From Microbotryum violaceum (lineage: Eukaryota), in assembly GCA_001244265.2 (NCBI GenBank), contig CDLV01000009.1, positions 1,860,001-1,924,000 of the forward strand: DNA of 64,000 bases, written 5' to 3'. The notes below the pieces were generated by a model that ran no database searches, was not told the DNA's origin, and was given only the letters and a program-made list of their open reading frames with translations. Below, in pieces: positions 1 to 64,000 of this stretch (its first letter is position 1; every line of letters begins with the position of its first letter). The position numbers and the translations under genes are program-made.

Positions 1-56
1 TCAGTCACGACACAGTCGTCCTGTCGACCTCTTTGGACCTCTCGCAATCTATCAAG

Positions 57-1153
57 ATGCAAGCCTGGCTGGCGTTGCTCTGTTTCCTCCTTCTCCGGTT
101 CGGGCTGGTCAAGCTTGGCGAAGTAGGCGCGACAACTTCTCCGACACTGCGCGACGGACGCGACGGACGCGACGGGGGCGGGGCGGCTGGTCTCCGCAGG
201 CGCTCAACGGTCGGGCAACACGTCTTCGTCGACTCGCTTTCTGTGGGACGAACAGGTATCGAAGTTCCCAGTATACTAACTTTGCTTGTCACTTCGTCTT
301 CTCCGAACGTGGAGGAAGATGAAGACGATGACGATCCCAACGGCATACCGGCGCATCACCTGTCGGCTGAGTCCAATCGGGCTCCGGCCCGTTCGTATTC
401 TACACCACGGAGTAGACCGACCGCTGCAACGGATTTACATGACAACCATTCCGTCTTTGAAACACTATGTACCTTTGTCACAACATTCTTAACATGTGGG
501 GATTACTTTTCCGTCGAGGAAGGACTTGACCATGCGGTGTTTTGTTCACCCGACGGCATTTGCGGTGGGAAAGGGGCCGCGTGTGGGGCCAATCAAGCCT
601 GTGCTCGAGGTGAGTTGGTTCCTGCTCACGCGCCTTCAACTGAAGAGAGTGCTTTCACTAAAAACATCACTCCATTCTTCCAGACCTTACCTGTGACTAC
701 CAAAAACACCGCTGCGTTGGTCTAACCCAGACAAGACTCTCGCGGACCCAAGCGAGGATTGAGGAGAGGAGAAAGTCAGCCGCGGCTTCGTGTCCCCCAG
801 GGAGCGAGATCTGTCCAAACGGTGCGGGAGGGTTTCAGTGCATTTACACTTCGAGTGAAACGACGGAGTGTGGGGCATGCCTCGCGATGGGAGGTCGGGA
901 TTGTCATACGATCCCACATGCACTGGCGACGAGTTGTAGGACTGGGGATTGCCTCGTTCGTGAGTGATGGACAGATTTCGATTTGATAAAACCTGAGCAG
1001 AGCTCAAGCCACCTCAAACCTTTTCTTGGTCTTGCAGATGCGTGCTTCGATGGATTCGAGCCTTCGGCGGATGGGGATCAATGTCACGAGGTGGATGGAG
1101 ACGGGAGAGACTCCGTGAAGATCTCTCGGGCGGATTCAAAGCGAATGAGCTAA
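57..1153 (+). CDS. Secreted PriA/CPL1-like cysteine-rich protein (multi-exon; 5' exons not fully resolved)
   Basis: Hydrophobic start MQAWLALLCFLLL. Splicing introns 610-683 and 960-1038 gives ...CSPDGICGGKGAACGANQACARDLTCDYQKHRC...SCPPGSEICPNGAGGFQCIYTSSETTECGACLAMGGRDCHTIPHALATSCRTGDCLVHACFDGFEPSADGDQC..., the CP-G-CP / C-G-x-C / DC-x-IP / C-x2-G-x-C pattern of basidiomycete PriA/CPL1-like domains; stop TAA 1151-1153. Confidence 0.75.
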
Positions 1154-2285
1154 GAATTCGGTATGGAGGATCATCTGAATTGTTGTATTGTTCATTCGGG
1201 GCTGTTGTAATGAATCATTTGCTTATCGTTAAAAGTTGGGAGTCTCGCCAGAACGAGAGCCAGCTGCGACTACGGAAAAGGAGGCCTTCATCAGCTCGCT
1301 TTGTCGATCCTTGGCTCCTACCTTCGAGGTTACCGCGGTTGCACACGGGTATCAATTCCAAGTCTCGTTGGCAAGTTGCCTTCAGGGTATTACTGTCGTT
1401 ACTACTGGACGTCCTGTCGGTCAAGCTCCAGAATCTCCCGTGTTTGTCGCGCAAAGCGAAGCTCAAGGCGAATCGCAGAGGAAGTAGCCTCATAAGAGGG
1501 GTCACTTGAAAGGTCCTCGCGATGCTCATGGAATCCATCGTCCTCCGAGTTCGGCTTGCCACACTCGTGGTGGCAAAGGTCATTGGTCCGGCAATTCGGA
1601 CTGATTTCTGCCCAATTCATTCGACTGGCCAAATGTCAAGAATGAGTCACTCCCCACTCGGGACTGCGCGCTGTCGCCTTTCCCGCGCAACTGGCACCGC
1701 GACCAGTCCGTCGGCGGGGATCGTGGCTCCGCGGCTCCGGCTCAGCCGTCAGAAAACTTCAACGAGCTTCGAGACTGCGCTAAGCCTCTTTAGTTCACCC
1801 GTTCGGGTCTAACCGCGAGTGTTGGGATGTATCCTCGGACAAAGTCCGTGTACGGTAAATGGAAGACGTGAGACGACGACTCAGTACGTGCAGTGAGGGC
1901 CGACCGTCGGCGCTGACTATCTCTCCCGGCGGTTGCGGTGCCGACTGCCATAACAAAGCGCACCTTGGTCTACCCTGTGTATACTCTTCTTTTTCAATAT
2001 CATGTGTAGCCCCTTGGGCCAGACCCAACGGCATGGCGATCTACTGCGCCACTGAGAGCCGCGTGACCGCGTCGCATGATCTGATGCGCGGTGACTTATT
2101 CGATCGTAGCCTTCAGGGGCCTTTTCCGTCTCCTGCCCACCACTCGGACTCGACCACTTAGGGACCAACTCAGGCGTCTCCTAGCCTATCGCCTAGCACT
2201 CGCACAGCCAGCGCTGATCTGAAGACGACATTCGGTTCGGGATCCTGCCCTTGATCTACACCGACCACTTGGATCGTAGCACGTC

Positions 2286-4906
2286 ATGTCGTCGACGGCG
2301 GCGGCGGGGATCATGACCCCGGTCACGGGCGCCAAGAAGAGGACTTGCTACTTCTTTGACTCGGGTCGGTCTCGTCCATCGGTTACGGATCTACATTACT
2401 CGTAGACTGACTCCTTTGTTGCTTTGTCCAGACATTGGAAACTATCGTTCGTTGCCGTCACCACTCCCCTCCTTGCTGTGCCGGTCACAGTAGCCCCGGC
2501 ATGAGCAAGCAGGCCCTATCCTCCCACACCAGGCTGATTTCCTTGTCACCCATCATCTGAACAGACTATGGTCCTTCACATCCGATGAAGCCGCATCGGT
2601 AAGCGGTCGACAAATCCACCCTGCGTGGCCTCATTCCTCCGGCTTGCGAAAGCGAGCTCCACCTCACCGACTGCCTGACTTGACCAATCGCCGTGCCCAC
2701 CCATGACAGTATTCGCATGACCCACTCGCTCGTCATGAACTATGGCCTGTACAAGAAGATGGAGATCTTCGTACGTTGGCCGTCCCAGCGCCGTCAAACA
2801 ATCAAGTGCTAATCAGCTTCCTCGCCTCTACACCACCACCACCACCACCACCCCCCATCTCCAACCCACCTCCACAGCGAGCCAAACCCGCCACACGGAA
2901 AGAGATGGCCCAATTCCACACGGACGAATACGTCGACTTTTTGTCGCGCGTCACACCCGATTTGATCGAACAAGCCGCCGAAGGGATGGGCGTCACCGGC
3001 GCGGGAACGGGAGCGGCGAGGGCGGGGGGGATAAGTCGTGAGATGGGAAAATGTGCGTCCTCCTACCCGAAATGATGGGGTTTGTTGACGTATGGGACTG
3101 ATACTGATGAGATGAGGTGGCCCTCTTTCTGGACCCCTATACAGTCAACGTCGGTGACGATTGTCCCGTTTTTGATGGCCTGTTCGAGTACTGCTCCATC
3201 TCGGCTGGTGGATCGATGGGTACGTCGTACGCCCTACTTCTGGGCATCGAAATGCCTACTGATGAACCGTGTGGATGAGCGTTGCAGAGGGAGCTGCTCG
3301 ACTGTCGAGGGACAAGTGCGACATCGCGATCAATTGGGCCGGAGGTCTGCATCACGCCAAAAAGGCCGAGGCATCGGGTTTCTGCTACATCAACGGTCAG
3401 TACAGTATTTTCAATACTGCCTTTCATATCAAACTAGCAGAACGGGGTGTCTAAGTTTCTGCTGGTAGAGAGGCGAGAACTGACCGCTCTTCGCCATTCC
3501 ATCGCAATCTGCATAGACATCGTCCTCGGTATCCTCGAACTCTTACGCTATCACCCCCGCGTCCTCTACGTCGACATTGACGTCCACCACGGGGATGGTG
3601 TCGAGGAAGCCTTCTACACGACCGACCGGGTCATGACGTGCTCGTTTCACAAGTACGGCGAGTTCTTCCCCGGTACGGGCGATATCAAGGATATTGGCTA
3701 TGGTAAAGGTCGTAATTACTCCGTTAATTTTCCCTTGAGGGATGGTATCACCGATGAGGCATATAAGAGTGTATTTGAGCCGGTGAGTCGACCTACTGCC
3801 TCCTTACTAGACTCGAGTCTGCTAACGATATGTTTTTGCATGAGCGGCGCGAGCTGACGCCTTGGTCCTTGCCACTTGGGCTTCTTTCTCTCCTTTCTCT
3901 GTCCGCTCAGGTCATCTCCCAAATCATGGAATGGTACCGCCCCTCCGCCGTGGTGCTCCAATGCGGAGGCGACTCCTTGTCCGGCGACAAGATTGGAACT
4001 TTGAACCTCTCGATGAGAGGTCATGCGAACTGCGTCCAATACATCAAGTCCTTTGGTCTGCCTTTATTGTTGCTGGGTGGAGGTGGGTATACTATTCGTA
4101 ACGTGTCGAGGACGTGGGCTTTTGAGACGGGTTTGGCCGCGGGCCAGGAATTGGGTGGGAGTGAGTTCTCGATCTTGAAAGGGGTGTGTGCGGCTCGAAA
4201 AGGGGAACGGTAAACTGACCTTTTGAGGTTTTAGATATCCCGATGAATGAATACTACGAATACTACGGCCCGACGTATCAACTTGACGTACCGCAGTGCA
4301 ACATGGACGACCTCAACACGCGTGAGTACCTCGAGAAGATCAAGACGCAAGTATTTGAGACGCTGCGTCATACGGGAGCGGCACCGAGTGTGCAGTTGCA
4401 ACGTAAGTCTCAATCTTTTGTTTTCTCCACTTCATTCTCACCCGGGGACTGATACAAGTTCATCTGGTACCGCCTTAGCCATCCCGCGCACAGCAATGGA
4501 CCTCGACTCGGACGACGAAGAAGAAGACACGCGCGACCTGAACCAACGTCGTTCGCAGCACTCTCGAGACGCACAAATCCAACGCGATGACGAGTTTTCG
4601 GATTCGGAAGATGAGGGCGAGGGAGGAAGGAGGGATAGACAGAGTTGGCAGAGTTTAGGGACCGATGTGAAGGGGAATGGATCGGTTGCTGCGGGGAGTG
4701 CGAACGGTGCGAAGATGATGGGTGGTACACCTAGTATCGAGGCGTTAACCACGCCCGGCCAGGCGGAGGCGGAGGACGTCGAGGTAGCCAAAGGTGGCCC
4801 AGGGGAGGAGGAGAACTTGACGGTCAGTGCGGCGAGGAGGACGACGGTTGCGGGCGAGGGCGAGGATGATGGACAAGGTGGGGATGGAGATGTTAGTATG
4901 AGTTAA
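2286..4906 (+). CDS. RPD3: Class I histone deacetylase (Rpd3/HDAC1-like), many short introns
   Basis: Motifs across exons: [114 protein letters not shown], acidic tail [15 protein letters not shown]. Confidence 0.97.
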
Positions 4907-4978
4907 ATGAGGGAAAGAGAGGGGATCTGCGAATGTTTGTGTTTTTTGTGTGTAATGACAAGAGTGTATTTCCGAATC

Positions 4979-4991
4979 GCGATGAAAATTT
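4979..4991 (+). promoter_or_regulatory. Possible composite PAC/RRPE-like element upstream of UTP5
   Basis: GCGATGAAAATTT about 240 bp upstream of the ATG of a ribosome-biogenesis gene; overlaps the yeast PAC (GCGATGAG) and RRPE (TGAAAAWTTT) consensus. Short motif, may be chance. Confidence 0.25.
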
Positions 4992-5226
4992 GGCCGCTTG
5001 CAGCGTCACGTCAACGGAGCCGAAAGTGGGGAGAGCTGTAAGGAGGTCCGAGCGGCACGGACGATTTAACTTCGCAAAGGCCTTTTGCGCGCGCGCGACT
5101 GCAGCTCCGCACTGCTCCGCAAGGCTTCTTCGCAGCGGTCGATCACCTTCGTCGCTCAGCACTCCGTTTCGACGCGCTCCTTCTACCTCCCATCAGCACA
5201 GCACCTCACGTACACCACCAGCTACG

Positions 5227-7893
5227 ATGGGTAAAAAGGATCGACCTACAGCTCGACGCACGACGGCGATCACGCCTCGTTCGACCTCGGCGTCGGACGT
5301 GTTGACCCGCTTCTCACCCTCACCCTCACCTTCTTCCTCCTCACCCGCATCGTCGTCGTCTTCAACCTACTACTACGCGCACCTGCACCGGGCACCCGAT
5401 ACCCACACTTTGAGGGTCTACGACACCTCGTCCGGGAAGTGCATCAGTCGATGGGCGAGCGATGTGCATTCGCTCGGTCGAGCGGGCGAGGAAGGAGCGG
5501 AGGAAGGGGAAACGGAAGAACAACAGGCTCGGCACAAGGTCCATGCGATCGAATGGGCGTGGGTACCTAGTGCCAAGTTGGAAATGGAGAAGATTGTCGA
5601 AGGTGCGGAGGAGGATGGTCAGGGGGATAAAAAGAGGGGCAAGAAGAGGAGAAAATCAGATTCCCAAATCGAGACTCTGGTCGCTCCAGCTCCAGCTCCA
5701 GTAGCTGCTGTGGACACTCCGGGGCCCAAATTGGTGTTGGTGTTGGGTCAGGAATCGGGTGAGATTCTCGTTTGGTCGCCGAATGGGACGGAGGAATGGA
5801 TTTTGTCCCATCCTAGCGTCAATAGTCCCGTCACCGCTCTGGCTAGCCCGGCAACCTCGACGGGTCATCTTTGGTCGACGCATCAAGATGGGATCGCACG
5901 CGTATGGGATCTTACCACCCGATCCTTGATCGCTCGAACGACCGTCTTGGGCGATCAAGTGACGGCATGGGACGACCTCGCCGTTCGGTACGCGAGTCCA
6001 TCATCGGAAGAAAACAAGATACCCATCCACCTCGTCCTCTCCAAGGCCTCGCTTCACATCTACTCCCTGTCACTGGGTACCAAAGCGCCGAAAAAAGACA
6101 GGGTCAAGGAACTCAAATCGACTCTTGTCGGAAGATGTACGGGCCACGTTGACGTCGCGCGGGTCGAGTGGGTCCAGTACAAGGTCGATGAGTCTGCGAT
6201 GGAGGAAGATTCTGCGGTTGAGAAGGACGACCTCGCCTTTTTCACGTATTCCAAAACGGATCGGTTTGTTCAACTTTGGTCGTTCAGCCTTTCGAGCGCC
6301 TCAAAGGACGCTCAACTGGTCGCTCGTTTGGGTCTTGATTGGGGCGTGCAAGCAATCGCTTCGAACGTGGCTCATCTCGTCGCTATTGATGCAGAGGGGA
6401 AGGGTTACCTCACTTCCCTTCCTTCAACTACGGGCTCGAGTAAGAAGGTCCAAGCACTAAAGGTCGAGACGGAAATACAAGGTGCGACGCTCGCGAATGC
6501 GGCTTTGCGATCGGACAAGCTGGTGCTCTGTAGAGATGGGGTCAAGCCCGTTTTCGAACAGGTCGAATATCTGAGCGAGGTGGGGTCGCTGGTGGAGAAG
6601 ATTGCGTTGGAGAAGAATGCGGCGGGTTTGTTCGCGAATGGGCAGGAGGAGAATGTGGGGACTGCAAGTTGAATTCTCTCTTTTTTTGTGCCCTTGGACT
6701 GGAGCACTTACTCTCCTCGTTGTCGCTTCCTCCGCGCAGGCCCCACCCTCTCGTTACGTCGAACATCCCTCGAGCAACTCTCGGTCCGCTGAACCGAACC
6801 TCGCTACAGAAGGTGGTGACGACGATGACGATCTCGCCCATTCGGGTCAACTGGACGTCGATCTGGCCGAACCAACCCTTGCCGATCGGTTGCAAGCGAT
6901 GAACGTTTCCAAGGCGCAGCAGAGCAAGGATGCTTTGGCGATTCGGGAGGACGATGAAGAGCTTTCTTCTGGCGAGGACGAGCGCCTTTCTTCGGATGAA
7001 GATGAGGATGAAGAGGATCTTTCGAATCGTCTCGCCGCGCCGGCGACGACACTCACAACGACCCTGATCCAAGCTCTTCACTCCTCCGACGCCCCTCTAC
7101 TCGAATCTTGTCTTTTGCACGATTCACCCAGCCTCATCCGATCGACGGTCCAAAAACTTCCTTCGGGAAGCTTGGTCCTGAACCTCCTCGAAGCGTTGGT
7201 TCAGAGGTTGGGTACGGGCAAGGGGGGTAAAGTGGGTGGTACGGCGAGCGTGCAAAGGTCTAGGGGTTTGATCGAGTGGGTCAAGCAAGTTTTGGTGGTA
7301 CACGTTGGGTTTTTGGTCACGGTCAGTCTAGGACCCTATACGGAGCTTAGCTTTCCTTTTGGTCCGAATTGGAGAACTAATCCCTTGACCCCTTTGAATT
7401 GTCCCAGATCCCCTCCCTCGTTACACGGCTCTCGGCCCTACACGCCAGTCTGACGAATCGACTGTCGATCCAACCTACCTTATTCGCGTTGAATGGTCGT
7501 CTAGATCTCGTCTTGGCGCAGATTCAAAGTCGACAAGGGGCGATCAAACGACGGGTTGCTGCGAAGGGAGGGAAGGTGGCTGCGCAGGGTACGAGGTATG
7601 TCGAGGGGGAGAGTAGTGAGGATAGTGAGGAAGGGGAGGGAAGTGAGGATAGTGAGGATGAAGGCAGCGTGGAGGATGTGATGCTCGGTGGGGATGAGGA
7701 GGAGGAGGACGAAGACAGTGAGGAAGGGAGTGAGGAGGAAGATGAGGAGCTTGGCAGTGCGGAGGAAGGGAGTGCGGGAGGGAAGGAAGGGATGGAGGGT
7801 TTGTTGGGTTTGGAAGCTAGTGAGGACGATGAGGAAGATGACGATGATGAAGAGGAGGACGACGAGGAGGACGACGAGGACGAGTCGGATTAA
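5227..7893 (+). CDS. UTP5: U3 snoRNP/UTP-A subunit Utp5 (WDR43-like): WD40 N-terminus, Utp12/Dip2 domain, acidic tail
   Basis: WD-like repeats (LRVYDT, EILVWSP, ARVWDL), then LIQALHSSDAPLLESCL...IRSTVQKLP...LIEWVKQVLVVH...LNGRLDLVL (Utp12 domain) and a D/E-rich C-terminus; introns 6664-6739 (GC-AG) and ~7322-7407. Confidence 0.85.
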
Positions 7894-8808
7894 AGATTCG
7901 GGGCCTCTTGTGGATCGGAGCCGCCCATAACGGATTGGAGCGGCCCATAGTTCATTTCGGCTTTGCAATTTCATATACTCGAAGATTTCTATACTCTGGG
8001 GGCGAGTTAGAAGACTAATTAACGCCGAGAGTGAACACCGTTGTGCAGCTCCCGCATCAACCGCGACTTATGCACCAGCTCTACACACTGGTGCTCTTAC
8101 ATTGGTGCTCTTAGCACACTCGGACGATGTGGGAGTAGTGTACTCGTTCCGAACACTCAGTGCTCTCACGATTACCACACCGAGAGTATTAGGTGATTGG
8201 AGAGCTGGGATCTGCCAGAGAGCTAGAGAGGGCTCGGGACTTTGCTGGGCGATGTCAAAAAAGGACTGCCCGCGCGCGCGGCAATTTTCTGCGCATCAGC
8301 TTCGAGTCCGAAAAGGTGCAGTTTCAATCCCATCAGGGGATGGAGCCCAGACATAGAGAAAAACTGAACGACCGAGATGATATCTTTTGTTGAACTAATA
8401 ACGAATTGAATTGAATTTTACTATTAGTACCAAACAACAATTTAAACGCTTTAAATAAATTGGTATGTCCTTCAGATCTCTGTTTAATCTGAAGGCCCCA
8501 GGGGCAGTAATATCCCCACGAGTTTTAAGCACAAAGCTACCTTCTTTTCCCATCTTTGATGGGAACAAATAGTAAAGCCTACCAATCAGCAGCTCGGGGA
8601 ACCCGAGCAGGTGAAGAAAGGTAATGCTAAATAATCTTCACTGCTTATTGGCACTGCTTCTGGTAATCCGTGATTCGGGCTTCGCGCACTCGCGCTCGTG
8701 TGCGCACCCGCCCTTGCCGACCTCATCTCTCCCACCTTGCACCATCATCATCATCACCAGCTCTCGAGCCTTGCTCTCATCGTCTCTTTCGTACTTTCCA
8801 AGCAAATC

Positions 8809-11800
8809 ATGTCGCACGCATTCGGACCTGGTCAGTTCGAGGTAAGGGTGTGCCAAGCGGGCTGTAGCTGATGCCTCTTGTCTGCCTCTGTTCTGCTACT
8901 GCCTCTGCGCGCCTGTGGTTCTTGCCGTTCCCCCCTTTTTCGCGTCGCTGCGACGGCCGACGACGACGACGACCGCTGCTCACCTCACCGTCACCGTCGG
9001 ACCCAACCGCTCGCCGAGGTCGCCCAGGCAACGCATTCGGTGCCTTTGCACCCACTTCTATCACTCGACCTCGTCCACCTCGTCGAGTCAATTCCAACGG
9101 TAGTAACAAAGACGATACCACCTCGAGTGAGCCCACCGCCGCCGCTGCACCACCACCACCCGCCGCCGTCGCTCGATCCTTCTCCTCCATCCTCAGTCCT
9201 ACCACCGCTCCCATCTCCCATGCCAAGCGTCTTGCACAAGAACACGAGCGAAACGCTCTGAAGAAACCGTTCGTTTATTCGAGGGACTTTATCCTCAGTC
9301 TTTATGACGAGGACAAGGCCCGACGAAGGCCGATCGATCTATCCCCTCACGCGTTGGCAACGAGCGAAAATCCGACACGAGAGGCGCCTTGGGCTCTGTG
9401 CGAGTTTAGGAACGGGGAAAAAGAGGTAAGTGTGGATGTTTTTTGCTTGGCCTTGTTGAGATGACTAGGATCTGGACGGGGCAGGGAGGGGGGAACAATC
9501 GTTTCGGTTAGGCTCTTTTTCTTCCTCGAGCTTGTGCGGGGACAAAGCATTCGCAGATGTGATTGCAGCATTTTGAGGTCAAAAATCATGATACAAAAGC
9601 TTAACCAACACTGACCGTTTCGGTCCCGCATTTGCAGTTATTTGCGACTTCGATTCACCCGGCCAACACGCGAGTCCGACTTTCGCACCAGCTCCGTGGC
9701 ACCGATTCCCCCGCCGCTGCAGCCGGCAGTCCCTCCAACACGCTCGACCTAGCCTCGTTGGGCACCTTGCCCCGTGATCGGGATCGTAACGCCCAGTCGA
9801 CGCCCTCGCGTTCGTCCGGTGTTGCCTTCGGTTCAGGCACCTCCCCTTCTGCCTCGTCCGGCGCAGCGCAGGACAAAGGCCTTGTTGGAGCGCTCGGGAG
9901 CTCGACCAGGCGCGTCAGGGGTACCGAGAGAACCACGAACCCTTCTCTTGGGATCACGGGTGGCGTTTTAGGTCGTTTAGGTGGTCCGACCAATAACGGA
10001 TCGACGTCGAAGACTACGAGTAGTGAAGGAACGGGCGCAAAGGAGGTTTGGCAAGCCTCGGGCAGGTGGAGGAGGGCTGGTGAGAGTGAGGGAGAGGGTG
10101 ACAAGGTCAGTGCTGGCGTGGGAAACAAACACGTGGTAAGACATGGAAATTGCAACTGATTCGGTCGGAGTGCTCGACCACCCGCAGCCTCTTGGCTTCG
10201 GACCTCGACGACACCCTGCCGCCGAACCTTCTTCCGAGCCCAGCGCCGATATTCGATCCTCCGAAACCGACGCCCTGTCCGACGCCGTTCCAGCGACCTG
10301 GGATGAGGACGAGCCGAGCTCTGAGCCGAACGACGCACCGGCATTCGAGTCACAGTCGAGCGAGTCGGTCGGACCAGTCTCATCGTCGTCGGCCTCGCAA
10401 GTGACGGAGGCAGATCTGGCCCAGCACGCGACGAGCATCTTGGGCTCATTGGCTCTCGATTCGGACCCGATCGACGACCCTTTCCAATCCTCTACCTCGG
10501 CGAAGAACCACGCGAGCTCGGCTGCGAACGGCTTCGACGCGATAGCTCCGACCCAGACCCCGTCGAACCCGCCTGGATTCGCGCCGATCCAACCCAATGG
10601 CGGCCAAGACCTGTCGTGGCTGTACCGCGATCCGAATGGCCAGATCCAAGGCCCGTTCACACCTTCGATGATGGTCGATTGGAACAAACAAGGTTTCTTC
10701 AGCTCGGACCTGCGCGTCAAGCGTGTCGGCGAACTGGACTTTGAGACGATCGAGAGCGTCGTGCGCCGCTCAGGCGACCGCGAGACTTTCTTCCTCACCG
10801 CGCAGTTGCAACCTATCACCGCGCTGCCGCCTCCGCTCTCGCATGCCGTCAATGGAGGTGCATGGCCTCTCGGCCAAGCCTCGCCTGGTCTCGGTTCGCA
10901 ACGCGCCTTCGGAGCTGCCTCGCCGTTCTACGAGCCGTTCGGTGTGCCCGCCGCGGCTTCACCCTCGCTCGCGCACCAGTCGTCAGCGTTCGGTCTCGCG
11001 AGTCGTTCGACGGCGCAAACCCTGGACCCGTGGGCTTCCTCGAGTCCGAGTGTCGTCTCGGCTGCTCTCGCCGCTGCAAATCAAGCCAGTTCTGCGGCGT
11101 CGTCCTGGGACTTTGGGAACAATGGTGTCGCTTCGCCCGGTGTGAACGGTTTTGGTCATCAATTGCAGAACCACAACCAGTTCAGCGTATTTGGCCAACC
11201 GCAACAGCAGCAACAACAACAGCCGCAAGGGATGCACCATCAGTCGTCGGTCTTTGGCCAGTCTCAGCCAGGATGGAACGGTCTGAACGGTGCGACGGCG
11301 AACGCTCCGCTCGCTCAACCCTTGTGGACGTCGCTATTGCCTCAACGCTCGTTGGAGCTCGATACGCGTTCACCTGTGCGTTCACCCATGGCATCCGCCG
11401 CTCCGTCCCCGATCGGTCCACCCCCCGCCGTGCCGAGCCAGCCTCAGTTCCTCGCGGAGCCCGCCACGCCTTCGTCTGCTCCTGCTGCCACCCCCGTTGC
11501 GCCCTCCTCTGTCATCGAAGCTGCCCCTGCTACCGCGGCTACACCGGTCCCTGCTCCGGCTCCCGTCTCGCACTGGGCTTCGATCCCTCAGCCCTCTGCG
11601 GAGAAGATCGAACTCAGTTCCAAGACTTCGGCGACGGACAAGATCTTGCGAGAGGCTCAAGAGGCCGCCGCGAGACCTAAAGCTCCCGCCCCTGCTCCCA
11701 TCGCACAAGAGGAACAGGCTGCCCTTGCCGCCGCCACTCCTAATCCTGCGCCTTCAGCGGCTGTGACGCCTTCCAAACCGGTTTCGGCGACAACCGCTCC

Positions 11801-12848
11801 TTGGGTCAAGGAAGAGACGACGAGCTCGAGTGGTCCGTCGTTGCGCGAGATTCAAGAGATCGAAGCTCGAGCCGCGGAGAAACGCAAGCATGCCGCTCGT
11901 ATCCAAGCTGCCCAAGCCAACATTCAAGCCGCGCAGCGTGCGGCCGCTCTCGAAGCCGCGGAGCAGTTGCCTGCGTCGACGAATTGGGGTACTTCGGCGA
12001 CGAGTGCCTCGGCGAGTGCTACAACTACCACGACAGCTTCTTCGCCTTGGTCAAAGGCTAAAGCGACGAGCAGTTCGGGCAAGACGCTCAAGGAGATTCA
12101 AGAGGAGGAAGAGAGGCGCAAGAAGGCGGCATTGCAAGCTCAACAAAGTGCGGGGGCGACTTCACCTGCCGTCGCGGCTTCGCGTGCGCCTGGGCGTGGA
12201 TATGCTGCGGTGTCGGCGTCGACGGGGGCAAGTAAAGCTCCTGCTCCTTGGACGACAATTGCGGTCAAGGCGTCGCCTCAAGCTCAGGTCCCGGCTACAA
12301 AGACGGTGATCCCTGGCCTGCCGTTGTCGGCTGTCAAGAACCCCATCAAGGGTGTCACGATCATCCCTCCAACGCTTACTAAGTCTTCATCCATGTCCAA
12401 GACCCTCTCCGGAACGGTCACCACCCCTGCGCGAGCCTCGGTAGCACGCACCACGACCCCCGTGTACTCCATCGACCACCCCCCACCCCCTTCCGCTGAA
12501 TTCCTCACCTGGGCCCGCTCCGCGCTCAAAGGCCTCGTGGTCCCCTCTTTGGACGAATTCATTGCCATGCTCCTCTCCTTCCCTCTCGAGATCTCCGAAG
12601 ACGTCTTGGAGATCATTTCCGATAGCGTATATGCGAATTCATCGACTTTGGATGGGAGGAGGTTCGCGAATGAGTTTACAGCGAGGAGGCAGACGGATAC
12701 GACGAGTAGATACCCTGGGTTAAGTTTTAGTAGTCGAGGGACGAACTCGGCGTCGACGGGTGCAAGTGGTGGTAAGGAGGCGCAACAGGGTAGCAAGGAG
12801 TGGAGCGTCAAGGTTGCGGGGGGGAAGAAGAAGGTCGGGAGCAAGTAG
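8809..12848 (+). CDS. GYF-domain protein (GIGYF/Smy2-like translational repressor)
   Basis: GYF domain WLYRDPNGQIQGPFTPSMMVDWNKQGFFSSDLRVKR; N-terminal MSHAFGP and FVYSRDFILSLY (4E/4EHP-binding-like); SLREIQE/TLKEIQEEE repeats; C-terminal DGRRFANEFTARR. Confidence 0.88.
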
Positions 12849-13462
12849 ACGTTTCCTTCCCTGCTTTTCTTTTTCTTTTTCTTTCTTCGTCGTGCATGGC
12901 TCGCAATGCGTGTTTCGTTTCTCACTCTCTTCGAAAGGTTCCGGGCTTTCCCTTGGATGAACGAGGACACGAGAGAGCGCCGAGAGCGAAGATTCGTTAG
13001 GCATCCATAGATTCTCGGAAGTGCATGATCACGCGAAAACGAGCTGAAACTCTTTACATGACACGCCTTGGCAAGCGAGCGAGCATAGCTCATCTCTATC
13101 GTGCCTCTGGGCATCTCTCTTCCGTTGCACGAGATTTGCTGACAAATCCTATGCATAGCCTCGAGCGAGGGAGGGTGGGTTCCTCGGCTAAACTTCCTCT
13201 CACCGCTCACAAAGACGACTTTAACCGCCTGAGATGGAAGGAAAGTTTAACCAAACCACCTGCGAGATCCGAAGAAAGTTTAACCACGCGGCTAATCTGA
13301 TGTTCGGGAGGATAGGAGCGCATCCTGCGGGAGGTTAATGGAAGTGGATAGAATGGAATCGGCAGCAGGCTCGGATGAGTAGAACGATATAAAACCACAC
13401 CCATCCCGTTCCTCTCTTTCCTTTATTCACACCACTTCTTCCTTCGATTTGCCCAGTTCAAC

Positions 13463-14158
13463 ATGATGCGTTCCCTCATCAAGTTGCTCGTTCTTTTCAC
13501 CGCCGTCAGTGTGGCTCTTGCGAACCCGTGGCCTCCGTCGGTTCAGTAAGTGGTCATCGCTATCGCCGCTATCCGTAGTCAACAAGTTGCTGATTACATC
13601 ATCAATTGAATCAGAGATTCCTGCAATTGGCTCAAGGCATGGTGCACGTCAGTATTCGATGCCCCGATCCCTTACGAATCGCCGTCTCGATCGCAACGGC
13701 CTGGAAAGAGCGGAGCTGACGAGGATCCCCTTTTTTCTTCAGCGATTGTCAAACCTCGTTCTGTGGCAACATCACCTCTCACAAGCAGTCAGTCAACTCC
13801 CCACCGCAGCCGTGATCGCGGTATCCTAACACCTCCTATCACCCCTTTTTCGTATCGGAGCAGACATAAATTGTGCTTCAAAACGCACTGCGAATCGCAC
13901 CACCCGCGCGACTACCCCCGTCCTTGCAAGCAGATGCAAATGGCGGACAAGTGCATGCGCTCCTGTCAGTGGAAGAGGAGCCATAACTTGACGCTTTCGT
14001 AAGTCCAAGTCGGATTAGGACTCGTGAGGGTTTGGTTTGAAGCTAAAGAAATTGGTGTCATTAGATGGAACCCTTTCATCAATCATGACAAGTGCAGACA
14101 TTGTTGCGATATGCAAGGTGGACCGACCGAGAAGAGGATGCGTCGTTCGGGTTACTAG
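13463..14158 (+). CDS. Small secreted Cys-rich protein (effector-like), 5 exons, 129 aa, 12 Cys
   Basis: Spliced: MMRSLIKLLVLFTAVSVALANPWPPSVQDSCNWLKAWCTDCQTSFCGNITSHKQHKLCFKTHCESHHPRDYPRPCKQMQMADKCMRSCQWKRSHNLTLSWNPFINHDKCRHCCDMQGGPTEKRMRRSGY*; canonical GT-AG introns; TATAAAA at ~13388. Confidence 0.88.
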
Positions 14159-15616
14159 CTCCTCTTCGCCATCTGGTCGAACCAAATTCGTTCTTCTTCC
14201 TCGCTTGCGAGACAGCCCTCTTCCATCCTTGTGTACATATTTTTACATCCTTGGACAACCCTTAATTGGAGTTTCATAGACGCTTTCTTTGTCGTTGAAG
14301 TTTTCTTGCTTTTTGCAATGGTCGACTTGTCCTCTTCTGCGCTTCAAATCACCCAAAATGTTTTTACTGCCAGAGTATTGCCAGCTGCTGGGAAGATGCA
14401 AGGACTTCTTTCGAGGTAAATCGCAGTGTATCAGATCGAATGATTAACTAGTGCCAAACGCGACCGCTTTTTTCGGTGTCAAGGTGAAACACGGCCGCCC
14501 GTGCGACTTCGGGCTCGAAGAACTAAGATTCGACGACGCCAACATGGAAGCAGCGTCGCCTGGCGAGGTTGGGTTGGCACCACTTGCAAACGGGTCTATG
14601 GGTCTGAAGCCCAGAACTCTTACTGGGGTGGTGACCTGAATGATTCTTGTGCGTGCATTTCGCGATCCTTTTTCGGGTTTGATTCAGAATCTGCAGGGTT
14701 TCGTTCTTTAAGCGTTCAGGCCCCAGTTTGAGTATGTGTGACGGGCCTTAGAGGGCTATGCCACGAGGATCGAGCACTTGCATACTTGAAATTGATCGAC
14801 AAGCTCCGGAAGACGATGTTTTCCGTCAGCGGTTCAGGAACCCGCTTCGTGGTGCCGCTCCGGGAACGCATTAATGCACAGCCCAGTTATCGAATCACTT
14901 CCGAGGTCGAACGTCCGAGACGTCGCCATAAGCTTTTAAACACCGCTAGCTGCCTTTGACCTCCTGATTCCCATCATTTTTGCACGTGGGTTTTGGGCCA
15001 CGTTCATCCGCTATGCCGAGATCGCTTGATAGACACAAGCTCACCCTAGGGTGTTCCCGCCCGTGAAGCATCGCCCGAATCTCGGACCTGCGGCCGGTGA
15101 ACACCGCAAGGGGGACGGACTGATGTTACAATTCTTTGGGTCACACCTGGTTTCAACCTGGTTTCAACACATGTCCATCAATTTCACGTGATGCTGTGGG
15201 TCTATCTCCTTAACTTCGATGTTAAAAAGCGAAGATGTCGGCTGTAGTACACCGTTTCGGGAAAAGGCTGCGCAAATACCAACCCCATCAACGCGCACCG
15301 CCCGCATTCTCATCATGTGCATGCATAACTGCTTGGTTCGAACAACTCGCCGCGCCGTGATCAAAAAGAATCACAGTCCAAATTGAACATGAAAAGAACT
15401 GAGAATATCCGCAAGTAACGAAACGCTCGAGAGTTCGAAAACGTTCCAGCCTCCTTGCCCATTTCGCCCGCCCGCCCCCCCCCCCCCCCCTGCCCCCGCC
15501 CCCACAAACTTGTACCTCTGCATGCAGGAATACTAACAACCCTGATCAATCAAAAGATCGGTTGTCTTGAAGATAATGCTGGGTTACCAGAAACGGCTTT
15601 TGTTGCGACAGAGTGT

Positions 15617-16336
15617 TCAGGATACGTCACTGCCGTCACAGCAGCATTGGTCCACGCAGCACGATGAGAGATCCGCAGCTATGAGATGGGAGAGAACAAC
15701 GTCAGAGGCAGTTACTTCTGACACCTCGTCACATCTCTTCTAAACCACAGAGAAGGAGACTATACAACTTGCGGAGAAGAGTTTCAGTGGCTTTGTGACT
15801 CAGCACGTCGTCATCTTGTCCGCGAATTTGACACGCGAAGCAACCCGAATCTACCACAACGAGCTTCGTTTTGGTGGGCGACGCAAATTTTCTCCCTGTT
15901 TTCGTCAGGTGACCGAGGAGGCAGTCAACATGACACGAGGACAACACTCTCAAAGTTCTGAAGCGAGAATGGTGGCGGGGAACTATCTTACTTGAAACAG
16001 TGGTTGGCCGCCCCCGACTGAAAATGCTTGCAATGCTCTCTCGCTTGCCTAAACAGAAGAACAAGAACAATGACGGTATGACTCCTGGGGAGCTACTGTG
16101 AAGTTATCAAACGCCAGCTGCCTGGAGTGACAAGACTCGTGCACTGGTCGGGAAGCCACTTGTGTGAGAACTTAGATTTCGAAACCGGTTCTCCGATCGA
16201 GGTGTGGGTTGGCGGCTGTCAGTTTATAGGGGGGAGCGACGTTCCATGAAGCTCTCAGTGGTGAAGGTCCACTTCCCGGATGGGGGGCTTGAACGCCAGC
16301 AATAGCCGCCAAGAGGAAGATGGGGAGGAAACGAAT
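15617..16336 (-). pseudogene. Pseudogene paralogue of the secreted Cys-rich gene at 17037
   Basis: Starts ATT-RFLPIFLLAAIAGVQA (cf. MRFLPILLVAAVVGIQA); remnants ANPHLDRR (cf. CPNLDKRC), CQ/FADKMTTC* (cf. CDWAQKAPTCW) with frameshifts and a stop at the Trp position; last exon ADLSSCCVDQCCCDGSDVS* (cf. TLCCENECCAKRNP*). Confidence 0.7.
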
Positions 16337-17036
16337 GACTGAACGATAGGATAATCGATCGGTTAAGAGAGGAGTGATGCGAAAGGGGAAGGGAGCGCCC
16401 GTGATGGTGAGACAATGGTGATATCCATGGAAATTGCCGAAAGACGCCGAACTCAATTAGATTGATGATCTGCATACGCTAAGTGGGGAGTTGGAGGACC
16501 TCCTTCACTAGTCAATGTCTTAGACGTCGTTCGGTTGAGTCCCAGAGGGCAGGCGCACCGCCTATCACGGGCGTGCGGTTCAAGCCGCTAGTCAGGACGT
16601 CGTCCGCATCCGCACCGGGAACATCTCCGATCGTTTCAGGCCTTCCGACCTACGTGTCATGGGCACTCTACCTGTGTTTGCATCATTGAAGCTAGGAATA
16701 CGACCTCCGGTGCGCAAATCAATGAAGAAGTGACCTGCCAAGTAGGCACAGATCATGACCGGTGTCCAATCCCTCCCACGCGACTCAACCCGTACTCCAC
16801 GCGACCGGAGTCGGCGTGGCGCGTGGCGCGAGGTTAAAGCAGTTTCCGAGACAGCGGTGACGCCGAGTCAAGGACTTCCGAAACACACTGCACCGCATGA
16901 GCATCACATGGCGAACGACACTAGTCCGCTTTTACTTCTTTGACATACTTTCAGGCTTTTTCTCTCTCTCTCTCTCTCTCTTCATCCACCCCATCACCGA
17001 ATTCGATCAAGTTTATCGATTGGAACCCCCCCTAAC

Positions 17037-17781
17037 ATGCGTTTCCTACCCATCCTCCTCGTTGCCGCCGTGGTCGGTATTCAAGCTTCCTCCGTCGGGT
17101 GAGTCATAGCTGCGCTACATCACGGTCTTTTGGGGTCTTGTCGCCGAAGAGTGCCTCTACTGATCTGGCCAAGCACGGCAGCCTGTGCCCCAACCTCGAT
17201 AAGCGCTGCGAGTAAGCCAGGTCCACGTTATGCCCCAAATCTGTAATTTAATCTGACGTTTCGGTTTATTTGCAGTGACGCTCATACATATTGCAATGTG
17301 AACTTCACAAGCCAGGGTTACAACAGGTGCGTATACCTAGTCTAACCGAGCACGGCCTCGACGTCGGCTAAGTAACGCGGGACGTGCGATCCTGACCCCC
17401 ACCCTTTTTTTCTGTTGTTCTTCTCTTCTTTCTGCTCATCCCGGCTGTGCCATGCCCCTCCCAACTCAGCACGGATGCCTGCATCGAGGGCAGATATGGC
17501 GTGTACGCTGGGGACGCGCCGGGAAGCGTTTGCGATTGGGCGCAGAAGGCTCCTACGTGCTGGAATAAGTGCCTGACACTGAAAGCGAATTGGTTAGTCT
17601 TCCGAGTTGGAGGGATTGAGCGTGGCGGCTCGAGGTCCGATCGTATGCTTATCTTTCTTGAGTGAATCGGCCAACGACTTTGATGGTGACTAGGTGCACG
17701 CGCTCTAATATGCAGCCTGAGGACATGGGCAATCAAACCCTTTGCTGCGAGAACGAGTGCTGCGCCAAGCGTAATCCCTGA
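17037..17781 (+). CDS. Small secreted Cys-rich protein (effector-like), 5 exons
   Basis: Spliced: MRFLPILLVAAVVGIQASSVGLCPNLDKRCDDAHTYCNVNFTSQGYNSTDACIEGRYGVYAGDAPGSVCDWAQKAPTCWNKCLTLKANWCTRSNMQPEDMGNQTLCCENECCAKRNP*; all introns phase 2. Confidence 0.8.
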
Positions 17782-18394
17782 GGAACGAGCCTCTGAAGGA
17801 AAAAGGGGGGTGGTCCCCTCGTTCGGTCGTCGGTTATCGGTCGCACAACTCGAGATGAGATGGAACGTGGGAGAGGAGTTTGAGTCGTCGGAGAGGGAGG
17901 GTTTACTTTGCGAGTCGGTTCAGATCTCAGAGGCGGAGTCAGGTTGGTGTAGTGTCTTCTTCGCTTGTAATGATGGTACAGACGACTTGGTGGAAAGACT
18001 ATGGAGTGAAAGAGGGCGGAAAAACTGGATTTGCCCTGTTGCCACGTTTAGTAACTGTAACTGTGGCTCTACCCGTGCATGTGTTCTCGAGAGTAAGAAG
18101 CAATGCTGCCGCGAGAGATACTACTCTGATGCTGAACCCCGAGGACGATGGCCGCTGTTGCGTCCTGCGCCCAGTGGAGGCACTCGATCGATTCCCAGGT
18201 GAGGGGGTCCGTGCGAGCGTGGGAGAGCTCGAGCCGGCCAATCGTGGCAAGTCAGCGAGTCAGCGAGCGGGGGATGTTGTCACCCGCGTCGTACCCACGG
18301 CACCCGCTCCCGCTCCCGCTCCCGCTCCATCCACCCGCCACCGCACGTACACTCCCCCCTTCTCCATCGCCCTATACGCCGAGCTCTCTACGGC

Positions 18395-20093
18395 ATGTCG
18401 TCGACAGTTCGGATGGGCTTGTTGCCGCTGCTTCGATCGGGTGCCGTGGTCGCCCCGCGCCTGACGGCAACGCGGTTAAGCTCTGCGCTAGTAGCCTCCA
18501 CTCTCCTCCTACCACTGCACTACCAATCCCAATCCCAACCGCAACGTCTCTTCTCCTCCTCCCCCCTCGCCCTTCTCGCCACCCCGCCCAACTCGACCAG
18601 CCCTCCCGTCGTCGGCCAGGAGCGCAATCAGTCCAAGCCAGCGCCGATCGTGCCCCATCGCGCGGCGGCCGAGGTCGATTACAGCAAAGGGCCTTCCGCA
18701 CTCGACAAGGCGTCCAGTCTGTTCTTCTTTACCGAGATCCTCCGAGGTCAGTTGGGGGAGGACTCGGTGCTGTGGGGTGATGAGGTGTGGTGCGCGTGAC
18801 TGATCGTTGGCTGTTCCGCAAACGACTCGGATGATGGGCGCCTCCTCTTTGCGTCGACGCTGATTGGCTCAATCGTGCACTTGCCACACTCGTGACACCT
18901 TCCTACCTACACGTCACAGGAATGGCCCTCGTGTTGGAGCAGGTACGTGATGTTGACTCGAATATGACCAAGAACAAGTCAAGGCAGGGCGCTAATCCCC
19001 GTGCTGATGGCAATCCTCCGCCGCACCTCGCCCCATCTCCACAGTTCTTTAGGTGCGAACCCAACTTCAACACACAAGTGGTGGACGGGCCAGCTCGGAT
19101 GGACACTGATCCGACCTGATACTATCCACAGGCCACCCTACACCATCATGTACCCTTTCGGCAAGTCGTCTTCTCTCCGCTACGGCATGGCCAACACCTC
19201 ACCCATCTCCCCTAACCCTAATCATTCAATCATTCTACAGAGAAAGGTCCGATGTCACCGAGGTTCCGAGGCGAGCACGCGCTGCGCCGTTATGCGACAG
19301 GTGAAGAGAGGTGTATCGGTACGTTCAGAGGAGGAGCTTGATCCCTCTAAACGATCCGGGTGCTGATCTACCGACTCTCTTTCATCTTGCCCCTATATGG
19401 TATCCGTCTCCGTCTGAACGGCTGCAGCCTGCAAGTTGTGCGAAGCCATCTGCCCCGCGCAGGCGATCACGATCGAGTCCGAGACTCGCGAGGACGGCGC
19501 GCGTCGCACGACCCGATACGACATCGACATGACCAAGTGCATCTACTGCGGTGTAAGTCATCGGATCAGTTATCGTTTTTGCAGTCCAGCTGGGCGGCTA
19601 TGGAGCTGTGGCGGTGGAGGGAAGGCGGGAGTCGCGAGCGATTGCGGGCGTGACACGCTGATCACCTTTGGAACCGGTCATTCACAGTTCTGCCAAGAGG
19701 CTTGCCCCGTTGATGCCATCGTCGAGAGTGAGTTTGAGACCATCGTCGTATCGCAAATCGCTTTTTCTGAATTCTGACTTGGCTCTTCTTCCCACTCGAT
19801 CTCCTTCCCCCCCCCCCCACCTCCCTCTTCCAACTCGTTCCACCTCCACCTCCCCTTTCTCACCACTCAGCGCAAAACACCGAATACACGACCGAGACGC
19901 GCGAAGAACTCTTGTACAACAAGGAGAAACTACTCGCCAACGGTGACCGGATGGAGGCCGAGATCGCGGCCAACTTGCATTCCGACCATGGTACGTTTTA
20001 CCCTCTGATGTTTCCAGTTTTTCCAATTAAGGAATGTGGTGAAGGGTCGGATTGACTGAGGTGGTTCTGCGTAAACTCACAGTGTACCGTTAA
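18395..20093 (+). CDS. NDUFS8: Mitochondrial complex I 2x[4Fe-4S] subunit (TYKY/NUIM)
   Basis: [97 protein letters not shown]; many short exons; N-terminal presequence-like region. Confidence 0.97.
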
Positions 20094-20829
20094 GTTTGCT
20101 ACGGGGGGACGAAATATGAGGATCGTAGGATGGGGTAGATGACGAAGGTGCATAGCGATCTGAGCGAGAGGAATAGAACGGTGACGTGTGCTTCTAGTGA
20201 GGAATGCGACGAGACGAAGACGTTCCGAGCGAGACGCTGTTGCGCTATCAATTTCTTGCCGTTCTTTTTCTCTAGTCCTTTCTTTCGAGTTTGTGGCTTC
20301 GTAGAACTGCAACATTGGAAAAATGGCGCGACCGGGTAATTTCTTTTTTATCCATCTTCTTGTCGTGCCCCCCTCGCCGGTTCACTGTGACTTCACTATA
20401 TAATCGCCGCCCCCAAAGGGAATCAAAACAAATTGAGCAAAAAACCTCCGGTCACCGCTGGCTGAGCGATGAGCCCCTGAGGTCCGTCTGGGTCCAAGGG
20501 TCTTTTTTTTGTCCACCCAAAAAGAGCCCTACTCTTGATGTGTCATTAATCGTGAACTATCGCGATGGAGATGATGATGGGGGAATTCACAAAAGTCAGG
20601 TTTACATGAAAGGAACATGGGTCTTATTACAACACATACGACGCCCACGAATTGAGACTACCGGGGGAGAAATGACGGAAGAAAAAAAAAGCGAACGATG
20701 AAGACGTAGGAAAAGCAAACTCGAGGAGAGGTACGTAAGGGTTGACGAGTTGGTCCTTGATTGCTTTGCGAAGAGGTAGGTATACATGCGAGATTGCTGG
20801 GGAAGAAGTTTGAGGTGATGGGGAAAAGA

Positions 20830-22083
20830 CTAGGCCATTCCCCATTGCGGAGCGGTAGGAACCCTTCGATGGATATCGAGATCGGGGTTCCTTTACAAGT
20901 GCGGACGAAGGATCACTGTCAGCCTCCAGACGAATCCAGTCTAGGTCCGAATATGCTCCACTTACATCGTCGACCCACTCCCACCCAGACCCATCTCCTC
21001 ATCATCCTCATCATCATCCTCTCGTTCCCTCCTCTTCTCCCTCGGCGCCGAATGGATCTCCCCTTGATTCTGCGCCATCGTCATCGTCTGCGAAGCCATG
21101 AAAATCGGAGCATAGGCCTGATAAAGTGAGGGTTGAGAACTTCATTCAGTTCGAAGGGTCTTTCGTGAGCTGATGCCAATTTCCACTCACCTCGATTTGA
21201 TGTTGGAACCCGAGCCTAGGGGCGACGCAGAACCTCCTACTTTGTACGAATTGAAACGCATCTTCGTGCGTTAGGCCATGTTTGACCATCACGTAGGCGG
21301 TTCTGTAAGATAGAAAAAATTACCACAAGCAAGTTGAAGTTGGTGACTTTTCCGATCGTGTGGGGTCGGTCGGGTGCGAGAGCTTACGCGATGGCGGGGG
21401 AGCGAGAAATGCCATCTCCGCAATGAACGAGCACGGCTCCACCCATTTCAATTGCTCCGTCGATGAAGGCTTGTGTTCTGTACCATTGTGATGATTGGAT
21501 AGGATGCGAGCCGGATGGGATCCGAGCGTAGATTCGAGTGAGGTGGGGGGTTGGGACGAGAAGGGGAGGGAAAGACGAGTCAGCCGCGCGGTAATCGCGA
21601 TTTGGGATGGCGACCTTTTCAAGGTTTTCTTCCGCCACGAACTGTGGGAATATCTTGATGAGGTTCTGGTCGTCCGCATCGCGCACTTCAAGGATGAGGT
21701 AGACGAAACGTTCGGGGAACTTGGCCCGGAACAGGTGTCTGGCGCGTGCGGCATCACATGTCCCAGGGTCAGTACAAGGACAACCCAAAACCTCAAGTGT
21801 AGAATTGAACGGACTGTTCTCTCGACTCGGCGATACAGAGGATATGGGTGATGCCGAGCCTGTTCAACGTTTCGAGATTCCATGACGGCTGAAACGGGCC
21901 GATGAACAAACCTGCAACGAACCCCCCACCAACCGCATCAGTAATCGCTCCCCAATTCAAAGTCGTCTTTCCCAACTCACCGGGAAGTATCTGCTGAGCC
22001 TCTCGACGCATCTCGTACCTCCAATCGACGCGGTTCGGCAGCGCTTCCTCGAGTCGCTGCAACGCGGGACTGATGCCGCTCAT
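20830..22083 (-). CDS. STYX-like dual-specificity protein phosphatase
   Basis: WRYEMRREAQQILPGLFIGPF, LGITHILCI, DADDQNLIKIFP, VLVHCGDGISRSPA, AYVMVK...FVQSRRFCVAPRLGFQHQI across exons. Confidence 0.85.
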
Positions 22084-22607
22084 TTGCGCGATCAAGCTCG
22101 GCGCGGCGAGCGAAGGAGGCAGAGTGATGCGTCAAAGCTAGCAAAGGACGTTGGGCTGAGGTCTCAGTAGGTGCTGGCGGAGGCGAAGGCGAGTGGGTGG
22201 CAGTGCGGGCTGAGCAGATGAGGGAGGAGAAGAGGAGAGGAGGTGCGTGCGTCGAGGCGCGTCTCGCCCGACACCGGCGTTGACAAACTGAAAACGGTGA
22301 TCGAAGAAGGCGCCAATGGCAGCCGATCAAACTTCTCGCGTACATTTCTCAAGCAGCTCATGTGGGGCAATTTGAACTGGAAGTAATTACATCGGGCCTC
22401 GCACGGAGAGAAACACATAATACGTCAAGAGGTAGGCTCCGGGGCAGCTCCCACCCTAATCGTCCAGCAAGTCGAAGCGGGCAGCTCAGTGTATGCACAT
22501 GCGCTCGGCAAAATGAAGCGCAACAACTCATTTGGCTGTTGAGTAGTAGGATGCACTGGCGGGATCAGTGGGTGGATCTTTTTCGTTACTTTATAGTTTT
22601 GACGAGT

Positions 22608-23340
22608 TCAAATCTTACGGGGGTTTCCAGCCGCATCACAGCACTTTTCGCAGCTGACAAAGTTAATATAGCATCTACTATTCAGCAACGAGGTGAAACA
22701 CCCCTTCGGGTCGAGCGAGACCTGCAGTGACTCACCTCTGATCCTCCGTGCAACTGGCCAAGCAAGTCAACGAATCAAAAACCTTGGTGCACCAACCCGT
22801 TGGTGAACTTTGAGTAGTCGCGTTCGTCCCTTGGCTTGGGTCCACAGCCCAGCATTCGGTCGCTTGACAGGCTCTGGAACTGCCAAATGAAAGGAGCCGG
22901 ATACGTTAAGGGATCCGCCGAGATTCGGAAAAGGTGTACGGTCTACATTCATGCATAGTAGATTGATAGTGATGACTAATTTGCCCTGGGTTTTTGACTT
23001 ACCTTTCATATGCGTTCCGTCGCCAATGCTTGCTGCAGTCTGGCGTACAGTCCCTGCGCGTCGGAGGATAAATGAACGTGCATTAGCCTGGACAGCTCCA
23101 AACACAATATGACGAAAGCTGTAGATGATAAATTTTATGTACTCACCTACAGTACTTGGTAAGGCGGGTACACTTCTCTTGAGCAACGGACCTGCCGTAG
23201 CGAAGAAACAGATGAAGCAGGTGAGCGTCAACGTCTGCCCTTGTAAGTCAGATGAGCTATCCCCGAACTTACGAGAGTGGTCCCGCCGCGACCACAATCG
23301 AGACGAGAGCGGACGCGAGGATCATGAACGAGGTGCGCAT
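22608..23340 (-). CDS. Small secreted Cys-rich protein (effector-like), 5 exons
   Basis: Spliced: MRTSFMILASALVSIVVAAGPLSSVAQEKCTRLTKYCRDCTPDCSKHWRRNAYESSRACQATECWAVDPSQGTNATTQSSPTGWCTKVFDSLTCLASCTEDQ...INFVSCEKCCDAAGNPRKI*; last acceptor ambiguous by a few nt. Confidence 0.8.
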
Positions 23341-23966
23341 GGTGGCTAACGAGGTCGTGAGTGAGTGATTTGATGAAGAGAGTGAGTGTGTGAATCGATG
23401 AAGAGAGACACGGAGACGTTTAAACGCTAGAAGGCTTCGACGACATGCGATCAACGAAGATCGACAGACCGCCGTTGAGGATGTCTCAGACAGACAGACA
23501 GACAGGGCCAGATCGACTCTATCTCGCACGTGGGCAATCCGATCCGACGTCCTCTCTCCGTCGTGTGAAAGCAAGTATGTAGATGAACGCAAATATGGGT
23601 GTTTGCATGATGTACGATGATGAACTGGTGGCAAAGTTGTGTACGATGATAAACTGACGACGAGATTGGACAGAAGAATCAACCTAAGCAGGAGTCGTCT
23701 CAGACGAGGTGCTCAAGAATGGATCAAAGTAGTGGAAATGACCTAAACCAACATCCAGAATGAGTGTATATCTTCAAATTAAATTTCTGCATAAGAGACT
23801 TACCACTTGAATGAAGTGTGCGTGGCCGATGCGATTCGACGAGAGAACGAGCCGAGGGAAGTCAGAAGGCTGGGCTCGTGCGCGTGTGCTAAGAATGAAC
23901 GGCCCAAGATCAACAGAGTCCCGGAGAGCGTGCATGTCTGCCTTCACTCACCACCTTGTTGTTTGT

Positions 23967-24754
23967 CTAATAAAGGCTGGTTCCATTGGCCTGCTTACAG
24001 CAGTTCTCGAGCATCGGTCTGCCCATGCCGTACGCCCCCAAAGTCAGTCACACTATCCTTATGTTCCGCAAACGGTCAAAGCCTGCGTCTGAACAAGCAG
24101 TTTACTCACCCTCCTGTCTGCTGTGCCTTGGGAAGCCCGTCGGAGCAAGTTTTGGCATTGTTCTCGATGGCGCATGATTCCTTGTACCTCGTCTCCCTCG
24201 TGTTGTTGCATTGGCCATAGTAGCAATCGGTCTTACTATGAACATAATTTAAACGGTTAAAAGCATCGCAACCAGCGTCAGAAAGAGGAGCGGCTGAAAC
24301 ATGAGAGACAAAGAGAAATGAGACCGTCGTCCCTAGCAATCCGAGGCTTACTTCCCGAATCCCCACTGATTGTGATGCTGGTAGCATTTCGAAAGGCATT
24401 CGCTGCACACAGAACATCGTCATACGCTGAGTCAGAGCTTTGGAATAGAGGCTCCTGAGTGCGAATCAAGTGAGACTGACAAGCACGCCTGGCTAACGGC
24501 GACGCATGCCGCCGGAGCCGCCGTCCTGCAGTGGTGATGACGAAGCACGACAAAAGAATAATCAGGACAATACATCGCCATCTGTTCCACCGTGGTACGT
24601 ACCCGTTTTTCCAGTAGGGTTGGTGGAACTTCTCCACGCCGGCCACAGGCCCAAGGGAGGTTGTCTGGGAGTTCGTCGCAACTTTGGCCATCTTGGCGTT
24701 CACGATGGCGCCGACGACGGTGAAGGCGAAGATGAAGAGGGAGGAGTACATCAT
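23967..24754 (-). CDS. Small secreted Cys-rich protein (effector-like), 5 exons
   Basis: Spliced: MMYSSLFIFAFTVVGAIVNAKMAKVATNSQTTSLGPVAGVEKFHQPYWKNGTAAPAACVAVSQACFECLSKCYQHHNQWGFGNKTDCYYGQCNNTRETRYKESCAIENNAKTCSDGLPKAQQTGGPMLENCCKQANGTSLY*. Confidence 0.8.
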
Positions 24755-25821
24755 GGTCTGGTTTTGGGGTTCGGAGGATAGAATTCCAAGAGGTGGTGTG
24801 ACATATTAGAAGGAGAGAGCGACTTTGATGCAGCCCGCGTGTCGTCCTCCCTCGATGTCTTCACCTTCCTAGCTCCTTTTCAGCTGAACGTTGGGTCGTC
24901 TCGATCATTGGGCGGCGACATGGCGGTGGTGGGGGTGAGATAGCCGAACACGAGGCCAAATTTGAATCGCTTCAGTTCCTCGTCCTTAATCGACGCTAAT
25001 CATTAGCCTCTTTTCCCACTTTGCGATGTCTCAGTGCTTCTTCCGAAACGAAGCTAGACAGCGATTCATGCCTCGACACCGCGACAAACTGTCCAACGTG
25101 CCGGAGATTGGAATGTCTGAAACAGGAAGGGGAAACGACGCACTTAAAAATGTTTCTAGAAGTCAGGTGAACATGTATCTCATTATGCGCCGTTCGGAAT
25201 GACGCGCCGGCTTCCGCCTCATCTTCAGCACCGCTCACGGAGCGCAAGGTTTTGTCCCCGCTTTTGTCGCCCTCTCGCCTCCTGTCTCACCTCAGAAACG
25301 GCGCTTGCACAGTGCGCAGCAAGCGGGCGGCTCCAACTGCCCAGTTTTCGGCCGCTCGTCGTGCGTCAACGTTCGAAGGCCGAGAAAGACCCCAGCGGTA
25401 ACGATATTGCACTTTGGGTAAACCAGTTCTTCAATGTCTCGGGGGATCAATTGTCAACGTTAATGCACAGCGCGGAAATGTATACGGAGGACCGGGCCAG
25501 ATGGGAGAAAGACGATTGAATTCGGCGCGCGGGAGGAAGAGGGGGGCGGTTACGAACGGGCCTTCATTTTTGCGCTGCGAAAGTCTCGACAAATGACGAG
25601 CAATGGTGAGAACCGGAGGGCCGGAGCCGGACGGGGTACCGGGCAGGACGAGGGTAAGCTGGGAGAGCGGGGAGAGCGGGAAGACAAGAGATTGTAGATG
25701 TGGCCTGAGCTGACATGCGCGTCGAGCGCGATTGCGGGCGTAAATCCCAAAGAGCCTTTCGAGCCCCAGACATCTGGGATCGAGACTGATCGTTCGAGCT
25801 GCTTTCATACAGATGTTGATA

Positions 25822-25971
25822 AAGCATCGTCGGATCCGACGCTCCTCCCGTAAGCATCGTCGGATCCGACGCTCCTCCCGTAAGCATCGTCGGATCCGAC
25901 CCTTCCTTCCGTAAGCATCGTCGGATCCGACGCTCCTCCCGTAAGCATCGTCGGATCCGACGCTCCTCCCG
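25822..25971. repeat. Minisatellite, 5 x 30 bp, each unit with a 14-bp palindrome
   Basis: Unit AAGCATCGTCGGATCCGACGCTCCTCCCGT; third unit variant (31 bp); CGTCGGATCCGACG is self-complementary (12-bp core intact in all units). Confidence 0.95.
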
Positions 25972-25988
25972 GCGCCTCGCACCAAAGC

Positions 25989-27638
25989 TCAGCCCAATCC
26001 CAATCCCAAGCCCATCGCCCTGAACCTCTCCTCCAACGCATCAATGTTCGGCATCACCTTTCTCAACATTTCCTTCTTCTCCTTCGTCGTTCTCGTCACT
26101 CTCTTCCCTACCGAAACCACTTCCTTCCCAGATCGTATGGTTCGACCATTCCCATTCGTCTTCCCGTTCGGTCTCCGAGGTGTGCGATCATCCTCCCCGT
26201 CCTCAGCATCCAAAGGACTCGAATCTCCCCCGTCCTCATCGCTCCCGCTCGCGTTCCCATTCCTAAACCTCCTCACCTTCACCGGTGTCTGAGGTACGAA
26301 ACCGCGCGAAGCATGCGCTAAACGTTCTTCCCTCGGCAAGACAAAAGTCTGTTTCGAAGGTGATTTAGTCGGGGGTGTTGAGGTGATTGGTGGAGGCGTA
26401 TGCGATCTTGAGTTGGGATCGAACTCGCTCGTAGAGGTAGAGGAGGATGGGCGTGAAAAGTTTAAAGTATGAGGTTCTTGTTCGGGTAACAAGAAGTAGT
26501 AAAGTAATTCAATAACTTTAATCCTGTTATATCATACGCGGCCATATCAAAAACCTTTTTCAAATCAGCTTTCGTATTCGTTTGCCCCACTTTCTTAGAT
26601 TAAGTAGGGAAAAACGTACCTCACGCTCTGACCGACCGTCTTATCCTTCAACAATCTTACAATAGTCGCCAATCCACCGACTCGTTCAAAAGTTCTCATA
26701 TTCTCCGGTCGGTCGACCAAAGCACAGAGAAGGGCTTCTAATGCAGCGAGTGATAATTGACTAGGGTCGTTCGTTGGATTTGGCCCGTTCGAGTGGGGAG
26801 TGGTACGGTTCGGAGGGGAGGTTGAGAGTGAGGAAGGTGGGTTGTGAGGCGTTCGAGGGATGGTGGGATGATGGGAGGTAGAAGGACTGGGGAAATGGAT
26901 TGGAGAAGGGGAGGCCGGTGGGTGGGATAAGAGTGGGGAGGAGACGTGCGAGGGACGAGATAGGTCGAGCACGGCTAGCAGGGACTGTGGGAGTTATGAA
27001 AACAGGGGGTTTAGTTTGACTGCTATTGACAGAATAGTAGGATGGGGTGGTTGGAGTAGAGCGTACCTGAAGGGCAGAGCGTCGAACGAATAGCGCTCGA
27101 CTTGGGCGATGCATCAACAGTAGGCCTTGTAATAAAGCCAAACACCGAATCAAGTTGGAACGAAGCAGATCTGCATCTGTGCATCGACAGCCGTCAGGTT
27201 CGGCGAGGGCTCCTACATGCATGTTTTGTTCGCAGGACGGACCGAGTTGATCGATCCTCGGCTGGGTCATGATCACGATCGAGCTGCCCAACCAATGCAA
27301 CAACACCATCGTAACTTACCCCGGTCATCCCCAAACGACATCAGCAAGCCCGCTTTACTTCATCCCATCAAGTACGAGGACGTACTGTTGTATTCGAACC
27401 TGTCCTGCAGCCTCAAGAACGCGTCGAGACGCGTCGTCGGCGTCGGCGTCGGCGTCTTGGGCCTATTACGCACGCGTTGACGCACACTTTCCTCTTCTTC
27501 CCCTTCTTCGTTCTCAGATCCGACTACGAATCCCGCCAATCCAACTTCCAAAGCCATGAGCGCACTCGCATGATCGGCCGAGTTGGAGGTGATGCACAGG
27601 AGGGCGTCGATGTGGTGCGTTAGCTCATCGGGGTCCAT
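25989..27638 (-). CDS. cdc14: Septation-initiation-network component Cdc14 (S. pombe type, not the phosphatase)
   Basis: FLRLQDRFEYN, LLQGLLLMHRPSRALF, LEALLCALVDRPENMRTFERVGGLATIVRLLK, LKVIELLYFLLLPE, RTTKEKKEMLRKVMPNIDALEERF: motif order of the CDC14 (SIN) family. Confidence 0.8.
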
Positions 27639-27792
27639 GACGGCCTGCCCGAAGCCGGGATGGCCGAGGGAGAGAGGATCAGAAACTTGCGCGCACAGAA
27701 ACTTGTCCAATGCGCGCTTCACCGAGAAGATTCGGATCGTTGACATTGTGCACTTGATTTCATTCACACATTACTTTAGCCCTCAACCCTCC

Positions 27793-29407
27793 TCATCTAA
27801 TTTCGACCCTCCCCAACCCCGACACCACACCAGCAACGTCCCTTCCCCCCTCCCGCTCCCTAAAAGGGTCCATCACCCTCCCCGTTCTGTCCCTCCAAAT
27901 GACTCTATACTCGTCCTTCAACCGGTCCAAATCACTCTGCAACGACGCGACATTGCTCGCCAAAGCTAGGAAAGACGTCGTTTGGGATTTCAACGTGGGC
28001 ACGATCGACGAAGGGTCGATCGAAGAGGAGAGGGAGGAAGGGGAGGATAGGTATTGTTGAATTTGCTATGGGGCATGATCATTCCGATTTAGTATTTGAA
28101 CGAGCCAAGCCCTCGGCGAGAGCAAAGAAAAAAAAAACCCACCTCGATCGTCTCTTTATAATTCTTCAAGCGAGCCTCAAACTCGTCCGTCTTGTTTCTG
28201 AAAAACTCGAACGGGAACGTTTGAACGGCTTTGGCTTGTTGCGCTTTCGGACCTTGAGGGTTTTTGAAACCTTCGACGATCCAAGTGGCTTTTTCAACGT
28301 CTTGCGCGTCTTGGTCGAGCCGATTTCGGACGGCCGAGACCGAGTTGGACGAGTGGAGCAAGAGAGAGGAGATCGCGGTCGCGTCCTGAAACATACGATA
28401 TCAGCCTTGGAAGCATACCTAACCCTCATCATTCCAACTTACAGCCGAACATTGCTGCCACTCGTTCCGGGTCTTTTCAATCTCCACTCCTAGTTCCCTC
28501 CGTTTGAGCTGTTCCGATAAATGTACTTGTTGTCGTACGAAAGAGCTGTAGTTTCGTTTCAGCCGCATTTCCCAGGCGTAGTCTAACGCTCAAGTGACTG
28601 ACTCTATCCCCTCAATCACCGCCCTGACGTTCTCGGGCAGATCATTGAACTTGGTCATCTTGTTCAGCGAGCTCGTCGACGCTTGCTGTTGTTGTGTCGA
28701 AGTAGCAAGTTGAAACCCTCCTTGTTGCTGTTGCTGTTGTTGTTGCTGAGGTTGGATTGTAGACCTGTGCACGATCCAAGGGTACAAATCGTGCACACAG
28801 CAAGCAGCCAAGCGAATCAGCTCTTTACCCCTCCTCAACCGTAACTCAAAGCCCATTCCAAAGAACTAACCCAAACAAACCCAATCTCTGCTGTCCCCCC
28901 AAACCCGTACTCGTATTCGTACCCAACAAACCTCCCATCATCGAAGTTGGCTGATTCGATCCTGCGAACAATCCTACCCCACCCGTAGGTTGAATCGACG
29001 TATTATTTGACCCTACGCCCGCGCCGCCGAATAGACCACCACCACCATTAGTGTTGGGTGTGGTCGTGGTCGTTGGGTTCGGTTGACCGAATAAAGAAGT
29101 TGTAGTTCCCCCTGGAGTGGACTTGGTACCGAACAAACTTGTTCCTGCTGATGAACTCGTCGCACCACCGAATAAGGAAGGATTCGTCCCTGAACTAGTT
29201 ACGGGCGTACTGGCACCGAAAGAGAAGGAAGGTGCGGAGGATGAGGAAGGGGCTGTAGAGCCAAAGAGGGAGGGAGACGAGGTCGAGGTGGAAGAGGTCG
29301 GGTTAGGACCGGCTCCGAAACTGTGCGGATGGAAAGAGTCAGTAGGGGTGTTTTCTGTTCGAGTGGTTATAGGATGGTTAGACTTGCCCTGCGGGCTGGC
29401 CAAACAT
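27793..29407 (-). CDS. FG nucleoporin, Nup49/Nup58-like
   Basis: MFGQPAG, SLFG/FSFG/GLFG repeats, TKFNDLPENVRAVIE, coiled coil FEARLKNYKETIE, C-terminal FLALASNVASLQSDLDRLKDEYRVIWRDRTGRVMDPF. Confidence 0.85.
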
Positions 29408-29931
29408 CGTTGGTTGGACAGAGGACCCTCGAGCGACGTGGGGGGAAACACGAAAGCCGCTCAACCAACCTTGCTCGTCACCCACCACATGCGCCTGGCT
29501 AGCTTTCACGCCGCGCACGGGCCTCGACAAAAACGCCCCATCTCCGAGTCGCCAAGCCACCAGTGCACCAGTCACCTGGCAGTGTGTTCAAATGCACTCA
29601 AGACACGAGAAAATTCCGCTGATATCCTCTTGACCAACTGATGATGCCAATTACACAACGCGGCCTCGTCAAGTACTAATGCTCGGCGTCGCAGAATTTG
29701 ATCCGTGATTGGTAATGACGTCCCATAGCAATGCTGCCTCCGCGGACCAACTCTTCTGTGAACTGTCGAGCTTTGATGCACGCCTAAGAAGACTCGGGAT
29801 TGATCACACAAAACAAAGACCATTAAAGAACCAGACATAAGATTGCACCAAACGAGAGAAAGAGAAACGGAAACTTTTTTTTTTTTTTTTTTTTTTTGCG
29901 CAATCAAGAACCTACCTAAGCCGAGCCAAAG

Positions 29932-32730
29932 TCATACCTTTTCGTGTCCAACTTGCACCACCCATTCAGATCCCTTTGGTTCGCCCCTTCCATTCCAGCA
30001 CCCTTCCATATCCACCTCGATCAATTGGCCCTCCTTCGTTTTGTCACCCCTCTTGATCCATTGCTCATCCACGCGTTCGCGATCCAAGACGAACACAAGG
30101 TTTTCGGATTTGTCGACGTAGAATCCAAGGTGTGAGCTGGCGAAAGCGAGGGTGATGCGCAGGCGGTCTTGACTGATAGGGAAGACACCAGCGAAGGTAG
30201 AGTTCTTCGCTTCTGAGACCTTCGCGTCTGCCATTGCTGAGGGCGACGAACCCTGGCATACAGCGATCTCCTTGATTGCCGCCAGTCCAGTCGTCTTGTC
30301 CGTCAGACCGAGACAAGCGATCTTGATCCCATCGACGGTGTAGGACTGAGCAACGGTGACCATCTGCGACTGCTTGGCTTCAACGTTGATCGTGATCAAA
30401 GGTGTGGCGCACGACCTCTGTGTGAGAACTAAATTTCTCGGGCTGATCCAGGAAGCCCAATCGTGTCCGGCGACGTACAACGCCACTGGGGCGGTGGCTT
30501 TCAGAGGCCCCAAAGCCTCGACGACGTCGTTCGAGTTGATATTGGTGAAGGCATGCGCTTCGTTCGAGCGGGTGTTCCAAGCGCCCAAATGCGCACCTTG
30601 CGCCTCGGGGAACGCCAGCGCCACAACGAAAGCTTGTCCCACCCCTTCGCCCATAACATCGTCGTTCAAACGCCCTTCCAATCCGGCTCCGACGCGATTC
30701 GTCGTCTTGACCAACCCAGCACCACCTTGCTTCGTCTTGGCCAAAGCAGCACTCCATCCCTTTTGAGGATGCAAGGGTCGGGTCATCAAGTCGGTCGAAT
30801 ACGTCGGAGCGGGAGAAAATGAGCGGAACGGGATGTGGTAGTCCTGTCCCCAAGGATGCAACTCCTCCCCCATGTCAAAATCGGGGATGAGCTCGAGCGC
30901 GCGGATAAGGATCGTGTTGGTCCCGTTGACGTAAATGTGCCAGCGATGAGAGTCGTCTTGCTCAGGGAAGTAATCGTCCGAATTGCGGATCACCGATTTC
31001 GTACCGTTGGACTTGCGAAGAGCCAAAGCCCCACCCCAGATGCGAGGGCTTCCGGCCATGCAGTGGATGGTCGTGCCGTCACCAAAGACCTCGTTCGACA
31101 TCTTGCGCATAGCACGATGCATCGCATTCCTCAACTCGCCTACATCGTCCGTTCCACCCGCGACGAGGTAGTCGGGATGGGCCTGATCATCGACCTTGAC
31201 AAAGTCGACACCAGCAGCCTTGAGCGACTTGAAGTAATCGCTGTAGTACTCCTCCAGTCGGTCGATCGAGGGACGTGCCACAGCGCGATGGCCTCGTCCC
31301 AGAGCTCCGAGTGCAGGTTCCATTGTTGGAGATCGTAGCGTGCCATAGGGCCCTTAGGCTCAAGGCCATCCCAGTAACCCGCAATGGTCATCCAGACGCC
31401 GACGCGCTGAATGCCCTTGGCTTTGATTCGCTTGACCGCGTTCGTCAATTCAGGACTGGCGATGGAATTCGATACCGGCGTATTCAGGGCCGAACCGACG
31501 TCGTACCAGCTCGGACGGACGCCGAACGAGTGCAAAGTCTGTTGTGGATGACCATGGCGCCCGCCATGCTGCCAAGAAGCCTGTTTGATGTCCTGCCATC
31601 CGTCGTCGAGCAGAATCGTATCGAGGCTGGCGGCGAACAAGGGCGAACTCGTCGACGGTGAGAGCAGGGAATCGAGCCATTTGAGGACGTCAGAGAGCTT
31701 GTAGCTGCAGAATAGCAATTTGGCGTGTCAGTGTTTGGCACTTTACAATCTGGCAAAGTGATGGGCAACAACGTACGCTGCCAGCCCAAGGGCATTCCAA
31801 GTGCAAACTCGCACACCCTGAGGAAACTGCGCCATCGGTGACGGAATCTTCACCATCGCTTGATCGAGGTCACCACCGAGAGCCTTCTTGGCGGTCTCGA
31901 CGCACTCGGCCACTAATTCCTCCAAGTCCCCCTCGACGCCTCGCCCGATAACTACGTGACCTCGGACACCCGAAGCGCCTGTATCCCGCATGCACCTCAG
32001 CCAAACTTTATCGTCACCTCCTCGAATAGTGGACATGACCTGATCCGTCGTGAAAGGGAAAAGGGCTAGGATCGGAGCGTTCGGTGAGTCCGTGGTCGGC
32101 TTGCCGCGTAAGTAAACGAGTTGAGCCTCATATTCGGTCGAGAGGCACGAGGTGGGCGGTCCCGGTTGGAGTTCACGAGCGAGGTACCAGATCCGTCTAG
32201 ACGCATAGGGATGTGATGTCAGCTTCGAAGCCAGGAAGAAAAGAAGCGACGAGAACAACTACGCACGAGCTGCGCTCCCAAACGACGCCTTCACTCCAAT
32301 CTTGGGCCGCGATTTCGAGATCAAACGATTCAATCGCATTGCTTTTCCCATCTTTGAGGTTGAACGTCTTGAGCTCAACATGCTTCTTAGATTGTCTTAA
32401 ACTCTCATTGACGGTGACGAGTTGGATGGTACCTTTCGTACCAGAAGCATCGAGCTCGGCGTGGTCTTTCCTATAGATGAATTGGTAGGTCCCCGGTTTG
32501 GCGTTGCTCAGATCGAAGGAAGCGACTTGGACTTTGACCTGCGCATCGGCGGTCGATGATAGTGATGTGACGACAGCGAAAGGAAGTGCAGACCAGGCGC
32601 CAGAGAGGTCGGTCCAGACCTCGAGATTGCCGGAAGCAGAGTCGAATCCCGTGTACGTGAAGTAGAAGGCCCTTGTGTCTGCTGAGAGCGCGACGACCTC
32701 GGCCGCGCCGAGAGCGGGTGAAAAGCTCAT
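29932..32730 (-). CDS. GH36 Sip1/raffinose-synthase-like alpha-galactosidase, with apparent 1-nt frameshift at ~31271
   Basis: Motifs VCTWNALG, ILLDDGWQDI, VGVWMTIAGYWDGL, GVDFVKVDDQA, IHCMA, IRNSDDYFPE, PDFDM; frame switch between ORFs 31140-31718 and 29932-31323 with no intron seen. Confidence 0.85.
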
Positions 32731-34313
32731 GATATTTCTCGATCGAATATGCCGTCTTCTGCAACACTATCAGGGATAAGGGATAGAATTGAATCAGTAT
32801 CTGTTGAAGCACGTGTCCCCTCTTCTGGTGAGGTTCGACTTTGTCGGGATGGAAGCATACAGTCCTGCGGTGACCTTGGCGCGTGGATCCACGTCGCGCC
32901 ATTCAGCCGGGCCGGTCAAAAAAGATCAACCGTTCGAAGAGTCGCGGAGCCCCACGTGGGACGACCCCCGCAGGGTCTGCGCGGGCCACGTTCAAGTTGG
33001 TCTCGAGTGCACCAGTGCTCGAGCAAGCACCAGTGCGCCAGACCATCTAAACACTTGGTACACAGGCAGATGAAGAAGCAAGCCCTATCTCCAATGTTCA
33101 GGTTGGTTGGAGAACCATCGCAACCCGACTCCTCGACCAATGACACCGGGCTCGGTACTAAACGAACCCAGCGCGCCAGTTCATACGAGGACAAGTCACG
33201 AGCGATATGACACGACATGCGACAGTTCATCGAATATGATGCACGTACCTTCTATCCGATGTGCGAATACGGAGCGCAGGGATTGTGGTGATTGGGGCTG
33301 AAAGGATGTAGAAGGAGAAGCGCAAAAGGTGCACCGGCGAAATGAAAGTTGTCGCGGCTGATTCCAGCTGGTGGCCGCTTCGTCAGCGGGTAAACTCCGC
33401 AGCCATCGATTAACTTTTTCGCGTTCCATTGTGGAAGAAGTTGGAGTGTTGATCTAGTCTAGAAGTGACTTCCCTTCCAGGCTCTGCTTGCACTCAATCC
33501 TAAATAACTTCAGATACCAATAGTTGGGTACCGAGAGGAACCGGAAATGTCCTCACGAGGGCGTTATAAAAGTGGTCTCCGGGTCGGAAGACAGGCGCGT
33601 CGGGCTTGGCTCTCAAATCGGGCAAAATTAATTCGGCAATTCTCGTTGCCAAACGCGCTTTCTGTTGTATCCCCTTGTAGGTACGAGAGCCTCCAAGCTG
33701 AACGTTCAATTTTTCCGGTCCAGATTCTGCCGTTGGCTGGACCACTCCCTTGCATCAACTTAAACGACTGAACCTCCCGCGCAGGTTTCCCCGGCGCGAC
33801 GATCAGCTGGGGCCACAGTTCAGATTTGCTTCATTATGGGGTTCCCGCCGCCCCGGTTTCACCTGGGGCCCCTGCAAGAACTTGGCGCGGGATGATGAGC
33901 TGCCAGTGGCGCTGGGGATCAGAAGATCCGGTCCGGTTGAATTACCTCATCACGAGGAACACGTCCCCGGATGGATTCGTTGGCTTTGTCGATTAAAAAG
34001 TGGTCTCCTTCATCTGAGTATTTATGGCTCGCTAGACCTTGCGATCTGCGCTCCCGGCGGCGGCCCGCCGGACTTCGTCGCCCCAGCCCCAAGCTCCGCA
34101 AATTGGGGTGCCATCAAGTGTTGAGTTGCGCCGAAGCATGAGTCTGGCCTTAGTTTTCTTCATTGAGAGGCTTCAAGCTTCGTAATTCATCGATTCTCGA
34201 TCTATCTCTTTACGGCAATCGTATCTACACTCCGCGCGTAGGCATTGAAGGAGTCTATGCGAAGATTATGTACAACTTGGCACCCAGACATAATCGCGCT
34301 AATAGCTCGTCAG

Positions 34314-34420
34314 TTTGGGCTCACATAAGGTCGGATTTTGGGCCCACGTCGGAGGCGACTCTGGTCCCACATCGGAGGCAACTTTGGGATCACATCTGAG
34401 CGGACTTTGGGATCTCGTCG
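34314..34420. repeat. Degenerate 23-bp tandem repeat (~4.5 copies)
   Basis: TTTGGGCCCACGTCGGAGGCGAC / TCTGGTCCCACATCGGAGGCAAC / TTTGGGATCACATCTGAGCGGAC etc. Confidence 0.75.
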
Positions 34421-34832
34421 CGGAACAAGATCAAGGCGTACGCGAGGGGCTCGAATGTGGGGTCGATCCACGACTCGAGCGCCTTCTGGGGCTGGGTGTC
34501 GTGGTCGTCGACGAGTTCGTAAGCACCGACTTTCTTTTCACTTTTTCTTGTCCTCTTCTATTGATAAGTGCTGGAAAGACGAATCATTCCTTGGTCAAGC
34601 GGGAGAATGAAATCTCCACCTCCGTTGGGAACGACTGTCATAACGTCTTCGACTTTTACTTCTTCTCAGCTGAACTAGCCAGCTCGCCAGCGATCGTTTG
34701 CAGAGCCTCCTCTCAGTCGAAAGTAGTAAGTCTGTTCCTCTTCGTCGATGGCGAATCCCGTACTCGCAAGCTTTTCATCAGCTGTGGGGATTTATAAAGC
34801 AAAACCCTGTCGATTATAGTCGTTCGGCGAGA

Positions 34833-34882
34833 TGAGAGTGCGAGAGTGCGAGAGTGCGAGAGTGCGAGAGTGCGAGAGTGCG
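34833..34882. repeat. (GAGAGTGC)n microsatellite
   Basis: About six tandem GAGAGTGC units. Confidence 0.95.
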
Positions 34883-34959
34883 AGTGTGCACTGTGCGAGT
34901 GTGCGACAATGCGACAAAGGAAGAGAGAACGGCGCGGGTACAGTGCGAAGTTCCCAAAA

Positions 34960-35075
34960 TGTCGCAAATGGAATTCCTTTATTTGTGCGATTAATTGATG
35001 AAGCATCTTCTGGCAATAAAAACGTTTGAAGGGGTCCCAAATCGGCCCGTCGGCAAGCCGTGCCGCCTCCATCAG
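34960..35075 (-). mobile_element. Possible decayed DDE (pogo/Fot1-like) transposase fragment
   Basis: LADGPIWDPFKRFYCQKMLHQLIAQ resembles the QPLD-G-I-x2-PFK-x2-Y motif of DDE_1 transposases; short and degenerate. Confidence 0.3.
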
Positions 35076-35390
35076 CCGCGGTCAGCGCTTGGGCCGAGTA
35101 TGACTTAGTGGAAACTACAACTTCCAGCGCAGCAGGAGTCTGTAGCAGACACAATACAAGATATCCAAAGATATCTAAGGAAACCCCCAGGGGCTTATCT
35201 ATCTATCTAAGATATATTTGGCCTCTAGATAATAAGTCATCTATATCTGAGGGAGATGTACTAAGGTAGATATCTAGACATCTAATGAGGAACCCTGTTG
35301 ACCAGTACCCCAAAAAATGCAGGCACCTTCAAAAGATGCATGCGCCGAATCCTGTCTTTCAACACTCCCACTGATTCTAGCAAAGGCCGG

Positions 35391-35999
35391 GTCGAGGCGT
35401 CGTGCATCAGACCATCAGTCGGTGGATCGACTTGCTGGAGGGAACGATCCCGAGTGCTCTGAAGGTCTTCTGCATCACCTTTTCGCAGTCCAGTCGAGCC
35501 TGAGTTGCCTCAGTGGACCACGCTGGAGGATTCGCGGTTCCTCCAGTGACCGTTTCACGCGTTTGCGTGTTGAGTGATTCGTCACTCGCGCGGTTAGCAC
35601 CCAACGGGTCGTCGGGCGGGGGCGCATGGGCGCTGGCGGATCCGGCATCGGTTGTTGGTGTTGTAGTGAGTTTCTGTAGTGTAGCGTGTGTAGTTGACCT
35701 CGTACCCCCTTAAGTGTTACAAGACAACACCAACACCTGATGTCGGATCCGCCCGGCGCCTATGCGCCCCCGCCCGACGACCCGTTGGGTGCTAACCGCG
35801 CGAGTGACGAATCACTCAACACGCAAACGCGTGAAACGGTCACTGGAGGAACCGCGAATCCTCCAGCGTGGTCCACTGAGACGACTCAGGCTCGACTGGA
35901 CTGTGAAAAGGCGATGCAGAAGACCTTTAGAGCACTCGGGTTCGTTCCCTCCAGCAAGTCGACCCGCCGACTGATGGTCCTGATGCACGACGCCTCGAC
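35391..35999. repeat. Inverted repeat IR1: arms 35391-35664 / 35724-35999, ~59-bp spacer
   Basis: Arms are reverse complements (~95% identity by eye, with a >100-nt perfect stretch). Each carries the 5' end of an ORF (MSDPPGAYAPPPDDPLGANRASDESLNTQ...) pointing outward, tentatively gag-like; TGTAAGGGG (LTR-like start) abuts the right arm and ...GTGTTACA lies in the spacer. Confidence 0.95.
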
Positions 36000-36279
36000 T
36001 GTAAGGGGATGCCTTACAACTTACAAGAACAGCCCCATAAGTAGCCTGTGAGTAGCTAGAATTATCGAGTTCTAGTTACGACTTGCTTTTAGCTAGCGGT
36101 CAACAACGACTAATTGTGTTTTATGCACACCAGTGCGAACCCGTTAAATTACCGGGAGGATCAAATTAAAAAATCGCAGGATAATCGAACAGTCTACACG
36201 ATTCCAGCGCCGAGGTTAAGAAAACACCTTACGAAGTACAGCAAAGAAACGAAATCCATTCATCCTACATTCATCGCCG

Positions 36280-36745
36280 AAACAGCCTGCATGTCGCTTG
36301 TTGCCGGGCTTGGCTTCAAACACTTGTGCAATGAGATCCGGACGGTTGCATGCTTTGTCATTCGGCCCCAGTGCAGCCTTGATTTCCGGTGCTTCGGGGT
36401 CGTACGTCATCGTGATGAGCAGCGGAGGCTTTCCATGTTTGAGAACGCACGCCATCGCATCCTGGTATCGCTGCGTGATGTCGCGCGGTCTATTCTTAAA
36501 CGTCGAGCCCAAGGTCATTGAACGTCCAATTTGGTTCGGGGTCAAGCCGTTGATGCCTCAGGTCGTGGTGAAGCGTAGGTTCTCTTGATGCAACCGGATG
36601 TTTGAGTCGATCGGTCTCGGCTTGGGAGTATATCCGTAAATCACAAACTCCAGGAAGGGACATTGGGTGCAATGCGGGATTGAGAAGTACTCGTCGCGTT
36701 TGGCAAGTAGTGCGCAAAGAATTGTGAACGCGAGACTCGCCACCT
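36280..36745 (-). mobile_element. Helitron Rep/helicase fragment (decayed)
   Basis: IGRSMTLGSTFKNRPRDITQRYQDAMACVLKHGKPPLLITMTYDPEAPEIKAALGPNDKACNRPDLIAQVFEAK matches the Helitron_like_N consensus (LPSSF.G.PR...YQDAMA.V...GKPDLFITMTCNP.W.EI...DRPD..ARVF); internal stop upstream. Confidence 0.9.
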
Positions 36746-37283
36746 CGACCCCTTGACTTGACTTTCGTCCTAGGTGTTCAAAAGTTCAATGTCAGTCTGT
36801 GCTTGCGCCTTAGACAGAATGGAACATCCGAGAAAGAGCCGAAGACGCGTACGTTCGCCATCACCACCCTCTTCGTCCTCCTCTTCGCCTTCGTCATCAA
36901 GACCGAGACCGGCAAGTACCTCGCGCGATTGGACACCATTGTCGATCTGCTCTCGGTTTCTGGCGATTGGCAGCCCAGCTTGGGCAACCCCGCAAAGAGA
37001 AATGTTTGGTTGGAAGCCATCTTCCCCTGCAGGAAATAGTAGTGGCTACCGGAGAGGCAACTGCAGGGCCGGAGGCCTTTGCCCGAGGTATTATGGAAGG
37101 CGATGGAGCTTTGGACTCAGTTGGATAGCTTGCGCGCGCCTAGAACCTCTCTTGGCTTTCGCCAGCTCACTGACCCGAGGTTCTAGACGTGAATTACCAC
37201 TATTTGATCCTGTCTATCGTCAATGGAAGCACCGCCTGCATCGCAATACTACACATGTGAGAAAAGGGGCACCCACCTAGAAC

Positions 37284-38325
37284 CTTCCAGGCCCTCAAGG
37301 AAAAGGACATCGAGCTCGAGCGGCAACTCGCCAAGCTCAGAGGCACCATCGACCCCGACTCCTTCAACAAGCGGTTCTCCGACGCTATAACTGACTCGCA
37401 TAAGGAGCTCTGCCGAGTCCTTACTTGGCAGTACGTCTCGATCTGTCGGCGCCTCCTCAGCTTATCGTCGAAGGTCGCCTAGACATCCCCAATTCGTACA
37501 TTTCTTGTGTCGTGCCGGTCGATTTTAGATGCCATGATCTTGTCGTCACTGTCCCAGAAATCACCGTCGCGGACTGTGCCAGGCGCCCCATGCCGTTCGA
37601 GCTCATGCCCGACCCTACGCGACGCTTCACCCGAGGCGAGTTCCACTACCTGACCGATGAAGAACTGGCCCAATTATCTCCGCGCCGGCTTGAGGAAGTG
37701 TCCTTTGCGTTGCCCGCCAATCGAGAGGTAGTGGTACCCAAAAAGCCCCGAGCAGTGATGGAGTTGGTCCTTACTCCCGACACTCAAGATCCCGTCGCGA
37801 AGCAAGAGGATGTCGATATTGAAGTCCCAGACGTACACGACCCAGTCATCAAAAGGGAGGAGGCCGATCCCGAAGTCAACAGCGTACGCGACCCAGCCGT
37901 CAAGAAGGAGGAGGCCGATCCCGGAGTCGCCAGCGAGAGCGAAGTCTTGTCGTTGTTTGGTAGTGGAACTCGCCTCGGGTGAAGCGTCGCGTACGGTCGG
38001 GCATGAGCCCAAACGGCACGGGGCGCCTGGCACAGTCCGCGACGGTGATTTCTGGGACAGTGACGACAAGATCATGGCATCTAAAATCGACCGGCACGAC
38101 ACAAGAAATGTACGAATTGGGGATGTCTAGACGACCTTCGACGATAAGCTGAGGAGGCGCCGACAGATCGAGACGTACTGCCAAGTAAGGACTCGGCAGA
38201 GCTCCTTATGCGAGTCAGTTATAGCGTCGGAGAACCGTTTGTTGAAGGAGTCGGGGTCGATGGTGCCTCTGAGCTTGGCGAGTTGCCGCTCGAGCTCGAT
38301 GTCCTTTTCCTTGAGGGCCTGGAAG
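37284..38325. repeat. Inverted repeat IR2: arms 37284-37650 / 37959-38325, ~308-bp spacer
   Basis: 367-bp arms with about 6 mismatches by eye; both carry the same unknown-gene fragment pointing inward. Confidence 0.97.
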
Positions 38326-38898
38326 TCGTCGGCGGAGGGGGACTGAGGAGTAACAGAAATGGTGGGGCTCTGCGATAGGTCGGACATGCTGGAGGATCGA
38401 GTGTCGCGGATGGTGGAAGAAGGAGAGAACGAGAGGCCTCTCAACACAGACGCGTTTTTATGTCAGTCGGTCGGGACGACCTCCTCGTCTGGGGGGAGTT
38501 GTGGTACTCGGGATCCCGTCGCGTGCAGCAAAGTCGGAAATGAGACTTCTGTTTTCAGAAATAAGATGGGACTCCTGATCTCGTCGACTGAATTAGAGTA
38601 CTCGGGTCACGCGGACGTCGGCGAATTCGGTGGTCTCGGGGATCGGGCTGGAGTCGCCTAGTCGGGAAGCGCGGATTCGGCTAACTCGGCGTAGCGCCAC
38701 ATGAGCGGATAAAAGTTCAGAGCAAGGAATGGCGTGATCAGGACGAAGTATGGCGTGATCAGAAGGCCGAGTGTCGGAAAAGAGGAGGAAGCTGGCCCGG
38801 AGGGATTGGAGTGTCCTGGCGTTGGAGGGGAGACTCGCTTCTTGTTCGGGGGAGATCAGACCCCCTTTGGAGGGAGACGACTCTCGGAGGAGTGGACC

Positions 38899-39141
38899 AG
38901 GACCCGGGAAAGCTCAGCCCAATGTGCGTCTCGAAGATTTGTACTTTTCGGGCCCATTTATGCCTTGTGCTATGCTACATGACGTGGTTTTTCATGGTAG
39001 AGTAACTTTTTCAACACAACCCAATAATCTGGTCTTATACCGGAATACATACACCCCTTATATAGGGATATTCGGTGTACAAATCGGCCTAAAACCGTGA
39101 TTTTTTCGAGACGCACCTTCGGCTGAGCTTTCCCGGGTCCT
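38899..39141. mobile_element. MITE (243 bp), 37-bp TIRs, 8-bp TSD
   Basis: TIR AGGACCCGGGAAAGCTCAGCC(C/G)AA(T/G)GTGCGTCTCGAA at both ends; AGTGGACC duplicated at 38891-38898 and 39142-39149; AT-rich non-coding interior. Confidence 0.9.
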
Positions 39142-39288
39142 AGTGGACCACTTGGAGAGAGGACATTTCTGCGAATCTATCATTCTCAGTTTCACTTTCT
39201 GCGTGTTTCTCGTTTTTCGGCATCTCGGTCTCTGCGTTTCGATAGTAATCAGCCCCCTGTCTCTGATCGTCCGCTCACTATTACCATA

Positions 39289-42153
39289 AAGGTATGCAGG
39301 ACAATCACAGAGTGATTCACCTAATGACTTGCCTGCAGATCGCTGACGAACTCCTTCCAGTGCAAATCTTCAGACGACTCCTCCTTTGATTACTCCATCG
39401 CCGATCAGACCGATGTCTCGTTTGCTCCCAGCCAAATCTTCATCTCCCCTCGATACGTCAAGCTTGCGTCGTTCGCTGCCAGGGCCGATTTTTCGGAAGA
39501 AGTTCTTAAGTCGACCAGCTCCGCTCTCGACCTCGGCACGCTGCCGGCAGAAACACTACTGTTAATGCGGCTATGTTTTTGTTCCCTTCCGCATCAAACA
39601 ACGCCTGCAGAATCATCTCGCTTACTGAAATTGCTACCGCCTAATCGTCACCTCAGATCTACCGGCACCCTAAAGATTGTCATCAATTTCTGCATTGCAC
39701 TGCCATCCCCGCTCAACGCTCGCTCGTAAGCCGCACCTCTACAAGATGAGGGCAGGACTGGAACACCCCCGCCTACAGTCACTCTGGTGAAAGCACACTG
39801 CATCTTGGCGAGGCGGCATCAGCATCGAGCTTCTTTGCCATAGCCCAAGCGGAGGCCGACGACGAGGTGCGACGGCAGAATCGTCAACTAGCCGAGTTCC
39901 GCACCTCAAGTGATGGCCACCGCTACTCCCGGTCATCGCACACCCATCCGAACGACGTACAACATCCGAATGACCCGGAAGATGGAGACTACCCGGAATT
40001 ACCGAAGTACAACGAGGGACGAATAAAGATGACCAACCTCATGCTCGATGAATACCCTAGAGAAGTCGTTTTCGATTCATGGAGATCCAACGGCCGTTCC
40101 AATGTCGAATGGTGGCTTGTCGTATCTGTGGTCTTTCTCAGCATCGGGCAATCGAAGTGACTCGGGTGGCGTCTGGCAAGGCCCATGTCCGGAACTGAAC
40201 ATCCAGTATATCAAGTACAGCAAGAGATACTGCTTTGGGTGTGTTTCTGCGTCCGATGTTGCGACCGATCCTGTTGTGGCAAGCGTCGACCTCCGACAAA
40301 GATATCAGTACCAAGGAGGGCAAATCGCCTGGAGGAGGTCGAAGCGCTGGACACTACACAGGGAGCGCCACCTCGTGCAAAGCGATTGGTCCGAACGTAG
40401 AGCGCACATCATCGCAAATCCAACTCTGTCCAATCTCAGCTTACAACGGGCCAATGAAGCACATTCTCTGTTCGGCAAGCATAATTCGAGCACAACGCAA
40501 GGATCACCCGGGCGAGGTCTTCATTTTTCCACAACCATCCTCCTCCGCCTGTCTCGTCCGTCATCGGAACAAATGGTACAACTGCAACGTCTGCGTCATG
40601 CCATGTCCCAAGCATCGCGGCAGAGCTACGCATGGGCCAGATGACCGCTTGCATAGACAACCCACCACACCGGCCGTCCGCTTCCGAGATCTGTCCACTA
40701 TACGACAATACTAGGACGATTGCCAGGCACAGATCTCGGAAGCGGACGGCTGGTGTTGTGTGCTGTCTGGCAAAGCGGTCATCTGGCCCATACGTAGCTG
40801 TGCCGCAGATGCTTGGGGCGGGACGCGGCATCACGCAGACGTTGCAGTTGTGCCACCTGTTCCGATGACGGACGAGAGACAGACAGGCGGAGGAGGATGG
40901 TTGTGGAAACCCGAATGCAAAATGAAGAGCTCGCCCGGGCGATCCTTGCGTCGTGCTCGAATGATGGTTGCCGAATAGAGAATGTGGTTCTTTGGCCCGT
41001 TGCAAGCTGAGATAGGACATGGTTGGATTTGCGATGATGTGCGCTCTACGTTCGGACCCATCGCTTTGCGCGAGTTGAGTTTGTTGGGCGCTTCCTGTGT
41101 AGTGTCGAGCGCTTCGACCTCCTCCCGGCGATTCGCCCTCCTTGGTACTGATAACTTTGTTGGAGGTCGACGCTTGCCACAGCAGGATCGGTCGCAACAG
41201 AGAAACTCACCCCCACCCAAAGCAATATCTCTTGGTGTACTTGAAATACTCGGCGTTCAGTTCCACCAACCGAGTCGCTTCGATTGGCCGATGCTGAGAA
41301 AGATCAGATACGACATGCCACCAACGGAACCTGGGACGACATCGTTGCCGTTTCAACGTCGAATGGGTCTCCATGAATCGAGAACGACCTTTCTGGGGTA
41401 TTTTTCGAGCATGAGGTCGGTCATCTTCATTCGTTCTTCGTTGTACTTCGGTAATTCCGGGTAGTCTCCATCTTCCGGGTCATTCGGATATTGTACGTCG
41501 TTCGGATGGGTGTGCGATGACCGGGAGTAGCGGTGGCCATCACTTGAGGTGCGGAACTCGGCTAGTTGACGATTCTGCCGTCGCACCTCGTCGTCGGCCT
41601 CCGCTTGGGCTATGGCAAAGAAGCTCGATGCTGATGCCGCCTCGCCAAGATGCATTGTGATTTCAGCAGTCCTGACGAGAGTGACTGTAGGCGGGGGTGT
41701 TCCCATCTTGTAGAGGTGCCGCTTGCGAGCGAGCGGGGATAGCAGTGCAATGCAGAAATTGATGACAATCTTTAGGGTGCCGGTAGATCTGAGGTGACGA
41801 TTAGGCGGTAGCAATTTCAGTAAGCGAGATGATTCTGCAGGCGTTGTTTGATGCGGAAGGGAACAAAGACATACCCGCATTGACAGTAGTGCTTCTGCTG
41901 GCAGCGTGCCGAAATCGAGAGCGGAGCCGGTCGACTTGAGAACTTGGTCCGAGAAATCGGCCCTGGCAGCGAACGACGCGAGCTTGACGTATCGAGAGGA
42001 GATGAAGATCTGGCTGGGAGCAAACGAGACATCGGTCTGATCGGAGTAATCAAAGCAGGAGTCGTCCGAAGATTTGCATTGGAAGGAGTTCGTCAGCGAT
42101 CTGCAGGCAAGTCATTACTGGGTGAATCACTCTATGATTGTCCTGCATACCTT
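39289..42153. repeat. Inverted repeat IR3: arms 39289-40694 / 40729-42153, 34-bp spacer
   Basis: ~1.4-kb arms align as reverse complements throughout (roughly 85-90% by eye, several indels). Both encode the same decayed ORF (MTCLQIADELL..QIF..LL, ...EADDEVRRQNRQLAEFRTSSDGHRYSRSSHTHPNDV..., ...CPISA.NGP..HIL...CNVCVMP...PAVRFRDL) pointing inward. Confidence 0.97.
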
Positions 42154-43479
42154 GGAGAGCAATCCCGAGCTCGTCAGCAAGCTCGTCGAGCACATGCTGA
42201 AGATAAACGAAACGACAGGCTCCTGCTGTGAAGTTGATGGGGACAGAGGGCGTCATTCGCACCGCCACGCCAGCAACTAAGTAGCCGGAGGGAGATCGTG
42301 CTTCGACGGTCGAAACTGAGCACGTGGAGCCCGCCACACCATGATATCAGCGATGTCCAGAGTAATGTACAGATATTGAGTTGGAAATTTGAAAACGTAC
42401 CATTAATTCTCAGAGCAATCGATTCAGGAAAATGACGAGTGGTACTGAGGGATGGCGAAATCGACGCGCTGTCTTGCGGAAGAGCCCGCCGATTGAGTGT
42501 TCGAGAGCGAGAGGTTCGGTGTTAAAATGCAATGACGACGTTGTCCCTTGCGGCCGCGGTGCACCCAGATCGGTGTTGGAAGTGATACCATTGAATCTCA
42601 ACGTCTGATCGAGAGTGTTCGTTGCTGAAAACAAAAGAGGAGATGTAGAGGTGCGAAACGGGAACACGCCGTTGGAAATCCGACTGGAAATGGTAACCGC
42701 ATCGTCGCAATGATGGTGGCCCCCGTCTTGGCCGACTTCGCTCTTATGCACACTACGGCTTGGATCGAGATTGATACTTGGTGCTAGGTGGTTGTCTCTG
42801 CATTGCGAAGGTAGAGGATGAAGGTGGGGCCGGCACCGCGCCCGTCGACGTGGCCGCAAGGTGGTCGCCAGCCTCAGGCGCTCAGACCCTCAGCAGTTGT
42901 CATCGTCAAGTTCGATGGAGGCTTCTGATATGGGTGTCAAGATCGGCTGATGCTCGAAGCTCGGTTGCTTGCGTGCTGGCTTGGCGTACGGTGTCTTCGG
43001 CCGTGTTGCGAGTTGCTGAACGCGCCTGGGGCCGGCCGTCGCGTCAACCTTCGCAACTCCATTGACCGTCCTGAAACTTTGATCCGACTAGGCCACGTTG
43101 ACGCTTCCGAAGGCCAACTCCTCGCGAAAGAAAGCGAGACGACAGCCACGCCAAACAACTACTACAGTAAGTCGGGTCTGAAACGTGCGGCGGCGCGGCC
43201 CTGACTGATACTACGCGTCAAACAATTGAGTGGTCGGCGAGGGAGGGTGGAGTAGAGGGGGGCGAGGGTAAGGGGGCGGGTGGGCGAAGGGGCAATTCAT
43301 GCAAGGGAGGCGCTCGGCTGAAAAAGTCCCGCTCGAGCTTCAATTTGCACCGGCCGGGGGACAAAGTCCTCGCCAAATTTGTTCACCAAGAGGAGTCTGA
43401 GCTTCTTGTGTAACTCAATCGGGTCAACTCGATCTTCTTGAGTTAACTGTGAGCTCCAGTGAGCAGCCCGAGAGCGACG

Positions 43480-44811
43480 GATAGGCAGTTCGGGGGTTGT
43501 GTTGGTTGCGTCGTCAAGGAGATCGAGGACGCGGTCATGATCGCTATCCACGGTCGAGCCTCGGACGGATCTCAGAAACCCCCGAAGGTCTCTCGGCTGC
43601 GCCTCTGCACCCCTCTCGACCACGGCGGCTTTGGCTTGATTGACTTACCTCGGCGCCTCGCGGTCGATCACGCCAAGTGGGTCTTTCATCTTCGGGACCC
43701 GGACGGCTGCTTCATTCGGCACCTCTTCGACATCCGCACTCGCCTTCAGGCGGCGAACGAACGCACCCCCTTTACCTTGCCCAAATCAGGCCCCAACCCA
43801 CATCGTCGCTCGTGGGTCTGGATCTGGTGGGCCTACTTTTGCCACCCTCCTCCACAGTGGGAACGCGCAGTGAGGAAGACGAAGGCCCTGCTCCCTCCAC
43901 GATGGATCCGCTTTTTCGAAGCCTGGGATTTGGTGACAACGCTGAACCCCCCCGAACTTTCCAAGAGCCCGAATCTGGAGCGGTGGGCAACACACGTCCT
44001 CTACTTCCCAGCAGGCCACGGAATCCGACTCTCGGTGAACCCGACGCTTTTCCGAGGACCCGATGGCGAGGTGATGACTCCGTCTTCGTTTGTGAACGCG
44101 TCCAAACGCCACCAAGCCTTCCTCTACCCTCCTATCCTCCCTCTCGGTCATCAGAGGGTTTTCTGTCTCCCCGAGCAACGCTGGAATGCCTGGTGGAAGG
44201 CGCTACGCAAGATTCGCAGGGTTCATTCGGACGCCGAAGACACGGCCCACCTCCTCTCCCTAGGTTCACTTCATCCAGGTAGCCAAATCGCTTCTCCAAA
44301 TAGCCGTTCTCTCCACAATCGATCTACCGCATGTGTCATGTGCCTGTCGGAGGCTCCGGAGACCCTGGCACACCTTGCGGTCGGTTGCCCGTTTGCCCGC
44401 CGCCTCTGGTCTGCGCTCACTCCTATCCCACACCCCGACTTTGTTCAGTTCGTGTGCCCGGTCGTTTCTCGCTCGGAACGCCGACCCGTCGAGCTGCGTC
44501 TACTCTTCTTCCACGCGATCTGGAAGCTCTCTCGTCGCCGTCGATTTTCGTCGGATCCTCTGGAGCCGATCGCCGAAACGGCATTTGAGGAGCTCCGCGC
44601 GTCCATCCAGGAGTCCAAGGGACGACTGGTTTCGCTGTAACCGCCTAAGGGGGTTTTAGTGGGTATGGTTGATTTTGTTCCAAGGTCAACGAGTCCCACA
44701 CTACTGGCCTCGCCAGTGTGCTTAACTGCATTCCCTCCGTCTTTTCCGAGGATTTTTAGGCATTAATATAGATATGCTGTTAATGAAATCTATTAGATAA
44801 AAAAAAAAAAA
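43480..44811 (+). mobile_element. 5'-truncated non-LTR retrotransposon (L1/Tx1-like LINE) with poly(A) tail
   Basis: Post-RT motif LCTPLDHGGFGLIDL; zf-RVT knuckle CVMCLSEAPETLAHLAVGCPFARRLW; stop 44640; 3' UTR hairpin ACTGGC-CTC-GCCAGT (~44703-44717); A13 tract at 44799-44811. Confidence 0.9.
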
Positions 44812-45599
44812 GAGTTCCCTTGATGTCGTTGGCTTTGCCCTCGAAGCGGATCGTAAGGGCGACTCTCTGAACTCAATCGATGGAGACCGACGCGGTGTGC
44901 CCTTGAAAGGCGTTGGCGTTTGTACGGGCATGGTGGATCATGAGGGCGGTAGCGACGTCGGGGACTGCAGTGGCGTTGTGGACCGAAGGTGAGACCGGTG
45001 AGGCGCGGCTGGCTGATTCACGTCGGCGCGAAGAACCGTCCCTCTGGGTCCGTGCGCGAGCCAGCTCCAAGTCGAAAATAACGGCTCTCACCGCTGTAGC
45101 TCAATGAATAGGATTTGAAAGACTCTTCTCTTGGGTAGATGCTCGAAAAATAGCATAAGAGCGCGCCTATTGCAACGATTGTATAGGTTGATTTTATTTC
45201 CCATGCTACAGCAAGGTGGTAGGCTTGCGACCCGCGATCTCAGTCGGTGGGAGTTCTTCAGCACCACAGCTCGGCTCGAGAAGCTGTACCGCGACTCGAC
45301 GCACTGGGGGCAGTCGCTGAAGCGGCCGGTGTCACTGTTTCATCGATCAAGTCCGAACTCCTAACGCTTCCCGAATTGCTCATGCTTCCGCCATGCCTCT
45401 CTTCACTCTACCGATGACGTTCGTTACGCGTATGACGATGACTCGGAGGACGCAGTGGAAAAGTGGGGGTTACTAGTAGATCGCGGACTTGTACTGGAGG
45501 GACAATGAAAGCGGACGGGCTCTGTTTGGTCATCGACGCGGGTTCTGGCAGCACTCTAAGGAACCCACCCTACAGCACGAGCACGTGTGGTAGCGCGTG

Positions 45600-46335
45600 G
45601 GTCAGTTGCTCAAGGCGAAAGCCTTGCTCGGATACCTCTCAAGGAGGCTCCCCGTCCTCGAGGCTTCAACTTCTTTAAGCTCTCCCCGCCTTTTACGATT
45701 CGCAAGCTTCTTCGGCTTGTGAACATGGTGCGGTTCCCAGGGAGGGAGGACTGTATCAAGTGTTTCCCTCGTTGGACTTATCAGAGCGACACGCAGCGCT
45801 TCTGGAGATGGCTCCACGACCGGTTCGCTTCGGTGGCGGAGCAGGACACCCACTGGCGGCTCATGTACCATGTGACATCGACGCGCAAGCTGCAGCACAT
45901 TCGGGGCCAGGCTTTGTCGCCGTCGTCTGTGTTCTGTGGCAACGATTCAGCGGTCATCGAGATGGTGTCGCACTACTTTTTCGAGTGCGCGTACTCGACC
46001 AGCTTCTGGGGCGGGGTGCTGCGCATTCTGGTCGACAAGCTCGGCATCGAGGATGTGAACGTCGATCCGTCGACGTTCACTCCGGAGCAGCTGACTATGG
46101 GGCTCCCCTTTTGCGGGGTTGTGGGAGAACGACCTCGAAATGGGTGTGGGTTCGGCTGGCCTGCGCGATCGGCTTCCAGCGGCTGCACCTGCTCCGTTGG
46201 CGCGTTCATCAGCGGTTCGAGCTGGACAACGTCGTGGCCCCGCCCTCGCTCCCCAGTGCGCTCAGAACGTTCGAGCGAGATTTTCTCTCTTGAGCGGGCT
46301 TTGTGCCTGGGGCTCGAGATTGGGAGGTGTGATGA
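45600..46335 (+). mobile_element. Second, different LINE 3' fragment (frameshifted)
   Basis: FWRWLH...HWRLMYH...SVFCGNDSAVIEMVSHYFFECAYSTSFW (decayed zf-RVT), continuing in another frame as LPLLRG...WVRLACAIGFQRLHLLRWR. Confidence 0.75.
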
Positions 46336-47385
46336 CCGATTTAAGTCCTTCCTTCCCATTTTCCTCCCCTCCTCTCTCCCCCCTCCTTTCCTCCCTTCTT
46401 TTTCGGAGGTCGACTTTTCTTTCAGAAGCTGACTGTCTCGCAACATGTTGCACAGTGGGAGGCTGCGCACCTTTCTTTACTTTGCGCAGTAGCGGTTTCC
46501 GTTCTTGGATGGATCGGCAAGCCGGGTCGATCGTGTTTGCGTTGGGGGCTTTTGTCCCCTCTCCCCCCCCCCCCTGTTTCCCTTCCCTTCCTCTTCTCGT
46601 TCCTGTTACTCGGTCTTTGAATCCGCGTCAACCACTTCTCCTTGTATTCCTAAGCCGTGTGTTGGATTCCGTCGAATGGATCGTTCGTTCGCGTCGGTCA
46701 AGATCTACGGCATGGATCGGGAAGAAAGGTGATTCGTTTTTGGTCAACATCCTCGCGTCAAGGCGAGGCTCGTTTCGTTGTATTGGATAGTTTTTCGCTC
46801 GGCCCCGACGGCTCAACAGCCAGCACTCGAGACTCAGCCGAGGGAGGACATCAGGTGCTGTCGGGATGGCGAGTAGCGCCTGTTAGTCTCTGGGGACCTC
46901 TATCTCTGACTCAGCTTCGACCCCCTCCCTTGGCCCCTCCGGTGTGTTCCCCTCCTCTCTGTCTTAGTAGTCCTGATTCTCCGTGTTTCCAATCTGTATA
47001 TTCTCCCCCTTTATTTCTCTCAGCGCTCTCGCCTGGTTTTCGAGTATCTTCGCTCTCGCTCTTGGGACGTGAAGCGGCAGCAGTACTCAACGCCCCGAGC
47101 CTCAGGTTTCGACTTGGTACTTTAACTACATTCGGCCATCAGGCACCGTCTACTGGAGCACCGCTTCCTCGAGACCTTTTGCTAATTTCCACCGCGTCCT
47201 TCAAGCTTCAAGTCTTAGCACCCCTTCCGCCCTCTGTGCAATTCGGACCTGGTCCATAAGGGTCACCCATTCCTTACTCTCGTATCTCATCCTCGTTCTC
47301 GTTTGAGAAAAAAATCTCTGAACCATTTCTTCATCGCTCCAAAACAAAAAAAATCAACCTATTCTTAACACCCTCGAAGCTCTAC

Positions 47386-50372
47386 TCAATCCCACCCACT
47401 AAAAACCTGTAAAGCATCCTTGACCCTCTCCCTCACGTCTAAACTAACATCCGTACTCAACTCACCCAAAGCCCGATTCACCCCCTTGTTTCTCAAAAAA
47501 TCTAGAATCTCAGTCGTCGTAGGGGATGAGGAAAGTGGTTTTATGGTGATTGGTTCAGTGGGATTCGAGTACGGTCTTGGAGGCCTCGTTGAGTGGGAGT
47601 AGGTCGGAGTTGGAATTGAATTCGAAGAGGGTGGGATGGGTTGTGAGAGGTTGATGAAAACCCATACGGTCGCGCATCGTACATCCGCAAGTTTTGCTTT
47701 CTAAACAAAACCAAAATCAAAAAAAATCAACCCCCAACACCCGTCAAACGGCTTCGTAGCTCTGTTGTGGAAATGGAAGGAAGGCTTACCAAAGCGCCGA
47801 TCAAAAGATCCAACAATCCATGTTGAACCAAGATCATTCTCTTCATATCCATATCCCCCGCCGCCAAATTGACTAGCGTATAAAGAACTTGGAGTCTCAC
47901 ACCCGCTTCTTCTTGTATAGGCCATTCTGAGGGATCGTTCTCGAGTTCTAAAACGTCCGCGCAGTGCTTGATCACCTCTTCCGGCTTGATCAGTGGCGTG
48001 TCGGATCCGGGTGGAGGTGGAGAGAATAAGGCGGGAGTCGAGTTACTACCGTTGGTACATGTGAGGTTACGAAGGATCCCGAAAGCTTGTTCGGAGACGC
48101 TCGTTTGCTTTGTCAAGAGAAAAGTGCGTAGGTTGGGCCAGCCGAGAAGAGTCAAAAGACGCGTGTTGAATTCATATGAAGCCTGATAACTCGCTGGTAG
48201 CAGGAGTGAAACGAGAAAATGAGTTTTTGAAGCATGGTCAATTGTTTGTGTCGATCCCCGTAAAACGTACCATTCTTGAGAGCCCACAACACGTTAACGT
48301 CTATTACCTCTTGCCTCTTCCTCCTCCCTCCTCCCCCATTCTTCTTCATCCCTCTCGAACCCTCCTGGGCCATCCCTACAATCTCCTCCACCACCCCCTC
48401 TTCAATCAACGTCCCTCTCATCGGACTAAATTCCAACAACAAATTCGAAACGGTCGCGACAGCCGTAATCCTAACGACTTGATCCTCACCCTTTCCCAAA
48501 AGTTTAACGAGCGGTTTAGCAGCTTCGGTTTCTACCAAACTCGTTCGTAAGAGATGTACGCTCCTTGATAATGATCTCAAAGCATGACATGCTGCAGCTT
48601 TAACTTTGGGTAAAGGGTGGGAGAGGTATTCGACGATGAATGGGATCAAATTCTTCTCTTTGACGAGTTGGCGATCATCTTCAGATTCGGCGGTTAGGAG
48701 AGCGATTAATATCAAGGCAGCTTGGATAGGTGTAGAGTTGGGAAGTGGTCCATAGTAAGCTTCGTCGGATAAAGTAGTAGTGGTGGTGGTGGTAGAGAGA
48801 GATGTGGTCGGTTTGAGTAGTAGTTTCTTGACAACGTCGAGTACTCGGTTATTGGAAGCTCCATAAGTTTCGAGTGAAAATTTGATTCCCACCAAATACG
48901 CTAAGATCGAATACATCGGACTCCTGATCAGTAATGGGGATTCCGAGCTATACGTGACTGTCGAAACTGACCCAGTGCGAAACAGGCCCTCCCTCGTAAG
49001 TTGTCGTCCCCATCGACCAAAGTCACCAAAGTCGCGGCGACGGAATCGATCCCGAGTTCCCGCGCGGCGGTGCGATCAAACTCGAGAGACGAAAATGTGT
49101 TTGAAAGCCGTCTCGATTGAAAGAGTACAATCCTTGCAATGGTTGCTGTAAGTCGTCGAGATGCGTTCGCGGATTGGGAGAGCGCGTTCAAGGTCGGAAA
49201 GAGTGGACTGCCGCCTTGAGCTGCGTGAATCAAGAGGTACACCCGAATCGAATCAGCAACAAGTTCTTCGTAAGCCCATACCCTCCCTCGATACTGACCT
49301 CCGATGCATGCTTTGAGGGTATCAGTTTCATCTTTGAACAGCGCCGAGATGGCAGCAATCGCACTCTCTTGCACCCTGCCCGTTGCCGTGGTGACGATTC
49401 CAACGAGCGAATCCCACATCTTGTTTGTGGTCGTACCCGTCTGAAGAACGGCTTCACGTTGCTGTCGGGTTCGCACCGTCGACGCGAACAAATCGCACAC
49501 GAGTTCAGCTCGCTTGTATCGCAATCGCAAACTTTGCGGGTCGAGCGATGAGGAATCAAAATTGAGCATAGCGGCGAGACCGAGGAGAGCGGTCGAGGTA
49601 GGCGAGTACAAGTCCGACAACGCCTTTGCAGCAAGTCGTTTGAGGTTACTCTGCGAAGATCGTCCGGTTCGAAAATCTTTGTCCATCGTCTGATCGTCGT
49701 CATCGTCGTCGCTGTCGTCGTCAAAGTCATCCACATTGCGCGAGTTAGACTGATCGCGCTTCGCATACTTGATAGAAGGACTGATAGGAGTAAGTGATAG
49801 CAAGTCATCGCCCCACTCGCTTGGCCCTACACATTCGACCAGGTCCGAGTAGACGACCTTGATCGATCGCAGTACGGATTCGAGTAGTTTGTCGTGGGTG
49901 AACGACGAAGCGATGGCGGCGGTGACGGGCGACGATGAGGATGATGCTCGATCGCATGTGATGTACACGAGTGCAGACAGGAGGGTTTGGTGAACTTGAT
50001 TATTGAGCAGTACGAGTTGAGCTTGATGAGTCGCTGTGATTGCAGAAATGACGTGGTAGTCGTCAGTGTTTGTGAACGGTCCAAGACTCGAGGCGTCTGT
50101 CTGCGTCCCTCGCATGACTGACGCAAAGACAAGGTCCCCAAGAGCGTCACCGCCTCATTGACCACTTGCAACTCTGTAGGCTGCGTATCCGGTCGCACGT
50201 GATGGCCGCCGAGTTGGACAAGTTGCTCGAGCGCGCCGGGATGAGCGAGCACGACGAGCTTGCGGGCATGGTGGCCTATCAACGCATGCTTCAACTGGCT
50301 CAGGATAGAAAGTTGCGTCGCGGTCGGTAGATTCGTAGGATAGGGGATCGGTGGGGAGAAGGCGATGGCCAT
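47386..50372 (-). CDS. Armadillo-repeat protein ARMC8/Vid28 (GID/CTLH complex)
   Basis: LSQLKHALIGHHARKL, VKAAACHALRSLSRSVHLLRTSLVE, ATVSNLLLEFSPMR, LWALKN, EQAFGILRNL, LYTLVNLAAG, C-terminal LDVRERVKDAL. Confidence 0.85.
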
Positions 50373-50894
50373 GGGGCTGAAGCGGTGGTCCGGGTCCGAG
50401 CGGGTACGGGTACGGGTACGGGTGACGTGGAGGCGGGGAAGCTGGCAGCTGTGGCGCGGGAGCGAGGGAAATGTGGGGGAGGGGGGGTGGCGGGTGCGCG
50501 AGTTGCGAGACAGTGCGCTGCTACTGATGGTTCTGCAAAGTTCTACTCAGTTCTGGGCTGCGACTTGACATGGCTTTTGTCCTGGCTCAACTTGGCCTGA
50601 CCTGGCAAAACGCGCGCGCGGGGCAAGGTCTCAGTTCGGGCTAATGGATCGCCGCGTGTACTAACTAGTCCGAGTGAAATCGATCGTCGATCGTCGATCG
50701 CTGATTGGCCGTCGCTCGCTCTCCTCTCCTCTCGAGCTTGTTCGTTCTACTACGCTCTAGCATCCTCCGTCGTTGAACGCGTTCCTCTCTACTCCCTTTC
50801 CTCCTTTCCTCTGCCCAACTCTGTCCTTTTCTGTCGGCAAACGAGTGTCTCTCACCCCCCTCCCCGCCGCCGCCACCGTGCACGCAACCAAAGC

Positions 50895-51286
50895 ATGTTC
50901 CACATCTACCTTCTCGTCGGGTGCATGACCGTCGGCGTCATCTGTCTCGTCGCGTACGAACTCGACCAACAAGTCCAAGCGAAGCAACGCCGAAGGGAAT
51001 ACGAACAGCGTCAGCAGAGGATGATGACCCATTCGTATGCTTCTTCGCCACCCAAGTTCAAGGACGGTGAGGAAGTGGAGGGAAAGAGTAGTGCAGTTGA
51101 AGCGGGTGCGCATGAAAAGATGATGACAATGGGCAGCAGCAGCAATACGGCGCTCTACGAACGACGACGAACAAACTTCACGACCGGCGCGGAGAGAAAT
51201 GTCGCTCAAGACGGGAGCGACCACCACCAAGTGAGCAAAGAACGATTTACTAGTTTTTAAATTCTCTCTCTTTGACTGGAGGAATC

Positions 51287-51331
<45 letters not shown>

Positions 51332-51653
51332 GAACTTGAGCTCGACGCTCTCCTCTTCCACCGACTCGGCCTGGCTCTCCGACTCGGGCACGCTCTCGGG
51401 CAGTCCCCCCTCTTTTTCAGCCCACCGCACCTCCCACTCCCGCCCCTCCCACTTCCTCAACCCCCATCACCACCTCCCCGAATCCAACACCGATTCGGAC
51501 CGCCAAATCTTCACGCGCAATTCGCGCCAAAATTCCTTCAAACACGACTCGGATTCGTCCGCGAGCGATTCGGCGACCGAGCCTCTGTTCGAACAACACA
51601 CACCGAGTAGGACGGGCGCTACCAGTCCAGATGCAGACTGGGAGCGATTGTGA
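50895..51653 (+). CDS. Uncharacterised ~218-aa protein: N-terminal membrane anchor, Ser-rich disordered body, C-terminal DWERL
   Basis: Two ORFs joined in phase 0 by intron 51231-51332 (GTGAGC...CTGGA...T40...ACAG); hydrophobic MFHIYLLVGCMTVGVICLVAY. Confidence 0.7.
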
Positions 51654-52027
51654 ATGTGCGCGTCAAAAACCTCATGCGGGTTGATCGAATGTGCTACCCA
51701 TCCCCGCGCTCGCTTGCACCACCGCTCGCTCGTCTCCGACTCTTGATTTCGCATCGCTCGATCTGTGTTATCGTTTTATTATTACGCTCTGCATTGGTAA
51801 ATCTCGGTTCATCATTCTCGTCACCTTTTCGACTCTGGAGCACGAGTCGAGTGACCTAAAAGTGAACCTACTTGCTGAAAAAATTCGACTCGAGAGAAAT
51901 TATTTTCGCCTCGCCGCCCCGTCAGAGGTGGAGAAATCTACCATCTCGGTTTCAGTTCATGTAAACCGGGCCAGGAATCAAGAGTGAATGGTGTGACATA
52001 GAAATTACCTTACCCATTCTACTCTAC

Positions 52028-54206
52028 TCAAAACTTTTCAAACCCGATCCGATGCTTCCCCTCCCCCCTTCCCCTCCCCTCATCCCTCCTAATCGTCTGT
52101 TTCCCCCTCCCCTCCCAAGGTTGTCTCCCCTCTCTCCCACCGCCAACCCGCTTCTTCAAAGCCTCGTACCTCCTCTCCATACTTTCCTCCCTCTCCTCCC
52201 CCTCCCCCAAATTAGGATGTCGATTCCTCCCCACCCATTCTTTAACCCTGTCCCAAACCCCCTCCCATTCAGCCACTTTCGTAGTACCCAAATACCTACC
52301 CACAACTAGCTTAGGTACGTCCAAAATCTTGTTCAAACATCTTTCCAAAACTCGATGCAGAGTAAAACGGAAATATTTTTCTTCCAACGTCGTTGGAACT
52401 TGACGCGCCTTTGTCGAATCGGGATTGGTATCGGAATCGGGATCGGGATCGTCGAAAAGGTATTTCTTCCCATCCAAACCACCCTCTTTTCGAGGGGTCA
52501 AGAAAGTTGATAAAGCTTCTGAAAGTTGAGATCGATCTCTTGTACTTAATGCGGTATGTAAAAAGTACGTTAGAGCTTGTGATGAAGGACGAAGTCGTTT
52601 GGTGCTGAAGGGGATGATACGGGTTTCGAGAGTTTTCGAACTTGAGTTTGATGGGGTAGAAATCGGTTGGGATGATGGTGTGGGTAAATTTTGACCAGTC
52701 ATTCGTGAGAGAATGTGATAGGCTCTAGAGAGGTTCACATTCTTCCAACACGCCTTGATAACTAGTGCATAACACTGCATACTAGGTTCGATCCCTTGGG
52801 CTAGCATCCATTCCAATAAAGCTGTGATGCAACACCAGAGAGTCAGTTCCGTCGAGATGGGGTTCGATAAAGAAATCGTTTATTCGTCAAATCAACTCAC
52901 CTTCAGCGCCTGCATCACCTCGTTTCGCGGCCCAAGCTTGTAAAACCAATTCACACTGTTGTGGCCCAATCAGTTGGTTCCCAAAACGATCACCATGATC
53001 TCGTACTTGATCGAACCATTCGACCGCAAGGTTATACCTCTGCATCTTGAGTAACAAGGTCAAGACCGAAGAGAATGAAGTTGAATCCATTCTTAGTAAA
53101 GGTTTCGGAGTGGTCGGATCGTCCAATCGATGCGTTTCGCTTAAAGGTAAGAGACCAAATATTTGGGTAACGATCGAGATACCGAGCGCTTGATCATCGG
53201 GTCGTACTTGATCTCGACAGATGGAGAGCACGACGGATAGGGTACGGTTGTCGAGTTGAGAAGGGGGTAAGGTGTTGATCATGCGATTATAGATCTCGAT
53301 CGCGAGCTGAAAGTTTTCCGCCGATGGAGGAAGCGCCTTGAGGAACCCCAGGACGAGCGAATACGTCGCCGAGTTGGGCGCCAATGGACCGCTCGTAGGA
53401 AGCGAATTGAACGTCTCCAATAAGAGCTCCCATTTTTCGGTATTACCCAAAAAAGTGAGGAAATGATTCGTCGGCAAGACGGACAATTCGTCACTATCGT
53501 GTTGAAGGGTCATCTTTTCCGAATCCAAAGCGTTGTTGAGATGGGTGACCCATTGCGAATGAATCGTCCTCGCTCTCGAAAGTGTTGCCGATGAAGCGAT
53601 TGTGGTCTTGGTCTTGTTGATCGTGCCCGTCTTGCCCTTCGCCTTGTTCGCGCTCGAGGCGAAACCTCTCAAAGCGGTCGCGAATGATCTCGTCGTCGGC
53701 GCGAATCCCCTCCTCTTCATCTCCATCCACAACTCGTACGCCTTTCCGGTATCCCCAAAGCTTTGCAACACCTCATTAATCAACACGTTCCAAACGACCA
53801 CCGTACAGGTCGGAGCGGGCGTTCTTCGAACGAGGTCAACCGCTTTTTCAAGTTGGTCACGTGAGCAAAGTAAACGAACTTGGTCGCAGAGCATATACGA
53901 ATCGTCGTAGGGTTGACCATTTTGACGAAAAGGAGAGCCCAGGGTAGCGTTTGATTTGGGTGATTTGGAGTTGTCATTGGACTTGGACTTGTGGCGTGGT
54001 GGTGCACGCTCGAATGGCGAAGAGGGGGCCGATCGATGGGTTCGTCCTGGTGCGTTCGATTCGGAACTCGCCGGTCCGGACGACGAACGACGGGGAGGTG
54101 CAGAAACCTTCACCGTAGTCGAATAGAGTAAACCACCTGGGAAAGCAGTACACCTCGTCGGGTTGACGGGGTGGATCAACCGCGTCGCCGCTGTGCGAGA
54201 GAACAT
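52028..54206 (-). CDS. Mitochondrial pentatricopeptide-repeat (PPR) protein
   Basis: Presequence-like MFSRTAATRL; PPR motifs VVVWNVLINEV...AYELWMEMKRRGFAPTTRSFATALRGF, PNSATYSLVL, EWMLAQGIEPSMQCYALVIKAC; one intron ~52823-52900. Confidence 0.85.
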
Positions 54207-54384
54207 GGTCGAGTTGCGAGCGGAGAGCGGAGAGTGGAGAGTATTAGTGAGAGCACGCCTGCGAAGGTCGAGAGCGCATCTAATGCCGCATTAGCAATCC
54301 CCAGTTAGCACGGTGGGTAGTGGCCATTCTGTGCGCCGCGCGGGCCCGGTGTCTTGTCAGTCGCCGAGCCGCCGCCGCCGCGCC

Positions 54385-56926
54385 ATGACGAGCCCAGACG
54401 CGGCGCTTTCCCCCTTTCTCTCCTTCCCCACTCGCTCATCCAATACTACCTCGCACAACCCCAAACGCTTACCCAACAGTGAGTAAGACCTTGGAGTACC
54501 GGTTCGTCCCGCTACCTATTCCGACCCACGCTCCTCTTTTCTCACAGTGCCTCGACCGCCCGTTGCCTCGCGCCAAGTCGTGCAGGTCAGTCAGTCGTCC
54601 CTCCCCACACTCTTACTCACGTCCCGTAACGATCTCAACGGCCATAATGAACCCCTCTCTACACATCCTTGCTTCTGTTTTCGACAGTCCCTCCTACAAC
54701 GCACGCACAAAACCCACTGCGGCTGCTCGCTCTGCTCCACCGCCAAGAATTCGACGCTCGACATCCTCAACGCTTCAAAGGCGATCCAATCCGGCGGTCA
54801 AGCCAGGACGTACGCGACCCCGGTCGATGCACCTCAGACAGAGTATGCTTTCGAAGTCGCGGCGAGCAATTTGAGGTTTGGTGAAGGCGTCACCAGGGTC
54901 AGTGCCCGTGTGAAACGATCGGACCGGCTCAAAAGGGGACCAGAGTAGCCGGTCGTGGTCAATGCACTTTAGCCTTCCCACCCACCCGAGATACACTCGA
55001 GCTGACCCCCCGATACATTCTCCCACAGGAAGTCGGAATGGATTTCGCCAATCAAAAAGCTCGCAAAGTAGGCGTCTTTACCGACGCGACCGTGTCCAAA
55101 CTCTTGCCGATGAAGATGGCGATCGAGTCGCTCGAAGCGGCCAACGTCCCTTACGAGGTCTACGACAAGATTCGCGTAGAGCCTAATCAAACTTCGTGAG
55201 TGCTGCTTTTTTGCTTCTGTTTGCAGGTCTGCCAGCGAGGTTTGCCCCGCCCTGTGCTGCTTCTTTAGTGCCATCTCGGTCACCTTGCCCCCACCACCGG
55301 CAATTTCGGCACCGGCGGCGAATTCGTCTGCGCTTTTCTCCGAAGCGCCGAACGAGACCCACGATCGCTGACATCCGACAATAATCTCCTCGTAAATCAT
55401 CATCATCATCATCAAAGATGGCAAGCCGCGATCGACTTTGCCAAGCACCACGACTTTTCTCACTTTCTCGCCGTCGGCGGTGGATCCGTTATTGATACCT
55501 GCGTAAGTCCACCTATTTGCACGTCATCATCTCGGTTATTTCACTCTGGTTCGCCGACGCTTACAATCGCTGATGCTTTCGGTCTACGTTTCCCCACTCC
55601 ACAGAAAGTGGCCAACCTCTTCGTCTGCCACCCCGAGGCCGAGCTGCTCGACTTTGTCAATGCGCCCGTCGGCAAGGGCAAGCCGATCAACAAGACCCTC
55701 CGACCTTTGATCGCCGTCCCGACTACGGCCGGTACCGGATCCGAGGTGAGCTATTGTCTCAACTTTACACGATCGAGCCCAGCTCTGATCCCCGCCTTTT
55801 ACGGGAACAGACGACTGGCACGGCCATCTTTGACTACTCGCCTCTTTCGGCCAAGACGGGTATCGCGAACCGCGCGCTTCGTCCTCTGCTCGGCATCGTC
55901 GATCCGCTCAACACCGACTCGTGCCCTCGCGCGGTGCACATCTCGTCCGGCCTGGACGTGCTCTTCCATGCCTTGGAATCGTGGACCGCGATCTCTTACC
56001 TCGACCGACTACCCCGTCCTTCGAACCCTCTGCTCCGTCCCGCGTACCAAGGTCGAAACCCCGTCTCGGACGTTTTCTCCGAATGGGCCCTTCGCCAAAC
56101 GGTCAAGTACCTCCCTCGCGTTGCCGCCGACGGCTCGGACAAGGAAGCTAAATCTTCCATGTTGCTCGCTTCAACGTTCGCCGGTATCGGATTCGGTAAC
56201 GCCGGCGTTCACCTCTGTCACGGTATCTCTTACCCCATCTCTGGACTCAATTACTCCAAGGGACGTTACCAACACCCAGGATACGAAGTCGATCACCCGA
56301 TCGTTCCGCATGGTATCTCGGTCGCTTTAACAGGTCCAGCCGTCTTTAATTTCACCGCCCCTTCCGCACCCGACCGTCATCGTCAAGCAGCGGAGATTTT
56401 CAACGAATTCCAACCGGACGGAATTGACATCAAACGCATCAAAGATGAAGACGTAGGAATGCTTCTACACGATCGTATTGCTCGATTTTTGGTCGGTTTG
56501 GACGTACCGAGGGGTTTGAACGCCGTGGGGTACAAATCTGCGGATGTGGACGAGTTGGTGTTGGGCACTTTGCCGCAACGAAGGGTGTTGGATTTGGCTC
56601 GTACGTTTCTTCTTCTTCTTCTTCTTCTCCTCTTTGAGCTTTGAGATATTTTCCTGTGTCGGTAAAGATGACTCACTCATATCCCCCCCCCACCCCGAAT
56701 TTGTTGGACCCTCCCCACCCCATCCCATCCCATCCCATGTCCGACCTCGAGAACAGCCGGTTTCACAGGCAATGAAGGCAAGGAAGAATTAGGTCGCATC
56801 ATTGAACAAGCGAGTAAGTCGATCTTCCGAACCATTTTACAATCATCGAATCAGGAATATCGCTGAACAAGGCTTTTTGCTGAAATCGTGTCCCTCCCTC
56901 CTATCGCTTTTACAGTGTCGTTCTGA
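54385..56926 (+). CDS. ADHFE1: Hydroxyacid-oxoacid transhydrogenase (iron-containing ADH family)
   Basis: TEYAFEVAASNLRFGEGVTREVGMDF, AVGGGSVIDT, PLIAVPTTAGTGSETTG, SGLDVLFHALES, GFGNAGVHLCHGISYPISG, IVPHGISVAL; start either 54385 or the intron-split A|TG at 54478. Confidence 0.93.
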
Positions 56927-57322
56927 AACGGACCTAGCAACTTTGGATCGAAACGAAGGTGAATGCGCGTCATTGGGGGGGGGGGGGGTTCGACGACACC
57001 CCCGCCGAGTCCTTGATTTTTTTTTAGTTCTTCTTTATTTTTATTGCGCTTTCTTTGTTTGTATGTCATTGAAAATGATATCGCATTCCTTTGAACTTAC
57101 TTTGAATTCGTCAAAAATCGATTCAAGGTCGGGGTTCTTCCCACCCTTCGATGGGTGCTTTCGAGTCGCTCAAGTTTTAAATAAAGTCGTTCGAAAAAAG
57201 CTTTGCTGTCTACTCTTCAAGGGCCTCTTTCTCACAAGTGATACTCTATAGGAACCGAAACGAACGCTTGAAACCTCTTGATTCGATATCTAAAAGACGA
57301 AGGAACAGAAACCCCCCCTCGC

Positions 57323-58994
57323 TCAAACGGCAATCATTTCCTTCTCATTCGTCGCTTCCCTACCCCCCGCCCCCGCCGAACGAGAAGACACCACCACATC
57401 CTGAGCTCCCGCCTGTGCAACCCCACCCGCCAGACCCCTCTTAACACTCTCCAAAATACTATCCAAACTCCCCCTCCACTCCCGCAACCTCTTCTCCAAA
57501 ACCTCCCACTCATCCTTCCCAAACGACCTAGGACTAGTCGCTTTAGTTACCCAAAACTTTGTTTCTGAACTTTGTAACCTACCCGAAACTAATCCGGCTC
57601 GAATGGCGTCAATCACCCAATTCTCAACCAGTTCTTCTTCTTCCCCTTCCCCACCTTCGTTCGTCGAGATTGAAAGGTTTAAAACTTTGGAGATTTCGTT
57701 ATAGGGAACTCGTTGACCGACTCGAGTTGAACATAATTCGCTTAAATTGATTAAGCGTAATTTGTTCTTCAATTTTTCAACTTCCAATCCGAATGACTCG
57801 AGTTGAGGAACGACTGAATCGGAGGAAAGCAGCTGGTCGAGATCTTGGACGGTTGAACCGGGTTGAAGGAAAACGTTGAGTACTTGGGATAGGACTTGGG
57901 TTGAAGGTTGTTGGAGAGCTTGGAGGTTCGAGAGGGTGGTGAAATCGTATTCGTTCGGTAGACGAAGTACCAAAGCGATCAGGTGTGAAGCCAATTCGTT
58001 TTGGGTTTTTGAACCCGCTTCAGTATCGGCGTGGGAAAGATGGCCAATGAGTAGATCCTTTTCGACTAGAGTTAAACGAGGTACGATTTGTTGACCCTTG
58101 TTCAATAAAGTGACGATCTTTAATACGGCTTCGTCACCTTTTTGTCTGTTTTCGTTCGAAATTGCCTCCCCCGCGAATCCCCATTGAACCAACCAAGTTT
58201 CGAGCGAACGAACGACGGGTTCAATAACGAGGTAATCGTCATTCTGCGCGGCCGCCTCGACCAACTTTTCAACCACTTGTAAACGTAAACCATCGAAAAC
58301 TTTTTCGTGCGTATCGAGCGAGTTGAACACGTTCGCCAAGGTAGCGTATCGAGTTGATAAAGTAGGTTGAACATTCTTGCCCTGACTGAAAGCGAGCGTA
58401 TCAACGAGGTCCAAGATCGTTTTCGAGAAAGCTTGATCGGGTACTTTGTAGGTTGATAGGATGAGAGAAAGGAAGAGATGCGCGAAACCTTGGAATTCTC
58501 GATCGAGTGCTTGGATCCTCACTCCTTTGAGATCACGCAAGAGTTGTTCCAATACCGTACGGCGTTGTTCGAGTTGGTCCTCCGTTACAGGCGGCGTAGG
58601 GGGAGTAGTCGATTCATCCAGCGCGGCGTCGTCCTCGGTGACGGGCTTGGAAGGGGAAGCTTGTCGTGCGGTGGTGGTGTGTTGTTGTACGTAATCGGTG
58701 CGTTGAGCTTCGGTCAAAGCGGTGGCTGAAGAACGCGCAATCACCGTAGCCAGTTGCGAGATCTAAACGGGAAGCTCTCTCTCCCAGTGGATTAGCAACA
58801 TCCCACTAGTTTTCGATCCACATCATCGGTGGGGTTGTATCAGGTCGAAGGGTACGCACCTGCTCTTCAAAGACGGGTTCGACGGCGACGAAAAAGCATC
58901 GTCCGCCGTGCGAGTTGGTAAACTCGTCCTGGAACGCCAAACAGGACGACGAAGACGGATCAGATTGGCCGTTCGCTGTGGTGGTCGAGGTCAT
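57323..58994 (-). CDS. EIF3M: Translation initiation factor 3 subunit M (PCI domain)
   Basis: N-terminal VFEEQ|ISQLA, LANVFNSL, PCI domain KLRLINLSELC...VPYNEISKVL...VENWVIDAIRAGLVSGRL...RSFGKDEWEVLEKRLREWRGSL. Confidence 0.92.
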
Positions 58995-59178
58995 GGTGGA
59001 AGGGGGTAGGGTAGCTGGTGGTGGTGGTGCGACAGAGTGCTAAAAGCGTTCGAGGCGAGCGCGTGCCTTGGCGGGGTGCCTGCGACGGGGCGACGGCTGG
59101 CGACGGCTGGCGACGGGCGACAAATTTCGCTCATTACAGACGCGCGCGCTGCCACGCTTGCACTTTTTTCTTACTAAT

Positions 59179-59226
59179 AGTCGAGCACGGTTCAAGTCGA
59201 GCACGGTTCAAGTCGAGCACGGTTCA
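59179..59226. repeat. 3 x 16-bp tandem repeat in the eIF3m/eIF3f divergent promoter
   Basis: AGTCGAGCACGGTTCA x3; GCGACGGCTG-type repeats at ~59082-59120. Confidence 0.9.
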
Positions 59227-59401
59227 TAATGCGCATTTCAGTCTTGTCTCGCAGCAAAGCTCTTTCACCAGCTTTCACTCGGTCACGCCCTCGCGACGAT
59301 CCCCTTACGCCCTCTTACGGCTTGGCTTGCCTTGGCTGCTCTGTCCTCGCCTCTTCACTCACCTCACCCCACCGCGCACCACTCACCGCGCACCACTCAT
59401 C

Positions 59402-60545
59402 ATGTCGCTCTCGCTCGCGCTGCCCTCGACCTCGCTCGCCTCGACGCGCCCCGTGTCCAAGGTGGTGGTGTCCCCGCTGCCCCTCGCGGCGATGCTCGAC
59501 CACCACCTTCGCCGCTCGTCGTCGCAGGACCGCGTGCTCGGCACCTTGCTCGGTATCCGCCACGAAGCGTCGAACGAGATCGAAGTGCGCACCTCGTTCG
59601 GCGTGCCTTACCAAGCCCAAGGTAAAGGCTCGATCACGATCGACATGGACCACCACAAGGCCCTGTTGGACCTACACCACAAGGTCAATCCTCGCGAAGT
59701 CGTCGTAGGATGGTACGCCACTCACCCGACCCTCAACTCGTTCTCCGCCTTGATTCACAACTTTTACGGTTCAGAATCATCACCGTTCCCCGCCGTTCAT
59801 CTCGTGTTGGATCCTGAAACGTTGGCGTTTGCGAGTTACGTTTCGACTCCGGTTGGAACGACCCAGAGAGCGGATCAAGTCGCTTTCGTTCCCGTCCCTA
59901 CCGAACTACGCGTTCACGCCCAAGAAAGACCGGGGATCGAATTGGTGACCTCCAATTTGACCTCTCTGAAATCAAGTGCCGCCACCGCATCCTCCGACAC
60001 TACTATCGACCCCTCAACCACGATCGCCTTAACCACCCCACTCGCGACCCTACTAACCCTACTCGAAAAAGTCTCCCTCATGCTCGACTCGGTCCTCTCC
60101 TACGTACACAAAGTGAACCTCGGCCAAATCAAACCCAACGAAAAAGTAGCCAGAGCTTTATTAGAAACGGTAGGGAGCGTCCCCGTTAACGCGGTAACGA
60201 GTTTATCGAAATCGTCGTCGTCGTCGTCGTCGTCGTCGAATGGGAATGCGAATAACGCATCGACGAGCTTTGAGGATGAGTTTAATGCTCATTTGGCGGA
60301 TGTTTTGATGGTATGTTGTAAACCCATCTTTTTAGCTTTTTTTTTGGGGGGGGGGGGGGGGGGGGGTGACGTGATGATGATACGCTCGACGCCGCCGAGG
60401 GAAAGCGCACTTTCTTATCATTCTGATCCTGATCCGCTAATTCAAAACACTCCACACCCCCTCTTCACTCAACCAGGTCTCCTACCTCGCCAACGTCGTG
60501 CAAACCCAAACTGAAATCTCGTCGAGGCTCAACCTGCTCGTTTAA
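59402..60545 (+). CDS. EIF3F: Translation initiation factor 3 subunit F (MPN domain)
   Basis: MLDHHLRR...DRVLGTLLG...EVRTSFGVP...LHHKVNPREVVVGWYAT; C-terminal FNAHLADVLMVSYLANVVQTQTEISSRLNLL; intron 60311-60476. Confidence 0.93.
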
Positions 60546-60614
60546 AACAAAAACGCACACCTTTTGGTGGGGATAGGGATTTGGTGGGGTTTGGGATGGT
60601 GCTGGTGGAGATAA

Positions 60615-60708
60615 TGAACAAACATGGTTCGTTGAACAAACATGATTCTTTGAACAAACATGATTCTTTGAACAAACATGATTCTTTGAACAAACATGAT
60701 TCTTTGAA
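60615..60708. repeat. 5 x 18-bp tandem repeat downstream of eIF3f
   Basis: TGAACAAACATGATTCTT units. Confidence 0.95.
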
Positions 60709-62912
60709 GGTTCGAAAAAGGGGAGAATGAAAATGCTGTAACGCTATCGGCCCGCTCAAGAGGAAGAAGATGATCGAAGCGAGGCGAGGCGCGAAAGTAA
60801 ATTCGAGTGGTAGACGTGACGTGGCTGGTGGTATCAAGTTAGAGTAGGACTTGCAATGTGTGTGTTTTTTGTTTTTACTTCGAGCATTCAGGGAACTTGG
60901 GTTGGGGTCTCTGCTTTTTTTTTTATTTTTTTTGAAAGAGTCCGATACGAGCGCGATACACCTCGATCTACCTAGTACCGCCTTGAGGACCCATCGGCGA
61001 TCGGATCATCATTATTGCTTGGGTTCCTCCCTTCTTCGTTCAGACAAGCACCTCGAGGTTTCGATGGGCCGAACTCGATAAGGGATATACGCCTGCTCTT
61101 TTCACGAAACAACCCCCCCCCCCCCCCCCCCCCCCCCAATAAATCCAGAAAGGTGAAACGGATGGAAAAGTCCACGAACCAAAAGCCCCCTTTAAAAACT
61201 ACTGTCAAAAGGTCAAGACCCCCAAAACAAACCAAGGCAAGTAATAATGATAGGATCAGAACGAAGGAGGTTATGGAAGATTTACCCCAATGTTTGTACT
61301 GCCGCACAGGATTTAACGTTGATAGCACAACTTGAGTGCGCGTGCATGAAGATTGGGAAGCGAACCGCAAAGATGGGATGATGAAGGGTGAATCCGGAGG
61401 GGGAGCCGCAATGGAACGGACAAGTAGTAGTTCGCATACGGAGAGGGAAACCATAATTTCGCGGATGAGGGGCTCGGATGAGAGATGGCACCCGGAGAGG
61501 GTACCGTGATGTCTCGGATGAGGAGTTTGAGAGGTGAGAGGTGGTTGCCTGAAGATTTGGACTATGACAACTACACGCGAAACTTATGGATCCCGTAGGG
61601 CATAACTTGCTAGAAGGAAAAGAACGAGATAAAAGTATGACTGCGAGGACCAAATGGACGGACGGCGAGCTCTTCGTCAAGAGGAATGCAATGTCATCTG
61701 CCTCAAGTCTATCCGTCCGAGACGACGACAATCTTCGTGCGTTAGTGCTACGAGGGCGCTGAAGACGAGACCCATCATGATCTGGAGCCCTCGTCGGCGC
61801 CGCTTCCGTGGTTTCTCTAGCTTTGATTTCAAGAGCGACGAGGTAGAGTGTTGGTAGTCGAAAGGACTCAAAAGCTGAGAGGTGCAGTCGAAGATGGATT
61901 GATCAATGGCGCCCAAATCTGAACGAGAGCGCAGCTTTCGAAAACATGTCACCGCTGACCCGTGAACCGACAAGTGATTCGCTCAGACAACAGGCTACAA
62001 GGTATGCTCGACCCATAAGATAGTGCATTTTGAATCAACCCAATTAAAAGACTCCCACAAGCGCCACAGGTGTAATTTAATCCCGCCCTCTCCAGATTTT
62101 GACCTCGGCCTCAGCCTGGAATCCGGACTGAGCTTGTGAGTCCGGCAAGGTCATGTCCCGACTTGGGTAACCCCAACGAAGAGCGTCACGGCCTGTGGTG
62201 ACCTATGGTATAGCAAAGCGGTCGATCAAAGATGATATGGAAAGATAAGGGAAAAGTCGGGACTGAGACCGAAGGCGAAGGAGACGAGAGAGAGCGACCG
62301 GAACGGCCGAGAGAGAGAGAAGGGAAAGGGGAGGGGCAGAACCGAGACCGAGTACGAGAACGAAATACTGAGACTGGAGACTGGAGACTGGAGACGACGT
62401 CGAACGAGAATTGAAGCACGCAGAAAGTGAGAGTCGGACAAGATTAGGTATTGGATCCTGGAAGTGGTCTGGCTAAGAATAAGAAGCAAACTCCCCTCAA
62501 ACGTTCCGACCATTCAAATCGCTGCGCTCCTTTCATTCCCCTTCACACTTTCATCCGCACAGCCAGCCCGTCTCTTATTCAAATGCTGCCACATAATTCG
62601 TCGCTGACAGTCAATCCTTGGTCATCAAAGTACTGAGTTTACCCGGCAGCGCTTTATCGATGAGAAATCTGCCGAAACCGGTATTTTGATCCTGCCCGAA
62701 CCAGTGTTGACCTGGACGATTTGAAATGACTCCGAAACTCGGCCCCGCTACAACCAAAATGACTCCTGAACCCGGCCCGCTACAACCGCTGCTCTCTTGA
62801 AAATTTGGAATGTCGATTCCGACGGGATCCCAAGTACCACAACTCCCGCCCAGACAGGGAGGTCGTCCAGACCGACGAGCCGTGCCGAACAAAGAAACAG
62901 GGGCATCTGGAC

Positions 62913-63631
62913 CGAAAATTACTTCTTTTCTTCCCAGCATACCTTCGAGCTTTCTCCTTCCCTCACCTGCTCAGTTCCTACGCCCATCCTTCCTGTGCAC
63001 TGTCCGCCATCGTTTCCACAGAGCGGCTCGAGTGGCGCAATATTCAGCGCAGAGCGAACCACATGAAGCTTCACAGGGTCCTAATCAAAGATCTCCAAGA
63101 CCTCAGACAATCCATCGACCAATCCTACGCTGATGCCATCACCGAGGGCCTGAAGGAGGTAGTACAGATTGTGAACTGGCAGTTCGCGGCCCTTTTTCGG
63201 CGCATCCTCTTTATCGAAGCTCAGCTAGGTATCCCTGACGACGACTTCTGCGGGGGCCAGCAACCCCGCACCCTATGGGCTCCCGAATATCAGACGTCGT
63301 CGTCATGGATACCTTGCCGAGTTTCGAGAACGAGGATGCGCCGAGAAAGAGCGGCGAACTGCAAGTCACAATCTGTACCACCTCCTTGGGGCCCTCAGTG
63401 ATGGATTTGGCGCAGGATTGGTTGATGGATTGCTGGGGGTCTTGGAGATCTTTTGACTGGGACCTTGAGAAGCTTGATGTGGTCCGCACTGCGCTGAATA
63501 TGGCGCCACTCGAGCCGCCGCTCGGTGGAAACGATAGCGGACAGTGCACAGGAAGGATGGGCGTAGGAACTGAGCAGGTGAGGGAAGGAGAAAGCTCGAA
63601 GGTATGATGGGAAGGAAAGAAGAAATTTTCG
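62913..63631. repeat. Inverted repeat IR4: arms 62913-63250 / 63291-63631, 40-bp spacer
   Basis: ~340-bp arms are reverse complements (outer ~90 nt near-identical, inner part ~80-85% by eye); left arm reads MKLHRVLIKDLQDLRQSIDQSYADAITEGLKEVVQIVNWQFAALFRRILFIEAQLGIPDDD. Confidence 0.95.
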
Positions 63632-63677
63632 CTTTGGCCATCGCGCGCTTTCTCTACTCTCGGCGCCTCCCCTGGTT

Positions 63678-63896
63678 TCGGCTAGGTATCCCTGACGACG
63701 ACGTCTGGTGTTCAGGAGCCCATAGGGCGTGGAGGTTCACTGCCACAACATGCTCGTCAATTTTCCAGGCATCTCGCTCGGAAAAATTGACCAGCATCCT
63801 GATGCTTGGAAAGCTCACGAGCATGTTCTGGCAGTGAACTTGTGCGCCCTATGGGCTCCTGAACACCAGACGTTGTCGTCAGGGATCCCTAGCCGA
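63678..63896. repeat. Inverted repeat IR5: arms 63678-63773 / 63801-63896, ~27-bp spacer; right copy continues past the window end
   Basis: TCGGCTAGGTATCCCTGACGACGACGTCTGGTGTTCAGGAGCCCATAGGGCG...GTTCACTGCCACAACATGCTCGT pairs with its reverse complement; 63847-64000 also directly repeats ~63271-63423. Confidence 0.92.
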
Positions 63897-64000
63897 GTTT
63901 CGAGAACGAGGATGCGCCGAGAAAGGGCGGCGAACTGCCAGTTGACGATCTGTACCACCTCCTTGAGGCCCTCGATGATGGCATTGGCGCAGGATTGGTC

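What the first reader, a model, noticed from the sequence alone, without database searches (positions are those of the whole stretch)
35391..42153. Three long fold-back repeats of unrelated TE/gene fragments in 7 kb: candidate hairpin-RNA (siRNA master) locus
Seen: IR1 (~275-bp arms, 59-bp loop), IR2 (367-bp arms, 308-bp loop) and IR3 (~1.4-kb arms, 34-bp loop) lie side by side. Each is made of a different sequence family, interleaved with Helitron, MITE and LTR-like debris, and LINE fragments follow. Established: long short-spacer palindromes are normally unstable, and read-through transcripts of them form Dicer substrates (plant IR loci, Drosophila hpRNA loci); many basidiomycetes retain RNAi. 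Inference: three palindromes of differing divergence at one site, plus two more at 63 kb, suggest a mechanism that captures mobile-sequence fragments and stores them as hairpins, i.e. a fungal analogue of a piRNA-cluster/TE trap. A palindrome-generating repair hotspot is the alternative.
Basis: partly seen in the sequence, partly recalled or inferred. Interest (0 to 1): 0.85.

Follow-up and report, generated by a model that had tools for sequence, protein, structure and literature searches.

The report
Fold-back copies of transposon front ends
Three real, old palindromes in a transposon graveyard of the anther-smut fungus Microbotryum each hold two inverted copies of the front part of a different mobile element; they could make double-stranded RNA if transcribed, but nothing shows a dedicated system that captures transposons.

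Summary
IR1 is 35391-35999, IR2 is 37284-38325 and IR3 is 39289-42153, with the stated arm and loop sizes.

They are not assembly artefacts. The centre of IR3 is bridged by identical 657-base contigs in two independent studies. IR2 and IR3 also appear in gene models of the sister species M. silenes-dioicae.

The arms are front-end fragments of three different repeat families:
- **IR1:** codons 1-88 of a LINE, head to head.
- **IR2:** about 120 codons of a Microbotryum-only repeated ORF.
- **IR3:** 1.4 kb of a multi-copy, probably Mutator-like transposase gene, tail to tail.

None of the three has target-site duplications or RIP-like decay. Arm sequences sit at about 1-4x single-copy depth. The abundant Helitron (about 400x) and LINE pieces beside them are not in hairpin form.

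Best reading: independent accidental fold-back duplications that persist as relics. IR2 and IR3 keep the gene start on one copy, so a read-through transcript would be a hairpin like that of maize Mu killer. The host has RNAi genes. No RNA data could be obtained. The piRNA-cluster analogy is not supported.

The parts
35391..35665 (-). IR1 left arm: front end of a LINE ORF (about codons 7-88), read on the minus strand, outward from the centre
   Evidence: P0026 aa 7-81 matches 35631-35410 at 85%. Arm alignment.
35666..35724 (.). IR1 loop, 59 nt
   Evidence: unpaired tip of the predicted hairpin.
35725..35999 (+). IR1 right arm: LINE ORF codons 1-88, read outward. The two copies are head to head.
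   Evidence: P0026 aa 1-88 matches 35740-36000 at 85%. In one search, 10 of 17 hits carry RVT_1 (PF00078).
36006..37285 (-). Fragment of a very abundant Helitron family, lying between IR1 and IR2 and not in hairpin form
   Evidence: Helitron_like_N at 36216-36557(-), E = 1.7e-15; depth of 81916-86360 in the two bins 36006-37007, against 213 for single-copy flanks in X1.
37284..37650 (+). IR2 left arm: copy of a repeated orphan ORF that lacks its 5' end (about aa 22-140 of P0002)
   Evidence: P0002 aa 22-85 and 79-138 match 37285-37640.
37651..37958 (+). IR2 spacer, 308 nt. It continues the reading frame of the left copy and contains two 51-nt tandem units.
   Evidence: the window's own 130-aa ORF P0015 and its orthologue P0001 run from 37590 to 37979..
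37959..38387 (-). IR2 right arm (37959-38325) plus the 5' extension that only this copy keeps, with the ORF start at 38387
   Evidence: P0002 aa 8-85 matches 38366-38133..
39289..40694 (+). IR3 left arm: copy of a multi-copy, probably Mutator-like transposase gene that lacks its 5' end (about aa 55-440 of the family), more decayed than the right copy
   Evidence: P0004 (M. silenes-dioicae g10835) matches it at 97-98%.
40695..40728 (+). IR3 spacer, 34 nt, which continues the left copy in frame
   Evidence: The left-copy matches of P0006, P0007, P0016, P0017 and P0011 run to 40739; the right-copy matches of 7 of 8 family proteins stop at 40729.
40729..42873 (-). IR3 right arm (40729-42153) plus the upstream first exon and N-terminus (42154-42873) that only this copy keeps. 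The annotated gene MVLG_05711 lies on it.
   Evidence: P0003 100%; P0005 aa 14-216 matches 42873-42152; P0012 aa 6-183 matches 42796-42110.
43453..46864 (+). LINE fragments to the right of the palindromes, in one orientation only
   Evidence: zf-RVT. (P0024 aa 1530-1902 matches 45227-46329; aa 4-42 matches 46707-46864); relative depth about 60-250x.
62913..64000 (.). Second cluster of nested inverted repeats, built from three copies of a distant homologue of the IR2 ORF. It is cut by the end of the window.

Best explanation
The 15-kb gene-free stretch (about 33-48 kb) between two host genes of Microbotryum lychnidis-dioicae is a transposon graveyard. Three separate local inverted (fold-back) duplications happened there at different times.

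Each one copied the front part of a different repeated element:
- IR1: a slightly 5'-truncated LINE start.
- IR2: a Microbotryum-only repeated ORF.
- IR3: a multi-copy, probably Mutator-like transposase gene.

The likely cause (inferred) is a broken or stalled DNA end, or for the LINE a cDNA end, that folded back on itself and was copied. The spacer was later flipped by exchange between the arms.

The palindromes have persisted for a long time, IR2 and IR3 since before the split from M. silenes-dioicae. Their centres are asymmetric and diverged, and the region is unconstrained.

They are by-products, not a dedicated store. If a transcript runs from the retained 5' end of the right copies of IR2 or IR3 through both arms, it would form a long hairpin that the fungus's Dicer could cut. 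That would be incidental.
For: **Real.** Identical 657-base contigs cover 40395-41051 across the IR3 centre in runs X1 and X7 (two studies, two organism labels), with 0 differences and at single-copy depth. M. silenes-dioicae genes g10833, g10835 and g10836, all on one contig, reproduce the IR2 loop/right-arm junction and both IR3 arms.

**Duplications, not paired insertions.** Both IR1 arms end near the same LINE codon (aa 136-139). LINE insertions normally lose the 5' end, not the 3' end (general knowledge).

**Same topology in IR2 and IR3.** In each, one copy continues into the spacer and the other keeps the gene start.

**Not transposon insertions.** No direct repeat of 5 nt or more lies within 8 nt of any of the 3 pairs of boundaries. 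No terminal-repeat match was found between the IR3 flanks.

**Different ages.** Mismatch identity between arms is 98.4% for IR2, 94.7% for IR1 and 93.0% for IR3.

**Diverged centres.** IR3 blocks from outside to inside: 0.96, 0.91, 0.98, 0.98, 0.97, 0.86, 0.89, 0.92, 0.92, 0.90.

**Low copy.** Arm bins are at about 0.8-4.5x the single-copy depth in X1, while the neighbouring Helitron is at about 400x.

**Arms identified**.
Against: - Six or more inverted-duplication events in about 8 kb of repeat DNA within one 64-kb window is a lot for accidents. All three main ones involve the 5' part of an element, which hints at a shared cause.
- The same ORF family forms palindromes at two places, IR2 and 63 kb.
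- I could not compare this with the genome-wide density, because no genome is held.
- The topology of IR2 and IR3 needs an extra step, a flip of the spacer, on top of a simple snap-back.
- The contig pieces listed do not explicitly bridge the centres of IR1 and IR2.
- Depth from contigs is only a rough guide to copy number, as the tool itself warns.
Confidence: 0.65

Rival explanations
1. Mu killer-like silencers. At least IR2 and IR3 are transcribed from the promoter kept by the right-hand copy, or from a neighbour. The transcript reads through both arms and folds into a long hairpin. The hairpin is diced into siRNAs that silence close relatives of the same element subfamily in trans. The origin is still an accidental duplication, but the locus has, or once had, a silencing effect.
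For: - Only the right copies of IR2 and IR3 keep the ORF start and upstream DNA, and both point into the palindrome.
- Perfect duplex runs reach 111 nt (IR2) and 164 nt (IR3), and runs of 21 nt or more total 339 and 549 nt.
- The predicted IR2 hairpin has an energy of -909 kcal/mol.
- The RNAi core genes are present and expressed in this species (PMC4469406 passages).
- Precedents exist. [quoted passage not shown] Inverted Ac fragments give dsRNA and siRNAs (abstract of bioRxiv 10.1101/2020.01.07.897926). Palindromic loci give 74% of siRNA reads in Naumovozyma castellii (PMC7528652 passages).
- The cognate subfamilies are now nearly absent at 90% likeness or more, as expected after effective silencing.
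Against: - Very few sequences close enough to be targeted remain. The large living relatives of the IR3 gene are only about 45% identical in protein.
- The IR1 copies are head to head, so their own promoters would read outward and give no hairpin.
- The arms show no CpG-biased or TCG-biased decay of the kind expected if they were long-term methylated or RIP-like targets.
- Low copy number is equally what an old, dead subfamily looks like.
Confidence: 0.25
2. A dedicated capture system. The locus is a fungal counterpart of a piRNA cluster that actively takes in pieces of invading elements and stores them as hairpins.
For: Several palindromes of unrelated families lie side by side and have different ages. 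More lie at 63 kb. All of them hold 5' parts of elements.
Against: - The most abundant families present at the locus (Helitron, LINE bodies) are not stored as hairpins.
- No shared junction motif, target-site duplication or common flanking signal was found.
- The breakpoints differ between IR2 and its homologues at 63 kb.
- No protein of such a system is known or seen nearby.
- Fungi are not known to have a PIWI/piRNA pathway (general knowledge).
Confidence: 0.05
3. Fold-back or MITE-type transposons with long terminal inverted repeats that inserted here.
For: Long inverted arms with short spacers resemble fold-back elements. A small MITE-like element does lie next door at about 38889-39154.
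Against: - No target-site duplications at 0 of 3 palindromes, even for IR2 whose arms are 98.4% alike.
- The arms are internal gene fragments, not element termini.
- In IR2 and IR3 one copy runs on beyond the arm.
- Depth is about 1-4x, so there is no family of copies.
Confidence: 0.03
4. Assembly artefact: a chimeric fold-back produced by the sequencing or the assembler.
For: Palindromes with short spacers are a known failure mode of some long-read libraries (general knowledge).
Against: - The IR3 centre is bridged by identical contigs from independent short-read data sets.
- The arms differ by 1.6-7% and by many indels.
- The same structures are annotated in an independently assembled sister species.
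- The reference of this strain was built from 454 reads with Newbler (PMC4469406 passage).
Confidence: 0.02

Closest known systems
Mu killer (Muk) of maize
   Same: A natural partial inverted duplication of the 5' part of a Mutator-superfamily transposase gene (start of the abstract of PMC3440606). [quoted passage not shown]
   Different: [quoted passage not shown] Here no terminal repeat was found, transcription and small RNAs are unknown, the Mutator assignment rests on language-model similarity only, and close targets are almost absent.
Inverted Ac fragments in composite insertions made by alternative transposition in maize (bioRxiv 10.1101/2020.01.07.897926, abstract read)
   Same: Accidental DNA-level events create inverted duplications of fractured transposon pieces that can be transcribed into dsRNA.
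   Different: Those arise from two nearby active elements during replication and were shown to give siRNAs and silencing. Here the elements are dead fragments, and neither the mechanism nor any RNA product has been observed.
Palindromic siRNA loci of the budding yeast Naumovozyma castellii (PMC7528652, passages)
   Same: Genomic inverted repeats in a fungus whose transcripts form hairpins. This is the main precedent showing that fungal palindromes can be major Dicer substrates.
   Different: In N. castellii the small RNAs have been measured (74% of siRNA reads). No small-RNA data exist for this locus.
Decayed palindromes of transposon fragments seen earlier in this scan in a red alga (e1-556491, e1-559515)
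   Same: Old inverted duplications of the front end or tail of a known transposon family, judged there to be ordinary relics.
   Different: A different organism, reported there to lack RNA interference, and single palindromes rather than a cluster. These are AI notes that I did not check.
Drosophila hpRNA loci and plant inverted-repeat loci (recalled, not read here)
   Same: Long inverted duplications of target sequences that produce endogenous siRNAs.
   Different: Those have documented transcripts, small RNAs and target genes. None of that is available here.

Membership tests
Hairpin-RNA / endogenous siRNA locus | Long inverted repeat able to fold into an extended duplex | tested here: met
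   perfect runs up to 119, 111 and 164 nt; IR1 z-score -38.
Hairpin-RNA / endogenous siRNA locus | One transcript that spans both arms | not testable with these tools
   No listed run is on record as RNA. X18 is only guessed to be RNA and its 29 million letters of contigs look genome-sized (my judgement), so it was not used as expression evidence.
Hairpin-RNA / endogenous siRNA locus | Dicer-dependent 20-25-nt RNAs from the arms but not the loop | not testable with these tools
   No small-RNA data were reachable. The term 'small RNA' occurs 0 times in PMC4469406.
Hairpin-RNA / endogenous siRNA locus | Host has Dicer, Argonaute and RdRP | not tested
   Reported for this species in PMC4469406 (passages). 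I did not verify it.
Mu killer-type transposon inverted duplication | Partial inverted duplication of the 5' part of a transposase gene | tested here: inconclusive
   IR3 arms cover about aa 55-440 of a protein family of about 750-1560 aa with 9 paralogues besides the query. No member hits Pfam MULE (0 of 8 at E up to 10). The Atlas gives MULE clusters at 0.92 twice.
Mu killer-type transposon inverted duplication | Includes the element's terminal inverted repeat | tested here: not met
   No inverted match longer than 12 nt between 38326-39300 and 42140-43520.
Mu killer-type transposon inverted duplication | Silences active copies in trans | not testable with these tools
   The only related observation is that IR3 bins are at 0.8-2.2x single-copy depth at 90% likeness or more, so few near-identical targets exist.
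piRNA cluster / transposon trap | Holds fragments of the active, abundant families as the small-RNA source | tested here: not met
   The Helitron (about 400x) and LINE 3' parts (about 60-250x) are single-orientation. The hairpin arms are at about 1-4x.
Fold-back / MITE transposon | Target-site duplication at the outer ends | tested here: not met
   0 of 3 palindromes have a direct repeat of 5 nt or more within 8 nt of the ends.
Fold-back / MITE transposon | Several copies with the same ends | tested here: not met
   Depth is 0.8-4.5x single copy. A paralogous contig runs straight across the outer end of the IR2 right arm (X3, 38069-38444).
LINE (non-LTR retrotransposon) fragment, for IR1 | Similarity to proteins with reverse transcriptase and endonuclease domains | tested here: met
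   17 hits at E of 0.001 or better among 108 candidates; 10 of 17 carry PF00078. The arms map to aa 1-88 at 79-85%.

The most novel reading that the evidence does not exclude
Fold-back duplication of the front ends of mobile elements is a recurrent route by which this RNAi-competent basidiomycete acquires heritable hairpin triggers, that is, natural fungal counterparts of maize Mu killer. On this reading IR2, IR3 and the 63-kb cluster are, or were, siRNA sources, and their cognate subfamilies are now nearly extinct because they were silenced.
Probability: 0.15. Interest if true: 0.7.

Novelty: new member of a known kind. Interest (0 to 1): 0.35.

Why it matters
How a genome first recognises a new transposon is an open question. 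The best-documented answer is an accidental inverted duplication of the element that makes hairpin RNA, as in Mu killer and the Ac composite insertions of maize.

Here one short stretch of an RNAi-competent fungus holds several such duplications of different elements. At least two are older than a species split. If they prove to give small RNAs, Microbotryum would offer a compact natural system for studying this step, with sister species for comparison. If they do not, the locus is an ordinary relic. It still shows that short-range fold-back duplication is frequent in this genome's repeat DNA, and that two annotated 'genes' here (MVLG_05711 and the 130-aa ORF) are pieces of dead elements.

Tried and rejected
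- **Whole genome:** not held. Genome-wide palindrome density and the search for intact target copies could not be done.
- **RNA evidence:** no RNA holder was listed among 24 runs. X18, guessed to be RNA, has 29 million letters of contigs, which looks genome-sized to me, and was not used for expression.
- **Supplementary files:** those of PMC4469406 (expression tables) are closed and may hold expression values for MVLG_05711. A full-text search for that locus tag found 0 papers.
- **Mutator assignment of the IR3 family:**
  - Pfam found nothing (0 of 8 members at E up to 10).
  - A profile search of PDB sequences gave no hit below E = 0.059.
  - The AlphaFold model was unusable (mean pLDDT 28.5), so I ran no fold search.
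- **Target-site duplications** and **terminal repeats around IR3**: none found.
- **RIP-like or methylation decay between arms:** rejected. In IR3, 56 transitions (17 at CpG, 5 in TCG) against 37 transversions. CpG observed/expected is 1.06-1.19 in the arms and 1.07 in the island, against 1.08 and 1.20 in the genic parts.
- **Intron in IR2:** I first read one there, but dropped it. The homologues P0002 and the 63-kb copy are similar through that stretch, so both arms share a frameshift instead.
- **Rfam and tRNA scans of the window:** nothing.
- **Earlier findings of this scan:** none for this genome or sequence.
- **Literature:** searches for Microbotryum with small RNA/Dicer, inverted repeats/Helitron, and palindrom* listed no paper whose title or abstract deals with nuclear palindromes or small RNAs in Microbotryum.


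Full report
**Observation**

- IR1 is self-complementary over 35391-35999. Arms are 275 nt (35391-35665 and 35725-35999) with a 59-nt loop.
- IR2 has 367-nt arms (37284-37650 and 37959-38325) with 6 mismatches, no gaps and a 308-nt spacer.
- IR3 spans 39289-42153. Arms are 1406 and 1425 nt around a 34-nt spacer, with 1268 matches, 95 mismatches and 139 gap columns.

As RNA, IR1 folds to -597 kcal/mol against a mean of -236 for 20 shuffles (0 of 20 as good). IR2 folds to -909 kcal/mol.

In the whole window, 10 inverted pairs have arms of at least 80 nt within 6 kb. Six belong to this region and four to 62.9-64.0 kb. A self-BLAST finds almost no other repeats inside the window.

**Where it is**

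Named public proteins identical or nearly identical to the window's ORFs place it in Microbotryum lychnidis-dioicae p1A1 Lamole. MVLG_05711 is 100% identical over the IR3 right arm.

The window carries ordinary genes on both sides:
- a GYF-domain protein
- a raffinose-synthase-like protein
- an Arm/HEAT-repeat protein
- a PPR protein
- an Fe-ADH
- eIF3m
- a JAB/MPN protein

The stretch from about 33 to 48 kb has none of these. It holds a Helitron_like_N fragment (36216-36557, minus strand, E = 1.7e-15) and LINE fragments.

**Real, not an artefact**

I laid the contigs of four public runs from four studies on 33000-48000.
- Identical 657-base contigs cover 40395-41051, straight across the IR3 centre, in X1 and X7. 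They have 0 differences and sit at the depth of the single-copy flanks.
- Contigs also run from unique left flank into the IR1 left arm (34855-35476 in X1, 34855-35500 in X7).
- The listed pieces do not explicitly bridge the centres of IR1 and IR2.

IR2 has independent support. The M. silenes-dioicae protein g10833 (P0001) is 95% identical to the window's ORF from 37590 to 37979. It ends with the same residues, which are encoded by the first 21 nt of the right arm.

On the same contig of that species, g10835 matches the IR3 left arm at 97-98% and stops at the same place in the spacer. g10836 covers the right arm plus its upstream exon.

Orthologous arms (97-98% protein identity) are much closer than the two arms are to each other in the same segment (88%). 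So IR3 predates the species split. IR2 does too, because it is present in both species.

The reference of this strain was assembled from 454 reads with Newbler (PMC4469406 passage).

**What the arms are**

*IR1.* The arm ORF hits 17 proteins at E of 0.001 or better among 108 longer candidates. Ten of the 17 carry a reverse-transcriptase domain. The arms map to residues 1-88 of these 1800-1950-residue LINE proteins at 79-85% identity. The right arm is read on the plus strand and the left arm on the minus strand, so the copies are head to head. Both arms end near residue 136-139 of P0024.

*IR2.* The arm belongs to an ORF with only 2 hits in 5.8 billion clustered proteins, both from Microbotryum. 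The M. saponariae protein P0002 covers the part upstream of the arm and the arm itself. Both arms share a frameshift relative to it. A homologue 31-40% identical forms the palindromes at 63 kb.

*IR3.* The arm ORF has 9 hits in 1.84 billion representatives. The distant ones belong to a family of about 750-1560 residues, with 9 paralogues besides the query: eight in M. silenes-dioicae on several contigs and one in M. saponariae. The arms cover about residues 55-440 of that family.

Pfam does not recognise the family. Two language-model searches, one with the whole of P0007 and one with residues 520-900 of P0016, both put MULE-transposase clusters first at 0.92. The conserved D...D...CxFH...NAVES pattern in the alignment recalls Mutator-type transposases from memory. 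I therefore call it 'probably Mutator-like' and no more.

**Anatomy that bears on origin**

IR2 and IR3 share one topology.
- The left copy lacks the gene's 5' end but continues in frame into the spacer. In IR3 the spacer encodes PLYDNTRTIAR, against PVFDSTRSISR in the family consensus.
- The right copy stops at the spacer but keeps the ORF start and upstream DNA. That is position 38387 for IR2 and up to 42873 for IR3.
- Right-arm matches of 7 of 8 family proteins end exactly at 40729 (P0019 runs on to 40630). Left-arm matches of five proteins run to 40739.

None of the three palindromes has a target-site duplication. The IR3 flanks share no terminal repeat.

Arm identity differs (98.4%, 94.7% and 93.0%), so the events were separate. 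Inside IR3 the outer half is 96-98% identical apart from one block, and the inner half is 86-92%. That fits gene conversion in the outer part, or decay that stabilises the centre.

The substitutions show no RIP-like bias: 5 of 56 transitions in TCG context and 37 transversions in IR3. CpG is not depleted.

**Copy number**

Relative to the single-copy flanks in X1 (213-225), the depths are:

| Region | Relative depth |
|---|---|
| IR3 bins | 0.8-2.2x |
| IR2 bins | 2.0-3.9x |
| IR1 bins | 2.9-4.5x |
| Helitron fragment | about 400x |
| LINE pieces at 43.5-47 kb | about 60-250x |

The tool warns that summed contig depth is only a rough guide. The Helitron ratio does agree with the 373 Helitron copies tabulated in PMC4469406.

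Variant contigs show at least one paralogue of the IR2 ORF elsewhere in the genome. It runs uninterrupted across the outer end of the right arm (X3, 38069-38444, 12 differences).

**Explanation**

The simplest account is three independent local fold-back duplications. A broken, stalled or nascent end (for the LINE, perhaps the cDNA end) folded back and was copied. Later the spacer flipped by exchange between the arms. These steps are inferred, not shown.

What is shown:
- The structures are real.
- IR2 and IR3 predate the split from M. silenes-dioicae.
- The three arm pairs differ in divergence, so they formed at different times.
- They are made of the front ends of elements.
- They are low in copy number.
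- They are not bounded like transposons.

The host has one Dicer, two Argonautes and one RdRP, all expressed (PMC4469406). The right copies of IR2 and IR3 point into the palindromes. A read-through transcript would therefore be a long hairpin with perfect runs up to 111 and 164 nt.

That makes IR3 a structural counterpart of maize Mu killer (PMC3440606 abstract) and of the inverted Ac fragments that trigger silencing (bioRxiv abstract). Palindromic loci dominate siRNA production in the yeast N. castellii (PMC7528652). Whether any RNA is made here could not be tested.

**Against the 'transposon trap' reading**

- The families that are abundant in this genome and present at the locus are not in hairpin form.
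- The sequences that are in hairpin form have almost no close targets.
- The breakpoints share no motif.
- No dedicated machinery is visible nearby.

Earlier notes of this scan describe similar relic palindromes of transposon front ends in a red alga. I did not check them.

**Verdict**

- The capture-system idea is not supported.
- Interest is moderate to low unless small RNAs are found.

Noticed in passing
window 62913-64000: A second nest of inverted repeats: 62913-63631 (85% over 732 columns), 63678-63896, and 63117-63250 against 63867-64000. It is built from three copies, in the order plus, minus, minus, of a distant homologue (31-40% protein identity) of the IR2 ORF. The window end cuts it. 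So the same ORF family forms palindromes at two places.
   Followed up: partly
window 38466-38521 and 62820-62876: A 57-nt stretch is 91% identical, in matching orientation, upstream of the IR2 ORF and of its distant homologue. The coding parts themselves are only about 31-40% identical in protein. It may be a conserved promoter or an element-end motif.
   Followed up: no
window 37177-37285: A 108-nt segment is flanked by the 9-nt inverted words AGGTTCTAG and CTAGAACCT. In all four runs, contigs at about 14-20x single-copy depth join 37177 to 37285 on opposite strands. So this segment is inverted here relative to most copies of a repeat family. The IR2 left arm starts exactly at its right end.
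   Followed up: partly
window about 38889-39154: A MITE-like element of about 266 nt with roughly 45-nt terminal inverted repeats. The bins that hold it are at roughly 9-25x single-copy depth across the three DNA runs, and 10-12 variant contigs per run cover it in X1, X3 and X7.
   Followed up: no
window 25822-25971: A perfect 59-nt direct repeat (25822-25880 and 25913-25971) lies inside a weakly palindromic 135-nt stretch, in an otherwise genic part of the window.
   Followed up: no
window 41356-42032 and 37590-37979: Two annotated protein-coding genes lie on dead element copies: MVLG_05711 on the IR3 right arm, and a 130-aa ORF that runs from the IR2 left arm through the loop into the right arm. 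Exon 1 of the MVLG_05711 model is read in a different frame from the family protein. They are probably not real genes.
   Followed up: partly
window 36006-37007: The Helitron fragment sits at about 400x the single-copy depth in two runs. That is close to the 373 Helitron copies tabulated for this genome in PMC4469406.
   Followed up: partly
window 34834-34914: A tandem array of an 8-nt unit (GAGAGTGC, about 10 copies) just left of IR1.
   Followed up: no

Follow-up and report, generated by a model that had tools for sequence, protein, structure and literature searches.

The palindromic loci described here are probably the folded remains of a retrotransposon gene. They lie in the window, the 64,000-nucleotide stretch of Microbotryum DNA that we analysed (contig C7, 1860001-1924000, of a genome of 33 Mb in 20 contigs). 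We favour the explanation that an antisense accessory ORF of an extinct Gypsy-type lineage, with a DUF4100 gag and an aspartic protease, was folded back by template switching and persists in half-elements. Every coding copy that we found in this genome is a hairpin, and these hairpins could give rise to silencing RNA.

Self-comparison of the window yields four folded regions, 35391-35999, 37284-38325, 39289-42153 and 62913-64000, and fold-backs occupy 5,604 of the 64,000 bases (8.8%). The inverted repeats at both loci of interest sit where the original prediction had placed them. At locus 1, two arms of 367 nt (37284-37650 and 37959-38325) differ at 6 positions and enclose a 308-nt loop. The left arm, on the plus strand, is a 5'-truncated copy of the antisense ORF that begins within the coding region and bears the loop. 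The loop itself (37651-37958, plus strand) is the unpaired continuation of the ORF with its acidic repetitive C-terminal part, and it stops at the fold-back junction. On the minus strand, the right arm and the ORF start together span 37959-38387, with the ATG at 38387 and a 5-nt insertion relative to a third copy on contig C11; here the ORF is cut at the junction. A leader (38388-38490, minus strand), whose last ~50 nt are common to locus 2 and to gag-protease copies, leads from the ORF to a polypurine tract (38491-38499, plus strand) immediately 5' of a 3' LTR. This Gypsy-type LTR (38500-39288, plus strand; TGTGGTA...TACCATA) carries a dispersed insert of ~250 bp at 38896-39142. The neighbouring fold-back at 39289-42153, which derives from the 5' portion of a gene resembling a transposase, begins exactly at the LTR end.

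Locus 2 had been described with two arms and actually has four, in inverted repeats at 62913-63631 plus 63678-63896/64008. It is bordered on the minus strand by a 638-nt LTR of a second subfamily (62204-62841), followed by the polypurine tract and leader (62842-62912, with the tract at 62842-62850). Arm a1 (62913-63255, plus strand) holds the ORF with its conserved core and a first in-frame ATG at 63063. Arm a2 (63268-63670, minus strand) is an inverted, frameshifted copy that retains upstream bases missing from a1. Arm a3 (63678-63790, plus strand) is a short copy of the downstream part with the C and CH motifs, and a4 (63791-64000, minus strand) is again inverted and runs ~8 nt past the window end. 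The third palindrome, at C11:144191-145690, has 3 substitutions over 546 aligned nt. The DNA similarity between the two window loci, previously called low, includes a 57-nt match of 91% at the polypurine tract and LTR start (38466-38521 vs 62820-62876), and the two LTRs are related.

The peptide match between the loci is real. In a six-frame self-search of the window it is the sole convincing long-range protein match, with 31% identity over 55 amino acids at E 2e-6; compared with the uninterrupted C11 copy, the locus-2 peptide is identical at 22 of 58 positions (E 2e-12). The local alignment scores 114, compared with a mean of 27 (SD 4.6, maximum 46) for 300 shuffles, and the sense-frame pair is the best among 18 frame pairs, the top opposite-strand pair scoring 60. 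While the proposed homology stands, each of the two peptides first put forward is a composite, since the one from locus 1 reads over the 5-nt insertion and the one from locus 2 joins two arms. The insertion, near 37458-37462, is present in both locus-1 arms and absent at C11, where the first 105 ORF codons are uninterrupted. For the 39-codon core, picked via the protein alignment, a choice that favours the sense frame, we find pS 0.69 and pN 0.32 in this frame only, while the other five frames give pN/pS 0.83-2.17; changes at its synonymous sites have almost reached saturation. Locus 1 and C11 are ~94-95% alike, with a weak signal from 30 changes (pN/pS 0.48). The codon comparisons show past coding constraint on the antisense ORF.

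An AlphaFold model from a five-row alignment contains two long helices, with a mean pLDDT of 60.8 and values below 50 in the C-terminal part. A Foldseek search of viral structures with this predicted model returned 0 matches at E <= 0.001. The product would comprise a long helical N-terminal part, a short segment containing the C and CH motifs and an acidic repetitive tail, and our guess is that it acted as a dimerising regulator of the element. Pfam assigns no family to the ORF pieces and gives weak repeat matches only, Rfam has 0 matches within the window, and the top atlas score for the ORF, 0.80, is at chance level. No homologue appeared among proteins of 185-2000 amino acids, and a profile search of proteins of 134-2000 amino acids returned P0002 only, both being weak evidence of absence. 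The homologues found are 2 Microbotryum proteins, and 2 among 50% representatives; protein database searches gave no relatives outside Microbotryum, which is likewise weak evidence of absence. In P0002, from M. saponariae, 136 residues can be read without a break, and the protein closes with ASSSSVR, which translates the reverse strand of a stretch further downstream. Judged from the protein sequence alone, this implies a further fold-back centre. P0001 and P0003 from M. silenes-dioicae carry the locus-1 junction and left flank. The two protein subfamilies pair with two LTR variants, which suggests co-inheritance of ORF and LTR. In the literature, searched without supplements, Repbase and subscription papers, we found no description of the ORF family, a Microbotryum antisense ORF or the hairpins; the combination of DUF4100 and retrotransposon gave 0 papers, and the word 'antisense' is absent from the main texts, supplements aside, of PMC3248453 and PMC5381629.

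The identity of the host element follows from the dispersed, sharp-ended repeat TGTGGTA…TACCATA that adjoins both window loci. The genome contains 45 ends of this LTR, of which we surveyed 30 for target duplications; after removal of 5 duplicates (one C1/C2 twin and four tandem copies) 25 remained. Exact 4-bp duplications flank 10 of the 25, duplications with one mismatch another 5, and 3 have none, with 0 duplications of 5 bp. The other ends have no further end within 1.3 kb (3 of 25), follow a G-rich tract (2) or precede a shared 18-mer (2). The LTR terminates in TA, not the usual CA, and its ends form short imperfect inverted repeats. We read the 18-mer as the primer site. It has 7 matches in the genome, 5 of them directly after the end of this LTR, and 4 of these 5 run on into a gag-like frame; of the remaining two, one stands behind another kind of end and the other lies elsewhere and has a single mismatch. 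The 18-mer is complementary to the 3' end of a tRNA gene on contig C9, 16 bases being genomic and the rest the CCA tail. ARAGORN calls this gene Gln(ttg); we take it to be an intron-bearing Pro gene. In element copies other than the window loci, the frame matches DUF4100 (E 2.9e-5) and gag-asp_proteas (E 4e-6), both just short of the curated cut-offs, and the atlas ranks DUF4100/protease clusters first with scores of 0.92-0.95. A search of the genome with the DUF4100 family gave no matches and also missed its controls, so that it is uninformative. In 6 matches the LTR follows the G-rich tract GGGGGGAG(T), and 5 of these belong to pieces with the ORF. Taken together, the LTR ends, the duplications, the primer site, the gag and protease matches and the tract identify the repeat as a Gypsy-type LTR running from TGTGGTA to TACCATA.

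Primer site, gag and polypurine tract fix the direction of the element, and the ORF is therefore antisense. At locus 1, locus 2 and C11 it begins just inside the polypurine tract of the LTR, opposite to the element; in the window the start lies on the opposite strand ~110 nt (locus 1) and ~220 nt (locus 2, first ATG) inside the tract. The original prediction had considered an undescribed fold-back element, a suggestion that finds no support, given the polypurine tract and LTR adjoining the ORF. We also rejected a Foldback or TIR DNA transposon, as the arms vary from locus to locus in where they end and where they are centred, and no target duplication was found. One end of the Microbotryum repeat reads TATGG on the opposite strand, which resembles the TATGG termini described for CryptonS elements (PMC3212892). 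A Crypton was rejected in view of the imperfect inverted ends, the 4-bp duplications, the primer site and the tract; neither a linked tyrosine recombinase nor terminal direct repeats were found.

The copies fetched contain no reverse transcriptase or integrase linked to this LTR, and none of the stretches fetched is a two-LTR element containing the ORF; all genome searches are lower bounds. Because no whole element, reverse transcriptase or integrase is linked to the LTR, we infer the position of the ORF behind pol. The ORF is present at 3 loci and in one fragment, and it is not in most family copies. At L045 and L040 the tract and a leader of ~50-75 nt are followed by unrelated sequence in place of the ORF. 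In view of these two copies, the ORF may be the captured cargo of a sub-lineage.

Antisense genes of LTR elements are known from plants and from Boty of Botrytis (PMC7264820, PMC11963269, PMC8365987, PMC4408406). The class named aORF-3R comprises additional ORFs that run antisense and lie downstream of pol, before the 3' LTR, as described for maize Grande gene23, rice RIRE2 and Silene Retand (PMC7264820, PMC11963269); the antisense ORF brtn of Boty from Botrytis and Sclerotinia, to which the literature also refers, belongs here as well. Like these genes, the Microbotryum ORF lies antisense to gag and upstream of the tract, starts near the 3' LTR and encodes a protein that is conserved across subfamilies. 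It also shares with them the lack of clear similarity to known proteins and predicted long coiled-coil-like helices. It differs in its basidiomycete host and DUF4100-type gag, with pol not found, and has neither a Pfam family, weak repeat matches aside, nor TRP28. In addition, every Microbotryum coding copy is folded back and broken. Grande gene23 has its antisense promoter within or close to the 3' LTR (PMC7264820), and the Microbotryum ORF may have been expressed likewise.

A tblastn search with the C11 peptide returned 8 matches in the genome; all 8 overlap inverted arms, at 3 loci. Other matches of locus 2 are confined to LTR and leader, or to a 5' fragment at C7:1928432-1928740, which is oriented towards locus 2 at a distance of 4.4 kb and shares 90-91% identity with the locus-2 arms. 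As background, we took 25 transposon-rich stretches around LTRs and other transposon matches, where 5 short-loop fold-backs cover 0.94% of 243,001 bases. This set excludes L035 and L037, which hold the family, and the tandem duplicates L032 and L034, and includes L106, picked in the knowledge that it held a fold-back. Loci 1 and 2 were themselves selected as palindromes, whereas C11 was not. Next to locus 1, the palindrome at 39289-42153 contains, in folded form, the 5' portion of a gene that also has unfolded copies, on C2. The two arms of the palindrome are sisters (43 shared sites vs 2). We presumably deal with a Mutator-like gene, judging from its motifs; Pfam gave no match for it. The stretch at 35391-35999 is folded likewise. 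These two neighbours weaken the proposal that the family had been singled out for folding, and the folded transposase-like gene means that folding is not specific to the ORF family.

The folds differ in age and position. Arm identity is 88-89% with indels at locus 2 and 98-99.5% at locus 1 and C11, and arm divergence across the fold-backs is ~0.5%, 1.6% and 11%. The zig-zag of locus 2 comprises four arms, each 88-89% identical to the others, which makes this locus much older. The junction of locus 1 is at 37958/37959, while that of C11 is at the equivalent of 37933/38064 and contains the microhomology CGACA. Independent inversions at the two window loci, as originally proposed, are thus supported, and so is a mobile gene family that was folded back more than once. 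A 55-nt microinversion is also present. The three loci share one polarity: the loop belongs to a truncated arm and is missing from the arm that carries a complete LTR. The C11 palindrome has a second arm that extends ~120 nt into the LTR. Flank contiguity and target duplication were looked for at C11 and not found. The arms are predicted to form duplexes with 243 and 557 contiguous pairs.

Contigs assembled from public sequencing runs contain parts of locus 1 and C11. Run X1, possibly the source of the assembly itself, contains the loop as a 368-nt unit (308 + 2 x 30) with arm sequence on both sides. Short-read contigs of run X7 span the locus-1 junction, and the C11 junction appears in runs X7, X9 and X18, the last of which also contains the C11 flank. 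Among the matches listed, none has a loose end at the junction. Short-read contigs that hold the loop and junction mean that the locus-1 hairpin is no long-read artefact.

Our favoured explanation would proceed as follows. The ORF, situated between the internal region and the 3' LTR of an extinct Microbotryum lineage, was probably once transcribed backwards from a promoter in or near the 3' LTR, and two old subfamilies would each have kept their own LTR variant. An ORF-sense single strand may have folded on short microhomology and copied itself toward the LTR, in one round at locus 1 and C11 and in several at locus 2. Copies without the 5' half would escape LTR-LTR recombination and persist, while whole elements would be reduced to solo LTRs. 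The loci would now be pseudogenes, able to give long double-stranded RNA if transcribed. Fold-back inverted duplications are known to arise by microhomology-mediated template switching. The asymmetric loop, the C11 microhomology, the multi-arm zig-zag of locus 2 and the microinversion all resemble such events, and template switching is the likely cause of folding, although recurrence in one small gene family exceeds the local background. Survivor bias alone fails to explain why L045 and L040 lack a fold beside the tract when all three ORF loci have one. Locus 1 and C11 could also derive from one palindrome with revised centres.

Other explanations were weighed against this reading. The arm polarity fits a chromosomal break as well as a stalled minus-strand cDNA, and such agreement has a chance of 1 in 8. 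A reverse-transcription accident, in which the stalled cDNA serves as its own primer or switches to antisense mRNA and the resulting hairpin integrates by its intact LTR end, would affect the tract-adjacent region, which is copied first after minus-strand transfer. Folding would in that case be confined to the part of LTR elements that lies close to the tract. It predicts the loop-free full-LTR arm and the truncated loop arm seen at all three loci, and the precise LTR ends agree with it. We nevertheless hold it to be distinctly unlikely, as three loci of one polarity may be coincidence, C11 gave neither flank contiguity nor a target duplication, and the DNA-transposon-like neighbour, which has no cDNA stage, is folded too. 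A natively palindromic element (LTR-ORF / ORF-LTR) moving as a unit appears very improbable. No unfolded copy was seen in this genome or among database proteins and the second arm of C11 reaches into the LTR, yet no two loci agree in centre, arm length or age, there are only 3 loci, none with two complete ends or a target duplication, and the family possesses an LTR, primer site, gag and tract of the usual kind. Long palindromes are a known class of assembly and amplification artefact. An artefact at these loci is hardly credible, however, with arms that differ by 0.5-12% and junctions recovered in short-read contigs and in proteins from other assemblies, which rules it out for locus 1 and C11; chance peptide similarity, held to be just as remote, is opposed by the shuffle test.

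The palindromes may further be killer loci that are transcribed, for example from an LTR antisense promoter, diced to siRNAs and retained because they silenced the family, which later died out, as Mu killer silences MuDR. Silencing hairpins are described for Mu killer of maize (PMC3440606) and for the inverted duplications that silence Ac/Ds (bioRxiv 10.1101/2020.01.07.897926). The Microbotryum loci are built like them, with a partial inverted duplication of a transposon gene at one element end and the possibility of a long hairpin RNA, and the layout of the 39289-42153 palindrome is even closer to Mu killer than that of the ORF loci. An expressed RdRP, two Argonautes and Dicer are reported for M. 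lychnidis-dioicae (PMC4469406). The folding of all coding copies, the full LTR upstream of each hairpin, the long predicted duplexes, the share of fold-backs in the window and junctions common to sequencing runs of other organisms are in agreement with retention. Against it, none of six arm pairs has a bias to G-U-compatible changes (p 0.25-1.0), the locus-2 arms have decayed with indels, and genome searches found no unfolded target. The Microbotryum loci also differ from Mu killer in their source, an accessory gene of an LTR retrotransposon, in their several independent loci and in that no live target was found. We regard killer loci as unlikely. A combined version is likewise unlikely, in which the host repeatedly kept LTR-driven hairpins of exactly this antisense gene, of a new protein family, as killer loci that silenced the retrotransposons until they were extinct, the hairpins being perhaps a built-in by-product of reverse transcription beside the polypurine tract.

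With the favoured assignment to a retrotransposon antisense gene, the orphan peptides gain an identity. Antisense accessory genes of LTR elements, described in plants and Botrytis, would now also be represented, by an unrelated protein, in a lineage from a basidiomycete. It is an open question how a host first recognises a transposon and silences it, and most of the documented natural killer loci come from maize. Should neither the killer nor the cDNA idea hold, the loci would be ordinary transposon scars. An RNAi-competent fungus with fold-backs of three ages in one gene makes both ideas directly testable.

At locus 1, the folded antisense ORF, four of the six differences between the arms are grouped at 37590-37615 within one 55-nt stretch. 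This stretch has short inverted repeats at its borders, and it lies in inverted orientation at the third locus of the ORF on contig C11, which is likewise palindromic. In the public sequencing run X1, a single contig spans the right arm of locus 1 together with its unique flank (37959-38529) but has the left-arm base at each of the six sites where the arms differ, which may reflect bubble collapse or arm-to-arm conversion.

The LTR beside locus 1 is directly followed by a second structure of 2.9 kb (39289-42153), whose first base exactly abuts the LTR end and in which the 5' portion of a transposase-like gene is folded back. Copies of this gene without inverted arms are found at C2:1786148 and C2:3278012. 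Pfam gave no match for the gene, which is probably Mutator-like by its motifs. Within the window, this fold-back is the layout nearest to that of Mu killer. Inside the LTR, we note an inserted dispersed element of ~250 bp with inverted ends (38896-39142); its read depth is high in the sequencing runs compared.

Upstream, a 609-nt palindrome (35391-35999, arms 95%) has no counterpart among the other genome stretches fetched. A dispersed repeat of ~130 nt follows it directly and opens with a small hairpin at 36000. The region 36127-37059, which has further copies elsewhere, holds a Helitron_like_N fragment (36219-36557, minus strand, E 1.7e-15). More old short-loop palindromes with arms of 72-86% occur in transposon-rich DNA of the fetched genome stretches L100 (4117-4922), L041, L044 and L106.

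The window also contains LINE-like fragments at 43453-44640 and 45560-46432, of which only the former has a zf-RVT match, below cut-off, and tandem repeats with an 18-nt unit (60615-60708) and with a 30-nt unit that includes a palindromic core (25792-26001). An eIF3m-like PCI gene (57326-58762, minus strand) and a JAB/MPN gene (59015-60514, plus strand), presumably eIF3f-like, form a head-to-head pair.

Elsewhere in the genome, G000:C3:173000-204000 (L032-L034) comprises at least five near-identical tandem units of 5.82 kb, each with two back-to-back LTRs of the locus 1 family and host-like gene fragments. The primer site is complementary to a tRNA gene (L121 1499-1581, minus strand) that ARAGORN calls Gln(ttg); this gene appears to be Pro with an intron. 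The copies in L045 (2318-5107), L040, L100 and L098 share the order gag-protease, ~0.9 kb, polypurine tract and LTR, contain neither RT nor integrase, and possibly represent a non-autonomous gag-protease subfamily.
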